Of a DNA stretch of 64,000 bases, positions 1 through 64,000 are shown piece after piece. The stretch comes from Candidatus Bathyarchaeota archaeon (GTDB taxonomy: Archaea > Thermoproteota > Bathyarchaeia > Bathyarchaeales > Bathycorpusculaceae). A program made the position numbers and the translations under genes. Under the pieces are notes generated by a model that was given only the letters and a program-made list of their open reading frames with translations, did not search any database and was not told the origin of the DNA. The first letter of the stretch is position 1. Every line of letters starts with the position of its first letter. The stretch is from positions 736,001-800,000 of the forward strand of contig CAWEPZ010000011.1 of assembly GCA_963811105.1 (NCBI GenBank), read 5' to 3'.

Positions 1-1609
1 ATTTGCCCTCAAAGGGAGACTAGTGCAGCAATTTTCTCCTTTATAGGCACAACAGAGTCTGGTGTTACGAGTTTACCATCATAAACAACTTCACTAACCA
101 AGTTACAAATACAAGGATGCATTCTAAATTGTTCTCTTAGCATTACAAGTCGATTATCTCCGATTTCTAAATTTACTCGTTCCACTATGCCTGCCTGATC
201 GAAAATATCTCTTCTTAACCATTTTTGAGCTAATGGAGTTCTAGCTTCTGCTATAGGTGATAATTGCCTAAAATCCCCAGAGATTATGTAATGGTTTGAG
301 CATAGACCAGATAAGAAGAATACATTTGGCAAAAGAGCCATGCTTGCCTCGTCAATTATTAGTGTATCAAATTTTATCTGAGAAATATTAGAGTCTACAC
401 AAGCTCTAGCTATCGTCGTTCCAATAACAAGTGCATCCTTAATTATGCTATTTCTGCTTTTTTCATCGGTTGTGTTTAACGAGGTTAGTGTGCTCTCTTT
501 TTCTTTCCTTTCAACTTCCAAATCAGATATTTTTTGTTCTATTTTTGCTAGATTAAAAGCGGTCTGACTTTTAGGGTCCTCAAATAAAGGTTCACGCAAG
601 TTGCTTTGCCGCATGTCCTTTTTAAGAGTCAATTCTTCAATCTTATTTTGGAAACTCAAAATTTCTAAGTTATTAATTTGATTTTGATTTTCAATTGTTT
701 TAACTTGATTTTCTAAATGGTCAGTGTTTATGCCTGAAAAAAATCTTCTCAGTATGCTGGCATTCTTGGCTTTTTCTAATAACTGCTTATTGGTACAGAG
801 CCATGCCCTATTGCTTTCTAAGGTTCTTTTTGAATTTTCTATTCTCTTCCGAAGAGTATTAATCTCTTGTTGAATTAAATCGCATTCTTGCTTCAAGCTT
901 TCTTGTTTTTGTATTTTTTCTATCAGCACTTTCTCTTGAAGGTCATATTCCTTAATTGTTTTCAACAGTGCTTCTAGATCATTTTCAAGCACTTGAATTG
1001 GGCCTTCCTTTTTGAAAATCTTGCGCCTTTCTGGCACGATATAAGCCAATTTCTCATGCTCAAAGGTCGGGATACCTAACCGAATTATTTTTCCGTCTTC
1101 AATAAAGGAAACATTTTCTGGGCTATCTAAAAATTTTCTTAGAATTTCATCTAATGCCGCATTAGTATTTGTAGCCAGCAATACTTTTTTTCCAGCTTTG
1201 ATAAGCAGGTTAAGAATTAATGTTAATGTTCTAGTTTTCCCTGTGCCAGGAGGACCCCAAATAAATGTGACCTCTTGACTAAGGGATTTAAGTATGGCAA
1301 TTTGTTGTTCATGATTTGGGTTGAAATTATAATTCTCTTGATTCGGTGTAATTATGAGCGGAAAAGAGCTGGGCTCAGTAAAGCCAAAGAGTTTCAAGCT
1401 TCCATCTAGTATGAAACTATACTCTCCGGACTTTACTCGTTCTAGCTTGCTATGTAGTCTTTCAAGTAAGAAAAAAGAAGTATCTTGCAAAGTTGCTTCT
1501 GCAATATAATCACCCTTGTCTTCTTCTAAGACTATATTGATAACGTGTTCTTTTTTGTCCGCAGAATCAAGTCGACCAAAAATTTCTTCGCCATCAATGT
1601 TTAAGTTAA

Positions 1610-2892
1610 CTGACTGTTTGCGTTTTCATGTTAGTTTGTGTTTATGAGTCTTAGTAGGCTTCGTGTCGATTGATTTGCATTCCGCAACTTATGTATGAAA
1701 AGGTGCATAGTTTTTCTGCGTATCCACTCAACTATTGACTCAAAGGAAAACAAACTCTTCAAAATAGAATACCTAAGAAGTCTACGCCTCAAAACGTCAA
1801 GGAGAGTATAAGCCAGAGTGACTAGGTGCGCGTGTATAAGCGCCGCTTCGCTCGCCCTAAACCTATACTCCCCAAAACCTAAGGCTTTAGCCCCCTTATA
1901 GAAGTCTTCTATCCGATGCCTCTCTAAAGCATGACCCAAAATCACTTCAACACTGCAACCCACCAAATCGGTGCAGAGAAAATGAACATCCCCAGTGCCT
2001 GCCTTAACATTCATCACAATTGAAGAATAGCCCATCTTAGGCAAGAATACATCAGCCTTAACGGCAGAATAAACCTCGCCGTTAACTACAACATCAAAGA
2101 AACCGCCCTCTGAACGCATTTTATCGAAGAGCTCATCTATTCGGTATCTCTTTTCCTTGTAAAACACGATTCTATTGCTCTTAATTTCGCCTATCCAGCT
2201 ATATCCATCTGCTTTGCACTTGGAAGCCATCTCTTGGCAGGTGAACCAGGAATCCCACAGCCAAATTGTCTTCTTCGCCAGTGGAGTGTGCTCATCTATG
2301 ATGTCGCATGCTAACTGCAGCCTCGTCTTAAACTCAATTCCTTTCTCGCTGCATTTCTTTTGGTTGCCATACAGTTTCAAGCCGTCAGGAACTGCCACAT
2401 TGTTGTTTACGTAGAGTGATGTGACGTAGTCGTGACTCAGTACTGTTCCCATGGTTGAGGAGTGATTGTAGCAGACCATCTCTGTGTTTTGACTGTACTT
2501 GCGGCATACTGTGTCGTCGATGATCTTGTACTCAAATGAGTTGTCTATGTTTGCTTCGCTCAAAAGGATGTTCTTGGCTTGGTTGGCTACGGCTTTGATG
2601 TTCCATTTTGGGTTGGTTATGAATCGGTTTAGGCTGCTTTGGTCTTTTCTGTCGATGAAGAGTTCATTGACGCTCTTAACGTCGTGTTCTCCGTTTCCAG
2701 CTACCATCAGGCCTAGCTCGCTTCGGCAGAAATTCTCGTACTGTGGTTTGCTGAAGAATTTCTTGAATTTTGAGAAAAGGTTCTTAATCCTGCGGGGTAC
2801 GCCCGCTATAAAGCCAAACATGAACTACAATATGTAATCCGCTCAAGAAATAAGCGTTGGACACAAAACAAGCCAAAAACGCAAACACTCAG
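1610..2892 (-). mobile_element. IS701-family insertion sequence (1283 bp)
   Basis: Terminal inverted repeats CTGACTGTTTGCGTTTT / CTGAGTGTTTGCGTTTT (16/17 match, extending imperfectly to 32 bp); TTAA duplication at 1606-1609 and 2893-2896; single transposase ORF. Confidence 0.9.
1631..2821 (-). CDS. DDE transposase, IS701-like
   Basis: IIDDT, LWDSWF and RHRIEDFYKGAKALG motifs; the ORF fills the IS. Confidence 0.9.
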   Translation of the reverse strand: MFGFIAGVPRRIKNLFSKFKKFFSKPQYENFCRSELGLMVAGNGEHDVKSVNELFIDRKDQSSLNRFITNPKWNIKAVANQAKNILLSEANIDNSFEYKIIDDTVCRKYSQNTEMVCYNHSSTMGTVLSHDYVTSLYVNNNVAVPDGLKLYGNQKKCSEKGIEFKTRLQLACDIIDEHTPLAKKTIWLWDSWFTCQEMASKCKADGYSWIGEIKSNRIVFYKEKRYRIDELFDKMRSEGGFFDVVVNGEVYSAVKADVFLPKMGYSSIVMNVKAGTGDVHFLCTDLVGCSVEVILGHALERHRIEDFYKGAKALGFGEYRFRASEAALIHAHLVTLAYTLLDVLRRRLLRYSILKSLFSFESIVEWIRRKTMHLFIHKLRNANQSTRSLLRLINTN

Positions 2893-3236
2893 TTAACTTC
2901 AGTATTTTGTTTGCGGTTACACCAATCATCGGCATCATCCGATAAAAAACGATAAACATGCAAACTATTGCCAGCGTAGATTCGGCGTCCTTCAAACATT
3001 TCTGTTTTTTTACTAAAGGGGTGTCTCTTTACTTCTGCTATCTCGTCTTGTAAAGCTGCCTGTAGCTCGGTTATCAAAGCGTTCTTGTCAGTGGAACCAG
3101 CTGTAGCACTCCAGCCAATATTAGAGGCTCTATGTTGCTGAGAGGTCAAGCATTTGACTCCAACTATAGATTATTCTTTGACAATAAAATGCTTTACGAA
3201 CTTTAGATTCACTCAATTAAAAAAAAGAGAAGGCGC

Positions 3237-3272
3237 GGGTGATATCTCCACTTTAGAGGGGGTTCAACTCCA
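3237..3272 (+). repeat. att-like dispersed repeat, copy 1
   Basis: GGGTGATATCTCCA-CTTTAGAG-GGGGTTCAACTCCA, preceded by an A-rich purine tract. Confidence 0.85.
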
Positions 3273-3338
3273 ACCTCCTACATTTTTATAAGTGAAAAGT
3301 GTGCGCTTCAAGTCAGGTGAATATAGATTAGATGGTGA

Positions 3339-3491
3339 CTGCTGAAAATCTGTCCCTGTTCAAAAACCAAGTGTGTTCGACATGGGAAATGTGAAGAATG
3401 CACACAATATCACTCAGAAAAAGGCAAACTACCCTTCTGCAAAAGAACAAAAACTTCTTTGCTTGGGTTTCTGAAGAAAACGCAAGCTTAG
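3339..3491 (+). CDS. small Cys/His-rich protein (~50 aa), absent from the ORF track; start uncertain
   Basis: KICPCSKTKCVRHGKCEECTQYHSEKGKLPFCKR. Only CTG starts are in frame; the ATG at 3332 is out of frame. Confidence 0.6.
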   Translation: MLKICPCSKTKCVRHGKCEECTQYHSEKGKLPFCKRTKTSLLGFLKKTQA

Positions 3492-3792
3492 AATTTGAAC
3501 AGATTTCTTTGATTGGATTTTTAAGAAGAATTTAAACCAAAATCTAAACGAATACCTTGTTAAACCGTCTCGTATGAATCGCACGGTAGCTTTCTTAATG
3601 CTTATGTTTAATACAACGGAGGTGTACGAAATGTCTCAAGCCAGTTAGCGCTTTGCATTAGTTTGCAGAAAGCTGACAGAAAAGAGCAAGGTGCTAACAA
3701 GATATTTTTTATTAAGGCTTAATGAAGCGCGCTGGGTGAGCCGACATCTATTTAACTCTATAACAAACAAGTAATCGAATTGGTGAAAAGAA

Positions 3793-4071
3793 GTGAGCAA
3801 GGTTGAGAACGGGTTAAAAGAAAAGATTGAGGAAATAATCAGGCAGAAGGCAGAATCATCTGTAACAGATGAGCTTTCAGACTCAGAACACGGGTATGTA
3901 GATGCTCTGATATGGCTTAAAGAAGGCTCAATCGAGCTAACTAATGAAGGCATTGGAAAAGAAATTGTGGAGCGAACCTATGCGGACAAAGACTCGAGCA
4001 AAGAATACTGCGATGGCTACGACTCTGCACTTAAACAGGTATTAAAAATGATAGTTGAATTGAAAAAATAG
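3793..4071 (+). CDS. hypothetical acidic protein
   Basis: 92-aa ORF after GGTGA; internal repeat GYVDAL / GYDSAL. Confidence 0.65.
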   Translation: MSKVENGLKEKIEEIIRQKAESSVTDELSDSEHGYVDALIWLKEGSIELTNEGIGKEIVERTYADKDSSKEYCDGYDSALKQVLKMIVELKK

Positions 4072-4230
4072 TATATTCTAAGCGAATCACATTGAAATTT
4101 ACTAACTAAATCGCATTAATGCCCTTATTTAAAAACTGGAGCGTCAAACTGTTTAAACAAAAAAAGGGAAACGCACGCTTTGGGTGTTAAACGTTTTTTT
4201 GCTTATCGATTCCAAAAAAAGAGGGTTTGA

Positions 4231-4265
4231 GGGTGATTTCTCCACCTGACTGGGGTTCAAGTCCC
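4231..4265 (+). repeat. att-like dispersed repeat, copy 2
   Basis: GGGTGATTTCTCCA-CCTGACT-GGGGTTCAAGTCCC (spacer 1 nt shorter), followed by the hairpin ATCGGA-TTCAAGT-TCCGAT (4270-4288). Confidence 0.85.
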
Positions 4266-4313
4266 AACTATCGGATTCAAGTTCCGATTACACAGAAATT
4301 TCTTTGAGCTTCC

Positions 4314-5066
4314 TCATTGACCAACAGTTTTGACTTTGCGGAAGTTAACGAGAACTAACGCTAACGCTGAAAGTCCTGCCCCTGCACCGCCGAAAACAGC
4401 CATAATAAGACTAGTGTTTTCTGTTTGATTTGGAGGAATGTAAGTAACATCTGGATTAACTGTCGGAGCAGCCCCTTCGGTAATGTTTGCATTGATGCTC
4501 ATGGCGCCCCGAGTATCGGGTTGTATGCCCCATCCGTTATTAAATGGATTGCTGAAACTCCCATAGTCATTGTTGTTGTGGATTCGAACACCAGTGCCGC
4601 TTGTTACACTGACCGTTAAGTAATCATCTGAGCAAACGGCTAATGCATATTGACGGCCAATAGTTACAGGAACAGGAGAAGGCAAGTGGAAAGTTACCCA
4701 ATTCATTGACGTTGAAACGTAAGTTTTAGTTGAGGTCCCAAGCAAAGCGCCAGGGTTTCCTGCTGAATCAGTGGCGTAGATTGCGGTCATAACGTTTCCT
4801 GGCGTATTAACCCGAGCGGCCATTGCTGTTATAGAAACCACAGTTCCAGATTCTTGAGCCGTAAAAACGGATGCAGATTTGTAATTAGCATCATTAACAT
4901 CGGTGAAATCGCCAGGTGTTGAAATGCCTAAGTGTGTATTGCCAACGCTTAAAAGGGAAACTTGCCCTAAAGAACCGCTTACACCTATCAAAAACACTAC
5001 TGCACAAACCATGTATATTACGGTGAACACCAAGTTAGTGACGTTCTTTTTATTTTTTGAATCCAA
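4314..5066 (-). CDS. secreted, C-terminally anchored beta-sandwich protein (DUF4082-like)
   Basis: N-terminal hydrophobic segment; AIYATDSAGNPGALLGTS...WVTFHLPSPVPVTIGRQYALAV; C-terminal TM with basic tail. Confidence 0.65.
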   Translation of the reverse strand: MDSKNKKNVTNLVFTVIYMVCAVVFLIGVSGSLGQVSLLSVGNTHLGISTPGDFTDVNDANYKSASVFTAQESGTVVSITAMAARVNTPGNVMTAIYATDSAGNPGALLGTSTKTYVSTSMNWVTFHLPSPVPVTIGRQYALAVCSDDYLTVSVTSGTGVRIHNNNDYGSFSNPFNNGWGIQPDTRGAMSINANITEGAAPTVNPDVTYIPPNQTENTSLIMAVFGGAGAGLSALALVLVNFRKVKTVGQ

Positions 5067-5194
5067 TATTAATACTCTTCAATTAGAAAAAAGAGGACGG
5101 TATTTAAACTTAAGCGGAAGATTCTCGTGCCCTCATGACCCGGCGAAGAAGAACAGGACGACAACAGCGAAGGTGCGACAGTTGAAAAAGCCTT

Positions 5195-5310
5195 GGGCGC
5201 CTTCAAATTAGGTAACGTATTCAAAGCCTGCTTCGACTAAGCTGCAGATTTCCTTTTCTGTCTTGGCGACTTTGACATGTATTTTGTTTCGACTTGGAAT
5301 AATGCTTCTT
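5195..5310 (-). pseudogene. tyrosine integrase C-terminal relic
   Basis: EALFQVETKY / (frameshift) KVAKTEKEICSLVEAGFEYVT*FEGA. Clearly homologous to 13902-13997; integrase identity is from recall of bathyarchaeal integrase C-termini. Confidence 0.7.
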
Positions 5311-5470
5311 TGCCTCAACGCATAATGGCAAACTTGCTGAACTTGACACGCTTTGTTAAGTTGAGTTTTCAAAAACAGCTAAAGTTGACAATTAACGTTA
5401 TTGAGTTTTTCAAAAAACTATATAATAATTCGTGCGATAAGAGGAATCAGCAAGAGACAGCGAGCGTTAT

Positions 5471-5704
5471 TTGGAGATAGAGAGAATGCAAACTGAAGAA
5501 TTAGCGTGTATAGCAAAGAAAGTAAGAAACACTTTGCCTAACGTGGAATCGTTTCCAATTGCGACAATCTATACCACAATCAAAGAGCAAGAGAAAACGA
5601 ACATGAATTTACCAGACTTTAAAGAATTAATTTATCATCTTACTGGCTGGGACATATCATTCCAAGTTATACGCAGACAACTTGAAATAAACCAGATAGT
5701 ATAG
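5471..5704 (+). CDS. hypothetical small protein
   Basis: 77-aa ORF with a TATA-like element upstream (~5419). Confidence 0.5.
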   Translation: MEIERMQTEELACIAKKVRNTLPNVESFPIATIYTTIKEQEKTNMNLPDFKELIYHLTGWDISFQVIRRQLEINQIV

Positions 5705-5810
5705 TGAGAGCCTGCGTTAGGTTGGGTGTTAGTCGATTTCCTTGTCGTCCAAAATTGTCGAAGTAATACAAAGGATTAGTTCAGATTAAAGAAAAAAGAA
5801 GAGGAATCAC

Positions 5811-5846
5811 GGGTGCTATCTCCACTCTGGAAGGAGTTCAATTCCC
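5811..5846 (+). repeat. att-like dispersed repeat, copy 3
   Basis: GGGTGCTATCTCCA-CTCTGGAA-GGAGTTCAATTCCC; outer stem GGAAT/ATTCC. Confidence 0.85.
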
Positions 5847-5899
5847 ATTCCAACTCCAATGCTTCTTAATCCCTCACCAACCGCTGTTTAGCTTCAACG

Positions 5900-6700
5900 T
5901 TATGATAAAGCTGTTTTGAAGAAATCAGCCAAGTCAACAGTCTCAATTTCCGAACCACAATGCTCACAGGTTTTTAATGATTTCAAAGATGTCTTATCGT
6001 TAATCTTTAATGTTCCATTACAGTGTGGACAACGATACACCGCAACTATTCCACCATCCTTAATCTGTTTAAGCAACTCATTAAGGTTAAAGGAAACCTC
6101 TGTTCGTTTTACTATCATCTGTTTATCTTTTTCTCTAAGCGATTTGGCTTTTTCATACATTTTCAGTTGTTTCTCGTAGATTTTAGCAGCATCCAGAGGT
6201 CTGCCACATTTTTCAAGATTAAAAGCAAGAGCAGAATACCCACGCTTAACGAAATCCCCAATATCATGCCCACATTCGGAATCAAGCAAACCATTGTCAC
6301 CCAAATCTACGAGTATAGCACGATAATCCTTTGTATCGTTTGCAATAGCCCAACTAATCAAGTTTTTTGCCTCTTGACTAATCTTACTATCTAATGCATT
6401 GAGAACTGCAGAATAAAACAGGCTTCGAAGATTCTCACCAAACTCTTCGATGTCAGTTCCAATATCCTCTAATGGATAATCCATGACTATTTGCCAAAAT
6501 CTTTCGCTGCAAAACTCAGAACAGAAACTTAGCAATAGATATTCAGCCTCTTTTTCTTCAGTTTCCATTGTGCTCTTGACTGAAAGCCAACCGATCCACT
6601 CAGGCAAACACTTTTTGCACGTAACTTTGCCACACCAATCACATTTTTCAGATGGAGTAGAGAGCAAGTAAGATGCTCCACAATTTGGACATTTACCCAT
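5900..6700 (-). CDS. multi zinc-ribbon protein
   Basis: CPNC, CDWC and CKKC near the N-terminus, CPHC...CEHC at the C-terminus; start moved to MGKCPNCG. Confidence 0.8.
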   Translation of the reverse strand: MGKCPNCGASYLLSTPSEKCDWCGKVTCKKCLPEWIGWLSVKSTMETEEKEAEYLLLSFCSEFCSERFWQIVMDYPLEDIGTDIEEFGENLRSLFYSAVLNALDSKISQEAKNLISWAIANDTKDYRAILVDLGDNGLLDSECGHDIGDFVKRGYSALAFNLEKCGRPLDAAKIYEKQLKMYEKAKSLREKDKQMIVKRTEVSFNLNELLKQIKDGGIVAVYRCPHCNGTLKINDKTSLKSLKTCEHCGSEIETVDLADFFKTALS

Positions 6701-6890
6701 TATAGCACCAGCAGGCAATAAGAAATAACATTGTAGTTCACAATTTATAAAACCTCTCGGTATGCATTTCTCCAAAAAAACTAATTCAGATATCCGATAT
6801 TTCGGAGAAGTTTATTACAGCTCAAGTAGATGCTAAAATTGCTTTAAAGAATTTTGCAGACTCTAGAAAAAGAAAGAGAGAATGTTTTTG

Positions 6891-9434
6891 CTATTGCTTC
6901 TTGCGTAATGTAATCATCAATAGAGCGCCCACAACGGCAACTGCGATTATTACAGCTATGACCCCAGCTACAATTGTCATTGTGTAATCAGGTATTTCTT
7001 GCAAAGGTGCCGTTGTTGAAGTTGCTGTTGGTGTCGATGCTACTGATATTGCGGTTGTTGCTGAAGAGCTACTGTAGGAATCATCGCCAGCGAAGGAAGC
7101 TATAATCTTGTAGTCTCCTTCAATTGGTGGAGTCCATGACTTGCTAAATGTTCCGTAGTAACCATCAGTTGTAACAGTTCCTATGTTTTCATAGTTGCCG
7201 TTTGAATCAAGTGCTGTCAGTGTTACTGGAACGCCAGTTATTGTTAGGTTGTGGTCAAGTCCGTCAATTGGGTGCTGGAAGTGCAGGTACTCCATTTGTA
7301 CTGTCATTGAGTCTCTTGAGACGCAAGGTGTGTCTGTTTGAGCGGGAGACTGATCCAATACTGTTCCCTGAATCATCGTAGCTCCTTGTGAAACGATTGC
7401 GGGATTTGCAGTTACTGTAGTAGCGCTAAGACCCTTGCCGGCTACATACAAATAACCGGTGTATACACTGTCGAAGGTAAGGTAGCCGTCTGCGATTGCT
7501 CCAGAGTTGCCTCGACTGGTTATGTTCCATATTTGTTGCCCTGTTGTTGCGTTTACAGCATACATCGTCCATCCTCTTGCGAGAGGTGATGTGGGCGAAT
7601 GTTCACCGTTTGAAATAAATAGCTTACCATCTGCAATCTGCGGGTTGGCTCCAAAGAAAGCCATCGATGGGTACCACGGTGACTCGAATGGTCTGCAAGG
7701 TGCTTCAAAATGCCAAGCTATTTTGCCTGTGTCCCAGTCAATCGCGTACAGGCCTGCGTAGGTGAAGTCATAAAGTAGACCGTAAGCAGAAGCTGTTGTA
7801 TAAGCTCCGAACACTCCCCAGGGCCAAGATGCTGCCTCACTCTTCCAAAGCTGTTTTCCTGACAATGAATCCCAGCAATACCAAAATCCGTTATCAAATC
7901 GAACAGCAAATTTTCCATGGTCAGCGCATGCAGTGCTTCCACTAAAGATTGGATAGCCAACGCCTGATGAGATGTTCCATAGCAGATTTCCTGTCGTTAA
8001 ACTTGCCGCTTGTATGTAGACGTCAGTTGAAATTCCTGTGGCATTAGGCGATATGGAAATTGTAGTAACTGAGACGCCTGCTTCAAAATCGCAAGTGCCT
8101 AAGCTGCTGAATGGAAATGTTATGTTACTTACTATTCTAGATTTTAGGTCGGTAGCAGTTCCGGCAGTTGTCCAGTTGACTAGGTAATATTTGGTGTTTG
8201 CTCCAGTACCTATCGTCTGAACGCTTAAGGCGAGTTCGTTAGAGTAGTAAGTCGCGGAAGTCAATGGGGAAGTAGACATATTTAACGCGATAGCTCCTGT
8301 GAATGGATCGATCTTTATTAGCCTACCATTGCTGATTACTATGAGCTGCGGGGGGGTTACGCCTGCTGAAGATTGTGTGGCTCCTGGAATGACAGGGGTT
8401 CTAAAGCTTGTGTCGATTCCTGTTGGTGCAGGTACATTTGTTAAGTCCCAATATATCTCGCCGGTGCGCAAGTCGTAGCATTCTAGAACGCTCGTAGCGA
8501 CGCTTTGTTCAGTACCGTTAACTGTTTGCATCATTGGTTTTGTGATTGCTTGATAAGCCCGTCCTTGGAAGATTACGCTTGGTGTTCCCGCATACCCGCC
8601 TTCTCCGCTTCCAATGATCATCGATCCGAATTGCCCTCCGATAATTCCCGCTAAAGAACCTTGCCGTTTCCAAAGAATATGTGCAGTGTTTGGTGCTTGG
8701 ACGTATGGGGTGAATTTGTAGTTGCTTGCATATGTGTTGGTGTCCGCTGGCCAGTCAGGTCCTCCTCCTTGTCCCGAGAAGGGGTAGTTTCCTCCAATGA
8801 CATACCATTCTCTGTTTTCAGGAGTTATTGGTCTTGTCCAGTAACCTGTTGGGAGTGCTGACCATGGCCATGACATTACAGGTTGTTGCTGCACTGTTAA
8901 TTCTACGTCTTCAGAAGTGGAAGGCTTGTAGTAAGCTGAGCCCAGATACGTACTACCGGCTACTGGAGTATCATATACTAATCCTTGAAGGTAGTATCCA
9001 GCTGGGAAGTAGTTTCCAGCGAAGAAGAACTTTATTTTCCATGTCCCGACTTGATCTACGATATAATTAAACCACGCTGTCGTGTCACCTTGATAAGAGT
9101 TCATTGGTCCAACTGTGTCTACGGTTCCATCTGGTTTTGTTAGTGTGACTGTGAAGCCTGATTGAGCTCTTGTTACGTGAACTGCGGGTTGAAGCCAGAT
9201 GTTGATGAGCGCTGTTTGGCCGACACCTATGGGATTAGGACTGACGCTTAGATAAGCAATTGTGTCTACTGACGCACTAGGAGTAACACCGGCTGGTAAT
9301 GGTCCGCCTGTTACAGTTTGTTTTGGGCTTCCTTCAGCAACCTGCCCCATAACAGGGTGGATTGTTGGTGCAAGAGTAGTTATCACTAGGATCAAAGCAA
9401 TTGCTAAAGTTACATATCGTTTGATTTTTTGCGT
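6891..9434 (-). CDS. PQQ-like beta-propeller surface protein, paralog 1
   Basis: Family motifs PNPIGVGQ, YWTRP, NREW, CYDLRTG, EHSP, DQSPAQ, GDDSY; C-terminal TM. The frame extends upstream to an ACG at 9434, behind GGAGA. Confidence 0.85.
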   Translation of the reverse strand, partial: TQKIKRYVTLAIALILVITTLAPTIHPVMGQVAEGSPKQTVTGGPLPAGVTPSASVDTIAYLSVSPNPIGVGQTALINIWLQPAVHVTRAQSGFTVTLTKPDGTVDTVGPMNSYQGDTTAWFNYIVDQVGTWKIKFFFAGNYFPAGYYLQGLVYDTPVAGSTYLGSAYYKPSTSEDVELTVQQQPVMSWPWSALPTGYWTRPITPENREWYVIGGNYPFSGQGGGPDWPADTNTYASNYKFTPYVQAPNTAHILWKRQGSLAGIIGGQFGSMIIGSGEGGYAGTPSVIFQGRAYQAITKPMMQTVNGTEQSVATSVLECYDLRTGEIYWDLTNVPAPTGIDTSFRTPVIPGATQSSAGVTPPQLIVISNGRLIKIDPFTGAIALNMSTSPLTSATYYSNELALSVQTIGTGANTKYYLVNWTTAGTATDLKSRIVSNITFPFSSLGTCDFEAGVSVTTISISPNATGISTDVYIQAASLTTGNLLWNISSGVGYPIFSGSTACADHGKFAVRFDNGFWYCWDSLSGKQLWKSEAASWPWGVFGAYTTASAYGLLYDFTYAGLYAIDWDTGKIAWHFEAPCRPFESPWYPSMAFFGANPQIADGKLFISNGEHSPTSPLARGWTMYAVNATTGQQIWNITSRGNSGAIADGYLTFDSVYTGYLYVAGKGLSATTVTANPAIVSQGATMIQGTVLDQSPAQTDTPCVSRDSMTVQMEYLHFQHPIDGLDHNLTITGVPVTLTALDSNGNYENIGTVTTDGYYGTFSKSWTPPIEGDYKIIASFAGDDSYSSSSATTAISVASTPTATSTTAPLQEIPDYTMTIVAGVIAVIIAVAVVGALLMITLRKKQ

Positions 9435-9701
9435 TTTGGTATTTCTCCTTTTTGTTGTGAAAATCTTACCGAAGAAAGCACTTCGCTTTTTACGATAAGC
9501 ATTTTGCTAAACAAGCCTATAACATCTATCAACTTATAAGACTAAGTGGAAAGTGACCGCTGACGACAAAGCGGTTAGTGATGGAGGTTTAAATTGGAAT
9601 TATTCGATAAACTAAGAGAATGCCGAGGCTTGCGTCAACAAACCTTGAATGTGCATTAGCTCCAAACCATTTTCAACATTTTAGAAACACCCTGAGCTTG
9701 A

Positions 9702-10409
9702 TCATGTGATTTTAAAGTAAACACGTTTGTTGTTTTTCCCTTTATTTTCAGCTCTTACCAATTCTATTTTACCCACTTCTTGAAGACTGCGCACATGAGT
9801 ACCTCCATCAGCTTGCCTATCCACACCGACTATTTCCACAACGCGAAGTAACGGAATATCAGGTGGCAAAGCTTCCGCCATCTTAATTATACCCGGGATT
9901 TTCATCGCTTCCACTTTCGGCAACTCGTACCATTTTACAGGAATATCCTTGCTGAGGAGCTCATTCGCCTTAGTGACATATTGGTCTAAGATTTGCTTGT
10001 CGAAGTTTTCAAAGTTAAAATCAAAACGGATACAGTCTTCATCAAGCTGATTGCCAGTGACAAGAGCACCAGTTCCGACGCATAAAAGTGAGGCAAACAA
10101 ATGAGCAGCTGTATGACTCCGCATAAGTTTGTACCTTCGTTCCCAGTCTAGGACGCAGCGAACTCTGTCCCCATTTTTAAGACCTGCTCGATCTACCTCG
10201 TGAGAAATCTCTCCCGAAAACTTTCCCACAAAAACCACATCATAACTTTCATTATCCTTAACAATTTTGCCAGTATCCCAAGGTTGACCTCCTCCTTTGG
10301 GGTAAAAAATGGTTTGATCAAGGACTACGTATTTTTGGTCCTTAACAGAAACTACAACGGCGTCGCACTCTTTGAGATAACTGTCGTTTAAAAACAACAT
10401 TTTTGTCAA
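9702..10409 (-). CDS. alaXM: alanyl-tRNA editing protein AlaX-M
   Basis: TIFYPKGGGQPWD, HTAAH, RFDF, DGGTH; start likely MTKMLF. Confidence 0.9.
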   Translation of the reverse strand: MTKMLFLNDSYLKECDAVVVSVKDQKYVVLDQTIFYPKGGGQPWDTGKIVKDNESYDVVFVGKFSGEISHEVDRAGLKNGDRVRCVLDWERRYKLMRSHTAAHLFASLLCVGTGALVTGNQLDEDCIRFDFNFENFDKQILDQYVTKANELLSKDIPVKWYELPKVEAMKIPGIIKMAEALPPDIPLLRVVEIVGVDRQADGGTHVRSLQEVGKIELVRAENKGKNNKRVYFKIT

Positions 10410-10699
10410 CAAGAAGGCTGCCTCATTAATACAATCATATATTCTATTTATGATCAAAAGTCTATATTTGTTTATTTTACCTAAAAAAACTATTGTCGAA
10501 CAGCACCCGCTAAAGACTTGCATAACGAAATTACTAGTATTTTCCTGGTTCGAAAGATTCATATCCTGAATTATCATGGCGAAAAAGATTATCTGGACTT
10601 ATTTTTTCCGTGTATAAAAGGAAAAAGTTACAAGATATCTTGGGAAAATCTATTCTAAGGTGAAATATCAAAGATTATGAAGGAAAAAGAAGAAGTTGC

Positions 10700-10735
10700 G
10701 GGTTACATCTCCACTTCGACATGGGTTCAATTCCA
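10700..10735 (+). repeat. att-like dispersed repeat, copy 4
   Basis: GGGTTACATCTCCA-CTTCGACA-TGGGTTCAATTCCA, preceded by an A-rich purine tract. Confidence 0.85.
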
Positions 10736-10919
10736 GTCTACACTAAAATTGTAAAGGAGTGCGTTCTTTATACCTATTATTGGCCGTGAACCTATCATGC
10801 CAGCCGGTGATAGAAGGAAGTCTTATAGGGTAAGATAACCTTTATTTTTTGACGGCCCTTTCTTGATTTAGCGATAAAAAAGCCGATTCTAAAGATAACT
10901 CCAAGGCGTTGCAGTAAAT

Positions 10920-12704
10920 ATGATAGAAATTAGTCAAAATGAGCATCTCGATGCGTTGTTGGTGTATGTTAGAGTGGTTTCTTTGCCGTGGATATTTCCT
11001 CGCCAATCACAATTGGGTCTTTATTATCTCGCACAACAAGCAAGTGAGAAAGGTTTCAAGGTTCTTGTAGATAATTTATCTTCGAACGACCATATTGGTC
11101 AGAGGATAAACCGACTTCTAAATGAACATAGCTGTCGTCTTGTCGGGTTTTACGTAGATCAAGATAACATGTGGACATTAAGGAGGGTCTTGCCTCCGCT
11201 AAAAAGGTCAATACCTGACTTAAGCATTATACTCGGTGGACCTCAAGTCACCGCTGATGCTGAATCTGTCCTGAGTTTTATTCCTGAAGCAACCTGTGGT
11301 GTAATAGGTGAAGGAGAGGCTACTTTTGTTGAGCTGCTCGCTCTTCCTTCACTCTGCCTAGAGAACCTAGAAAAATGCAAAGGCCTTGCATTAAACGATA
11401 ATGGGACAATCCGTAGGACGCCTCCAAGGGAGCCTATTGATCCGTTAGACTGCCTTTCTATCCCTGAACGCAAGAAACTTAGTACAGACCCAAACAACGA
11501 ACTTCCCACGATGATTACAGGAAGAGGCTGCATTGGACAGTGCGCTTTTTGTTATGAGAGCAAGCACGGAAAACGCCTTCGTTTTCACTCAGTTCAGCGA
11601 AGCCTAAAAGAGTTTGATTATCTGGTCCAAGAGTTTGAAAAAAGCTATATCACAATATTGGATGATTCTTTCGTAACCAATGTAAGCAGGTTAAGAGAAT
11701 TCTGCATGCAACTCATAAGCAAATACGAAGGAAAAGTGAAATGGTTCTGCGAGTCGCGTGTTGATATTTTAGATAAGAACCCAGACCTGCTTCCGCTTAT
11801 GATTGAAGCAGGACTTATCCGTCTTCAAGTGGGCGGTGAGTCGGGAAATCAGCATATTCTCGACTTATATGGAAAAGGGACAACGCTGCAACAGATGATA
11901 TCAGTAGTTGAGTCAGCAAAAAAGAACGGACTTTTATCGCTTTATGCAAATTTCATCATAGGAGGCGCAAAGGAAACACGTGCTACATACCAAGATACAT
12001 TGAATTTTGCCCTTAAACTACTGGACCTTGCACCTGGGTGCATGGAGATTGGGAGCTCTTTCTACACTCCATACCCTGGAACACGCATGTACAAAGATCC
12101 CGAAGCTTTTGGAATCGAAGTTATTGATAAAAATGTTGTAACAGGCGCAGGAGATCAACACGTTTTTGTTAGGACTAAGGAACTTTCCAGATTCGATATT
12201 CTGGATATAAATGTTGATTTTAAAAGTAAAATTGAACGGAAAATGATTGAGCTATCTAAACAGCTTCCTAAAGAAGTGATTTACAAACATTTCCAAGCAT
12301 TTGATAAATGGGCTCTTATTACAGATTGGTATAAGATTTTTAGGAACGAAAACGCCAACGTTTATTCTTATTTTAAGTCAATCTCTGTTGGATCTTGCAA
12401 GAGATTTGAAGAGATTGCAAGAAAGGAGTTATCAGAAGCTTATCCTTGTCGAACTACAGAACTTGTAACCTCAAAGGATGAAAGGTACATAGTTCGTATT
12501 TTTGACGGTTCACTATGTATATTAGATCCACTTGAAAGTACGATTCTTGAACTGTCCGCTGGTAAACTCAGTTTTGACGAAATAATAACAATTATTGGCG
12601 ATCGTGTTCCTGAGATTTCATTAAATAAGATACGGGAAGCTTGTATTGTTCGATATGAAAAATTCGAAAGGGAGTGTCTCGTTGTTTGGAGGATCGGAGA
12701 TTAA
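10920..12704 (+). CDS. B12-binding radical SAM enzyme with C-terminal PqqD/RRE-like domain
   Basis: LGLYYLA, ILGGPQVT and GEGE (cobalamin-binding domain); GRGCIGQCAFC; TPYPGT; C-terminal LDPLESTILELSAGKLSFDEII. Confidence 0.88.
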   Translation: MIEISQNEHLDALLVYVRVVSLPWIFPRQSQLGLYYLAQQASEKGFKVLVDNLSSNDHIGQRINRLLNEHSCRLVGFYVDQDNMWTLRRVLPPLKRSIPDLSIILGGPQVTADAESVLSFIPEATCGVIGEGEATFVELLALPSLCLENLEKCKGLALNDNGTIRRTPPREPIDPLDCLSIPERKKLSTDPNNELPTMITGRGCIGQCAFCYESKHGKRLRFHSVQRSLKEFDYLVQEFEKSYITILDDSFVTNVSRLREFCMQLISKYEGKVKWFCESRVDILDKNPDLLPLMIEAGLIRLQVGGESGNQHILDLYGKGTTLQQMISVVESAKKNGLLSLYANFIIGGAKETRATYQDTLNFALKLLDLAPGCMEIGSSFYTPYPGTRMYKDPEAFGIEVIDKNVVTGAGDQHVFVRTKELSRFDILDINVDFKSKIERKMIELSKQLPKEVIYKHFQAFDKWALITDWYKIFRNENANVYSYFKSISVGSCKRFEEIARKELSEAYPCRTTELVTSKDERYIVRIFDGSLCILDPLESTILELSAGKLSFDEIITIIGDRVPEISLNKIREACIVRYEKFERECLVVWRIGD

Positions 12705-12753
12705 ATTCCTTCCGTATGGATGAAATGGAAGTGTTGCCAGGAAATTCATTCAC

Positions 12754-12788
12754 ATTTTCTGAAAATTGATTTCTGAAAATATTTAAGT
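12754..12788 (+). promoter_or_regulatory. tandem palindromic operator-like site next to a TATA box
   Basis: ATTTTCTGAAAAT (perfect palindrome around a central T), then ATTTCTGAAAAT, then ATTTAAGT, upstream of 12895. Confidence 0.45.
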
Positions 12789-12894
12789 ATTTGCGATAGT
12801 AGATGTATTAGTAGGATTTACTTCTTAACTCAAAAGTCTTGTTATCCAATAGGAACATAAAAAAAATTATCAACGCAGAAAAGAGGTGAGTTTA

Positions 12895-13278
12895 ATGGAT
12901 AAGAAAAATAACGGTGAGAAGATCAAGAAGCAAAAACTCCGCGTAGAGTTTGAAATGAGTCCTGAAGATGTAAAGAGACTACTCTCCTATGGCAAAAAGA
13001 AGTCGATGAAAATTAGCGATGAAGAACTAAGTAGACTCGGTAAAGAAGGCGCAATCAAAGCATCAGATTACCTCGACAACACGCAGGCTAGTTTTGCTTC
13101 TCGCGCAGCATCGGGTTGGATAAGTGAGATAAGCGATAAAGTAAGTGATGAATTATCGGAAGCTAGCGATCAAATTCATAATCCAGAAGTACAGGAAGCA
13201 GCAGCTTTCACTGTAGAAGTTGCCCTTGTAGCTGCAAAGAGGACTAAAGAATCTACCGAACAACGTCCCAAAGAATAA
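12895..13278 (+). CDS. candidate RiPP precursor peptide (127 aa)
   Basis: GAGGTGA RBS followed by ATG; ISDEELSRLG leader-like motif; Ser/Ala/Val/Glu-rich C-terminal half; lies directly after the RRE-like radical SAM gene. Confidence 0.55.
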   Translation: MDKKNNGEKIKKQKLRVEFEMSPEDVKRLLSYGKKKSMKISDEELSRLGKEGAIKASDYLDNTQASFASRAASGWISEISDKVSDELSEASDQIHNPEVQEAAAFTVEVALVAAKRTKESTEQRPKE

Positions 13279-13378
13279 TGCGATAGTATAAGCTGAAATC
13301 TTTCAAGAGCCTATACTCTCCTCCACTATTCTTTACCCATAACTTAATGGAGATACATTTTATCGAGGAAAAAATCAT

Positions 13379-13414
13379 GGGTAAGCTGTCCATTTGCCTT
13401 TAGGTTCAAATCTT
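13379..13414 (+). repeat. att-like dispersed repeat, copy 5 (degenerate)
   Basis: GGGTAAGCTGTCCA-TTTGCCTT-TAGGTTCAAATCTT; same 36-nt spacing. Confidence 0.65.
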
Positions 13415-13802
13415 GTCTGCATAACGCTGAACCAAAAAGAACCTCTTGATACAATAATATGTGTTCTATTCTCAGAAATTAGGTTAGTAAAGAGTATTGG
13501 ACACGCATTAAGTTTGGAGAGTGTGTACTTACTCTTACAGGAAGATGCCACCTACAGCATAACTTAAATTACTAATCAATTCAAAGCTCCAATTATAGAT
13601 GAATAATTTCTTTTTATCCGCTTTTTTAAGCATCCTGGACATTCCATTTTTTGCTTCACCAGCCTCCAATTGATAATGGGAATCTTACACCTTTTGATTT
13701 GATGTAGTTTGTTACCACGCTCTTTTGAGTCATCCAAAAACCCAGTCTATCAAAAAATCGGTGATTTAGACAACTCTTCAAATTACAAAAAGAGGGAAAT
13801 GC

Positions 13803-13838
13803 GGGTGTCACCTCCAACAGGGCATGGGTTCAAATCCC
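13803..13838 (+). repeat. att-like dispersed repeat, copy 6
   Basis: GGGTGTCACCTCCA-ACAGGGCA-TGGGTTCAAATCCC; perfect T-arm ATGGG-TTCAAAT-CCCAT. Confidence 0.85.
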
Positions 13839-13901
13839 ATAGTCCACTTCAACATCACCAACAACAAACACGGACTGTTACAAATATTTTGTAAATGTTC
13901 A

Positions 13902-13997
13902 TCATTTTCGTTTCCTGAAGATTTTGTTTTGGCCAAAGTCGCAAACGTACTCGAAACCTGCTTCGATTAACTTGCAGGCTTCTCCCTTTGCATTTCT
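13902..13997 (-). pseudogene. tyrosine integrase C-terminal relic
   Basis: RNAKGEACKLIEAGFEYVCDFGQNKIFRKRK* in a frame not listed in the ORF track; ends ~60 nt from repeat copy 6. Confidence 0.75.
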
Positions 13998-14312
13998 CCC
14001 GCACCACCCTTTTCTCGCTCCAACGAAACCGAGAACTCAAGATGCCAAAAACTGCCTTATTGCCTTGACCAAATATGTTTTGGCTGTTTTGTTCGAAGCA
14101 AAATATTTCGGCATGCCCAAATGCTCAGCGAAATTTATTTTCGGAGACCCTATTAACACAAAATTTTGGTTTTCATGGAACAACTCGCGGAAGACGAAAG
14201 CTTTTCAACTGATACGATATCAACCGTTATTCTAAATGATTATTGTTGATTCATAACCCTTTTCTACGTCTTCCAAGCAAATTTACTTGCGCGCTTAAGG
14301 CGGTTACTATTC

Positions 14313-16532
14313 GTGAAAATACGTTTGAAAACACTGCTCATACTTTTCTTAACAACGATCATCTTAATGTCGGTTGTTTACGCGGTTTCTCGAAAGATAA
14401 TGTTAGACGGCATCGCAGTATCTGAGAGCGAAGAGGCTGAATCTAACGTTCAAAGATTCATCACGAATTTGAACATAGAACTGCAAAGAATCAATTCAAC
14501 TAACTATGACTGGTCGCAGTGGGATGAAACATATCAATTCATTGAAAACAACAATACAGCTTACATAAATTCGAATCTGATGGACCAGACTTTCGTTAAT
14601 CTTAATGTAAACATGATGCTATTTGTCGATCAATCTGGTCAATTGGTGTTTGGCAAGGCATTCGACCTTGAAAATCAAACGGACATTAACCTGCAGAATG
14701 CCGAGGTAAGTCAGGTCTTGAACAATGATTTCCTCTTTACAAACGACCCTAGCCAAAGCGAAGGAGGTCTCATTCTTTTCGGAGGAACGCCGATGCTTGT
14801 AATCTCGCAGCCTATTTTAACAAGTGCAGCTGCGGGACCAGTTCGAGGAACTCTCATCATGGGAACTTTTCTCGATAAATCAGAGTCTGACTCCCTCGCA
14901 CAAGCAGTAGGACTACCTATTGAAACATTTACCATAGGCGCTTCTCCGATACCAAAGGATTTTCAGATAGCAAGCAAGAATCTATCACCCAAAGAACCAG
15001 TCTTTGCTCAAGTCACAAACCAAACTAATATAACAGGCTACGTTTTGCTCCAAGATGTAAGCGGCAATCCGATTTTGATAACAAAAGTCGACAGTTACAG
15101 AACCGCCTACATGCAGGCCCAAACTAGCCTCAATTACCTTCTTGGCTCATTTACTTTTTTAGGTATTGTCATTTTTGCGGTTACTTCTATTTTGTTGGAT
15201 AAAATTGTGCTCTCAAGGCTGAGACGGCTTACTAATGATGTAGTCAAAATAAAACCAAATAGTGATCAGCAAGAATACGTTTTAGTTAAAGGAAACGATG
15301 AATTGTCGAACTTGGGCTCTAGAATTAATGGCATGCTTACTAAAATAAGAGAATCTCGTGAAGAGCTTAAGAAACATGCAGAAAACCTTGAAATGAAAGT
15401 CAATGAACGAACAATAGACTTGAAAGTGAGTCAAGAGAAAATCAAAAGCATATTCCGTGCCTCTCCAGACACCATTATAGCAACCGACCTCCAAGGAAAC
15501 ATAATTGAATACAACCGGCAAATGAACAAATTTACTGGTTACACACGAGAGGACCTGATCGGAAAATCAGCGTTCTCCTTTATGTCTAGCGCCGATTCTA
15601 AGAAAGTTGCGAATCTATTGGAAGACATCGTAGAAAATGAATCAATTGCCAACTTTGAGTGCCACCTCGCAAAGAAAGATGGGTCCACATACCCAGTTGA
15701 ACTAACGATAAGCGCCTTACGAGACGTTCAGAATATGCCATACGGTTTTGTTGCGATAATTCGAGATTTAACTGAAAAGAAAGAATTAGAAAAGAAGCTG
15801 TTCCAATCTGAAAGATTAGCGGCCATCGGAGAGTTGGCAGGGATGGTAGGTCATGACCTGCGTAATCCTTTAGCAGCTATCAAAAATGCTGCCTACTTCT
15901 TGAAAAAGAAAGGCGCTTCAATCAAAGAGGAGCAAGCTAAAGAAATGCTTGAGGCAATTGAGAAGGGAATTGACCATTCAGACAAAATTATCAAGGACCT
16001 CTTGGACTACGCAAGAAATATGCATTTGGAACTGCAAGTGAACTCAGTGCATAATGTTCTGACAGATGCACTGGCAATGGTTAGAATTCCAGAAAATGTG
16101 AATGTCATAAATACGGTTTCAGAAGAGCCCACCTTCACAATCGATAAAAACAAGATAGAACGCGTTTTCATTAACCTTGTCAATAACGCCGTAGATGCAA
16201 TGCCAAACGGAGGCACAATCACAATAAACTGCAAACAGTCCAACGACATTGTAGATATTACTTTCGCTGACACTGGGACAGGTATTCCAGAAGAAATTTT
16301 GCCAAAGATCTTCTCCCCGCTATTCACTACAAAGGCGCAGGGGATGGGCTTCGGCTTAGCCATATGCAAACGCATCATCGAGGCGCATGGAGGAACAATA
16401 GCGGTTGAAACTGAGAAAAGCAAAGGCACAAGATTCAAGATTACTTTGCCGACTAAAACTGAACAAACAACAGAAGACAAAGAACATTGGGTAACCATTC
16501 CCGAATATTTGTTGTCGACAACAAAAGCATAA
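14313..16532 (+). CDS. sensor histidine kinase (CHASE4-HAMP-PAS-HisKA-HATPase)
   Basis: DWSQWDETYQF, two TMs, HDLRNPL, NAVDAM, DTGTG, GMGFGL. Confidence 0.92.
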   Translation: MKIRLKTLLILFLTTIILMSVVYAVSRKIMLDGIAVSESEEAESNVQRFITNLNIELQRINSTNYDWSQWDETYQFIENNNTAYINSNLMDQTFVNLNVNMMLFVDQSGQLVFGKAFDLENQTDINLQNAEVSQVLNNDFLFTNDPSQSEGGLILFGGTPMLVISQPILTSAAAGPVRGTLIMGTFLDKSESDSLAQAVGLPIETFTIGASPIPKDFQIASKNLSPKEPVFAQVTNQTNITGYVLLQDVSGNPILITKVDSYRTAYMQAQTSLNYLLGSFTFLGIVIFAVTSILLDKIVLSRLRRLTNDVVKIKPNSDQQEYVLVKGNDELSNLGSRINGMLTKIRESREELKKHAENLEMKVNERTIDLKVSQEKIKSIFRASPDTIIATDLQGNIIEYNRQMNKFTGYTREDLIGKSAFSFMSSADSKKVANLLEDIVENESIANFECHLAKKDGSTYPVELTISALRDVQNMPYGFVAIIRDLTEKKELEKKLFQSERLAAIGELAGMVGHDLRNPLAAIKNAAYFLKKKGASIKEEQAKEMLEAIEKGIDHSDKIIKDLLDYARNMHLELQVNSVHNVLTDALAMVRIPENVNVINTVSEEPTFTIDKNKIERVFINLVNNAVDAMPNGGTITINCKQSNDIVDITFADTGTGIPEEILPKIFSPLFTTKAQGMGFGLAICKRIIEAHGGTIAVETEKSKGTRFKITLPTKTEQTTEDKEHWVTIPEYLLSTTKA

Positions 16533-16564
16533 AAAACACTATAAAATCAATCGTTATCCCTTGA
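16487..16564 (+). pseudogene. truncated response-regulator receiver stub
   Basis: MGNHSRIFVVDNKSIKNTIKSIVIP* overlapping the kinase 3' end; resembles a receiver N-terminus (RILVVDD..I). Confidence 0.55.
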
Positions 16565-16904
16565 TCTGATATTACGGGATGAAATAGGCAGGTAAGCACG
16601 CTGCTTTGTCCATCTATTGAGTCATACAATTTTTCAGGAGACATCCAAAATACTTTACCGTCCATTATATTCATGAGAGAGCAAGGGGTATGACAATTCT
16701 AACACGTTAAACACTAGCTTTTGGAAGTTATTCGCGATTCTTGTCTTGAATACTATTTTGGTTTCAGTGAACTAAATGACCGACAAAAGATTTGGCATTG
16801 TCGGGACTACAAATATAAAATAGATAATGATAGACAAACGAACGAAAAGAAAGAACTGGAAAGTAGCATAAACAATTAATAGCAATTTCACGCTTTCACG
16901 AATT

Positions 16905-17324
16905 ATGAAAGTCGCAGTTTTTTACCTCTCAAGAACTGGAAACACAAAGCGTTTTGCAGAAGCAATAGCTGAATCACTAAAAACTCCGCTTTTTGATATA
17001 ACACTAATTGATCCTGAATCACAAGCAGACTATGATTTGCTAATCATCGGCACGCCAGTAAATGGTTTTAGAGCATGCCCCGAAGTGTCATCATTCGTTC
17101 AAAAACTGCCAGAAGGAGTAAATAAAAAAGCGATTCTTTTTTGCACCTACGCAATAGCAAAAGGAAACACCCTCAAAAACCTTGAACAAGAGCTTTCAAA
17201 AAAAGGATACATGACTCTTTTAGCAGTGTCTAAGAGAGGAGTAAAACCGAACAAAAACGACTTCGAGGATGCCTTAAGCGAAGTAGCCACCTGCATTAAA
17301 CAGGTCCAGCAAACTCAACAATAA
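16905..17324 (+). CDS. flavodoxin family protein
   Basis: YLSRTGNT, IIGTPV. Confidence 0.9.
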   Translation: MKVAVFYLSRTGNTKRFAEAIAESLKTPLFDITLIDPESQADYDLLIIGTPVNGFRACPEVSSFVQKLPEGVNKKAILFCTYAIAKGNTLKNLEQELSKKGYMTLLAVSKRGVKPNKNDFEDALSEVATCIKQVQQTQQ

Positions 17325-17881
17325 TTTAATATTTACGACATCGCAAGCAAATACCTGTCAAAGCAATCAATACGAACAAAGAAAACTCGACAATTACTTG
17401 TGGATGACTAATTTGAATTTGCAGGGTTTGCAGGTTCTACAAAGTGTAAATAAGGAACCCTAAAGGAACAAGACTAAGCAACATGAATGTTGTGCCAATG
17501 GTTCGCTTAGTTTCTGGTTTCATTTCAATCCATTAAGAGCACAGATAATTGTTGACTTGTGGCTTTCAGTTTTGCCCAGTTGCCGGGTGTTTCTGTTTCA
17601 CGATGTCTGAGATTCTTAATTCTGGATGATGGCATCGGTTCTTTCGAAAGGTTATTTTTCCCGCTTGTACAGCTTCTTTTGGACACCATTGAAGACAAGC
17701 AAAGCAAAGTTTGGTTGAGTTCTTGCCATGATTGCTGCGCATATAAGAATTTTTAAGTGTCAAAGAAAAAGGCAAAGCCAAAAACATTTCTAGAATATTA
17801 CACAATTCTTTTTTCATTTCAATATGTAGTCTAAAGAGTATAACTATAATAGTTTGCAGGACAGTTTTCGAAAGGATAACA

Positions 17882-18982
17882 ATGACCAAAACTTCCCAAC
17901 CAGACGAGCAATTAAATCTCAACATTAACAAAATAGTTAACGATGCCTTAGGCGTCTTCTTCAAAGATGCTGTAAAGATTGCCCTGACAAGCCCATCTCA
18001 GTCGGTTTTCTTTTTGCGCACGCTTGGTTGGCAAAACAAAGCAGCTAAAATGAGGCGGAAGCTAGAAAGTACAGGGCTTCATGTTCCACCAGTCCTTGTG
18101 ATTAGTGTCACGAGCAAGTGCAACTTGCATTGTGAAGGATGCTACCATCAAGCGTTGAGGGCAAAAACTGACGCTGAAATGAGCGATGAGCGGCTTGAGC
18201 GACTGGTGGATGAGGCGAAGGAATTGGGCATTTCATTTATTGTGCTGGCAGGAGGTGAGCCACTAATGCGACCGAACATTCTTGACATCTCTCAGAGAAC
18301 TCCTGAAATAATGTTTTTAATGTTTACAAACGGTTTGTTGTTAAGTGACGAGGTTCTCAAGCGGATTTCAGATAATAAGAACATTGTTCCTTTGTTGAGT
18401 TTGGAAGGTTATCAGGTTGATACTGATGGCAGGCGTGGGACAGGGGTATATAATCAGCTCCTAAAGTCGATGAGTAAACTGAAGAATAGAGGTTTGTTCT
18501 GGGGAGCATCGCTGACCATGACAAGAACTAACTTTAATGAAGTCACCGATGATGCATTCATTAAACAACTCGTTGACAATGGATGCAAGCTTTTCATGTT
18601 AGTCGAATACACTCCTGTGATCGCAGGAACGGAAGATTGGGTTCTTAGTGAAGAGCAAAAATCAAAAGTTATTGCCATCCGTAATAACTTCCGAAAGAAA
18701 TACCCTGCCATGTTTATTGCTTTGCCGTGGGATGAAGATGAAATCGGCGGATGCCTTTCAGCAGGTCGCGGTTTCATACACATCAGTGCGGAGGGAAATG
18801 TTGAACCGTGCCCCTTCATCGCTTATTCTGATACCAATCTAAAAAATCTCTCACTCAGAGAAGCATTACAATCCAAAATGCTAAAAATTATTCGAGAAAA
18901 TCATGCAGAACTCAAAGAAATTCAGGGTTGTGCTCTTTGGGAAAAACGCGAATGGGTAAAATCTCTCTCGAAGACAGCCTAA
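17882..18982 (+). CDS. radical SAM/SPASM-twitch protein
   Basis: CNLHCEGC, GGEP, FTNG, GCLSAGR...VEPCPF. Confidence 0.9.
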   Translation: MTKTSQPDEQLNLNINKIVNDALGVFFKDAVKIALTSPSQSVFFLRTLGWQNKAAKMRRKLESTGLHVPPVLVISVTSKCNLHCEGCYHQALRAKTDAEMSDERLERLVDEAKELGISFIVLAGGEPLMRPNILDISQRTPEIMFLMFTNGLLLSDEVLKRISDNKNIVPLLSLEGYQVDTDGRRGTGVYNQLLKSMSKLKNRGLFWGASLTMTRTNFNEVTDDAFIKQLVDNGCKLFMLVEYTPVIAGTEDWVLSEEQKSKVIAIRNNFRKKYPAMFIALPWDEDEIGGCLSAGRGFIHISAEGNVEPCPFIAYSDTNLKNLSLREALQSKMLKIIRENHAELKEIQGCALWEKREWVKSLSKTA

Positions 18983-19059
18983 TGAAGATGAGAAAAAAGC
19001 AGAGCTTTCTCGTCAATAGAACAACTGGTAGGTTCGGCTTCTAAACAAAAGGCCCGCCC

Positions 19060-19180
19060 AAATCCTCAGTCTCGGCATAGCGATCGCTGGATTTGATCGC
19101 CGAACATCGGAAAGCGAATGCCGTTTCTCCAGACCCTCTTACTTTTACATTGGAGGAAGAGGGCTGCGGCTGATGCCGAT
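19060..19180 (-). pseudogene. zinc-ribbon relic, probable N-terminus of an integrase or mobile-element protein
   Basis: QCKSKRVWRNGIRFPMFGDQIQRSLCRD*GF, a decayed CxxC...QRxLCxxC ribbon in a GC-richer patch. Confidence 0.5.
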
Positions 19181-19802
19181 GGAGCCTTCTGTGGGCTCTG
19201 ACTTACAAAAATGAGGACTGGAATCAGTGCCATATGTGGAGCTAGGAGACTTTGTCTATGACGGAAACCTGAGGATCCATTGACATCATATTAAATTCCT
19301 GCTGATACTCCACCTACAACTAAAACTACCACAACAATTACGGCGAACAAAGTTCCTTTTACAATCCATATTTTTCGACATTAATTTTCCTCAAAATCTC
19401 ATTAACATAACTTTGATTAAAAACAATCAGACGGAAATACACCCATCTGAAAATCAACCTCGAAATATTTTTAGAACGATTTGTTCCATAATTGGACTTA
19501 TTGAGTTAAGAATAGATAACATAGATAGGAAGTAACTGAAAAAACACTGCAAAGCCCAATTAGTCCCAACCACATTTTTACTGTATTCATTTCTTCCGGC
19601 TCCATACAATTTAACACTTAATTCTTCAGGAAATATAAGGCATGTTTCAGCTCTGGAATATACCAAGAATTGAAAGCAACGGTAAGCAATATTACAACTG
19701 AAAGAATATACGCCTTAAGGCTCGGTCGGACGCTTGACAAAGCCTTTTTGGATTACAAAAATAATTATAAGACAAAACCATACTTGAAGGTCCATTTATC
19801 GT

Positions 19803-22112
19803 TTAGCACTTTTTTGGGGGAGGTAACCGTATTTTGAAAGTTGTTCCTTTGCCTTCTTGACTTTCAAAGGTTACTGTGCCGCCTAACGCTTCAGTCATGC
19901 GCTTAATAACGGCTAAGCCAAACCCTTGACCTTTAGCTTTAGTCGTAAACATTGGAGTAAACAATTTGCTTCTCACCTTTTCAGGTATGCCCACGCCTGT
20001 GTCCTTAACGGCTAATATGAAATCGTTTGTTTCTTTAAAGGCATGAATCGTTAGTTTGCCACCCTGTGGCATCGCTTGAACAGCATTAGTAATTAGATTA
20101 TACATAATTCGATTTATGAAAGAAGAATCAGCCGCAACTTTAATAGCGTCATTTTCCACTTTAACGCTTACTTTGACGTTATCAGGCAATCCGTTTTTTG
20201 AAAGTAAATTATTAATTATTAGTTTTACGTCGGTTTCCTCCGCATGAGGTTTAAGAGGTCGGGCAAAATCTTGAAGATCTGCAACAATCTTGTTGATGTA
20301 CTCAGCGTTCTTTTCAATCTCTTGCAGGCTGACTAAAGCGTTCTTTTTCTCTTCGTTGTCCGGAATCGACGCCAATTCTGTTTTGGCTAGGTACACATCA
20401 CTAGTAATAGCTTGCAAAGGATTGCGAATATCATGACCTACCATGCCTGCTGTGGCACCGATAGCTGCTAGCCTCTCAGAATCTTTTAGTTTCTTTGCTG
20501 CTTCCTGAGCTTGTTCTTCAGCCTTCTTAAGTTCGGTAATATCTCTTGCCGCTGCGAAAACGCCTTGCATCTCGCCTGCTTCATTTGTGTAAATGGTGGC
20601 ATTGTATAATACATCGGTTATTTTTCCAGATTTATGTCTAATCGCCAATGGATAATCTCGCACAAACCCTTCAGTGAAAACTTGTTTATACCCCTTTTCG
20701 GCTTTTTCTGGTTCAGTAAAGTAATCTGAGAAATCGCTACCGATCAATTCTTCTTTAGAACAGCCAGTGGCAAGTTCTGTGGCTTGATTGACATCAGTAA
20801 TTTTACCCTCAACACTGATTGTTACAAGAGGATCTAAACTTGCTTCTAAAAGGCTACGTGAATAAAAAGAGACATCGCGCACTTGTTTCTCAGCATGCTT
20901 CCGTTCAGTAATATCGATGCCCATCTCGAGAATGAGCTTTGATCCATCCGCTTCAACGAATGGAAAGTCGTAAATATCATAATCGCGTCCATCTGGGCCA
21001 GTCCATTCCCAGCGATGCGGACCATTGATTTTCAGGACCTTGTAAGTCTCACATTTCTCACAGGGTGATTTACGACTAAACAGAAAGTCGTAACATCTCC
21101 TTCCGTGAGATTCTCCGAAACGCTCACGGAAAACCTTGTTGGCAAATGGCACACAGTAATCATTGTCAAGAAGAATTACGTAGGCCGGAAGGGTTTCAAG
21201 GACATTATAGAGACGTTGGCGTTCAATTGAAACTTCCTCCGTTCGCTTGCGTACCCTCTCCTCTAATTCCTCATTAAGTCTACTCAAGGATGCTTCAGCT
21301 TTCCTGCGTTCACTTATGTCGGTAAGAATTACACCTACTTGATTTTCAGCTACTTTCCAAACATAGACATCGTAGAACTTTTGAAGCCCTGCGCCATAAC
21401 TCTCAAAATGAGAAGCTTTCCCAGTTTTGGCTACGATATCAAACTTTTCGGGAAATTCATCATTAATGTTTCCAAACAGTTCTTTTCTGCTCTTGCCCAT
21501 TAATTGTTCTTTAGTTTTTCCTATTAACCTCTCTGTAGCAGGGTTAACTTCGCGATAAATTGCATCAATTGGTTTGCCGTTTTCATCGTGAATTAGCTCC
21601 ATAATAAAATAACTGAAATCCACAGCTGCAAACATGCCAGTTATAGAACTAAAAAGCTGACGGTATCGTCGCTCGCTATTCCTTAATGTGTCTTCAGCTT
21701 TTTTGCGCTCGGTAATATTCTCGAATAAAGCAACAAAATGACATTTTTCTGGACAATAAGCGACAACCTTGAACCACTTACCTAAAGGCTCTGCCTGGTT
21801 CTCAAACTGAATCGGCTCCCCCGTTAAAGCAACTTTGCCATAAATGCCTATCCAATCAGCAGGGTCTTTCTCGATGCCTGGTAGAATCTCGGTTACTCTT
21901 TTGCCTATTATTCGCTCCCGTTTGAGTCCCGTCATTTTTTCAAAAGCATGATTAACCTCGAGAAAAACGTAGTCAACAGGCTTGCCCGCTTTGTCAATAA
22001 TAATTTTGTGATAAGCAAAACCGTCCAGCATCCTATCAAAAAACATGTCAAACTGTTTCCTGTCAGTGCCCATTGCTTTTCCCCAAGCTTTTGCTAAGAC
22101 GTCGCCAGACAA
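19803..22112 (-). CDS. cytoplasmic multi-PAS histidine kinase
   Basis: Four PAS/PAC units (one with a CY...PCxxC motif), HDIRNPL, DTGVG, GQGFGL. Confidence 0.92.
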   Translation of the reverse strand: MSGDVLAKAWGKAMGTDRKQFDMFFDRMLDGFAYHKIIIDKAGKPVDYVFLEVNHAFEKMTGLKRERIIGKRVTEILPGIEKDPADWIGIYGKVALTGEPIQFENQAEPLGKWFKVVAYCPEKCHFVALFENITERKKAEDTLRNSERRYRQLFSSITGMFAAVDFSYFIMELIHDENGKPIDAIYREVNPATERLIGKTKEQLMGKSRKELFGNINDEFPEKFDIVAKTGKASHFESYGAGLQKFYDVYVWKVAENQVGVILTDISERRKAEASLSRLNEELEERVRKRTEEVSIERQRLYNVLETLPAYVILLDNDYCVPFANKVFRERFGESHGRRCYDFLFSRKSPCEKCETYKVLKINGPHRWEWTGPDGRDYDIYDFPFVEADGSKLILEMGIDITERKHAEKQVRDVSFYSRSLLEASLDPLVTISVEGKITDVNQATELATGCSKEELIGSDFSDYFTEPEKAEKGYKQVFTEGFVRDYPLAIRHKSGKITDVLYNATIYTNEAGEMQGVFAAARDITELKKAEEQAQEAAKKLKDSERLAAIGATAGMVGHDIRNPLQAITSDVYLAKTELASIPDNEEKKNALVSLQEIEKNAEYINKIVADLQDFARPLKPHAEETDVKLIINNLLSKNGLPDNVKVSVKVENDAIKVAADSSFINRIMYNLITNAVQAMPQGGKLTIHAFKETNDFILAVKDTGVGIPEKVRSKLFTPMFTTKAKGQGFGLAVIKRMTEALGGTVTFESQEGKGTTFKIRLPPPKKC

Positions 22113-23137
22113 TTCTTAATCACTTGATAAGGTTTTAAAATGACTTAGTCCAAGTTGTATAAATAGCTTCATCATCTAGTTTAAGATAGTGAAATTGAGT
22201 TTATTGCGAGTTGGTTTCTTCTGGAGCACTTCGCAAGACAATCAAATAATACAGATTTCCTGCACTCCACCCCAACCGCCCTGTCCACGCTACTATATCG
22301 CTGAATCGAAGCATCCACATCACCCCAAATGCGCCGATTCCCCAAAGTAACAGTTCAAAGCAGTACCAATACAGAAGTACTTGATTTAGACTGCAAATAG
22401 AGCCTCATAAAAAGAAAACTACCGACAAGAAAAACAATTATTACAACTGTATAAATCGTTTGGCTTATCAAAGTACTACCCTGAGCATCTATGAAAAGCG
22501 ACGGAGCCCTAGAGCTAAGATTTCGTCACGTTTCCAAACGATGAACTTAAGAAAATAACGGGCAGCTACTCTATTTATAATTCATATTTTCGATTCATAA
22601 GCCTTATTTCTGTTGAATGACCGGAGACTATTGAAGCGATTTGAGCATCAATGAAAAGATCTTAGGTTCTCTTGCCGTTATGTTTCTGAGTTTAGGTTGT
22701 GTACCCGCTTATTTCGATTTTATGTTTTATGCAACAGTACTATGGATAGCCGGTTTTGCCATAATGAACGCGCATGTTTTTCGTTTTATCGCACAAAAAG
22801 TTCTATATTAGCTTATTCAATCAGAGGCTTTTCATGAATCGGGCCCACTATAGTTAAGTCAAATCAAAATATCTTATTTTTATTTTATACGTTCTATGAT
22901 AAACTATTTCCTGGTAAGATTTTCTGTATGTGGAGTAATTTTTTGGAAGGCCTTGAAGAAGTCAAGTGAGATGGTTAGAGTTTGCGGAAGTGTATGAAGA
23001 TGGCGAACCATCCAGCATTCCCTCTGAACTTACCCATCAAGCAAAACATTTACTTTTCTTAAACCTTACCCATCCAAGATACATAAGAAACCGCGAAATT
23101 CCCAATTGCCCTGAAACAGCGTAACGTTGCATGTGCA

Positions 23138-23602
23138 TCAGAACTTTTTAAGTGCATACTCAGGTTTCGGCTTTTCCAATTCTCGGCTTAGAAAATCAGG
23201 ATGCGCCAAATATCCGAGCCATATTTTGTAAACGCAAGACAGGCAATATCGCTTTCCTAAATTTACGCCCTGATCGATCAATCGCTGATAAAAATTGCCA
23301 AATTTGCCGTCGGAAGAAAATAGACGCCCAAACAATTCACGTTCAGAGCCAGAGTCTTCCTCTATGTACGGTGTAAGCTGTTCGCATTTTGCGCATATAA
23401 AGTCCATGTTGGGCAATTCGTCGCAAACTGTTAAGCAGTGAACACAAACGCCCTTAACTGTGTAGCTTGAATCGATGATTTGTTTTTGTTCAAGAACCAA
23501 GACTTCAAATTCCATATCATAGCGCAGCTTGCTGATTTCGCACCAGGGACAGTTTATGTATGCGACATATGTATCAACGATTCTACCGCTTGCCATTTGC
23601 AT
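23138..23602 (-). CDS. Cys-rich (4x CxxC) hypothetical zinc-finger protein
   Basis: CPWC, CVHC, CAKC, CLSC. Confidence 0.7.
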   Translation of the reverse strand: MQMASGRIVDTYVAYINCPWCEISKLRYDMEFEVLVLEQKQIIDSSYTVKGVCVHCLTVCDELPNMDFICAKCEQLTPYIEEDSGSERELFGRLFSSDGKFGNFYQRLIDQGVNLGKRYCLSCVYKIWLGYLAHPDFLSRELEKPKPEYALKKF

Positions 23603-23793
23603 GCTCTGTTTTTTTGTTTTGATTTGCTTTTATGATTATCGGAATGAAGGTCATTTCACAAATTTGATACCATAGGAGGAGTCAAATCTAGATGGCTCCA
23701 ATCATGAAACTAAGTTGACCTTTGTTGAAAAACTGTGATTCGGAAGACGTAGGCAATATTATGTGAAAAAAAGGTGCCAAAAATGAAATTTGT

Positions 23794-23829
23794 GTTTGAT
23801 GTCTCCACTTTGATTAGAGCCAAATTCAT
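23794..23829 (+). repeat. possible highly degenerate att-like repeat, copy 7
   Basis: GTTTGATGTCTCCA-CTTTGATT-AGAGCCAAATTCAT; outer stem AAATGAA/TTCATTT; A-rich tract upstream. Confidence 0.4.
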
Positions 23830-23929
23830 TTGAGTCAGTAATAATTAGACTGTTTTTAGCTTTTATTGCAATTTATATTTTTTACAACCAAAAGAAAAAG
23901 GTGTGTTAATAGTTTATCAAAAGTTTTTC

Positions 23930-24259
23930 CTATACGGTCATCGGCATTATTTCGAGGACTTCAATGCTTGCTTTTGGCATCATTAAGTGCGGATGATCAG
24001 CAACCATTGCCTTTGCTTTATTCATGTCAGCTGCTTGAATAATAGAATAACCTGTCACTTGAGTTTGACCCTTAGCTGTTCCTTTCTTGTCTATGCAAGT
24101 TCCCTTTCCTAACGGTGCTCCCTGATCAACGATTGCCTTCCCGCATTTTTTATACCAAGCCATCCATGGTTCCATTCCTTTCTTCATCTCTTCAGGACTC
24201 ACGTTCATTTGCTCTTCTGCAGCTACCGGCGCCATGTACAAAACCATAAATTTCTTCAA
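23930..24259 (-). CDS. YCII-related (dimeric alpha-beta barrel) protein
   Basis: MKKFMVLY...GAPLG...VTGYSIIQA...HPHL...IEVLE. Confidence 0.8.
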   Translation of the reverse strand: MKKFMVLYMAPVAAEEQMNVSPEEMKKGMEPWMAWYKKCGKAIVDQGAPLGKGTCIDKKGTAKGQTQVTGYSIIQAADMNKAKAMVADHPHLMMPKASIEVLEIMPMTV

Positions 24260-24480
24260 TCAAAATCACCTCTTATAACTTGTTAGCGATTGAAAAAAAC
24301 AATCATTTAGTTATGATAACTACATTCTTATCTTTTTCGGAAATAAAGAATGCCCTTTCAACTTTGGCAAGAACAAAAACCGAATTCCGTACTATTATTA
24401 AATCAAAGAGTAGAATTGCATATTAAATTTATCTAACGATCGTATATCTTATTGGATTGTCAGTTGAAAAGTTCTAATTG

Positions 24481-25350
24481 CTACTTCTGTAACGGAGCCT
24501 TTCTCCTTTTGATTGCGACCGCAAGAACGATAGCCGCGACAGCTGCAATTACAGCCACTGTTCCTATGGTGTTAAGGATTTGTTGTGTCGGATTCTTTGC
24601 AAGTAAAGCTGCTGATGTATATGGAGAAGTTGAATTTACTCTCGGAGATAGCGGAGGTGTTTCAGTCGGCGATGAGGAAGCTAAAGGAATTGTTAGTGCT
24701 GGTATTGAAGGAGACGGCGAGATTGGATTAGAAGGAAAATTAGTTTGTGAAAAGGATCCATCGTCAGAGTAGCCTTGGCTTTCCCATTTTCCTTTGAAGT
24801 CATAATTAACAATCTCTATTCCTACAACTTGTGACACCCACTTGTAACCCCAATGTCCAGGAACCACTAGACGTAGCACTTCACTAAGAGGTGCTCCATC
24901 TTTTGCATAGGCTATAATTATGTTATCGTTTTTTGCTTGATCTATTGTCAAATCTGATTGGTAGCCATCTGATGCAGAAAATGCAACCTTGAGTGCTCCG
25001 GGTATTACCCCTGCTTGACTTAGAAGCGTCCAAAGTTTGACTCCTTGCCAGTTACCTTGTGTAACCACAGTTGTTGGAAAATCTACGCAATATATCGCGG
25101 CCAGAACTGTCGTTTGAGGGAGGGCTTCTAAATCAGTTAGAGTTAAATTTAAAGGATGATCGACAAGTCCATTTACGTTTAGTTGCCAGTTGGAGTCGCT
25201 TGATTGGGCGTGAGCGGTAAATAAAGTATAGTTGAAGGAGGCAAAAGTTAAGCTCATGATTAGTAAAATGATTGATACAAAAAGAAATAGGTACTTCAAT
25301 TTCTGTCGACCCTCCTTCTCTTCACAACAATAAAATATGACACGTGTCAT
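24481..25350 (-). CDS. membrane-anchored molybdopterin-binding oxidoreductase (sulfite oxidase/MsrP-like domain)
   Basis: WQLNVNGLV, IYCVD, WQGVKL, DGY, LRLVVPGHWGYKW, GKWESQGY; signal peptide and C-terminal TM; true start probably the TTG of LKYLFL. Confidence 0.88.
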   Translation of the reverse strand: MTRVIFYCCEEKEGRQKLKYLFLFVSIILLIMSLTFASFNYTLFTAHAQSSDSNWQLNVNGLVDHPLNLTLTDLEALPQTTVLAAIYCVDFPTTVVTQGNWQGVKLWTLLSQAGVIPGALKVAFSASDGYQSDLTIDQAKNDNIIIAYAKDGAPLSEVLRLVVPGHWGYKWVSQVVGIEIVNYDFKGKWESQGYSDDGSFSQTNFPSNPISPSPSIPALTIPLASSSPTETPPLSPRVNSTSPYTSAALLAKNPTQQILNTIGTVAVIAAVAAIVLAVAIKRRKAPLQK

Positions 25351-25548
25351 ATTTAAGGTTATCAGCTAAAAACTTCAAAAACAAACGCGCCACTAATAAC
25401 AAGATATTAACAACAAATCAGAACAAGTTAACCACAGTTCTCAGTATCAACAAGTTATTGAAGGTTGATGGGTTATAGCCTCTTATTGCTTGCGCAAAAA
25501 CGACATTAAAAAAGAAAAGGGAGGATTATTTTTGGCTTTGTTTGTTTT

Positions 25549-28101
25549 CTATTTCCTCTTTATCAGCAATACTGCTACTGAGATTGCGATAACTAGTGCT
25601 ATTATTATGGCAATTGCTGCGGCAACGATTGTCATTGTATAGTCTGGAATTGCTGCTGCTGGTTGTGGTGTAGTTGTTGCGATTGCTGGGTCTACTGAGA
25701 CTGCTGTTGATGCTGCTGAAATGCCATAAGAGTCATCTCCTGCGAAGGTAGCCATGATTGTGTATGTGCCTTGAACGTTTGGTTTCCATTCAATGCTGAA
25801 TGTGCCGTAGTATGGGTTTGTTGTTACTGTGCCGATGGGTGCGACGTTGCCGTTTGGATCTATTGCTGTTAGGGTTACTGGAACGCCGGTCATTGAGACG
25901 TTGTGATATATTCCGTCAATTGGCAGTTGAATGTGTAGGTATTCCATTTCTGTTGTCATTGATCCTCTTGAGACGCATGGTGTACCTGCTTGCGCTGGGG
26001 AAAGATCTGTAACCGTTCCTTCTATTAGTACTGAGGCTCCGTCGGTGACGACTTTGGGTGATGCAGTTACTGTTGTGTCGCTTTTGCCTTTGCCGAATAC
26101 ATACATGTATCCATCTTGGCCGCCTGCGGTGGTGTATCCGTCAGCCATTGCACCTGGGCTCATTGGTGTAGTTATGTTCCATATGCCGACACCTGTGGTT
26201 GCGTTGAAGCAGTGGAATTTCCAGCTTCTTTCTACTGGTAGGGCTGGTGTGTGTTCTGTGTTGTAGGTGTAGACCATTCCATCAACAATGCTGACACCTG
26301 TATTGAAGGGGTTCACGTTTATTGTGTTGTTGTCTGTAGTGTATGGAGTTTCAAATGCAGGGCATGGGTCTTTGTATACCCAAGATATTTTGCCGTCGTC
26401 CCAATTGAAAGCGTAGACACCATCGTATTCATTGAGGATTAGGTTACCGCCGTAGGATGCTGAACTGTAGGCGCCCCAGATTCCCCAAGGATAGCCTCCA
26501 GTAGAGTAGGTTTGCTGGCTCTTCCAGACTCTTTGACCAGTTCCAAGGTCCCAAGCTGCTGCGTAGCCGTCTAACATTAGGCATGCGATTTTTCCATGGT
26601 CAACGATTGTTTGAGATGTTGTATATGGGCACAAAGTGTCAGTCGTGTTGCAGGTCATCTTTCCTGTGTACACGTTATAGCCTACAATGCGAACACCGTA
26701 TGGCGCTCCTTGATATGACAACGTGGTTAAAGAACCAAAGTAGCCTGAATCCCAATCAATGCTAGCGCCAATGCTGCTAAAGGTAACTGACCTGTTCTCA
26801 ACTATTCTTGAAGTAAAGTTGGTAGATGTTCCCCTTGTTGTCCAATTGATTAGCCTGTTGCCTATCGCTGTATTGTTTGTCTGCATGCTTATGACGAATT
26901 CTCCAATTTTAGTGCCTGTCATCCCAGTGACATTGGTGTTAATGGCTCCAGTCAATGGGTTAATTTTCAGCAAGGTTGTTCCTATTGATAGAAGTTCTAC
27001 TGCAGTGCCTACTTCTCCTGTGCCACCTGGTACTTCACCGGTTTCTCCGCCTAAGCCGCCACCCCAAATGTAGTTAATTGATGTGGGGGTTACGCCACCT
27101 TGCGAAGTTGGTATAGCATAATATTGTTCGCCCGTGCGTAAGTCATAGCATACTGCACAGCTTGTTGGTACACCGTTAACGGGAATTGTGCGAGTTTGGT
27201 AGCATCTTCCAGCGTAGATAAAACCTGGAGCGCTGCCTGAAGTTGTTAACGGATCAGTGCCTGCTTGTGGTCCTATCATACCTGAGATGGCATCGAGCCG
27301 TTTCCATAGAATGTGAGGAGTGTTTGATGCTTTTGCGAAAGCGTTGTATTTAGTGCCGCCCTGGGTACGAGAAGTGCCAGCTGGCCAGTCGGGGTATCCT
27401 GTGCCATCGCCGCTCCATGGGTAGCCTGCTAGCAAAACTGCCCACTCTCTGTTTACAACGTGTACAGGTCTTGTCCAGTAGTCGGTTGGAAGAGCTGAAT
27501 CAGGCCAAGAAGGCACCATGTCATTTTGAACTGTTATTGTAGTTACATATGGGGTTGAGGAAGGCTTGTAGTATCTTGATGAAGTCATGTTAGTATATGT
27601 GCCTGAACCGGCAAAAGCGCCTGGGTTTGTGTAGTAGACTCCTGCTGGGAAGTATCCCCCTGGAAAGCTGAAGCTAAGCTTGTATACGCCGACTTGTGAG
27701 GGTTTGAATTCAAACCATGATGTATCATCGCCGTTGTAGGAGTTTAAAGTAACAGTTTGTGTTGTTCCATCTGGAGCAACAATTGTCACTTTATATCCGG
27801 TCATATAGTTAGCAACCATGACACCAGGAGTAATCCAAACGTTAACTAGCAATGATTGGCCAACGCCTATTGGATTAGGTCGGGCGCTAAGATAGGCATA
27901 AGTATCAACTTGGTAATCTGGCGTGACACCGGAAGGTAAGGCTATTGAAGCTCCGCTAGTGCCTGGTGGTGCGCCTCCTGTTGTTAGTATGTCGTCAGCT
28001 TTTGCTGTTGGCATTCCAATGAATGCAATTGTAGATACCATCAGAAACGAAATTATGATAGCTATCGCTTTAGATTTATTTAACGTCAAATGTGTTTTCA
28101 T
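25549..28101 (-). CDS. PQQ-like beta-propeller surface protein, paralog 2
   Basis: Same family motifs; signal peptide; C-terminal TM. Confidence 0.88.
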   Translation of the reverse strand: MKTHLTLNKSKAIAIIISFLMVSTIAFIGMPTAKADDILTTGGAPPGTSGASIALPSGVTPDYQVDTYAYLSARPNPIGVGQSLLVNVWITPGVMVANYMTGYKVTIVAPDGTTQTVTLNSYNGDDTSWFEFKPSQVGVYKLSFSFPGGYFPAGVYYTNPGAFAGSGTYTNMTSSRYYKPSSTPYVTTITVQNDMVPSWPDSALPTDYWTRPVHVVNREWAVLLAGYPWSGDGTGYPDWPAGTSRTQGGTKYNAFAKASNTPHILWKRLDAISGMIGPQAGTDPLTTSGSAPGFIYAGRCYQTRTIPVNGVPTSCAVCYDLRTGEQYYAIPTSQGGVTPTSINYIWGGGLGGETGEVPGGTGEVGTAVELLSIGTTLLKINPLTGAINTNVTGMTGTKIGEFVISMQTNNTAIGNRLINWTTRGTSTNFTSRIVENRSVTFSSIGASIDWDSGYFGSLTTLSYQGAPYGVRIVGYNVYTGKMTCNTTDTLCPYTTSQTIVDHGKIACLMLDGYAAAWDLGTGQRVWKSQQTYSTGGYPWGIWGAYSSASYGGNLILNEYDGVYAFNWDDGKISWVYKDPCPAFETPYTTDNNTINVNPFNTGVSIVDGMVYTYNTEHTPALPVERSWKFHCFNATTGVGIWNITTPMSPGAMADGYTTAGGQDGYMYVFGKGKSDTTVTASPKVVTDGASVLIEGTVTDLSPAQAGTPCVSRGSMTTEMEYLHIQLPIDGIYHNVSMTGVPVTLTAIDPNGNVAPIGTVTTNPYYGTFSIEWKPNVQGTYTIMATFAGDDSYGISAASTAVSVDPAIATTTPQPAAAIPDYTMTIVAAAIAIIIALVIAISVAVLLIKRK

Positions 28102-28515
28102 TCTCCTTGAATTTCTTGCAAAGCTAGGGCTAACTTTGCGAACTCCCTATTTGTTTCTATAGCTTAATATGTTTTGCGAAAGAAAGAGCTGCTCAATTCC
28201 TTCAAACTTTTTTTTGTGTTTAAGGACGATTAAAAAAAATGCTAAATCACATAAAACGCTTATGATAAGTCATGGTGATCGCTAGTCAAATGGTTCTTCA
28301 TTCATTACTATTAATTACATTTTGTTTTCATCAATTGAAGAATAATCAAAGTTTACGTTGTCGAGGTTGCTAAATCAGCATACATAGTCCATCGATAACA
28401 AAACAAAAATCCCGTCAGATTCACTTCGCTTTGTCGGAAAGGCCAAATTGTGTAAGATTTAAATGACTTCTCCTTATTACTTGCTTTCAACTAAATTTCC
28501 CTTGAGACCTCTTGC

Positions 28516-29217
28516 ATGTCGTTGATACCTGAAATCTCTAATCCGTACTTAGGAGCCTTTGCTGGAGGATTATTATATGGATTAGTTGTCTGTACTGCCT
28601 CATGCCTACCTTACATCGCAAGCTATATTGCAGGTATTGGCGCCGGCTTCCGCAAAGGCATCGCCGTCACTGTAATTTTTAGTTCTGGTCGAATTGCAGC
28701 TTACGCCTTAATCGGCGGGATAGTAGGTTTATTTAGCGGTTTGTTTCGATTATTTGTGTCTGAAACTGCGATTTCTCCTTTTCAAGTTTACTCTTCTTTC
28801 GCTTTCGGTTTTGTTACTATCATAATTGGCATTAGTGTCTTGTTCAAACTCAAGTCTCCAAAATGCGAATGTACCCCTCAAAACAGCAAAAGCTTGATGG
28901 CAACCGGAAAAAAAGGCAGGTTTGGATTTGATTTTGGAGCTTTCTCGCTTGGTTTGAGCCGAGGATTAATCCTGTGCCCGCCACTGATAGCATTGTTGGT
29001 TTATTCGTTGCCTTTCGCCAGTCCGCTTGGCAGTGTAGGTTTAGCGGTCTTGTTTGGTTTAGGAACCGCTCTCTCGCCAATACTTTTTTTGGGCGGAGTT
29101 ACTGGCTGGTTACTTAATAAGGCACCTTTATTCAGAAAGTGGGTTTCAATTTCAGGCGCCGCAATACTAATACTGCTTGGAATCGTCACGATAATAAACT
29201 CATTAATCCAACTATAA
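28516..29217 (+). CDS. DsbD_2/TauE-SafE-like membrane protein
   Basis: Multiple TMs with CTASCLP and LCPP. Confidence 0.75.
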   Translation: MSLIPEISNPYLGAFAGGLLYGLVVCTASCLPYIASYIAGIGAGFRKGIAVTVIFSSGRIAAYALIGGIVGLFSGLFRLFVSETAISPFQVYSSFAFGFVTIIIGISVLFKLKSPKCECTPQNSKSLMATGKKGRFGFDFGAFSLGLSRGLILCPPLIALLVYSLPFASPLGSVGLAVLFGLGTALSPILFLGGVTGWLLNKAPLFRKWVSISGAAILILLGIVTIINSLIQL

Positions 29218-29380
29218 CTGCACAAACAGCCTGGTAGCAACTGCCGATGGAAAGATGAAAAATGGAAAGCGGAAAAAAAGAAAAATGTACATCCCTGAAG
29301 TCTCAGTAATAGAAATCAAAGACCAGAGAAGCTCCACAGTAGATGTACCTCAAAAAACATAGTACAAAGGAGATATGCGT

Positions 29381-29660
29381 TTGATTGTGCACTATGTTTA
29401 CACCGATGGATCAGGCGAATACTATCCTACCGTAGACACGGATAAGTGCAGTGGCTGCGGCAAATGAGTTAAGCAGTTTTCCCAATCAGCAGTTCAGCTG
29501 AAACAGCATTCATTGATATTGAAGGCAAAACCAAAGCATCAGTAAAAGAAGAGCATAGGAAAAAAATAAGATTACATGTACATCCTGCAACCCCGAAAGC
29601 AAGAGTTTTCCATCTGTATAAGCTTGTGATACAAAGCGATAAATTGCAATTGGAGACACA
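29381..29660 (+). pseudogene. ferredoxin pseudogene
   Basis: GGAGA RBS then MIVHYVYTDGSGEYYPTVDTDKCSGCGK*VKQ..., followed by frameshifted AFIDIEGK...VKEEHRKKI and CTSCNPE. Confidence 0.7.
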
Positions 29661-29666
29661 GTTATC

Positions 29667-30905
29667 TTAAGCTGCATCTTGCTGGTTTTGTTTATTTTCT
29701 AACCAATTTCTAGATTTCATCATAGTTTTTCCTGCAAACTTTATCGACAATGCATCCTCATAAGGGCAAATTTCTACACACCTTGCACATAGAATACACC
29801 GGGATTCCGTTACGTCGCCACCTTTTTTATCAAAAACGTCGGTGGCTTGGGTGGGGCAAACACGTTTGCATACGCCACATTTTGTGCATTTATGTTCGTT
29901 CTTGATTAAGCGGGTCAAGGCGATTTGTTTGAAGGGTGTGAAAGTGCTGAATAGACCTGTCAATGCGCCCAGTGGGCAGATTCTGCACCAGAACCGCCTG
30001 TATGCCAACGCTAAGATGGTAACTGCGATGAGGACTGCAATATTTATAGATGTCAGATAAAAGCCCGAAATCCAGAAAGGACCGTAGACTATTTGCGAGA
30101 TGTATGAATAATGTATTGAGCCAATCGCGGCTTCTATTGCTATGCAGAGTGGCCTCATGGGGCAAACAAGGCAAAATGGTTCGTTTATGTTGCTTACGAT
30201 GCCCGCTTCCGCTCCTTGAGGGCCACCGGCTATGGTTCCAGGGATAAGTTCAGCGCCAAAAATTGCGTAGGAAGCAAAAAGTACGCTTAAAATTAAAAAT
30301 GTAGCAATAATGATGTAGCGTGATTGCCCAAGTGCTGTGTTTGTTTTTTCGGAGAAAGTTAGGTGTCGTCTCCTTACCACTTTGCGAATTCTTGTTAGAA
30401 CATCCTGGTACAAACCGAAGGGACAGAGCCAACCACAGAAAAACCGCCCTAAAATGATGGACGCTACGATTACTAGGCCTAGGACTATACCTATTTTTTC
30501 TAGTCCTGAGGTAGAGTAGAGGACTTCGTAGCCTCTTGGGTAATTCCAAAGGGGAAAAATGTAGGCTTGGAGCTGCCAGATTGGGCAGGTAACGGTTCGT
30601 CCGTTAGGATAGTAGCAGGCTAGAACAGGAAAGGAGATGCCGTCTGGAAACTGGTTGCCAAGTAGGTTAGCACCGACTAGGTGGTCTCGTGGTGAAGGTC
30701 CTAAGGGCAAAAATGCGGGTAGGTTGAAGGGACCAATTATTATCCCCATGAATATGGCGACGACTGCTGCTATTTGAATGAAAAGGCGTAAAGAACTAAC
30801 TTTTCTTGTTCGGTCTTTAGATAGTCTATAGATAAGAAGAATACCTATGGCTAATAGTATGACGTAAACAGGCAGCACTATGTTTATTGGAGTTTCCGTC
30901 ACCAT
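29667..30905 (-). CDS. NapH/MauN-type membrane 4Fe-4S protein
   Basis: FFCGWLCPFG, WCRICPLG, two CxxCxxCxxxCP motifs, several TMs. Confidence 0.9.
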   Translation of the reverse strand: MVTETPINIVLPVYVILLAIGILLIYRLSKDRTRKVSSLRLFIQIAAVVAIFMGIIIGPFNLPAFLPLGPSPRDHLVGANLLGNQFPDGISFPVLACYYPNGRTVTCPIWQLQAYIFPLWNYPRGYEVLYSTSGLEKIGIVLGLVIVASIILGRFFCGWLCPFGLYQDVLTRIRKVVRRRHLTFSEKTNTALGQSRYIIIATFLILSVLFASYAIFGAELIPGTIAGGPQGAEAGIVSNINEPFCLVCPMRPLCIAIEAAIGSIHYSYISQIVYGPFWISGFYLTSINIAVLIAVTILALAYRRFWCRICPLGALTGLFSTFTPFKQIALTRLIKNEHKCTKCGVCKRVCPTQATDVFDKKGGDVTESRCILCARCVEICPYEDALSIKFAGKTMMKSRNWLENKQNQQDAA

Positions 30906-30907
30906 TG

Positions 30908-31630
30908 CTAAGCCGCACCTCCGTTTTTAGGAATATGTATGAGCTCGCTCAATTTATTCCGCCATACAATAACGGTTGCGATCATGACTGTTAGAACAAC
31001 TGCAATTGCTACCGAAATGGCCACTGAATGCTGTAGGTAAAAGGGCAAATTTGTGTCCAAAGCCCCGCTAAAAAAATAATGTGTAATGGTCAAATTGCCG
31101 GTCAATTTATACACCGTTATGGTGCCATCGTTTCCCATATTCCAGTCGTGCCCTTGAGCCGGGAACAGGGTGGAGTTTGTTTGGCGTTTCGTTACGGACC
31201 AATCCCCGCCATTCCAAATTCCTTCTTCTGAAAGCCCAAGGTTCACCATCAGCTTACCTTCCCCCTCAATTCTGTAGCTTAATGTTTCACTTGGAAGTGT
31301 TCCATTTCGAGTTCGGTATGAAGTAACTGTCACGTTAGAGTTTTCTGCTGAGATTTTTAGTGTTGCAAGCGGCACTGATCCGTTAAGCCGCAAATCCGTA
31401 AAAACCCAAACACTATTTTGCAAAGTTGCAGTGTCGTATGAGCCGTTTCCGCCAAAACTGATTGTGCAATTATTCGCTGGAATGCTAAATCTATCCGGAC
31501 CGGTGAAATTTACGCGTTCTTGTGCCTGAGCGCTTGGAAAAATAAGTGAAGCAAGAAAGACGGCGGCTATTAGGGAAATTACAATAGAAAACTTGCTACG
31601 ACTGCTTCCTATCCCCCAACTCGGTGCCAT
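30908..31630 (-). CDS. secreted, C-terminally anchored hypothetical protein
   Basis: Signal peptide ending AQA-Q; C-terminal TM; tightly coupled to the NapH-like gene. Confidence 0.8.
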   Translation of the reverse strand: MAPSWGIGSSRSKFSIVISLIAAVFLASLIFPSAQAQERVNFTGPDRFSIPANNCTISFGGNGSYDTATLQNSVWVFTDLRLNGSVPLATLKISAENSNVTVTSYRTRNGTLPSETLSYRIEGEGKLMVNLGLSEEGIWNGGDWSVTKRQTNSTLFPAQGHDWNMGNDGTITVYKLTGNLTITHYFFSGALDTNLPFYLQHSVAISVAIAVVLTVMIATVIVWRNKLSELIHIPKNGGAA

Positions 31631-31729
31631 GATAATTTGTTGCTAACGTTTGGTTATAAGGCTTTTCAGCGTTACCCAACTAGTTATTTACAAATGAGTT
31701 AAAATCTAGAGCATAAAAATGAGAAAACA

Positions 31730-32265
31730 ATGAAAGCAGTGAATATTGACGAGTTAAAATCACTCCCGAAAGATGTAGTCGCTATATCAGCCAAACACCT
31801 TTCTGCCGGCGATATCGATTTTCTTGTTCAAACCTTAACTGAAAAAGATGACTCAACCAGATATAACGCATTTTTACTTTTGCAAGCCAATTCAGCAGAG
31901 TTTCCTTTTGTCTATAGATATTGGAAGGAACTGGTATTAAAAAATGGGAAAGTGCAAACTCTTGTCAACGAAGTTTAGATTTTATGTATATTCCCCAAAA
32001 CGTAAGATGGAATAAAGAAGGCAAGTTCAACGCAACCATCAACAAACATTTAGCCTGCCGCACGGATGAAAAGTTTATCACTGCTAGACAAGCCTTTCAA
32101 CGTCTTGCAAACATTCTAAATGTAACCAACCAATATGACGACAAAATAGAAAAGCATCTCACAAATCTGCCACTTGAGCAATACAAGGAAAAACAGCAAA
32201 AAATCCTCAAAAAGGACATATTGAATGTTCTGAAAATTATGGAAAAACGCCATAGAAAAATTTAG
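31730..32265 (+). pseudogene. HEAT-repeat-like protein split by a frameshift
   Basis: Overlapping ORFs 31730-31978 and 31921-32265 join at an A6 run (~31939-31944). Confidence 0.65.
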
Positions 32266-32343
32266 CTTCCTTTAATTTGAAAATTCTAGAAAACTCTGGC
32301 TTAATCGCTTTGCATATAAATTAGAAATGCACTTGAGATTACG

Positions 32344-33225
32344 ATGAAGAAATCAATAATCATAGTCGCCGTTATTGTTGCCGCAATTATTTTGAGCGTT
32401 TCAGTCCTCGCTTTTATTAACATCAATAAGACGCAAGGCAACTCAACACCTACGCCAACTCCAACACCCACACCAACAGCAGAACCCACTCTGACACCCA
32501 TTGTCTTCCCAACGCCAACTCTCATACCAACGGTCACTGATTATTCCTTTAGCATAGTTAATACGTATCCGCATGACGATAACGCCTTCACTGAAGGTCT
32601 TGTTTACTCTAACGGTTCTCTTTATGAGAGCACTGGACTTAATGGTGAATCATCTTTGCGCCGAGTTGACTTAACCACAGGTAATGTATTGCAGGAGATA
32701 TTGTTGCCAGGAGAGTATTTTGGGGAAGGCATAACGGTCATCAATAACACGATTATTCAGTTAACTTGGCAGTCCAACATAGGCTTCATCTATGATAAAA
32801 ATACATTTGCCACTTTGGGGAACTTCACTTATCCCACAGAAGGTTGGGGTTTAACGTATGATGGCAGACAATTAATCATGAGTGACGGCACAGACAAACT
32901 ATACTTTCTAAATCCAACAACTTTCCAACAGACGGGACAAGTTGCGGTACATTACGGAACCACATCTATAGTAAAAATTAACGAGTTGGAGTACATCAAC
33001 GGTTATGTCTACGCTAACATTTGGCAAACAAACAGAATAGCTATAATTAATCCTGTGACAGGAGAAGTTAAAGCTTGGATAAACCTTGCAGAATTACCTG
33101 CGCCTGCACCTGACGGCAACAACGTTCCAAATGGCATAGCTTATGACCAAAATAACAACAGGATTTTTGTTACAGGCAAAGACTGGCCAAACTTGTACCA
33201 AACAGAACTTGTACCTGAAGATTAA
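32344..33225 (+). CDS. glutaminyl-peptide cyclotransferase (type I, beta-propeller), membrane-anchored
   Basis: YPHD..AFTEGL, ESTG, FGEG, QLTW, EGWG, NELE, ANIW, NGIA, VTGK.W; N-terminal TM plus a PT linker. Confidence 0.92.
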   Translation: MKKSIIIVAVIVAAIILSVSVLAFININKTQGNSTPTPTPTPTPTAEPTLTPIVFPTPTLIPTVTDYSFSIVNTYPHDDNAFTEGLVYSNGSLYESTGLNGESSLRRVDLTTGNVLQEILLPGEYFGEGITVINNTIIQLTWQSNIGFIYDKNTFATLGNFTYPTEGWGLTYDGRQLIMSDGTDKLYFLNPTTFQQTGQVAVHYGTTSIVKINELEYINGYVYANIWQTNRIAIINPVTGEVKAWINLAELPAPAPDGNNVPNGIAYDQNNNRIFVTGKDWPNLYQTELVPED

Positions 33226-33663
33226 ACTGGTTGCAACTCATTAATTTTGGGATAAATGATAATACAGAATTACCAATGGAACCACAACAGCATAAGAAAC
33301 CAATGTTCCTAAACAACCATTAAAAATTGAATAATAAGCCGAAATAAAACTTGGAAAAATATTGCTATAATAACAGAAATAAGCCAAGGACTTGGTTGTT
33401 GCTGTACGAGATCCATCCTCTGATTCCAAGTCGAACATGTTCTCTTAACTATTGGCCATTTGATTGTAGTGAATCCATACTGTGCATCCATATGTAGTTC
33501 CACCCCATCATTGTTATTTTATTTATCGTGAACGTACCTTTTATAACAGAAATTGAAACTTCAATTCTAACTTCGACAGATAAATCGGATAGACTATCTC
33601 TCGTCTAATTTTGCTTCTTAAACCAAATTCACATAAAATAAAGAAGTAGAAGAGTGTGGATTT

Positions 33664-35148
33664 TCAAGCATTATTCTTTGTTCGTTTCTTTAGCATGATA
33701 ACAATTGTAAGACTAACAACCACTATGATTATTGACAATATTACTAATGCTTGAAACTCTGGCACGTTAGGTGTAGCTGTGGGAGATGAGGATGTACTAG
33801 GTGAATTGGATGGGCTGTTTGTGGGGTTTGTTGATGGCGAAGACGTCGAGGTAGGTGAAGTTGTCTGAGTGTTGGTAGGTTCAGGTGTTGGAGTAGGAGT
33901 GGCTGCGAGCGGGTTTAAGGTCATGACAACATTATGGTTGCTGTGATGATAAACAAAGATTACTAACCATACGTTGCCACTTGATAGATAAGTGGTATCG
34001 ACTGTTGAGCCGTCTAACGTTACTTTCAGTACTGTGGGATCGGGTAAACTCGATTTTGGAATACAAACTTGGACAAATCCCATTGTTCCATCTGGACCTG
34101 AAACACCGAAGGTCAGCTGGGTTGTTACTGCATTGTAACTAAAGCTGGTTACTGTTGAGTTTGAAGCTACCGTAAATAGCGTTTGGCTTTGGCTGTCTGG
34201 TGGTGCAATCACAAAATTGACTCTATTAATTACGCTCGGGTAAAAGTTGTTGCCAAACCAGACTGCCTGAATAATGTAATTGCCCGAAGCTGAAGGCATC
34301 CAGAACGCAGAGAAGTTGCCTTCGTCGCCAGTATACAAATAAGCTAATGGTTGCCAGCTCGATCCTCCTGTTATGCTGTAAGAAAGCTGTATTGCCTGGT
34401 ATGGCATGGCGACTGCATTAGCTGATCCGTTAATTACTAATGACCCATCGATCCTGACATTAAATCCGCTTAAACTTGTTGAACTTGTGCAGTAGAATTG
34501 CAAAACCGGTCGACTATTATTGGTTATAGGTATTATGTTGGGTAATGGAATCGGAGTTGGTCCCGTAGGAAGAGTTGAATTGCCTGAACCACTACTGAAA
34601 AATGCGTTAAGTTGATGATCCATAGTCATATTTACTCTGGCTGTTGTTCCCGCGCCTATGTATGTTCCGTCAAGATACCAACCGCTGAAGGTATAACCGC
34701 TGTTGGGATTTTCTTGAACATTCACCAAGTCGCCAAACGTGTAATTTGCAACTCCAGCTCCAGGGGCGGTGGTTCCACCAATTGCTGGATTGACAGCAAT
34801 TGTAAGATCAACAACCCGTCTACTAAATGAGGCTAATATGGTGCAGTCTTGCAACATTGTTGCTTGAATACTTGTTTGGTTGCCTTGGTATATTCCGTTT
34901 ACGTACCAGCCATCAAATGCGAATCCTAAATTTGGTTCCTCAGTTGCAGTTACAATCTGACCATAATAGCATGGACCTGAACCCGGTGTGATTCTTCCTG
35001 CCCCTGCAACATTGATAGACATTGTTAGGCTGACAAATGAATATCCGCCATAATTCTGGGCGGATACAACCGAGATTGAAGGTAAAACCAACACCGATAA
35101 AGTGAGGATTATTACTAAGGAGGCAATCTTGCTGGAAGTTATTATCAT
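33664..35148 (-). CDS. surface protein with InlB B-repeat-like domains and a PEF-CTERM-like sorting signal
   Basis: Two PN.G(F/Y).F.GWY repeats, Ser/Thr/Pro linker, VPEF-TM-KKRTK. Confidence 0.82.
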   Translation of the reverse strand: MIITSSKIASLVIILTLSVLVLPSISVVSAQNYGGYSFVSLTMSINVAGAGRITPGSGPCYYGQIVTATEEPNLGFAFDGWYVNGIYQGNQTSIQATMLQDCTILASFSRRVVDLTIAVNPAIGGTTAPGAGVANYTFGDLVNVQENPNSGYTFSGWYLDGTYIGAGTTARVNMTMDHQLNAFFSSGSGNSTLPTGPTPIPLPNIIPITNNSRPVLQFYCTSSTSLSGFNVRIDGSLVINGSANAVAMPYQAIQLSYSITGGSSWQPLAYLYTGDEGNFSAFWMPSASGNYIIQAVWFGNNFYPSVINRVNFVIAPPDSQSQTLFTVASNSTVTSFSYNAVTTQLTFGVSGPDGTMGFVQVCIPKSSLPDPTVLKVTLDGSTVDTTYLSSGNVWLVIFVYHHSNHNVVMTLNPLAATPTPTPEPTNTQTTSPTSTSSPSTNPTNSPSNSPSTSSSPTATPNVPEFQALVILSIIIVVVSLTIVIMLKKRTKNNA

Positions 35149-35332
35149 GACTATTCCTATTCAATACATAGTTTAAGACTGATATAAGCTTTTCAGTGCT
35201 TGCCTGATGGCTATCTGTTCACGTGAGCCAGCGTTAGACATGCTTTATAGTAGATGTTATATTAGCAGAACGTAATGAAAGCACTAGACTATAGCATATG
35301 GGTGTAATATGCGTACTTGACGGCGCCAGACC

Positions 35333-37585
35333 ATGGAGAAAATAAGCAAAGAATTGTTGCTAATAGGAATAGGAACAGTCGCCTTTTTCTATAGGTTTGC
35401 GCTTATGACAATGAATGTCTTTCCACCAGGCAGCGATATAGGATTACACGAAAGTGTGATAAAGACAATCACTTCAGCCCCAACAAACTTCTTCTGGAAC
35501 AATTATCACATGGGCGGCGGGTTATCAGTAACTAATCCAGGCTACCACATATTTGCCGCATTCATAACAACAATGACAACACTGCCCGATTATGTCGCAC
35601 AGGCTATGGTGGCTTCTTTGTTTTCGGCACTCATAGTTTTAAGCGCATTCTTAATTACAAGGCATGTTTGGAGTGAAACTGCAGCTTTTGTTGTTGCCGT
35701 TTTAACGATTTTTTCTGTGGGCGACATTTACATGTTAAGCTGGGGTGGGTACCCAAACATAATAGCGCTCATGTTAATACCAATCGTTTTTTACCTGTTT
35801 TTGCAGCCCTCAAAACTGTCTTCCAAAAGCGTTCTTGCAGTTGCGTCAATTCTTGTCAGCGCCTTATTCTTGACGCATGTCTTTAGCGCACTCATCTTCT
35901 TAGTAACAACAATATTTGCACTCCTTGTTTGCACGTTTTTTTGGAAAAAAACGGGTTTATCAAAGAAACAAGTGGTTTATTGGTTGATACCACTGGCTTT
36001 GGGTGCTTTGCTGGTTTCACCTTATCTCTTCAATATTATCCCTGTATATTTCAGTTCGGAAGGCACTATAACGGGTGCTGTTTCAGCAACAAACCAAGCC
36101 GTCCTTCAGACAAGGCTGATACCGTTAGAAATTATAGGCTTGAGTCTGATCGGATTTTTCCTTTTCTTTGTAGTTTCCAAACTTAAAACAGGTAAATTCA
36201 TGTCGGTTCCCACTATTCTCTTTGCGTCATGGATGCTTGTTCCAGCATTGGCAACTCAGAGCTACCTGTTTGGCTTGTATTTGGATTATGATCGTTTTCT
36301 GTATTTCTTGGCTGTTCCCGCTATTGTTTGCATTGGATTGATAATAACAAGTTTGCCAAATGCCCTCTATCGTGCCACACAGATTCTTCAGCGCTCAGGC
36401 AAACTGAGAATCAAGTTAGCTGCGGTGCAGGTGTCCAAAAGAGCTGCAACTACAATCTTGGTAGTAGTTTTGATTGTTGGTGTATTATTTACTCCTCTTT
36501 TCTCTTTGCCAACCACAGGGATTTCTCAAGCAAACTATTTCCAAGTTATGAATCCTTCAGAATACAAGGCGATCCAATGGGTAAAAACGAATACCCCACC
36601 TGGTTCAGTTTGTGTTGCTGACGCGGAGTTTGGCTGGTGGCTATCAGGATTTGCTCAACGACCAACATTAAGTGCAGTTTCCCCACAGTATTTGATTTTG
36701 AATCATGAGGTTGCTCCTGCTGCGATTGCTACCAATCTTTTAACTGCTGATTATCTGGTGGATAACGGGCTCATACAAATCAAACAGGAAGGATCTTTTG
36801 CAAACGGTAACAATCATGAGATTTTAGGGATTTTTAATGATTCATACCTTCATCCGCCCGTTTTTTCGCTGAATGACACGCAAATCAGTATGCTTTACAG
36901 AGAAAATGGTTCACCGCAACAGTTTAGCATGACAGAGTTAAATCAAACAAGCACAAAAATACAAAGCAATCAGAATCAAGCCTCCTTTGAGATTTCCCGC
37001 GAGAACCAGATTTTTAGAATTACTGAAGAAATAACGATCTCTAGAGGCGTTAGCTTCGCCCAAGTGTCGTTTATTCTGCAGAATAAAACTGACAACGTAA
37101 ATTTTGATTGGCTGCACTTACCTTTTCAATCAAGAGGTTTGGCCATACAGTACGATAACAGCATAGGTTTTGCTGACACCATGTTGCATCAGATGAACCA
37201 AATGATCTTTCCTTACTCTACGCTTGGCAACGACGTTATATTACAGCAAAACCCTGATTCCTACGAGCTAATCTACAGCTTGTATGGCAACCCATCGGTT
37301 AAGACAAGTTTCTTTGTAGGAACTAGCCAGTTTAGCTCTAATTTAGATGCTACACACGTTAATGCGCTAAATAGTTTAATAGAAACCAACTCAAGAAACT
37401 ACCTCCACAAAATCTCTGACCAACCATTGAACTCTTTTGATTACCAAACGGCCATACAACAATGGAACATATCGTACATTGCCCTTCGAGATTTTGTCAA
37501 GATTTCAAGGTTCACTAATGACCCCATGTTTATGCTTGTCTTCAAAAACGACCAAATGGCTATATTCAAAATTGTGAAGCCTTAG
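35333..37585 (+). CDS. GT-C-like multi-TM glycosyltransferase
   Basis: GSDIGLH in the first loop, ~12 TMs, STT3-like WVKTNTP...EFGWW but no WWDYG. Confidence 0.65.
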   Translation: MEKISKELLLIGIGTVAFFYRFALMTMNVFPPGSDIGLHESVIKTITSAPTNFFWNNYHMGGGLSVTNPGYHIFAAFITTMTTLPDYVAQAMVASLFSALIVLSAFLITRHVWSETAAFVVAVLTIFSVGDIYMLSWGGYPNIIALMLIPIVFYLFLQPSKLSSKSVLAVASILVSALFLTHVFSALIFLVTTIFALLVCTFFWKKTGLSKKQVVYWLIPLALGALLVSPYLFNIIPVYFSSEGTITGAVSATNQAVLQTRLIPLEIIGLSLIGFFLFFVVSKLKTGKFMSVPTILFASWMLVPALATQSYLFGLYLDYDRFLYFLAVPAIVCIGLIITSLPNALYRATQILQRSGKLRIKLAAVQVSKRAATTILVVVLIVGVLFTPLFSLPTTGISQANYFQVMNPSEYKAIQWVKTNTPPGSVCVADAEFGWWLSGFAQRPTLSAVSPQYLILNHEVAPAAIATNLLTADYLVDNGLIQIKQEGSFANGNNHEILGIFNDSYLHPPVFSLNDTQISMLYRENGSPQQFSMTELNQTSTKIQSNQNQASFEISRENQIFRITEEITISRGVSFAQVSFILQNKTDNVNFDWLHLPFQSRGLAIQYDNSIGFADTMLHQMNQMIFPYSTLGNDVILQQNPDSYELIYSLYGNPSVKTSFFVGTSQFSSNLDATHVNALNSLIETNSRNYLHKISDQPLNSFDYQTAIQQWNISYIALRDFVKISRFTNDPMFMLVFKNDQMAIFKIVKP

Positions 37586-37770
37586 TCTCTTCACATATTT
37601 TCTCCTTATGGATTTTTTTTCGGTCTCATCATTTGATTAAAAAACTTTACTTTTTTTATTCGTCTGTTAATTTATCTAGATAATGAGAACAAAATATACA
37701 TCGGTTGTTTTGAGTTTAAAATTATATATAATAGTTGTAATAGTGTCATGAAAGCACATTCACCATTAAT

Positions 37771-38217
37771 GTGGGGGACAAGAATTTGGATGAAATATTA
37801 GAAATGTTAGATAAAACCGCCAAGCGAATACAGAAAATAGTGGATGAAACAAAAGAAGCCACATGGAAACAAACAGCCCTTTACGAGCAGATTACCCAAT
37901 CACCAGAAGTTTCTCAGGAGCAAAAAATTAAAGCTTTCATAAAGAAAACTCGTTATTTAGATCAGCTTGAAGGCTTAAACTCTCAACTCAGCCTGCTTTA
38001 TATGTTGCAGATTTTTGCGTTCAAAGTTAAAGTCCTTGAAGTTACCGTAGACAACATAAACGATCAGCTAGAGAAATCAGGCGTTCTCACCAAAACCGCA
38101 GAAATAGAAAGCATAAAAACAAACATTGACTCGCTAAAAATCCTAATTGAAGCTCAGTTTGAATCAATGAAAGAAATTCATGACACACAAAACAAAACTT
38201 TAGATTACATCCATTAG
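37771..38217 (+). CDS. coiled-coil hypothetical protein
   Basis: 148-aa helical ORF. Confidence 0.75.
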   Translation: MGDKNLDEILEMLDKTAKRIQKIVDETKEATWKQTALYEQITQSPEVSQEQKIKAFIKKTRYLDQLEGLNSQLSLLYMLQIFAFKVKVLEVTVDNINDQLEKSGVLTKTAEIESIKTNIDSLKILIEAQFESMKEIHDTQNKTLDYIH

Positions 38218-38424
38218 ATATCAAGACCTTTGCAAAAGTTTGTTTCTTCTTACTTTAAATAAGTTTTCGATTTTTACCTATTTTGGTTAGAAACATAAAC
38301 AGTGTAAAAGAGAAAAAGCAAGCGCTAAGAATTCTAACTATTATCTACGCAAGCTTTTTAGGTCAAATTCCACCTTAACCGCAAGTCCAATTATTAAGAA
38401 ATTAAATTGGTTTAGGTACTTCCT

Positions 38425-41037
38425 ATGAGTCAGTGGCATTCACAAGAAACACAAGAACTGATCAGTCAACTAGGCGTGAATCCACAAAACGGCTTAACAG
38501 AGCAGGAGGCATCACAGCGACTCAACAAATACGGAAAAAATAGCCTAGTTCAAGCAAGAGAAATCCGCTTCTTAAGCATTTTTCGAGAAGAAGTAACTGA
38601 ACCCATGATTCTGCTGCTTATCGCTGTCGGCGTTCTCTATAGTTTACTTGGCACTTTAACCGATGCGGTCACAATCCTTGCAATAATAATCGTCCTTGTC
38701 TTGGCGGAGGTGTGGAACGAATATAGAGCAAAACATTCAATCGCTTCGCTGAAGCAACTTGCGCCACCAACAGCTTTTGTGATAAGGAATGGGCAACAAA
38801 TAGAGGTTGAAACCGCACTCCTTGTTCCAGGAGATATTTTACTTCTAAAAACAGGTCAAAGGGTTCCGGCGGATGCCCGATTGATTGAAGCCTTCGGGCT
38901 GGAAGTTGATGAGTCCTCGTTAACTGGCGAATCGTTTCCTGCAGCTAAAGATTCCTCGTCAGCATTACCAAGTGAAACTAGAATTACTGATCAAACAAAC
39001 ATGGTATTCGCAGGAACAATAGTCACCCGAGGAAGAGCCAAAGCGTTAATAACTGCAACAGGAGTCAACTCGGAGCTTGGAAGAGTTGTAGGCATAACTA
39101 AAGCTGCAAAGGAACCTAAAACAAGCCTGCAGTTGGCTATGAAACAGCTTTCTAAAACTCTTGTTTGGATTGCATTATTCTTTAGCATTCTTATCCCAGT
39201 TTTAAGCTACCTTAGAGGCGTTCAGCCTAGTATGGGACAGGCAGTACTTTATGGGTTATCACTAGCGTTTGTCGTTATCCCTGAGGAGCTCCCGATTATT
39301 ATCACCATGGTGCTGGGAGTTGGAGGCTATGAATTGTCGAAAAAAGGCGCCATCGTTAAGCGTTTGCGAGCAGCAGAAACCCTTGGAAACGTAACCGTCA
39401 TAGCTACAGACAAAACAGGCACAATAACAGAAAGCAAAATGAGGCTTGAACACTTCTATTTTGATGGCGCCATCCGCAAAAGCGAAGATTTCAAAGAAAA
39501 CGAGAAAGCGGCTTTAAAAACCGCTCTTCTAGCCAGCGACGCCGTCGGCGACAAGTCGACCAGCATGTTTTTGACCAATCCAATGTCTCAAGCTATTCTT
39601 CAACGGCTCAATCAAGATGGAGCTAACGCACAAAACATAACTAAAGATTGGGTTCTCAAAGATGAGTTAAGTTTTGATGTAAAACGCAAAATGGCTTCAT
39701 ATATCTATCAGTACGGTAGTTCCATAGTGGTCTTAACTAGCGGTGCGCCAGAGAGAATCTTAGCTAACTCTACAAGAATCCTGGCCAAAGGTGAAGAAAC
39801 ATCGCTTGACAATTCCTTACGAAATGAAATTAATCACGTTATGGCGCAGATGGCTCAATCAGGTGAACGACTACTAGGCTTTGGCTACCACAGATTATCA
39901 ACTGAGGAAACTATTGAGAAGCAGAATCATGAAAAAGATATTGTTTTTGTCGGGATTTTAGGTTTCATTGACCCTCCAAGAAAAGAAGTAAGGGGCGCCA
40001 TCCGAACATGCCAAGAAGCTGGCATTAAAGTAATAATGATTACTGGCGACCATCCAGAAACCGCTAAAGCAATTGCCGCCCAAGTTGGCATAAACAGCAC
40101 CAACGTGTTAACCGGCAGCGAAATCTCAACGATGACTAATGAAGACCTCAAGAAAGCCCTAAGAAACACCTATGTGTTTGCGCGGGTTACTCCTGAAGAT
40201 AAGCTGCGGATAGTTCGACTTCTGAAGGAGGACGGCGAAGTCGTGGCGGTCACGGGTGACGGAATTAATGATGCTCCAGCACTCAAAGAAGCACATATTG
40301 GCGTAGCAATGGGTGTTCGCGGAACAGATGTGGCTAAAGAAACAGCTGACATGATTCTAACTGATGATAACTTTGCCACTTTAGAAATTGCCGTTAACGA
40401 AGGACGCAAACTCTTCAGCAACCTGCGTAAAGGCGTCCGGTATTACTTAGCCTGCAAAGTGGCTTTAGTCTCAATTTTCCTTGTGCCAATCATTTTGGGT
40501 ATTCCATTGCCGTTTGCCCCTATACAAATTATAGTGCTTGAACTCTTCATGGATCTTGCAGCATCCGCTACCTTTGTTGCAGAACCAGCAGAAGAGGGCA
40601 TAATGAATAAGCCACCGAACAGCCCCAAAGAGAAGTTCCTGAACCATCCCATGCTAAGAAGCCTCTTTTTGGGTGCTTTAAGCCTCTTTCTAGCGGTCAC
40701 CGTTACTTTCCTGTTTGCATGGTACACAACCCAAAGCTTACCCTACGCTCGAACTGTGGCGTTTGCGACATGGATGTTTGGGCACATCTTCCTTGCTCTA
40801 AATTTCCGCTCAGACCGGGAACCGCTAATAAAAGAAGGCTTGCTTTCAAACAAAGTCATGCTTCTTTGGGCACTGCTTGTGTTTATCACTTTGGTTGTTG
40901 GCACATCATTACCGGCTACACAGACTGCTTTGCAAATTACGGGTTTAAGCCTTAAAGATTGGGCTCTAGTCATCGCCGTATCGTTTGCAGCTACGTTCTG
41001 GTTAGAACTTAAGAAAATCCTGCGGAAAGACACTTAA
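38425..41037 (+). CDS. P-type cation-transporting ATPase (type II-like)
   Basis: TGES, DKTGT, DPPR, TGDH, GDGINDAP. Confidence 0.95.
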   Translation: MSQWHSQETQELISQLGVNPQNGLTEQEASQRLNKYGKNSLVQAREIRFLSIFREEVTEPMILLLIAVGVLYSLLGTLTDAVTILAIIIVLVLAEVWNEYRAKHSIASLKQLAPPTAFVIRNGQQIEVETALLVPGDILLLKTGQRVPADARLIEAFGLEVDESSLTGESFPAAKDSSSALPSETRITDQTNMVFAGTIVTRGRAKALITATGVNSELGRVVGITKAAKEPKTSLQLAMKQLSKTLVWIALFFSILIPVLSYLRGVQPSMGQAVLYGLSLAFVVIPEELPIIITMVLGVGGYELSKKGAIVKRLRAAETLGNVTVIATDKTGTITESKMRLEHFYFDGAIRKSEDFKENEKAALKTALLASDAVGDKSTSMFLTNPMSQAILQRLNQDGANAQNITKDWVLKDELSFDVKRKMASYIYQYGSSIVVLTSGAPERILANSTRILAKGEETSLDNSLRNEINHVMAQMAQSGERLLGFGYHRLSTEETIEKQNHEKDIVFVGILGFIDPPRKEVRGAIRTCQEAGIKVIMITGDHPETAKAIAAQVGINSTNVLTGSEISTMTNEDLKKALRNTYVFARVTPEDKLRIVRLLKEDGEVVAVTGDGINDAPALKEAHIGVAMGVRGTDVAKETADMILTDDNFATLEIAVNEGRKLFSNLRKGVRYYLACKVALVSIFLVPIILGIPLPFAPIQIIVLELFMDLAASATFVAEPAEEGIMNKPPNSPKEKFLNHPMLRSLFLGALSLFLAVTVTFLFAWYTTQSLPYARTVAFATWMFGHIFLALNFRSDREPLIKEGLLSNKVMLLWALLVFITLVVGTSLPATQTALQITGLSLKDWALVIAVSFAATFWLELKKILRKDT

Positions 41038-41086
41038 CCTTTAAACCCAAACACATCTATACATTCAATTGAGAGAGAGCGGGGAC

Positions 41087-41503
41087 ATGCCGATAAAATA
41101 TTTTGAAGCTCCAGAAATCAAAAAGCAAGTTGACAAATTAGCAGAAGAATGCGAGTTCTATCATGTTGTACCCCAATTTGTTTTCTGCATCCGAAGCAGA
41201 GGCTCCAAAGCAAGGCGGACAATCGCCCGCATTCATGGTTTAGGGAAGGTTTGGCAAGGAGTTCTGAACCTCCCGCCTTCATACACCATAGAGGTTATCT
41301 CCGAGGTTTACGACAAAATGTCTGATCAAGATAAAGAGCGAACTTTGATTCATGAGCTTATGCATATTCCAGGGGCTTTCGGCGGCGGTTTTCGCCCTCA
41401 CAAAGGGTATGTTGAACGCAAAAATGTCGAGGCAGTCTACCAAAAGTTGCAGACTGATAGGGCCACAAAAAAACAAAAAAACCTGTTCTCCCATCAGTTT
41501 TAA
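41087..41503 (+). CDS. putative zinc metallopeptidase
   Basis: HELMH; ARIHGL; archaeal-type small protein. Confidence 0.8.
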   Translation: MPIKYFEAPEIKKQVDKLAEECEFYHVVPQFVFCIRSRGSKARRTIARIHGLGKVWQGVLNLPPSYTIEVISEVYDKMSDQDKERTLIHELMHIPGAFGGGFRPHKGYVERKNVEAVYQKLQTDRATKKQKNLFSHQF

Positions 41504-41614
41504 TCATGTTTGCTCAAATATTTTTACAATCTAACAGGAAAAAAAACATGCACAGTTAAATACTTGGCGAAGGCTTAAACATGAAAAGTCGTGCCAAAAT
41601 CAATTGAGGTTTGA

Positions 41615-43270
41615 TTGATGAAACACGTTATGAAATGTTTAGTGCATAACGGCATATTCGTTCCGCCTTACGATTACAAAGGCTTCAGCGTTAAAATTAA
41701 CGGTCAAACATTAAAGTTGACGCCTAAAAGTGAGCAGATGGCGGTTGCATGGATAAGAAAATCGTTATCAACCGTATCTCCACCGGACACTGTTTTTAAG
41801 AAGAATTTTATGCGTGAATTCATAGATCAGCTGAAAAAAGATAATCCTTCGACAAGTTTCTTGGATGCGTTTTGCTCAAAGTATCTCGCTAGCATAGACC
41901 GGCTCTCATCATCTTCAAACACCAGCAACCAATCGTTTGATCAGGAAATTGATTTTACTCAAATCTGCAACTACATCGAAACAGAAAAGGCAAAGAAAGA
42001 AGCCTTAACTAAAGAAGTAAAAAAGCTCCAGGCAGAAGAACGCAAAGCTAAACGATTAGAATTCAAAGAAAAATATGGTTACGCCCAAGTTGACGGACAA
42101 AAACTGGAAATCGCCAACTGGACGTCCGAGCCCTCATGCCTTTTTGCAGGTCGCGGAGATCATCCGCAACGTGGAAAATGGAAGGACGGTCCAAGCGAAT
42201 ACGATATAGTTCTAAATTTGCCACCTGATATACCTGTTCCAGCGGGACATTGGAAAGGTGTGGTTTGGGAACCAAACAAGATGTATGTCGCAAAATGGGA
42301 AGACAAACTTACAGGCAAAATCAAGTACGTCTGGTTCAGCGATACAGCGTTTCTAAAACAGAACCGCGAGAAAGAGAAGTTCCAAAAAGCCGAAACCCTG
42401 GGGAAACAAATCAAAACCATCGAGCAGCATATCCTCAGGAACCTTAATGACAAGGATGAATTAAGGGCCAAAGTTGCAACAGTGTCATGGCTTATTTTGG
42501 TACCAAACATGAGAGTTGGCGACGAAAAAGACCCCGACGAGGCAGATACAGTAGGCGCAATCACACTCAGAGCTGAACACATCAAAATTGAAGGCGACGT
42601 AATCCACTTTGACTTCCTTGGCAAAGACAGCGTAAGATGGGACAAGAAATTCAAAGCCCCACCAGAAGTCATCCGAAACATACAGCGCTACATGGCAGAT
42701 AAGAGCAAACCATACCTGTTCGAAGGCATTGACTCTAAAACAGTCAGCCGCTTCCTATCAGAAAAAATGCCCAAGCTAACTGCTAAGGTTTTTCGAACTT
42801 GGCGATGTACAAAAACAGTTAGAGAAGAACTAGAAAAAAGCGGAGTCGTAAAAGAGGATCCAGACTACAAAAAGGTCTATGCCGCTAAAATGGCTAATTT
42901 CAAGGTTGCTGAAGTGGCAAATCACAAACGCAAAGTTCCGCCGACCTTTGAGAAGAGCTTAGCAAAAAAAGAAGCTAACCTTAAAGCGTTCGAGCAGCAA
43001 CTGGAAGTAAAGAAGGCATCAGGCAAAAAAACAGAATCACTTGAAAACAGAATCGAAAAAGCAAACCTGGATATCCAATTAGCAAAGTTAACCAAAGAAT
43101 ATAACCTTGGCACATCCCTAAAATCTTACATTGACCCGACAGCCTATGTGAAATGGGCAAAGAAAGTCAAATTCGACGTTGAAAAATTCTACCCCCAAAC
43201 ATTGCGAAACAAGTTTAGTTGGGCACTGAAAAGCAACAAGACACAAGCAACCGAGTGTATAACTGCATGA
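41615..43270 (+). CDS. DNA topoisomerase IB (eukaryote-like)
   Basis: GRGDHPQRG, MRVGDEKD, ADTVG, FDFLGKDS, TAKVFRT, NHKR, LGTSLKSYIDP. Confidence 0.95.
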   Translation: MMKHVMKCLVHNGIFVPPYDYKGFSVKINGQTLKLTPKSEQMAVAWIRKSLSTVSPPDTVFKKNFMREFIDQLKKDNPSTSFLDAFCSKYLASIDRLSSSSNTSNQSFDQEIDFTQICNYIETEKAKKEALTKEVKKLQAEERKAKRLEFKEKYGYAQVDGQKLEIANWTSEPSCLFAGRGDHPQRGKWKDGPSEYDIVLNLPPDIPVPAGHWKGVVWEPNKMYVAKWEDKLTGKIKYVWFSDTAFLKQNREKEKFQKAETLGKQIKTIEQHILRNLNDKDELRAKVATVSWLILVPNMRVGDEKDPDEADTVGAITLRAEHIKIEGDVIHFDFLGKDSVRWDKKFKAPPEVIRNIQRYMADKSKPYLFEGIDSKTVSRFLSEKMPKLTAKVFRTWRCTKTVREELEKSGVVKEDPDYKKVYAAKMANFKVAEVANHKRKVPPTFEKSLAKKEANLKAFEQQLEVKKASGKKTESLENRIEKANLDIQLAKLTKEYNLGTSLKSYIDPTAYVKWAKKVKFDVEKFYPQTLRNKFSWALKSNKTQATECITA

Positions 43271-43539
43271 GCGTTAAAGATGGTAAAGACGGCGCAATCA
43301 TCACAATTTATGTAAAACCCAACGCACCCAAATTCAGCATTCAGTTGAATGACGACGAAATCATAGTTCACAGTACCAAAGAACCAGTTAAAGGTAAAGT
43401 CAACGCGGAAATACTGAAGGAGTTTACGAAGCTCTTACATGTTAAGGTTGAGCTTATCGCTGGTGCCACTTCAAGACAGAAGCAGCTTCTTGTGAAAGGC
43501 TTAAGCAAGAGTCAAACAGAGCAGATTCTCCAGTCATAG
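43267..43539 (+). CDS. DUF167/UPF0235 protein
   Basis: VKPNA...PVKGKVN...GATSRQK; ATGA overlap with the topoisomerase stop. Confidence 0.88.
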   Translation: MSVKDGKDGAIITIYVKPNAPKFSIQLNDDEIIVHSTKEPVKGKVNAEILKEFTKLLHVKVELIAGATSRQKQLLVKGLSKSQTEQILQS

Positions 43540-43705
43540 TCACCATGATAGTCTCATAATATATCATAAATCGAAATATCCCTTTTAAGCAAAACAAAGA
43601 CATAAGACAATTGTAAAGAAATGTAATTCAAGGGAGAGGGGCAAACCCCTAACACCTTACCCCAATAAAAAGAGAAAATTTTTAGAACTAAGTATTCATC
43701 AAAAA

Positions 43706-44980
43706 CTATGTTTGCTGTTGTTTGAATCTGAGCATTGCCGCTATTCCGCCGAACGCGTTCTTGAGCATTTGTCCTTCTTCAGTTTCAGTAGAAATAATCT
43801 CCACATCGGTGTTTGACATTTCCGCAAGCTCAGCCAAGTCATCAATTACATCCTTCTTATCAACCACAGTTGTAGATGGGGCATTGCATTTTGTGCAAGG
43901 TTTCCCAACTAGGCTTTGCTCAAACGTGGCAGCTTCTTGACTTTTGAGCGTATGTTGCTCCTCGTAGCCGCATGCACTACATTTCACCGTTACACGCACA
44001 AGATCCAGGCTCTCAGACATAATAAGCAAACGAACTGCTCCAGATTTCAATAGCCTTCGGACTTCGGCTTCACCGTAAGTCATCATTCCGGTATCATGAC
44101 CAACCTCATAAAGGAATTTTTGCATGATTTCTTTCTCTTCAATGTAACGGACTTTTTTCATAATCTCTGGAGCTTTGTCCATCACTTCTTTAACACCCTG
44201 CTCTTCCACATAAGCTGTGTCAACGACATCGAGAACTTTGTCTTTCAATTGATAGTTCAGGTAGCCACCTTTCTCGAAATCATATTTGGTCGGCCCAGGA
44301 CCGCCCAAAATGATTCCTTTCAATGTGTCAATGGGCAAGAAAGTCTCGTTTGCATGCACTCCAACACGAGTAAAATATTCATTAAGCTGCATGTCCCGTA
44401 ATCTTTCATACCGACGGGCTGATTGCCCCCCTGCCTTAGTTTTACCCGTAACACCTGAATGCATTTGTCTCACAATATCTAGCCGTTTTCCTTGTAGGGT
44501 TGCAATGGTTGCGTTGTTGGCGTCCACCAACAAGATGCCGTAGGTTTCTTTCTCCCGCAGCATCTCCTGCAGATGCTCAGTGTGAAAACGTGAATCACAG
44601 CGATAAAGGAAAATTCTGATGGGTTCAGGCGGAACAATAACGTAGGCTTCCATACGTTCGGTACCTGGAGCAGCGCCATCTGCTAGAAGGGCACCAGTAA
44701 AGACGACAATGCCTTTTTCGCCTGGATCTTTGAAGAGTTTGAGTTTCTGCTGGGCTTTAGTGATGGCGTCTAACACGTTTTTGCGTGTAACGTTTGATTT
44801 TATGTTGCTTGCAGTTCCATATTCGTTGCGCAGAAGGTTGAGGGCGTCACTTATTTGTTTGCCAGGCGGAACGTAAACGGTGATAAGCTCGGTGTGGCTG
44901 CCCTCTTTGGTGGCTAGGGAATTAATCATTTTCCGCAATCTGAATAGTTCAAGGGACGATTTTTTCGCTGTACTCAACAT
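43706..44980 (-). CDS. prf1: peptide chain release factor aRF1
   Basis: TASNIKS, YRCDS, GGQS, FGGIAA. Confidence 0.97.
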   Translation of the reverse strand: MLSTAKKSSLELFRLRKMINSLATKEGSHTELITVYVPPGKQISDALNLLRNEYGTASNIKSNVTRKNVLDAITKAQQKLKLFKDPGEKGIVVFTGALLADGAAPGTERMEAYVIVPPEPIRIFLYRCDSRFHTEHLQEMLREKETYGILLVDANNATIATLQGKRLDIVRQMHSGVTGKTKAGGQSARRYERLRDMQLNEYFTRVGVHANETFLPIDTLKGIILGGPGPTKYDFEKGGYLNYQLKDKVLDVVDTAYVEEQGVKEVMDKAPEIMKKVRYIEEKEIMQKFLYEVGHDTGMMTYGEAEVRRLLKSGAVRLLIMSESLDLVRVTVKCSACGYEEQHTLKSQEAATFEQSLVGKPCTKCNAPSTTVVDKKDVIDDLAELAEMSNTDVEIISTETEEGQMLKNAFGGIAAMLRFKQQQT

Positions 44981-45061
44981 AATTCACTAAATATTGTCGT
45001 TTATTGGATAACTAACCTTAAAAGGAATCAAATAAAAGTTCCGACACAAAAAACGGAAGAA

Positions 45062-46079
45062 TTAAGCTTTTGGCTTAATTGGTGGTGCCGCTGTAGGCTC
45101 TGGCATTGGCGCCCCAATGGTTTCTCTAAGGTAAGCTTTAAACGGACCCAGCTTGCCACCATAGTTTCCTGACGAAATCTTGATTACGCCAGGCACACCG
45201 ATTGCTGCAGTTACACCCACTTTCATGCCCTTTTTAACCGCGTCAAGGGATAATCCGTTCATGACAATTTCGTAAACACAAGTCACACCTTCAGGAACAA
45301 CTGTATCAGGCACCAATGTGCGCAATGTTGGGCAGTACGGATGATTAGTTGAAGCCTTCAGTTTATATTTGAGGGAACCCGCTTTGCTTCCTGCTCGACA
45401 AACGCCTCCAGGAAACTGCATAATAACATCAGGAGCATTTGCACGAATGGCGTCAGCTGCTGCTTCAGCCGCTAAAAGGCCTGATGGCTGATCTTTCGCA
45501 AAAATCATAAAGTTGCCGCCAGCAACTGCCTCCATAGCGCCAAAACCATTTTCAACGATGAAGCTTCCTTCCATAACTGGAATCTTCCAACATTTTCTAC
45601 CGCCAACCATAGCTTTTTTCTGGAAGCCATCGCCGAAATAGCGTAGGCTGTTACCAACATCTAAAGTTCTTTTGCTCTTATCCAACCCGTTGAATGCTGC
45701 GGTTGTTGGACAAGTCAGGGTGCATTGACCTATACGCTGCATAAGTTGATGCTTGAGTTCAAAACGGTCACGATTATAAATTTGAATAAGTACTCCAGGT
45801 CTTTTGTCGGGTGTCTGATCTGCTGGAACAGCTTCGCTCGATTGCTGCTTCTGCAGTGGCTTCAATTACGCTTGTCGCAAAACCTATGGTTAAACTTGCA
45901 GCGATTTGAGCCCATTTTTCGTTTTGAGCGGTGATTAGAACTCTTCCTGCCCAAAGTCCGAACATTTCTGCAAAAGTATCTTGAACCTTCACGATATTTC
46001 CGTTGGGCGATTTTACAAGAAACATTTTTTCTTTTTCGTCAAAGCTTTGGATTTCAAGCGGACTATTGTTTGATGACAT
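45062..46079 (-). pseudogene. ftr: formylmethanofuran:H4MPT formyltransferase, frameshifted
   Basis: DTFAEMF...GFATSVI...AEAAIE in one frame; TPDKRPG, RIGQCTLTCPTTA, AGGNF, ASTNHPYCPT and GNYGGKLG in the next; one extra base near 45835. Confidence 0.88.
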
Positions 46080-46349
46080 CGAAAGACCTCGCAGTTCAGT
46101 TAGGTATTGTATGATTTAAGAGTTTTCGTGAATGAAAGATGGTTCGTTCGTTTTCAAAGGTCATAATGTGAGATAATTAAAGACTTGCAGCATGATTGTT
46201 GTAATCAGGCGGGAAAAAATGTGGCAGTCACTTGATTACTTGAGTCTTTCTATCAACATAGTCACCAATCAGAGGAATTAGGAGGCATGCTAAGGCAAAT
46301 GATGGGAGAAAATAATTTCATAGTCCATTCACAGGAAGAATAAATGCGG

Positions 46350-46592
46350 CTAAGAAGAGGAGAGCTCCAGCTGATAGCGCCAATACTTTAAAACGGTGCT
46401 TAAACCAAAACTTAAAACTAAGAAGGGAACGGTGAATAGGACGACTCTTGCCCAAGTGCTCACTTGAAAACCGAAAGACGTTTTAAGAATACTGAGTAGA
46501 CTGATTGACCCGTCAGATTGAAGCGGGCGAACAAACTGGTAAGCAGCAACGCCATAAAAGAACTTGTATGGCGAAGAGACGAAAAAGGGCAA
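46350..46592 (-). CDS. hypothetical membrane protein (start uncertain)
   Basis: Hydrophobic ORF downstream of the ApbE-like gene. Confidence 0.35.
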   Translation of the reverse strand: MPFFVSSPYKFFYGVAAYQFVRPLQSDGSISLLSILKTSFGFQVSTWARVVLFTVPFLVLSFGLSTVLKYWRYQLELSSS

Positions 46593-46634
46593 AATTATGG
46601 CGGCTGAAGCTGCTAAGAAATAGTGGGCGCTCTT

Positions 46635-47339
46635 TTACTTTTCTACTTTGATTATTTGGGGAATTTTTCCTCCAATGCCAACTTGGCCTTTATAGATTAT
46701 CATAACACCTTCTACACCCTCAATCGCCAAACCTCGGGCAATACCGACTTTTATTGCAATTTGCACATCTTCACCTTTAATTACATTTCCCACTGCTGTG
46801 GCGGCTGCATCTGCCAAGCTAGCTTTTTTGCAGAAAACTGTTGCCACCTCGGCATCACCAAAACTCAACGCATGACTAAATCGCCCTGAACTAGTTGCAA
46901 CACCTATTGGAAACTCTGTTAATCTAAACCCAAAGTGTTTTGAAAGTGGTTCGTCTCCAGCGGCAACTGCCACATCAACAGGCACATTTGATTGTGCCGC
47001 GATTTCTCCGCCATCTTCAACAACTGACACTTTACAGTCTGTTTGAGCCATGTCGTTGACTGCTAGGTCGACTATTGCTCCTGCCACTGCCGCCATAGGT
47101 CCAACGTCAGCTTTGGCAGCTGCTTCAGCCATCATCTTAGCTACTAGAGGTTTGTCAGGCGGGGGAATCGGCGTTAGGGTGTGGAGAAATTTGGGGTTTG
47201 CGCTGATGTATATTTCAAGTTCTTGCCTGTTGCGTTTAATTGATTCTATAGCAGCTTGAATGGCCTTTTGTTTATCAGAAATTATGGTGCATTGCGTTTC
47301 TTTTAGGGTAAAATTCTCTTTGAACAGGTTACGAGTCAT
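46635..47339 (-). CDS. UPF0280 ApbE-like protein
   Basis: VGPMAAVAGAI, GGEI, ATSSG..HALSFG, ADAAATA. Confidence 0.9.
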   Translation of the reverse strand: MTRNLFKENFTLKETQCTIISDKQKAIQAAIESIKRNRQELEIYISANPKFLHTLTPIPPPDKPLVAKMMAEAAAKADVGPMAAVAGAIVDLAVNDMAQTDCKVSVVEDGGEIAAQSNVPVDVAVAAGDEPLSKHFGFRLTEFPIGVATSSGRFSHALSFGDAEVATVFCKKASLADAAATAVGNVIKGEDVQIAIKVGIARGLAIEGVEGVMIIYKGQVGIGGKIPQIIKVEK

Positions 47340-47767
47340 TTAATTTTTCCTGTTGTTGATTGTTCAGTATTATTTTGCTTGAGTGATTTTATGGCCCGGG
47401 CTGGGCATGCGTCAACGCAAGTGCTACATGTGCTGCCAAGACATTTTTCCTTGTCAAATTTAATGGATGAATCTTCTTCTATGCTTATGGCTTCCACGGG
47501 ACAAAGAGCGACGCAAGAGCCGCAGCTGAAGCATTTTTCGGAGTCTACTTCAATTAGTTTTGGAACGATTGCTAAGACGCCTTGGTCTCGGAAGGCTTTT
47601 ACGATTCTTTCCTGCTGATCATCTGGAACCTCAACCAGTATTTCTCCGCCTTTAGAATTCACGTGAGCAGCCAAAATAGCGATCGGCACTTTGTATTCGA
47701 GAATTATTTTCGATGCAATGGGTTGAGGCACTTGTTCTTCAGAGAACCTTAAAAGTATTCTTACCAT
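47336..47767 (-). CDS. NIL-domain ferredoxin (MA1822-like)
   Basis: NIL-like N-terminus plus two 4Fe-4S motifs. Confidence 0.88.
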   Translation of the reverse strand: MVRILLRFSEEQVPQPIASKIILEYKVPIAILAAHVNSKGGEILVEVPDDQQERIVKAFRDQGVLAIVPKLIEVDSEKCFSCGSCVALCPVEAISIEEDSSIKFDKEKCLGSTCSTCVDACPARAIKSLKQNNTEQSTTGKIK

Positions 47768-47770
47768 GCT

Positions 47771-49273
47771 TTACCGTCCTAACAACTTTGACACGTCTTC
47801 TGAAGTGATTATTCCTAGCACTTTCTTTTCAATGTCGATCACTGGCAACGCTGAAATGTTGTGTTGAGCCATGCGTTTTGATGCAACTTCTAGTGGTTCA
47901 TCAGGTAATGCTGTGAACACATTGTGTGTTTCGATGTCGGCTAACGCTTTTTTGCCTTCCGCCATAGCTCGAGTAACATCCCAAGAGGTCACTATCCCCT
48001 TCAACTTGCCGGCATCATCAATCACAACTATGTGATTGACTGATTTGGTGACGATTCGATGAGCAATAGCTTGTATCGCCTCATCCTCAGTGCAGGTTAC
48101 TGCCTTGTGCATAACGCTAACAACGAATGGAATTTCTTCAGTTTGCCTCATCGGCTTGAACAATGTGTCAGTTGGCAGGCTCTCAATAGGTGAAGTTAGG
48201 AAGAAGGTGCCTTCTTCAATCCAAGACTTCAAGGTTTGTGAAACTTTTTTAGCCATCTTTAGGCTAGATAGAGAGCTTACTCTGACTTTTTTATCGTTAA
48301 TTGTGATTGAACCTGACTTTAGCTGTTTATAGCTTACTTGTCTTAGCTTTGGGCGGTCTCTACGAGGAACGCTATAGTCAACCACATCAGTCATTATTTC
48401 GCTGTCACGAATCGATGTTTTCTTAGCCAAACCTTCATTTAGAAGTGGAATTGGTATACCTAGCCCCACATAAAGTGAAGTGCCATAACGAGTGAAAGAA
48501 GCACCTTGCAAAAACTCGGGGGACATTTTCTTCGCGTCGCCTTTGACCATCAGAGTGCCGTTAAGGTTTTTGGGGCTGTGCTGTGTTCCTTCACCGATTA
48601 CGTAGCCTTGCGCCCCGCCTAGGAAAATTCTGGTGCCCAAACCAATGGTTTCGTAATTTGGGTCATTCATAAGCGGATTTAATTCTCCCGCTCCCGAAAA
48701 CGTTGCGTTTCGCAGTCTTGGCAAGAGTTTGCTCATGTAGGTATAAATTGTTTCATTGCTGGTATTTACTGCGCAGTTATATCGTTGGTAGCAATTGCGA
48801 AAATTCAGTAACTGAAACTGGTTTAAATCATCTTTCGTAATGTTTGTTTTAAGCTGAGTTCTCGGGTAACAGTCTGTTCCATAAGCTTCAGCCCGAAGCT
48901 CGACCTCTTTTCCAGCAACCAAATCTTGGATAAGATGTCCACCGCCATACTCGAAAGGCTGCTTTTCCGACATATGCGTTGCTCCAATAAAAAGATCCAC
49001 CGCGGCACCAGGATGGCAAACTTCAACATCATTCATCCAAGCGTGATCAATCTTTATTGGCGGATCAGAGTGCCCAAGGTTAACAACTGCACCAGAGGAA
49101 CACATGGCACCAAAAGTTCCAGTTGTTACCACATCAACTTCTTTATAGGCAACTTCAACACCGCTGGTTTCAACAAGTTTTTTCATTTCCTCAGCAGTTA
49201 AAACCTGAACGTCGCCTTTACGGATTTTATCGTTAATCTCTGCAACACTGCGGGTTTTAGTAAGTTTAGACAA
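47771..49273 (-). CDS. L-aspartate semialdehyde sulfurtransferase (DUF39 + CBS, MA1821-like)
   Basis: EVDVVTTGTFGAMCSSGA, YGTDCYPR, RNCYQRY, GTRIFLGGA; C-terminal CBS pair. Confidence 0.92.
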   Translation of the reverse strand: MSKLTKTRSVAEINDKIRKGDVQVLTAEEMKKLVETSGVEVAYKEVDVVTTGTFGAMCSSGAVVNLGHSDPPIKIDHAWMNDVEVCHPGAAVDLFIGATHMSEKQPFEYGGGHLIQDLVAGKEVELRAEAYGTDCYPRTQLKTNITKDDLNQFQLLNFRNCYQRYNCAVNTSNETIYTYMSKLLPRLRNATFSGAGELNPLMNDPNYETIGLGTRIFLGGAQGYVIGEGTQHSPKNLNGTLMVKGDAKKMSPEFLQGASFTRYGTSLYVGLGIPIPLLNEGLAKKTSIRDSEIMTDVVDYSVPRRDRPKLRQVSYKQLKSGSITINDKKVRVSSLSSLKMAKKVSQTLKSWIEEGTFFLTSPIESLPTDTLFKPMRQTEEIPFVVSVMHKAVTCTEDEAIQAIAHRIVTKSVNHIVVIDDAGKLKGIVTSWDVTRAMAEGKKALADIETHNVFTALPDEPLEVASKRMAQHNISALPVIDIEKKVLGIITSEDVSKLLGR

Positions 49274-49958
49274 TTAGGCTTACCTTAATGCCAATCGAAA
49301 AGGAGCCGCGCGTTAATATTTTTTGTGCCATAATCAAGAAATTGCCCAAGTGCCGAAATCCAGGAACACCGATTTGGGCTTCAATCCCAACGGATACACT
49401 TATTGATTCGCTTAACGCATTACCCGAATTTATTGAAAAGCAAAACACAGAAAAAGAAGAGAAATGTCTAACGAGTTAGAAAATAATACCTACACGACCG
49501 TAACTATTTTTAACTATTGTCGAGGTAGAATTCGAACCCCAGATGAATAGCAAAAGTGATTGACATACCTGCTTATTCCGAAATTTAGTTAAGGGCGCTC
49601 TGGATACTAAAAGCAAAATTAATACAATATACAAAAAAAGAAAAGTGAAAGGTGTGCGGAAGATAAGAGACCGTCTATAAATCTACAAATCTTGGCTTAA
49701 AACACAAATGTGTAAGACTTCTTTCCGAAAGTGGAAATTCAATTGAAAATTATTCTGAGTTCGGTCTCCTTCCAAAAATAAAAGGTATCTATTACCTGAA
49801 CAATATTAAATGGGGTTTGCTGAAGCTTCATTAACTTAAGGAGAAAAGAACTTGAAAAACCCAACTACAATAGTTTCCAAGAACATGAAGCCTTCTCAGC
49901 CCCTTTCTTCTACCCTAAAAACAAAAAAAGGAAAGATTGGGTTTTATGCGTTTTCATT

Positions 49959-52655
49959 TTATGGTCGTTTTCTTAGTATGAGGACTGTAGCGATGGCAAC
50001 TGCTAGTATTATGGCTATTCCCACGGCGACTATGTAAGTCATTAGGTCCGATGTAGTTGCCAGGTTTGATGGTGCAGAGGTTGTTGTGGGTGTCGTAGTT
50101 GTTGGTGCATTAACAGCAGTAGCGTATGTTGTTGCAAATGAACTTCCGTATGAATCGTCGCCAGCGAAAGTAGCAAATATCTTGTAGTCACCTGCAATGG
50201 TTGGAGTCCAAGTGTATCCATAGGTGCCTGTTGTTCCATCAGTTGTGACTGCTGAAATGTGCACAAAGTTGCCGTTTGGATCAACTGCGTCAAGAGAGAC
50301 CGGTACGCCGGCTATTGTTTCGTTGTGCCATATTCCATCGATTGGTTGCTGCATGTGCAAATATTGCATCCATGTTGTCATTGAGCTAGCTGAAACGCAT
50401 GCTGTTCCGGGTTGTGCTGGAGATTGATCAAGAACTGTTCCTGTCAATATTACGCTTTGTCCTGTTTGTGCTGCTATTTGTGGTGCTGAGAGTGTTGTTG
50501 AACTTTCGCCTTTACCGAAGACATACATTTTTCCATCGTATCCGTTGCCTGCTACTAGATATCCGTCAGAGACTTCACCTGGGCTGCCTGAGAATTCTAT
50601 TCTCCAGACACGTTCTCCGTTAGTAATGTTGAGGGCCATTAAGCCCCATCCTCTGGTAATTGGATAGGTTGGTGTGTGTTCAGTGTTGTAAGTGTAGAGT
50701 TTGCCGTCCGCAGCAAAGCCGCCGCCATTGAATGAGTAGCATTGAGATCCGTTAACATCTGTGTATGGAGTTTCGAATGGAACTGCTTGGTCAACATAGT
50801 GCCAGACAATGTTTCCGTTAGTCCAGTTGAAAGCGTAGATACCATCATATGAACAACGATAGAACATGCCATAAGCAGATATGTATTGGTAGCCGCCGAA
50901 ACTGTCTGAACCCCATGGATAATCCATCAGTTGAGTCTTCCAGACTAAGTCGCCGTTTCTTTCGCTGAAACCAGCGTAGTATCCGCCTTCCATCAAGCAA
51001 ATAGCTATTCCATGATCTGCACCGAAGCAAGCTGTGCTGTATCTCGTCATGTCTGTATATGTGCGGTTCCATAGTAATGATCCTGTAGTCATGTCAACTG
51101 CCATCATCCATGTTCCGTGATAAACGCCGACACCTAATGGTGCGAGACCCGCCATCCAAATCATAATGTTGGTTTCTGGGTCGATAACAAATGTGTTGTA
51201 ACCTAAGATACCGCCTGGATAGGTTGGTACGGCAAATGGCAAGCTTACGTTACCCATGATTCTTTGTGTGAAGTTGGTTGTAGTTCCAGCTGTAGTCCAG
51301 TTAATCAAATAGTATTTAGATACGCCTGCTGTTGTGATTGTTTGGACACTTAGTACATATGGGTCTTTATAGAAACCAGTGTATGCGTTGCTGCCTTGGA
51401 TACCGCCCATTAGTTGTGGAGACAAGGCTTTGTAGCCTGTAGATGACATGTTGAAGGTAACTGCCCCTGTCCATGGATTGATCTTGTAGAAGCTGCCGTC
51501 GCCGGCAATGGATATGAGTGACACCGAATAAGTGCCGCTTGCTTCAGCGCCAACTTCACCTGCGACTGCTGCACCTGAGGTTCCTGGTGGTACATATGAT
51601 ATTATGTTCGGTGTAATTCCGCCTAAAGCGCCAGGTGTACTTGAGGTTGTGGGTATTGCATAGTACTGTTTGCCAGTTTGTAGATCCCAGCATACTGCAC
51701 AGCTAGTTGGAACACCGTTGATTGGTACAGTCATGGTTTGGTAGCATCGTCCGTTGTAGATCACGCTTGGTGTACCTGCGCCTCCACCGAGACTGTAGGA
51801 TCCTGCTGATCCACCGATTATGCCGGCATCACTCATTTGTTGCTTGTATTCGACATGACATGTGTTTGGTCCTTGGACGTATGGGACGAAGTTTGAGTGA
51901 GTTATGTATGTGTTAGTGTCTGCTGGCCAACTTGAACCGCCGCCTACAATTCCGTAGGGTGGGTAGTTACCGAGGATTGACCACCATTCTCTGTTCATGA
52001 CATTTGCTGGGCGTGTCCAGTAGCCTGTTGGTAGTGCTGCTATTGGCCAAGAGCTAACCAAGTTGCTTTGAACTGTTAGGTTTTGCCAATTTGTGGAAGC
52101 TGGCTTATAGTATGCTGTGTCAAGATAGTATGCTGCACTTGAGCTTCCGGCGGGAACAAGCCTTCCGATAAGGTATGTTCCGTTCGGCCAGTATTCACCG
52201 GTGAATCTGAATTTGAATTGGTAGGTTCCAGTTTGGTCGGGTGTTAATTGGAACCATGCGGTTGCGTCGGCTGGGTATGAGTCCATTGGGCCAACAGTTT
52301 CTGTAGTTCCGTCGGGTCTTATGATGTCTACGTAGTAGCCTGATTGGAATCTATTTGGGCTAATTGGCGGTGTTGTCCACATGTTTACGAGTGCTGTTTG
52401 GCCGATGCCTATTGGGCTTGGGCTTACGCTTAGGAAAGCGGCAGTGTCCATTGTAACGCTTGGATTTGCGCCTGATGATAAGTCACCGACGACACCGGAG
52501 GTTGCTCCCTGCATAGGGCTACCAGGGATAACGTCGGCAGCAGAGGCTTTAGCGGTGAATGCGGCTGACATAAGCAAAGCAGAAGTCATCATTAGAACGA
52601 TAGCGATTAAAGCAAAAGATTTTCGTCTAAAATTTACTTTTATTAAGTTTTCCAT
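49959..52655 (-). CDS. PQQ-like beta-propeller surface protein, paralog 3
   Basis: Family motifs; signal peptide; C-terminal TM. Confidence 0.88.
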   Translation of the reverse strand: MENLIKVNFRRKSFALIAIVLMMTSALLMSAAFTAKASAADVIPGSPMQGATSGVVGDLSSGANPSVTMDTAAFLSVSPSPIGIGQTALVNMWTTPPISPNRFQSGYYVDIIRPDGTTETVGPMDSYPADATAWFQLTPDQTGTYQFKFRFTGEYWPNGTYLIGRLVPAGSSSAAYYLDTAYYKPASTNWQNLTVQSNLVSSWPIAALPTGYWTRPANVMNREWWSILGNYPPYGIVGGGSSWPADTNTYITHSNFVPYVQGPNTCHVEYKQQMSDAGIIGGSAGSYSLGGGAGTPSVIYNGRCYQTMTVPINGVPTSCAVCWDLQTGKQYYAIPTTSSTPGALGGITPNIISYVPPGTSGAAVAGEVGAEASGTYSVSLISIAGDGSFYKINPWTGAVTFNMSSTGYKALSPQLMGGIQGSNAYTGFYKDPYVLSVQTITTAGVSKYYLINWTTAGTTTNFTQRIMGNVSLPFAVPTYPGGILGYNTFVIDPETNIMIWMAGLAPLGVGVYHGTWMMAVDMTTGSLLWNRTYTDMTRYSTACFGADHGIAICLMEGGYYAGFSERNGDLVWKTQLMDYPWGSDSFGGYQYISAYGMFYRCSYDGIYAFNWTNGNIVWHYVDQAVPFETPYTDVNGSQCYSFNGGGFAADGKLYTYNTEHTPTYPITRGWGLMALNITNGERVWRIEFSGSPGEVSDGYLVAGNGYDGKMYVFGKGESSTTLSAPQIAAQTGQSVILTGTVLDQSPAQPGTACVSASSMTTWMQYLHMQQPIDGIWHNETIAGVPVSLDAVDPNGNFVHISAVTTDGTTGTYGYTWTPTIAGDYKIFATFAGDDSYGSSFATTYATAVNAPTTTTPTTTSAPSNLATTSDLMTYIVAVGIAIILAVAIATVLILRKRP

Positions 52656-52973
52656 TTTTATTTTTCATCCTTTTAATTTTAGAACGTAAATCTTATGCAT
52701 ACTGTCCCTTTTAAAAATCACTCACCTATAGTGAGTACAAGCAAAAGTAAAATGGAATGAAAACGTGTTGTTGATGCCCTTTCATAATCTAAATTGCAGA
52801 AGTTAGAAGAAACAGGTTAACGACATAAAGGATTTGGTAAGGGACCAAAATTAATTCGATTTAGATTATGGAAATTAGAGTGCACTGGATAATCACTCTG
52901 AGAGAGTAAATCAAATATACATAAACTGTAGCAATAGTACGCTAAGTAGGAGGCATCGCTAATTTCAGAACAA

Positions 52974-53648
52974 ATGTTCCTAATTGCGGAAGAAACTTTT
53001 TCATCAGCAATGTGCCTCGTTCTTGTATGGTTTCTAATTAAGCCATATAGAGTCACTAGAGAAGTTCGACATTTGGGTCTTCCGATTGGGTTTGGCTTCC
53101 TCTGTGTTTCCTATGCTGTTTCAGCTTTTACTCATTTGTATCCTCTTGCAACTTTTTCGAGTCTTCCTTTAGCTTGGTTCCAACTTCTCTTGAGACCATT
53201 TTCCATTCTATTCCTTGCATTTACTTATTATTTTTCAAAGAAATCTTCAAAAAACTCTAGACTAATGGGGGATGTAACCCTTAGTGCAATTATCGTTGCT
53301 CTAACATCCATGGTTATTTTCTTTTTTGTCGCCCCACAATTCGCGATTGATAATTATCGAGTCTTAAGCATTTATGTCAGGATCTTTAACATAGTGTGCC
53401 TGCTCTACATTACTATCCATACACTTAGAAGCCATTTAGCCGCTCAAGATTCAAAAACAATATTGACTCCGTTTGGATACCTATTTCTCTTAATAGGTCA
53501 ATACTCCTTGTTGATCTGGGACACGGGAGATGTCTCCAACGAGTTCCCATTTTATGGAGGCTTACTACTTCGTTGGATAGGATTGGTTCTTTTTCTGCTA
53601 ATTGCTTACAGAACCTTTTATGGGGCGAATAAAAGGAGTACTAAATGA
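52974..53648 (+). CDS. 7-TM membrane protein (putative sensor)
   Basis: About seven hydrophobic segments; ATGA overlap with the next gene. Confidence 0.75.
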   Translation: MFLIAEETFSSAMCLVLVWFLIKPYRVTREVRHLGLPIGFGFLCVSYAVSAFTHLYPLATFSSLPLAWFQLLLRPFSILFLAFTYYFSKKSSKNSRLMGDVTLSAIIVALTSMVIFFFVAPQFAIDNYRVLSIYVRIFNIVCLLYITIHTLRSHLAAQDSKTILTPFGYLFLLIGQYSLLIWDTGDVSNEFPFYGGLLLRWIGLVLFLLIAYRTFYGANKRSTK

Positions 53649-53926
53649 AGAAAAAAGCCAGACGAGACAAAATGAAAATTTACGGCGATCTCTTAGATAC
53701 TCTTAAGTCTGAAAAAAATAATATAGACAAGATAGTTCTAACACACATTCAAACTAAAATGAATGTTCCCTTCGATCGTTTAAAAAATTACATTTCGGAT
53801 CTAGAAAGCCTCGATTTAATCGAAGACCAACTCAATTACAACCTTACTCCAAAAGGTAAACAATATCTTGATGAGTACAAGAAAATCCTTGATTTTATGG
53901 AACGTATGGGCATAGCCGACCGATAG
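53645..53926 (+). CDS. winged-helix transcription regulator (archaeal HTH_45-like)
   Basis: RRDKMKIYGDLL...THIQ...YNLTPKGKQYL. Confidence 0.85.
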   Translation: MKKKARRDKMKIYGDLLDTLKSEKNNIDKIVLTHIQTKMNVPFDRLKNYISDLESLDLIEDQLNYNLTPKGKQYLDEYKKILDFMERMGIADR

Positions 53927-54409
53927 AAACAATCAATTAGTCTTATTTTGAAAGGCAGGTCTCCAATGCATAGATAGTTAAAGCGCACGCCAGAATGTCT
54001 CACCAAGCTATTTTTAAGACTTTTCTGAAAAGTCTTGTGTATATGGTTTCCAAAAAATATGCTAATTTTTTTCACTCGGTAATATAGAGCCATCAAAATG
54101 TTCTCGGCATAAGATAGTTCGATTCTTTTGAAATCAGCGTTAATTTATAAATAGTGGCAAAAAATCAATGATTTTACAGCAATAGCTTGAATATTTTTAC
54201 AACAAATGATTTTTTTCGATAGTTTAAATAGGTAACTCCAGAAATAAGGGCACCTGAAGAGAGTTAAAATGAGCGAAGGAAAAAATGTATCTAAAACGTT
54301 CGCTTTAAATTCAGACCTTCTCCAATTAAGAAATGAGATTATTGGCATGAACGATTGCCTCGTATCAATTACTCAGCGCTGACGCTCTATCTTTGTAGGA
54401 AGTGCTGGT

Positions 54410-54643
54410 ATGGAACAAGAAATGGCGCAGTACTTTGATAAGAAGGTAAGACCCCGGGCCCTTATTTTAATGGCCAATCAGAAAGACCTCGAAAAGATAA
54501 AGGACTTTATTAAGACACTTAGCGAGGCTAAACTTGTTTATGTGACAACTGCGCCTTGTTCAACAGCTTTGAGAGTTATAAAAGAGCCTATTGACAAACA
54601 GCCCTTTGAACAACCGCTCTTTACTCTTGAAACAGGCTCGTAA
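54410..54643 (+). CDS. hypothetical small protein
   Basis: 77-aa ORF with plausible composition. Confidence 0.6.
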   Translation: MEQEMAQYFDKKVRPRALILMANQKDLEKIKDFIKTLSEAKLVYVTTAPCSTALRVIKEPIDKQPFEQPLFTLETGS

Positions 54644-54980
54644 CGTCAAATAGTCGCTGATAAATTGCAGTCACAAGAGCCTATATCCGAATAATATTTT
54701 CTATCAAATTACTAGAATATGCCTGTGAAGGGTTTGCGACATACCTCTGTATAACATTCTATTGTTCTGATGTAAACGTATTATGACTTAGCAGCAAAAT
54801 GCCAACAATTCGATGGAATGATATTCGTTTCAATTTAAATTTCAAGTATTCAGTCGGTTGCGGGGTAAATTGTTGTGATGGTGTTGAGCTATCTGAAGCT
54901 GATAGCTACTGTGCAAACGCTTCTTAAAAAGATCTACCCAGATTGATTGTTAATATAAAGAAAAGAGAGAAGGAATTAGT

Positions 54981-57566
54981 TTATGCCCTTTTCCTAAGCA
55001 ATAGAATAGCTACGACTGCCATAGCGATAATTATTGCTAGCGTTGCACCTATCAGAGCAGGGTAGAACTCATTTGCGGCTAACCCCTGGCTTATTACTGG
55101 TGCTGGTGTGGTTGTGGTTGAAATAGCTTGGGCTACTGTTGCGTATGCGGTTGCGAATGAGCTTCCGTATGAGTCATCTCCGATGAAGGTTGCAGTAATT
55201 TGGTACTTTCCAGGTATGGTGGGTATCCACTCGTATGCGTATGTGCCGCTGTAGCCTTCGCTTGTAACAGTTGCAATGTGTACGCTGTTGCCATTAGGAT
55301 CTAATGCGTCTAGTGACACGGGTACGCCAGTTAGAGTTTCATTACCCCAAAGACCGCCGATCTGCTGCTGCAAATGTATGTGTTCCATTTGAAGTTCCAT
55401 AGAGTTTGCTGAAACGCATGGCGCGCCTACCTGAGCCGGGGATTGATCTAAGATAGTTCCTGATATGATTGCACTCTGACTTACAGTAATTTGTGTTTGC
55501 GGCACTGAAACAGTAGTTGCGCTCAAACCTTTGCCAAAGACATACAAGTTTCCGTCCCACGGGTTAGGAGCAACAAGATAACCATCAGCGATAGCGCCTT
55601 GAACCATTGGATTGTCTATTTTCCATATGCCTTCGCCTGTAGTGATGTTGATGCAATGAAGAGACCATCCTCTTGTTAATGGCCATGTTGGTGTGTGCTC
55701 GGTGTTGTATACATACATTTTTCCATCAGCGATCTCTGCTCCTCCGTTGAATGAGTAGACCCCAGTTCCGTTGTTTATGTACGGCGTTTCAAAGCTCGCA
55801 AGGGTTGGTGCTTGATAGTGCCATACTATTTTTCCATTAGTCCAGTTAAAGGCATAGACGCCATCATATGCTTGTCTAAAGAGCATGCCATAAGCTGATT
55901 GTATTGCGTAAGCTCCGAAGCTGTTTGATGCCCATGGATAATCCATAGTTTCGCTCTTCCATGCTAGTTGTCCTGTAGATAGGTCGTATGCGTAGAAGTG
56001 TCCTCTTTGTCCTAGAAATGCAACTCTTCCATGATCAGCAAGACAACAACTTGAGCTGAAAGTTGTATCATCAGTAATTACTACTTTCCATGGTAGAAGT
56101 TGTCCAGTTGTTAATGATGCAGCAGTTACATTTATGTTCCAATAGATATTTGACCCATTTTGCATGGTTCGAGTAATGAATGCAGCTATTCCGGCGTTGA
56201 AGTCTGCAACGCACATACCGACTCCTGCAGAATATGTATTAGTCGGCAATTGACTCCAAGGCCAAGTTATATTACTCACGATTCTTGAAGCTATGCTAGT
56301 GCTTGTTCCTCTTGTAGTCCAATTTATCAATCTGTATTGTGGGTTTGCAGTATTGCCAAGGGTTTGCAAACTTAAGACGTAGCCACCAAGTTGATTGACT
56401 AATGTACCCCCCGATAGCGGTGAAATCGAATAGTTACTTATTGCCCCCGTATTAGCGTTGATTTTTAAAAGAGACGAGCCGCTTATTGATAAGAGATCAA
56501 TACTCCAGGTGGCAGATCCCAGTTCGTTTCCAGCGATTGTTGTCCCTGAGGATACTGGATTGTTATATACGATATTTGTTGGTGTTACACCACCAGGAAT
56601 TTCATAGTATATATGTCCAGTCCGCAAATCGTAGCATTGCGCAGCGCTTATTCCATTTGGTAGAGTAACTGTCTGATAACATCTTCCTGAATAGGCGACA
56701 CTGGGACTTCCTGGACTAGCGGTGATTCCATATTGTGTGGCAGGTCCGCCGATTAAGCCAGCTATTGAATCTTGTCTTTTCCATACTATGTGTGCGGTGT
56801 TTGGTGCTTGAACCCATGGTATGAAATTGTAGACGCCAGGACTGTCATAAGGGTTGGTGTTGGGGTATAGCGTATTCCAGTTTGGATAGCCGTCTCCTTG
56901 GTAGCCACTACCAGGATAGTTTCCTAGAATTGGCCACCATTCTCTATTATTAAGTGAGGCGGGTCTTGTCCAATAATCGTTTGGCAGCGGAGCTACCGGC
57001 CACGAAGCAACCAAGTCTTGCCGTACCGTTAGATTCTGAACTTGAGTAGAACTGGGCGAATAGTAAGCTGAGCCATAAAGATTGCTACCCGTTACGGAGG
57101 ATGCATAAACTTTTCCATCCAAGTAGTAGCCTGCTGGGAAATATGTACCCACAAATTCGAATTTGAATTGCCATGTCCCAAGTTGATCTGGCACGAGCTC
57201 AAACCAAATTGCAGCAGTAGCAGGTTCTGATGATATAGTCCTCTTATCTATAGTTCCATCTGGCTTTGTGATTGTGACTATGAATCCTTGCGGGATCAGT
57301 CGGTTGTTTGAAGATACTCCTGGCGTAATCCACAAGTTAACGAGTAATGCCTGGCCTATTCCAATGGGGTTCGGTTCAAAGCTTAAACTAGCAACAGTAG
57401 GAACTGTCGCTTCAACGGTTACGCCTGCTGGTAATGGTCCACTAACAGGTTGCTGTGTAGCAAGTTGCGCCTTAGCTGTGTCAAGTGGTAGTATCGGTAG
57501 AACGAATGTCGAAAGCATAAGAATCAATGCAATTACCAAAATTTTTTTTGTATTAAATAAATGCAT
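54981..57566 (-). CDS. PQQ-like beta-propeller surface protein, paralog 4
   Basis: Family motifs; signal peptide; C-terminal TM. Confidence 0.88.
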   Translation of the reverse strand: MHLFNTKKILVIALILMLSTFVLPILPLDTAKAQLATQQPVSGPLPAGVTVEATVPTVASLSFEPNPIGIGQALLVNLWITPGVSSNNRLIPQGFIVTITKPDGTIDKRTISSEPATAAIWFELVPDQLGTWQFKFEFVGTYFPAGYYLDGKVYASSVTGSNLYGSAYYSPSSTQVQNLTVRQDLVASWPVAPLPNDYWTRPASLNNREWWPILGNYPGSGYQGDGYPNWNTLYPNTNPYDSPGVYNFIPWVQAPNTAHIVWKRQDSIAGLIGGPATQYGITASPGSPSVAYSGRCYQTVTLPNGISAAQCYDLRTGHIYYEIPGGVTPTNIVYNNPVSSGTTIAGNELGSATWSIDLLSISGSSLLKINANTGAISNYSISPLSGGTLVNQLGGYVLSLQTLGNTANPQYRLINWTTRGTSTSIASRIVSNITWPWSQLPTNTYSAGVGMCVADFNAGIAAFITRTMQNGSNIYWNINVTAASLTTGQLLPWKVVITDDTTFSSSCCLADHGRVAFLGQRGHFYAYDLSTGQLAWKSETMDYPWASNSFGAYAIQSAYGMLFRQAYDGVYAFNWTNGKIVWHYQAPTLASFETPYINNGTGVYSFNGGAEIADGKMYVYNTEHTPTWPLTRGWSLHCINITTGEGIWKIDNPMVQGAIADGYLVAPNPWDGNLYVFGKGLSATTVSVPQTQITVSQSAIISGTILDQSPAQVGAPCVSANSMELQMEHIHLQQQIGGLWGNETLTGVPVSLDALDPNGNSVHIATVTSEGYSGTYAYEWIPTIPGKYQITATFIGDDSYGSSFATAYATVAQAISTTTTPAPVISQGLAANEFYPALIGATLAIIIAMAVVAILLLRKRA

Positions 57567-57571
57567 ATTTT

Positions 57572-57692
57572 TTTCTCCTATTTTTTGTGTTTCAGAAGTC
57601 TTTTCTAATTTGTTTTTAAAACTTGCTATAATGACAAATCTAATTAAAAAAAAACTCGTTTTATTTCATCTAAAGTTGAGATTTTATACAAA
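57572..57692 (-). promoter_or_regulatory. duplicated promoter/5'UTR, copy A
   Basis: 114/121 ungapped identity to 60461-60581; contains a TTTTAAAA TATA-like box and a GGAGA RBS. Confidence 0.85.
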
Positions 57693-57770
57693 ATAACGGG
57701 ACAAGGCAGCGCGCTTGCTATTGCTAAAAGCAAAAAAAGTGGAAAGAGAGTGATTGATTGCTTCCTTGTT

Positions 57771-60455
57771 TTATGGTCGTTTTCTGAGTATTAGTACTGT
57801 AGCTATGGCTATTGCAATGATTATAGCGATTACTCCAACCACTATGTATGTCATCAGGTCTGATGTGGTTGCTGAGGCTGAAAGTGACACAGTTGGTGTT
57901 GCTGTTGCTGAAGTTGTTGGTGCATTGACTGCAGTAGCGTATGTTGTTGCAAATGAGCTGCCGTATGAATCGTCTCCAGCGAAGGTTGCAGAGATCTTGT
58001 AATCGCCTGCAATTATTGGAGTCCATGTGTAAGCGAATGTGCCGCTTGTTCCGTCAGATGTGACTGAGGCTATGTGTACTGTGTTTCCGTTGGGGTCAAC
58101 TGCGTCTAAAGATAGGGGAACTCCCGTTATTGTTTCATTGTGCCACAGGCCATCAATCGGCATTTGACAATGCAGATACTCCATGTACGTTGTCATCGAA
58201 CCCTTGGAGACACATGGCATTCCGGGCTGAGCTGGAGACTGGTCAAGAACTGTACCTGAGATGATAACGCTCTGTCCCTTCGTTATAGCAATTTGTGGTG
58301 CTGAAACTGTAGTTGAACTCTCTCCTTTGCCGTAAACGTACATATTGCCGTCGTTGCCCGAAACCGTTAGGTAGCCATCGTCTATGGCGCCTATGGAGCC
58401 GTCCATCTTTGCGGTCCAGATTTTTTCGCCGGTGGTGATGTTTATGCAATGTAATCCCCAACCTCTAGTAATTGGTTGAGTGGGAGTGTGTTCAGTGTTG
58501 TATGTGTATAGTTTTCCGTCTGCAGCCCAACCGCCGGAATTGAACGAATACACAGTAATGTTATTTGCGTCGTGGTATGGAGTTTCAAACTGGCTGAAAG
58601 CTGACGCCTCGTACCTCCACACTATTTTGCCGTTGGTCCAGTTGAAGGCATAGATTCCGCTGTAGGCAAACCTGAAGAACATGCCATAGGCCGAAACTGT
58701 GCTGTATGCTCCAAAACCAGTGCAATCCCATGGATAGTCCATCACTTCGCTCTTCCAAAGTAGCGCACCAGTGTGCTCGTCAAAGCACATGAAATATCCC
58801 GACCCGGTGCCCGATGCGTCATCTCGCATTAACACAGCAATTTTTCCATGATCAGCTACGCATGCGCCTGAGCTGTAGACTGACTCCGTTAGGTTAATGT
58901 CCCACAGGGTTGCGCCTGTTGTTTGACTGTAAGATGCGATACGAGTACCATACCTGATACCCGTTGCGTTGTCGTAGCTGACAAGTGCGTAAGGAAAGCC
59001 ATAGTTAGCGAAATTCCATACGCCAGGTTCTCTCACTAGAAATGAAATGCCCGCACTATAGTCTTGAATGTTTCCCCAATAGAATGTGGTAGAGAAGAGC
59101 TCAGAACGTGGCCAGGTTACGTTATTCATTATTCTTGTAGAGAAGTCAGTGCTTGTTCCGAGGGTAGTCCAGTTGATTAAACGGTATATACCCGCTGTCG
59201 GAGTCCCTGATGCTCCTGGTCCGCCTGTGTTGCTTAGCATTTGTTCGCTCAATACATATCCGTTCATGTAGTAAGTGTTTGAAGTAAAGGACGGTATGGA
59301 AACGTTGAGGCTAACTGCACCGGTGGTTGGATTTAGTTTAATCAATTGGTTATTAGCAATTGCGACGAGAGAGGTTGTGATACTTTCGGAAGCTGTGGCT
59401 CCCTCTACAGAAGGTGCTCCTTGACCGTATTCAATGTATGGGGGTGTTGGAACGCCTGTTCGTTCCCAAAATGTTTGTCCGGTTCGTATGTCGTAGCATT
59501 CCAGTACACTTTGGGTCACACCATCAAAAGGTTCGGTGATGCTTTGGTAAGCCTTGCCATCGAATACTACGCTCGGGGTGCCGCTTCCACTTTGCATGCT
59601 GTAAGTTCCCTGATCTCCTCCGAGAAGACCTGAAAGTGTTATTTGTCGTATCCAGACTACGTGTGCTGTGTTTGGTCCTTGAACCCATGGGATGAAATGT
59701 CGTTGGCTTGTCCAAGTTGTGCTCGTGTCCGGATATAGTTTATCCCATGTCGAGCTTTCTACTGATGGACCAAACCATGGGTAGCTTCCTGCAATTGTCC
59801 ACCATTCTCGGTTTTCCACCTGTATCGGTTGTGTCCAATAGTCTGTGGGTAAGGGAGAATTCGGCCATGGGACCACTGGATTTTGTTGCACTGTCAGTGT
59901 TTGAACTTGCGAACTCGCAGGGTTGTAGTAGCAGGTTCTCGTGTAGCTTTCCGTCCAGCCTGGTTGAGCTGTGTCTAGAGCAGTGGTGTAGTTTCCTGTT
60001 GGGAAATACTGTCCGGGCATGGAAAATTGAAATTTCCAAGTGCCAATTTGGTCTACTGTGTATTCGAACCATGCTGTCGAGTCGGCATGATAAGAGTCCA
60101 TTACTTTTGTGTCTACGGTTCCGTCGGGTTTTGTTATTGTAACTTTGTAATCCGTAAAGTAACGTGTGTATGAAGGCCCAGGCACTACCCAAAGATTAAC
60201 TAAGATCGTTTGACCAACGCCAATGGGGTTTGGTCTGACGCTTATGTAAGCTCCCTCAACAAATTGAAAATCGGGTGTTACTCCAGCCGGCAGTCTTATT
60301 CCACCGCCACTCTGTATGTTAGTGAGTTGGTTTGGTGTGTAGTATCCAGTCGCCGGAAATGCTTGCACAGACGTTGCCGTCAACGTAATAGAAGCCATCA
60401 ATAGAACTAAAACGATTATCGAAGTCAATTTTGCTTTATTTCTCAATGAACGCAT
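57771..60455 (-). CDS. PQQ-like beta-propeller surface protein, paralog 5
   Basis: Family motifs; signal peptide; C-terminal TM. Confidence 0.88.
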   Translation of the reverse strand: MRSLRNKAKLTSIIVLVLLMASITLTATSVQAFPATGYYTPNQLTNIQSGGGIRLPAGVTPDFQFVEGAYISVRPNPIGVGQTILVNLWVVPGPSYTRYFTDYKVTITKPDGTVDTKVMDSYHADSTAWFEYTVDQIGTWKFQFSMPGQYFPTGNYTTALDTAQPGWTESYTRTCYYNPASSQVQTLTVQQNPVVPWPNSPLPTDYWTQPIQVENREWWTIAGSYPWFGPSVESSTWDKLYPDTSTTWTSQRHFIPWVQGPNTAHVVWIRQITLSGLLGGDQGTYSMQSGSGTPSVVFDGKAYQSITEPFDGVTQSVLECYDIRTGQTFWERTGVPTPPYIEYGQGAPSVEGATASESITTSLVAIANNQLIKLNPTTGAVSLNVSIPSFTSNTYYMNGYVLSEQMLSNTGGPGASGTPTAGIYRLINWTTLGTSTDFSTRIMNNVTWPRSELFSTTFYWGNIQDYSAGISFLVREPGVWNFANYGFPYALVSYDNATGIRYGTRIASYSQTTGATLWDINLTESVYSSGACVADHGKIAVLMRDDASGTGSGYFMCFDEHTGALLWKSEVMDYPWDCTGFGAYSTVSAYGMFFRFAYSGIYAFNWTNGKIVWRYEASAFSQFETPYHDANNITVYSFNSGGWAADGKLYTYNTEHTPTQPITRGWGLHCINITTGEKIWTAKMDGSIGAIDDGYLTVSGNDGNMYVYGKGESSTTVSAPQIAITKGQSVIISGTVLDQSPAQPGMPCVSKGSMTTYMEYLHCQMPIDGLWHNETITGVPLSLDAVDPNGNTVHIASVTSDGTSGTFAYTWTPIIAGDYKISATFAGDDSYGSSFATTYATAVNAPTTSATATPTVSLSASATTSDLMTYIVVGVIAIIIAIAIATVLILRKRP

Positions 60456-60460
60456 TTTAC

Positions 60461-60581
60461 TTTCTCCTATTTTTTGTGTTTCAGAAGTCTTTTCTAATTT
60501 GTTTTTAAAACTTGCTATAATGACAAATCTAATTAAAAAAAATCTTGTTTAAATTGATCAAGAGTTGAGATTTTATACAAA
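60461..60581 (-). promoter_or_regulatory. duplicated promoter/5'UTR, copy B
   Basis: First 82 bp identical to 57572-57653. Confidence 0.85.
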
Positions 60582-60723
60582 TTCAATACCACTTGTCAAA
60601 AAATTGTAAATAAAGGCTTTTTTACTTGTATTGTTTTCAGGAGTCGATCGACGGCAGAAACTTTAGATGTGGTATGCACCGCTAGTGAGTAATGCTTTTA
60701 TTTATTTGTCTTCAGTTGAGATT

Positions 60724-61194
60724 ATGAATAATAATCAGGTAGCGATTGATTCTATTGATGCTAAGCTGATTATTCTACTGCTCAAAAATGCTCGGACAAA
60801 AACAAAAGATTTAGCCGAAGCATGCGGCATATCCTCCACTGCAGTAGGAAACCGAATAAAAAAACTAAAAAAAGACGGCGTCATAACAGGATCAGCCCTT
60901 ATGTTAGATATGAGTCAAATGGGCTTTATGTATCCTGCATTGGTAAGCATCGAAAGAATGCGCGAAGAGCACTTTGCTAAGGTGATCTCTTTAATCAAAA
61001 GCCGTTCAGGCCTTGTTCTTTATAATCCAAGTTTCGGTAAGTCAGATTTTTCAATTTTCTTGGTTGCAAGAACCCTTAGAGACTTAGATTGTTTAAAACA
61101 GTCAATAAGGAAATATTCAGCCGGTCGAATTTCAGTTGATTTATGGAGTACACCGTTTTTCTGCTTTGAAAACCTAAACATTGAAGGAAAATAA
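60724..61194 (+). CDS. Lrp/AsnC transcription regulator
   Basis: IDSIDAKLI...NAR...LAEACGIS...RIKKL...GVI. Confidence 0.9.
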   Translation: MNNNQVAIDSIDAKLIILLLKNARTKTKDLAEACGISSTAVGNRIKKLKKDGVITGSALMLDMSQMGFMYPALVSIERMREEHFAKVISLIKSRSGLVLYNPSFGKSDFSIFLVARTLRDLDCLKQSIRKYSAGRISVDLWSTPFFCFENLNIEGK

Positions 61195-61206
61195 GGACGT
61201 TTTATT

Positions 61207-61662
61207 TTGGATGAGATTGACTTAAAAATCCTTCGTCTGCTTACCCAAGATGCCCAGATGCCTTTCTATAAGGTAGCTAAAATCGTTGGTATTTCACCGA
61301 GAACAGTTGAACTGAGATTTCGCAAATTAGTACGAGCACACATAGTTCTGCAGTCGACAATTCTAGTTGATCTTGCCAAAATTGGCTATGCAGGAAAAGC
61401 CTACATATCAATAACAACCCGTCCAGGAGCTGATCAGTCTATAATCACGGAAGAGCTGAAGAAAATTGAGGGCATATTCCTCATAACACAGATAATTGGT
61501 GATTATGATATTTTTGCACTTTTTGTTTTCAGAGATTTAGTTAGTGTTATAATGGTTGTGGATTGCATCAAAAAGTTACCAGGTGTCGAGAGAGCCGACG
61601 TTTCTTTTGTTTGTGATACAACTTATCCAGTTTCCCAATGGGTTCATGAACAGTTGCGCTGA
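61207..61662 (+). CDS. Lrp/AsnC transcription regulator
   Basis: MDEIDLKILRLL..DA..PF..VA..VGIS; GDYD in the RAM domain. Confidence 0.92.
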   Translation: MDEIDLKILRLLTQDAQMPFYKVAKIVGISPRTVELRFRKLVRAHIVLQSTILVDLAKIGYAGKAYISITTRPGADQSIITEELKKIEGIFLITQIIGDYDIFALFVFRDLVSVIMVVDCIKKLPGVERADVSFVCDTTYPVSQWVHEQLR

Positions 61663-61746
61663 ATCGCCACCTTTTACTTCTAATTGCTTTCCCTCATAGG
61701 AAGTTGCATAGCCCATTGTTTTGTTCAGTTGTTTATCGAATGAGTT

Positions 61747-62037
61747 TTGCCTGGGCGTAGCGGTTCAGGCAAGAATAGTATTGCAAAGCAGCTTTTTCCA
61801 GATGCTTACATTCGAAGTTTTGAGAACAATAGCAAGTGTGTTTTAGACGACTTTCCTTCAAAGCTTGAGACCGGTGAAATTACAAAGATGCTTTGCGGTG
61901 TTGGCTTTGCGTCTCCGCCTCACTTGCTTAAGGCGTATGATTGTTTGAGTCAAGGTGAAAAGATTAGCATTGACATTGCGCGTGCGCTTTGTTTAGATAA
62001 GGTGTTGATTGTGTTTGATGAGTTTACTTCCGTTTAA
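61747..62037 (+). pseudogene. ABC-type ATPase fragment
   Basis: GRSGSGK, LSQGEK, IVFDEFTSV then stop; truncated at both ends. Confidence 0.7.
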
Positions 62038-62282
62038 AATGTAAAATACGATGATGACTTCAATTAATTGGTGGTTGGTTGGATTAAAATTTAATACACA
62101 CACAAAACAACGAATAAGAGGAAAAAGGGGAAATGCTCTATTTTCAACTAAAACCAATATTGTGGGAGCTCTCGAATTATCTATTACGGAAGAACAATTA
62201 AAAATTGCCTAAAAAAAATGGAACTAAATATCTCTAATACCAAGGTTTACAACAAGATGAGAAAAAGGGGGAAAATGGGAAT

Positions 62283-64000
62283 TTACTTTTTCCTATACAG
62301 AATTACTCCAACTATCGCAACTGCTACTATGACTGCAATTACTCCGCCGATTATGGTCATTGTGTAGTCAGGAATAGAAATTTGCTGTTGTTGTCCTGTA
62401 TTAGTTGATGCCGGTGCTGGACCTACTGAGATGGCGGTTGAGGCTCCTGAGCTGGCGTAAGAGTCGTCGCCCGCGAAGGATGCTATGATTTTGTATGTGC
62501 CTTCGGCTGGTGGTGTCCAAGCTTGTTCGTATGTGCCATAGTAAGCGCTGGTTGTCACCGTGCCGATGTTGATGTAAGTGCTATTCTCGTCTATTGCTGT
62601 TAGGGTTACAGGGATACCGGTCATGGTGATGTTATGGTTGAGTCCGTCGATTGGGTGCTGCATATATAGGTATTCCATCTGGGTTGTCATTGAGTCCTTG
62701 GATACGCATGGTGTGCCTGGTTGTGCTGGTGATTGGTCCAAGACTGCACCTTTTATGACTACTCCCTGTCCTTTGGCTATTACGACGTCAGGTGCTGTAA
62801 CTGTTGTTGTGCTCTTGCCCTTGCCGAACACGTACATGTATCCGTCGTACAAGTTGCATGCTGTAAGGTAGCCGTCGGCAACAATGCCGGGAGCCATGCC
62901 TCCAGTCACGTTCCAGATATCTTTGCCAGATGTTGCGTTAATGCAGAATAGACGCCATCCTCTTGTGAGTGGCGCGCTAGGTGAGTGTTCCAAGTTATAC
63001 GCGTAGATTTTTCCGTCAGCAATGATGTTACCTGAGAACCATGAGTATTGTCCTTGGTAGGGAGTTTCGTATTGGTAGGGAGTTGGCGCTTCGAATACCC
63101 ATTGTACTTTGCCGGTGTTCCAATCGATAGCTCGCAAGCCAGCGTATGTTGGGTCATATAGAAGTCCGTAAGCTGATGACACGTAGTAGGCTCCGAAGGT
63201 GTCCCATGGCCAGCTGGTGGATTCGCTTTTCCAAAGTTGCTTGCCTGTGAATAAGTCCCAGCAATAGTAGAAGCCGTCATTCATACGTATGGCGAATTTC
63301 CCGTGGTCTGCGCATGCTGTACTTCCGCTGAATATCCCAAAGCCTGTTCCCAGCGTGTTGTTCCACAGTATTTGCCCTGTGTTAATGTTCACAGCAGTTA
63401 AGATTGCATCGGAGGTCACTCCTACAGCAGGGTTTGTTATTCCGGTTGTTGTGACAGCTACGCCAGTTTCGAAATCGCATGTGCTTGGCAAGCTGTTTAA
63501 TGGCCAAGTTATGTTGCCCATTATTCTGGTTGTGAAATTGGTGCTTGATCCTTCCATAGTCCAGTTGACTAGGCGATATCGCTGAGCACCTGCTGAGGCA
63601 CCAAGATCTTGCACGCTGAGGACATAAGGATCTGCGTAGATAGTTCCGGAGGTGAGTGGAGAAATTGATATGTTCGAACTTACCGCCCCGTTGGTTGGAC
63701 TGTACTTTATTAGTTGTCCGCCGCCTAAGTATACAAGCATCATGTGTAGTCGGTCTGCTCTCTGTGTTGCTCCTGGAACAAGTGGGGTGTCGAATGCGGT
63801 TGAAACCACCGTAGGCATTTGAGAAGTCCACGGTTGTTCCCATATAACCTCTCCTGTGCGTACATCTGTGCATCGCCAAACGTACATTGGGTTTCCATTA
63901 AATACACTCATGACTTTGCCGTAGAGTCGCCCTTGAAAAAGTATTGCCGGGTTGCCGTCTGTGCCTGGACCTGCATTGTATGCGCCTGTCGCGGTGCTAA
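62283..64000 (-). CDS. PQQ-like beta-propeller surface protein, paralog 6 (5' end outside window)
   Basis: Frame is open to the window edge (PAILFQGRLYGKV); family motifs; C-terminal TM. Confidence 0.88.
   Translation of the reverse strand, partial: STATGAYNAGPGTDGNPAILFQGRLYGKVMSVFNGNPMYVWRCTDVRTGEVIWEQPWTSQMPTVVSTAFDTPLVPGATQRADRLHMMLVYLGGGQLIKYSPTNGAVSSNISISPLTSGTIYADPYVLSVQDLGASAGAQRYRLVNWTMEGSSTNFTTRIMGNITWPLNSLPSTCDFETGVAVTTTGITNPAVGVTSDAILTAVNINTGQILWNNTLGTGFGIFSGSTACADHGKFAIRMNDGFYYCWDLFTGKQLWKSESTSWPWDTFGAYYVSSAYGLLYDPTYAGLRAIDWNTGKVQWVFEAPTPYQYETPYQGQYSWFSGNIIADGKIYAYNLEHSPSAPLTRGWRLFCINATSGKDIWNVTGGMAPGIVADGYLTACNLYDGYMYVFGKGKSTTTVTAPDVVIAKGQGVVIKGAVLDQSPAQPGTPCVSKDSMTTQMEYLYMQHPIDGLNHNITMTGIPVTLTAIDENSTYINIGTVTTSAYYGTYEQAWTPPAEGTYKIIASFAGDDSYASSGASTAISVGPAPASTNTGQQQQISIPDYTMTIIGGVIAVIVAVAIVGVILYRKK

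What the first reader, a model, noticed from the sequence alone, without database searches (positions are those of the whole stretch)
3237..23829. Array of 36-nt tRNA-T-arm-like dyad sites plus integrase relics: candidate non-integron gene-cassette accretion system
Seen: six intergenic copies in the same orientation (3237, 4231, 5811, 10700, 13379, 13803; a weak seventh at 23794) of GGGT-N5-(C/G)TCCA-N7/8-NNNG-TTCAA-N-TC. Arms and length are conserved, the 7-8 nt centre is completely variable, the arms are partly self-complementary (GGG/CCC, TCC/GGG, differing outer stems such as GGAAT/ATTCC), and each copy is preceded by an A-rich purine tract (oligo-T terminator on the minus strand). No copy was found after 24 kb. 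Copy 6 lies ~60 nt beyond the stop of a convergent integrase-like C-terminus. Established: tyrosine recombinase core sites are inverted arms around a 6-8 bp spacer, and tRNA-targeting elements leave tRNA 3' fragments at their ends. Inference: these are att junctions of serially accreted mini-elements carrying unrelated cargo (small Cys-rich protein, surface protein, Zn-ribbon protein, radical SAM plus peptide, kinases). They lack the AAC/GTT boxes of integron attC sites, and no intact tRNA or integrase is in the window. Alternative: a structured 3'-terminal RNA or REP-like element.
Basis: partly seen in the sequence, partly recalled or inferred. Interest (0 to 1): 0.88.

Follow-up and report, generated by a model that had tools for sequence, protein, structure and literature searches.

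The report
Integration scars downstream of a tRNA gene
The repeated 36-base sites are junction scars left where small mobile DNA elements inserted one after another next to an alanine tRNA gene of a soil archaeon, building a roughly 26-kb patchwork island of accessory genes; this is a known way for genomes to grow, seen here in a little-studied lineage.

Summary
The stated pattern has 6 exact matches in the window against 0 expected, and the weak seventh copy is a real left-half match.

The full unit is about 70 nt: an A-tract, TGC, a near-palindrome GGGTGAYATCTCCA, about 9 variable nt, and a tRNA T-loop with a 3'-acceptor-like tail. In relatives the tails are exact 3' ends of tRNA-Leu, Ala, Cys or Pro. 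They sit downstream of the matching intact tRNA, in one case with an intact tyrosine integrase between.

The window's array starts at tRNA-Ala(TGC), 2.06 kb left of the window. It ends at the seventh copy, after which conserved chromosome resumes in one relative (G016). It contains integrase C-terminal relics. Left and right flanks of copies assort independently: 46 of 48 homologous-flank pairs share one side only. No RNA structure or Rfam family is supported.

Best reading (0.78): these are attR-type junctions, a conserved element arm plus a tRNA 3' copy, from serial integration and decay of integrative elements. This matches accretion of cis-mobilizable elements (CIMEs) and the tycheposon island model.

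The site type occurs in 50 of 141 genomes sampled across the class and co-occurs with the integrase family. It is a new member of a known kind, of moderate interest.

The parts
3217..3283 (+). Junction copy 1 (core 3237-3272): A-tract, near-palindrome GGGTGATATCTCCAC, 9-nt spacer, T-loop-like GGTTCAACTCC, decayed tRNA-Leu-like tail.
   Evidence: E 3.1e-16. A twin at C11:974547 has the tail CCCACCTCCTGCA.
4213..4273 (+). Junction copy 2.
   Evidence: E 1.6e-13.
5792..5854 (+). Junction copy 3. Its tail is closest to tRNA-Cys, 11 of 17 positions after the loop, i.e. decayed.
   Evidence: (E 3.7e-14).
10682..10747 (+). Junction copy 4.
   Evidence: E 1.6e-14.
13368..13422 (+). Junction copy 5, the most decayed full copy.
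   Evidence: E 1.8e-6.
13784..13845 (+). Junction copy 6, with a perfect 5-bp T-arm. Its tail plus 140 nt of flank resemble tRNA-Ala(TGC) and its downstream flank.
   Evidence: E 1.4e-14. Window 13815-13983 matches C11:733911-734083 at 74.7% over 178 nt.
13905..14036 (-). Integrase C-terminal relic (44 codons, ...EAGFEYVCDFGQNKIFRKRK*), convergent with copy 6. It marks the start of an older element.
   Evidence: Homologous relics lie beside tRNA-Ala(TGC), tRNA-Pro(GGG) and tRNA-Leu(TAG) in the same genome.
5205..5252 (-). Weaker integrase C-terminal relic (EICSLVEAGFEYVT*). No recognisable tRNA tail lies to its left.
   Evidence: tblastn E 0.063. blastn: window 5199-5310 matches C11:1099505-1099393, next to tRNA-Leu(TAG), at 87.6%. 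Sequence read.
23778..23815 (+). Seventh copy: A-tract and palindrome only, with the T-loop decayed. Probable oldest, distal junction of the island.
   Evidence: E 7.6e-4. The next gene, 23930-24259 (-), is homologous to sequence lying about 690 nt beyond the last junction of the tRNA-Ala(TGC) island in G016.
4155..4174 (+). A-tract remnant without a palindrome. It is the right end of the module duplicated at C11:974546-975471.
   Evidence: E 0.77, not significant alone. The duplication ends at 4173, and in the twin locus the same A-tract runs straight into a full copy.
5083..5100 (+). A second A-tract-only remnant (AGAAAAAAGAGGACGG) to the left of the weak integrase relic.
   Evidence: Read directly. 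By eye only, not scored.
1..3216 (-). Proximal part of the island: a helicase (AAA_11/AAA_12, 9-1490, running off the window), a DDE_5 transposase (1631-2821) and an 86-aa ORF.
   Evidence: Left of the window lie a PLD-like nuclease, the helicase C-terminus, an integrase relic and tRNA-Ala(TGC).
3284..13783 (.). Cargo modules between junctions: a 102-aa ORF; a 250-aa ORF; a Zn-ribbon protein; a PQQ-like beta-propeller/Ig surface protein; an AlaX-like protein; a B12-binding radical SAM enzyme; a 130-aa ORF.
   Evidence: In 30 relatives the pieces occur scattered, on different contigs and in a different order.
14037..23777 (.). Distal, older part of the island: a CHASE4-PAS histidine kinase, a flavodoxin, a radical SAM/SPASM enzyme, a PAS histidine kinase and a 154-aa ORF.
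   Evidence: In relatives the homologues lie on other contigs or at other loci.

Best explanation
The sites are attR-type junctions of a family of tRNA-targeting integrative elements in a Bathyarchaeota-lineage archaeon.

Anatomy. Each junction has two parts:
- A conserved element-borne arm: an A-tract (oligo-T on the other strand), TGC, the near-palindrome GGGTGAYATCTCCA, and about 9 variable nt.
- The copy of a tRNA 3' end, from the T-stem/T-loop to the acceptor end, that the element carries in its attP.

Mechanism. A tyrosine integrase recombines attP with the T-loop-to-3'-end segment of a tRNA gene. This integrase has an N-terminal Zn-ribbon, a PF00589 catalytic domain and a C-terminal ...GFEYV..KLFRKRK tail. 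Its gene sits convergent with the tRNA, with its stop about 30-60 nt from the tRNA 3' end. The tRNA is regenerated at the proximal end. The arm plus the displaced tRNA 3' end form the distal junction.

Accretion. Later elements insert again at the tRNA, or at resident T-loop remnants, and push older ones outward. Older elements lose their integrase, keeping at most a C-terminal relic, and their tails decay.

In this genome the process built an island of about 26 kb, from tRNA-Ala(TGC), 2.06 kb left of the window, to the seventh half-copy at 23.8 kb.

Shown: the anatomy, the tRNA identity of the tails, the linkage to the integrase, the independent assortment of flanks, and the variable content of the orthologous locus.

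Inferred: the exact crossover point; the role of the palindrome (an arm-type protein-binding site) and of the oligo-T (an archaeal terminator for leftward transcription); and whether the integrase-less modules still move.
For: (1) Tails are tRNA 3' ends.
- In the own genome, C13:218470 carries the last 23 nt of tRNA-Ala(CGC), C9:419557 those of tRNA-Cys, and C11:1096898 those of tRNA-Leu(TAG).
- In 60 fetched regions of relatives, 133 matches at E<0.01 include many tails ending in CCCACCCCCTGCACCA, CCCCCCCAGTCCA, CCCATCCCCAGCTC or CCCAGCGGCCTCACCA.

(2) Classical attL...attR pairs.
- In G041 the order is tRNA-Leu(CAG), an intact PF00589 integrase, about 5 kb of cargo, a junction, a second module, a junction.
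- The identity block between the tRNA and the junction is 23 nt, running from the T-stem to the 3' end, in the G041 (Leu) and G038 (Cys) pairs, which are two of the 8 tRNA-junction sets printed.
- In the own genome, tRNA-Leu(TAG), tRNA-Cys, tRNA-Pro(GGG) and tRNA-Val(CAC) each have same-strand junctions 0.2-4 kb downstream.

(3) Integrase linkage.
- Of 30 loci with homologues of the integrase, 14 have a convergent tRNA next to the integrase stop.
- C-terminal relics lie beside junction tails or tRNAs in the window and elsewhere.
- Across 141 genomes of the class, 31 have both junction and integrase, 19 junction only, 17 integrase only and 74 neither: odds ratio 7.1, Fisher p 3e-7. Related genomes are not independent.

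(4) Junction behaviour.
- Among 143 copies, 22 pairs have homologous left flanks and 26 have homologous right flanks. Only 2 pairs share both, and one of those is a trivial overlap.

(5) Hotspot and island boundaries.
- The adenosine-kinase/tRNA-Ala(TGC) locus is found in 54 of 61 genomes.
- Within about 1.3-1.5 kb downstream of the tRNA, 7 of 27 loci have an integrase-like match and 5 of 27 have a junction.
- In G003 the sequence after the last junction is collinear with window 29.7-40 kb. In G016 the sequence after the last junction matches window 23938-24275.

(6) Clustering: 28 of 41 copies lie in 9 clusters, each on a single strand.
Against: - In the window itself the tails are decayed. 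At best 11 of 17 positions after the loop match any tRNA, ungapped. The tRNA origin of copies 2, 4 and 5 therefore rests on family membership, not on direct identity.
- Tails within one array derive from different tRNAs: copy 1 is Leu-like, copy 3 Cys-like, copy 6 Ala-like. Simple repeated integration at a single tRNA does not predict this.
- Only 11 of 41 own-genome copies have a same-strand tRNA within 20 kb upstream. Random placement gives a mean of 4.5 and a maximum of 13 in 1000 trials. Arrays at C11:974-978 kb and C2:424-429 kb have neither a tRNA nor an integrase nearby.
- Homology breakpoints are not at one position. They range from the 5' edge of the palindrome to the end of the tRNA tail. 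The copy-1 module has three different left contexts joined exactly at 3236/3237.
- Within the genus, junction counts and integrase counts do not correlate (Spearman 0.19, p 0.24, 41 genomes).
- No excision product or circular form was seen.
Confidence: 0.78

Rival explanations
1. An active, integron-like cassette exchange. The integrase-less 0.4-5 kb modules, bounded by the composite site, are themselves the mobile units. Integrases encoded elsewhere excise and insert them in trans at any resident T-loop-containing site, including sites far from tRNA genes. The site then acts like an attC derived from a tRNA.
For: - The modules are small, with 1-2 genes. Away from tRNAs they carry cargo of the kind recalled as typical of chromosomal integron cassettes: nitroreductase, glyoxalase, DUF3795, SnoaL, flavodoxin, hemerythrin, DUF1801. 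The integron comparison is from memory.
- The copy-1 module is 94.7% identical to a second copy at C11:974546-975471. It recurs in G001, G002 (3 copies), G009, G012 and G016.
- Three left contexts join at exactly 3236/3237.
- Tails within arrays are heterogeneous, and G038 carries a chimeric fragment with a tRNA-Cys body and a tRNA-Leu tail.
- 30 of 41 copies are not near a same-strand tRNA.
- The own genome holds intact integrases of the family.
Against: - No array has an adjacent integrase with a dedicated primary site.
- Cargo genes point both ways relative to the site.
- Many sites, including all those in the window, are decayed rather than maintained.
- A conserved box downstream of the tail is present in only 37 of 143 copies, against 12-17 of 143 in control windows.
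- Breakpoints scatter, as expected if homologous exchange within the conserved block contributes.
- No circular cassette was seen.
Confidence: 0.12
2. A REP-like or terminator element, or a structured 3'-terminal or tRNA-like RNA. The unit is transcribed and works as RNA, or as a hairpin plus oligo-T terminator on the minus strand. Its link to recombination is incidental.
For: - The oligo-T run follows the palindrome on the minus strand in most copies.
- In at least 8 of 43 own-genome copies an opposite-strand ORF ends 19-66 nt from the tail.
- Eight left-half-only copies (A-tract plus GGGAGA..TC[T/G]CC, no T-loop) exist in the own genome.
Against: - No Rfam family reaches its threshold in the window.
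- RNAalifold predicts no consensus pairs on 26 copies.
- For the two candidate hairpins 65.4% of cells pair, against a shuffle mean of 64.2%; 121 of 500 shuffles reach that figure.
- Gene orientation around the copies is mixed.
- The tails equal the 3' ends of specific tRNAs, and the flanks assort independently. A terminator or REP model does not explain either.
Confidence: 0.06
3. 3' halves of split tRNA genes, whose conserved left part is a leader that pairs with a 5'-half transcript.
For: - Some tails in relatives carry a complete T-arm, acceptor strand and CCA.
- Split tRNAs are known in some archaea (recalled, not checked here).
Against: - tRNA identity starts only at the T-stem. The anticodon-stem and variable-loop positions are not tRNA-like.
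- Intact genes exist for the same tRNAs.
- The only genome-wide matches to the left block are further copies of the same motif; no complementary partner was sought as such.
Confidence: 0.01

Closest known systems
Tandem accretion of integrative elements with decay to CIMEs (cis-mobilizable elements), as described for streptococcal ICE/IME islands (passages read in PMC5704250)
   Same: - Site-specific integration into the 3' end of a target gene.
- Decay of the resident element to an integrase-less unit that keeps its att sites.
- Integration of further elements at the regenerated site, giving arrays separated by partial target-gene copies.
   Different: - The host here is an archaeon and no conjugation genes were seen.
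- The units are very small (0.4-5 kb) and numerous.
- Tails from different tRNAs are mixed within one array.
- Cis-mobilization was not tested.
Tycheposon-driven genomic islands of Prochlorococcus (passages read in bioRxiv 10.1101/2020.12.28.424599)
   Same: - Islands are anchored at tRNA genes.
- New elements enter at the tRNA-proximal end.
- Fragmented integrases and extra partial tRNAs are scattered through the island.
- Cargo is of environmental or accessory type.
   Different: - The host domain is different.
- No replication module was identified in the units examined here.
- Excision and tandem junctions were shown experimentally there, not here.
Archaeal tRNA-targeting tyrosine integrases of the non-partitioning kind, with tandem integrations (passages read in the review PMC8371274, and in PMC6563490)
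   Same: - A PF00589 tyrosine recombinase.
- attB in the 3' part of tRNA genes.
- Tandem integration at one locus is reported in archaea.
   Different: - The integrase stop lies about 30-60 nt outside the att core, so the gene is not split on integration.
- The conserved palindromic arm at fixed spacing from the T-loop was not mentioned in the passages I read.
- In the review passage I read, Bathyarchaea are mentioned only in connection with TopoIB.
Integrons (attC cassette arrays)
   Same: - Same-orientation arrays of short recombination sites.
- The sites separate small, unrelated, mostly single-gene modules that are shuffled between genomes.
   Different: - No integrase or primary site lies adjacent to the array.
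- The sites are tRNA 3' copies plus an element arm, not attC hairpins.
- ORFs are in both orientations.
- The best NCBIfam hits of the integrase are XerA-like and far below cut-off. The integron-integrase models score 39.9-54.2 bits against a 265-bit cut-off.

Membership tests
tRNA-targeting integrative element (attL/attR pair made by a tyrosine integrase) | A partial copy of the tRNA 3' end, in the same orientation, downstream of the intact tRNA. | tested here: met
   - Relatives: G041 Leu(CAG), G038 and G003 Cys, and G016, G042, G033 and G013 Leu(TAG).
- Own genome: Leu(TAG), Cys, Pro(GGG) and Val(CAC).
- Window: six to seven same-strand copies lie 5.3-26 kb downstream of tRNA-Ala(TGC). Copy 6 plus its flank is 74.7% identical to the tRNA and its flank. 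The window tails are decayed.
tRNA-targeting integrative element (attL/attR pair made by a tyrosine integrase) | A tyrosine integrase gene inside the element, next to one att site. | tested here: met
   - Intact integrases lie convergent with a tRNA in 14 of 30 loci.
- The G041 exemplar has PF00589 at E 8e-20.
- In the window and its left flank only relics remain: 13905-14036, 5205-5252, and C11:734005-734094.
tRNA-targeting integrative element (attL/attR pair made by a tyrosine integrase) | Presence/absence or content polymorphism at the orthologous locus. | tested here: met
   - The locus is conserved in 54 of 61 genomes.
- Downstream content differs: 7 of 27 loci have an integrase-like match and 5 of 27 a junction within about 1.5 kb.
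- The island is about 9.5 kb in G003, against about 26 kb here.
tRNA-targeting integrative element (attL/attR pair made by a tyrosine integrase) | Excision or circular intermediate, and recombination activity. | not testable with these tools
   Only assembled contigs of public runs could be laid. No raw reads and no biochemistry were available.
CIME / accretion arrays | Units that lack integration genes but are flanked by att sites, in tandem with other elements. | tested here: met
   Units between a tRNA and a junction, or between two junctions, carry only cargo:
- UbiA, fasciclin/DUF1508, N6-methylase, ketopantoate reductase, transglutaminase.
- AAA_15/AAA_21 ATPase.
- The window modules.
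Integron | An intI-type integrase with an adjacent primary site and promoter at the head of the array. | tested here: not met
   - No PF00589 match lies in the window or near the arrays at C11:974-978 kb and C2:424-429 kb.
- The family integrase scores far below the integron-integrase cut-offs.
Integron | attC sites: imperfect inverted repeats that fold as hairpins, with cassette ORFs in one orientation. | tested here: not met
   - No conserved pairing.
- ORFs lie on both strands relative to the site.
- The AAC/GTT boxes of attC are recalled, not scanned for.
Structured RNA, REP or terminator element | A conserved secondary structure with covariation, or a match to a curated RNA family. | tested here: not met
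   - Rfam: 0 matches in the window.
- RNAalifold: 0 pairs.
- Pair counts are not above shuffles.
Structured RNA, REP or terminator element | Transcript 3' ends at the oligo-T run. | not testable with these tools
   No usable strand-specific RNA reads were available.

The most novel reading that the evidence does not exclude
Across a large part of the class Bathyarchaeia, integrase-less mini-modules are themselves the units of gene exchange. They are bounded by a tRNA-mimicking composite site: a conserved palindrome at fixed spacing from a T-loop, plus an acceptor tail. Integrases acting in trans insert them at any resident T-loop site. This would be an archaeal, tRNA-derived functional analogue of integron cassettes. 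It would explain arrays far from tRNA genes, mixed tails, and exact breakpoints at the palindrome edge.
Probability: 0.18. Interest if true: 0.8.

Novelty: new member of a known kind. Interest (0 to 1): 0.42.

Why it matters
The finding gives a concrete, searchable signature for flexible genomic islands and integrative elements in Bathyarchaeia, an abundant uncultured soil and sediment lineage. The signature is the roughly 70-nt arm-plus-tRNA-tail junction together with an integrase family bearing a characteristic C-terminal tail.

My four literature searches found no description of integrated non-viral elements in this lineage.

The signature explains how accessory genes accumulate next to tRNA genes there. 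These include surface proteins, radical SAM enzymes, sensor kinases, and defence-like nuclease/helicase and ATPase genes. It also lets island boundaries be drawn in metagenome-assembled genomes.

If the integrase-less modules prove to be mobile in trans, the system would be a natural cassette platform in archaea.

Tried and rejected
RNA reading.
- Rfam at gathering threshold found nothing in the window.
- RNAalifold gave an empty consensus on 26 copies.
- Explicit counting for the palindrome hairpin and the T-arm was no better than shuffles.

tRNA genes in the window: none.

Methanogen identity: no MCR alpha subunit in the genome.

Expression: no RNA holder was listed among 20 public runs. The four runs laid were contigs only. 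They yielded one weak joint (3557 to 13787, one contig, depth 3.35, side 30), which I do not rely on.

Free or viral forms.
- The 17-mer palindrome block gave 10 IMG/VR contigs, all apparently chance matches lacking an A-tract or T-loop.
- The composite pattern gave one IMG/VR contig with a full junction about 100 nt from its end. No integrase of this family was found in that record.

Synteny of the left flank of the C11:974 kb array: the adh_short and AhpC genes occur separately in relatives (14 of 61 genomes matched), so no stable flank could be defined.

A repeated element to the left of C11:974539: none found.

The paralogue of the Zn-ribbon gene on C3 has no junction beside it.

A conserved box downstream of the tail (TWTAWR) is only modestly enriched: 37 of 143 copies, against 12-17 of 143 in control windows.

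Within the genus, junction number does not track integrase number (rho 0.19).

A first palindrome regex was mistyped, with one spacer position too many. It was corrected.

Supplementary files of papers were not opened. They may list att sites or elements that bear on novelty.


Full report
OBSERVATION. None is expected by chance. All six are preceded by an A/G-rich tract. The window holds no tRNA gene and no Rfam family at gathering threshold.

THE FULL UNIT AND ITS SPREAD.
- The window is C11:736001-800000 of a 3.49-Mb, 15-contig, 41% G+C genome.
- The genome has 37-43 predicted tRNA genes, many of whose predictions end in CCA, and no tmRNA.
- The nearest named public record is a Candidatus Bathyarchaeota MAG.
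- Runs that hold parts of the stretch are soil, peat and wetland metagenomes.
- The strict pattern occurs 12 times genome-wide.
- An HMM built from these copies, and then from 26 copies, finds 43 matches at E<0.01. Of these, 41 include the left block.
- The extended consensus is AAAAAAAnAGGAAnTGC-GGGTGAnATCTCCA-(about 9 nt)-GGGTTCAAATCCC-tail.
- 28 of the 41 copies lie in nine clusters, each on a single strand.
- A sequence-only covariance model, R1, finds the unit in 38 of 41 genomes of the genus, with up to 40 matches per genome.
- At E<=1e-5, R1 finds it in 50 of 141 genomes sampled across the class, in 29 of 76 genera.
The only later candidate is a marginal half-copy at 53523-53555 (-).

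WHAT THE RIGHT HALF IS. The T-loop-like part and what follows it are copies of tRNA 3' ends.
- In the own genome, three copies carry the last roughly 23 nt of tRNA-Ala(CGC), tRNA-Cys and tRNA-Leu(TAG).
- In 60 regions fetched from relatives, 133 matches at E<0.01 include many with perfect tails of tRNA-Leu, Ala, Cys or Pro, often with CCA.
- Where an intact tRNA lies upstream on the same strand, the junction shares with it an identity block from the T-stem to the 3' end. In G041 (Leu-CAG) this block is GTTCAAATCCCACCCCCTGCACC. In G038 (Cys) it is GGGTTCAATTCCCATCCCCAGCT.
- The window's own tails are decayed: at best 11 of 17 positions after the loop match any resident tRNA.
- Copy 6 together with 140 nt of flank is 74.7% identical to tRNA-Ala(TGC) and its downstream flank.

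THE INTEGRASE.
- About 55 nt beyond copy 6, on the other strand, a 44-codon relic ends in ...EAGFEYVCDFGQNKIFRKRK*.
- The same tail ends a full-length 425-aa protein at C14:6224-7498. That protein has an N-terminal Zn-ribbon and a PF00589 domain. Its best solved relatives are XerH and XerA, and its NCBIfam hits are XerA-like but far below cut-off.
- Similar relics lie directly after tRNA-Ala(TGC), tRNA-Pro(GGG) and tRNA-Leu(TAG) in this genome. They also lie beside junction tails in relatives. Nearly all are 20-170-codon stumps.
- A weaker relic lies at window 5205-5252.
- Homologues at E<=1e-20 occur in 52 of 61 genomes of the genus.
- Of the 30 best loci: 14 have a tRNA convergent with the integrase stop; 4 have a co-directional tRNA-His; 3 have only a T-loop-like match; 9 have nothing within the 1.5-kb flank. 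None has an arm-bearing junction next to an intact integrase.
- One complete example is in G041. The order is tRNA-Leu(CAG); the integrase; HTH, TPR and other cargo; a junction; a second module with an AAA_15/AAA_21 ATPase; a second junction.
- Across the class sample, junction and integrase co-occur: 31 genomes have both, 19 junction only, 17 integrase only, 74 neither. The odds ratio is 7.1. Related genomes are not independent.

JUNCTION BEHAVIOUR.
- For 143 copies with 400-nt flanks, 22 pairs have homologous left flanks and 26 have homologous right flanks. Only two pairs share both, and one of those is an overlap artefact. Pairs are not independent, because some modules recur four times.
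- Breakpoints of homology fall at several places: the 5' edge of the palindrome; just 3' of the palindrome; in the T-loop; and at the end of the tRNA tail.
- The copy-1 module (window 3236-4173) is duplicated at 94.7% identity at C11:974546-975471, with the boundary at the first G of GGGT. A contig of a peat metagenome run shows a third left context joined at the same base (loose end at 3236).
- I cannot place the crossover more precisely. Exchange by homology within the conserved block may add to integrase-mediated events.

THE ISLAND.
- Housekeeping genes lie to the left of tRNA-Ala(TGC): a NUBPL/ParA-type ATPase and an adenosine-specific kinase.
- To the right of the tRNA come, in order: an integrase relic; a PLD-like nuclease and a helicase; an IS transposase; the modules separated by copies 1-6; a second relic after copy 6; two sensor kinases, a flavodoxin and a radical SAM/SPASM enzyme; and the half-copy at 23.8 kb.
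- The kinase/tRNA-Ala(TGC) pair is found in 54 of 61 genomes. What follows it differs. Within 1.3-1.5 kb, 7 of 27 loci have an integrase-like match, from full length to relic, and 5 of 27 have a junction.
- In the complete genome G003, junctions lie 0.85, 8.7 and 9.4 kb after the tRNA. The next sequence is collinear with window 29.7-40 kb.
- In G016, junctions lie 3.6 and 8.6 kb after the tRNA. About 690 nt beyond the last one comes the homologue of window 23938-24275, the gene immediately right of the seventh copy.
- The island therefore runs from the tRNA to about 23.83 kb in the window, roughly 26 kb. This explains why no further full copy follows.
- Relatives hold pieces of window 1-20000 only as scattered matches of at most 2.3 kb, on different contigs and in a different order.

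WHAT DOES NOT FIT SIMPLE ACCRETION.
- Only 11 of 41 copies in this genome have a same-strand tRNA within 20 kb upstream. Random placement gives a mean of 4.5 and a maximum of 13.
- Arrays at C11:974-978 kb and C2:424-429 kb carry small accessory genes (nitroreductase, glyoxalase, DUF3795, SnoaL, flavodoxin, hemerythrin, radical SAM, DUF1801). They have no tRNA or integrase nearby.
- Tails within an array can come from different tRNAs. One fragment in G038 joins a tRNA-Cys body to a tRNA-Leu tail within the T-loop.
- These points suggest that any resident T-loop remnant can serve as a secondary target, and that modules are reshuffled after integration. They keep the cassette-exchange reading alive, though at lower probability.

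RNA ALTERNATIVE.
- RNAalifold finds no consensus pair on 26 copies.
- The two plausible hairpins pair in 65.4% of cells, against 64.2% in shuffles.
- Gene orientation around the copies is mixed.
- The oligo-T run on the minus strand is a plausible archaeal terminator for transcripts coming from the integrase or from convergent cargo genes. This is inference only.
- Eight left-half-only copies, all with the perfectly symmetric GGGAGA..TC(T/G)CC variant, remain unexplained.

COMPARISON WITH WHAT IS KNOWN.
- tRNA 3' ends and T-loops as integration targets, and tandem integration, are described for archaeal tyrosine recombinases (passages of PMC8371274; passages of PMC6563490).
- Decay to integrase-less units flanked by att sites, followed by accretion, is the CIME model (passages of PMC5704250).
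- tRNA-proximal island growth, with fragmented integrases and scattered partial tRNAs, is the tycheposon model (passages of the bioRxiv preprint 10.1101/2020.12.28.424599).
- A paper on Bathyarchaeia viruses mentions integrases but gives no att sites in the passages I read (PMC10848311).
- My four searches returned no description of this junction motif or of non-viral integrated elements in Bathyarchaeia. Supplements were not available.

VERDICT. The mechanism is of a known kind. New are the lineage, the integrase subfamily, and the class-wide conserved palindromic arm at fixed spacing from the T-loop. Interest is moderate.

Noticed in passing
window 6867-9571 and 25573-26000: Segments of the PQQ-like beta-propeller/Ig surface-protein genes match dozens of other loci in the genome at 64-88% identity. 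This is a very large paralogous family of surface proteins.
   Followed up: no
L028 about 1930-2009 (-) (G038:C32): A chimeric fragment. A tRNA-Cys body, from the D/anticodon region through the T-loop, is joined to a tRNA-Leu acceptor tail and the flank typical of Leu-type elements. This implies recombination between non-cognate T-loop sites.
   Followed up: partly
own genome: C1:47410(-), C2:386978(-), C10:10952(+), C11:649794(+), C11:977939(+), C13:192108(-), C13:193479(-), C13:232617(-): A left-half-only subfamily: A-tract, TGC and the perfectly symmetric GGGAGA..TC(T/G)CC, with no T-loop. The C10 copy lies about 70 nt upstream of tRNA-Arg(TCG). These may be arms of elements with another target, or truncated junctions.
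   Followed up: partly
L046 about 4555-4625 (+) (G013:C4): A different kind of partial tRNA-Leu(TAG) repeat. It starts at the anticodon loop and has no palindromic arm, in the same array as arm-bearing junctions. A second integrase type probably uses the same tRNA.
   Followed up: no
L110, L117, L122, L123 (integrase loci in relatives): Integrases of the same family lie co-directional with, and upstream of, tRNA-His(GTG) instead of convergent with it. This suggests a different sublocation or arrangement for that target.
   Followed up: no
G000:C14:5990-6200 (L091): The only intact integrase with the closest C-terminal tail has no tRNA after its stop. Instead there is a run of degenerate TAGTTAG/TAACTAA short repeats.
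   Followed up: no
L180 2870-2950 (IMG/VR contig, 24.5 kb, linear): A predicted viral contig ends about 100 nt after a full junction with a tRNA-Leu-like tail. No integrase of this family was found in the record. Larger virus-like elements may use the same att type.
   Followed up: partly
window 53523-53555 (-): A marginal left-half match to the junction model (E 0.014), far outside the island.
   Followed up: no
window 4231-4290 and C11:975473-975560: Some copies have a second T-loop-like sequence (GGATTCAAGTTCC, or GGACGTTCAATCCC) 10-25 nt after the first. This forms a sub-family with tandem T-loop remnants.
   Followed up: no
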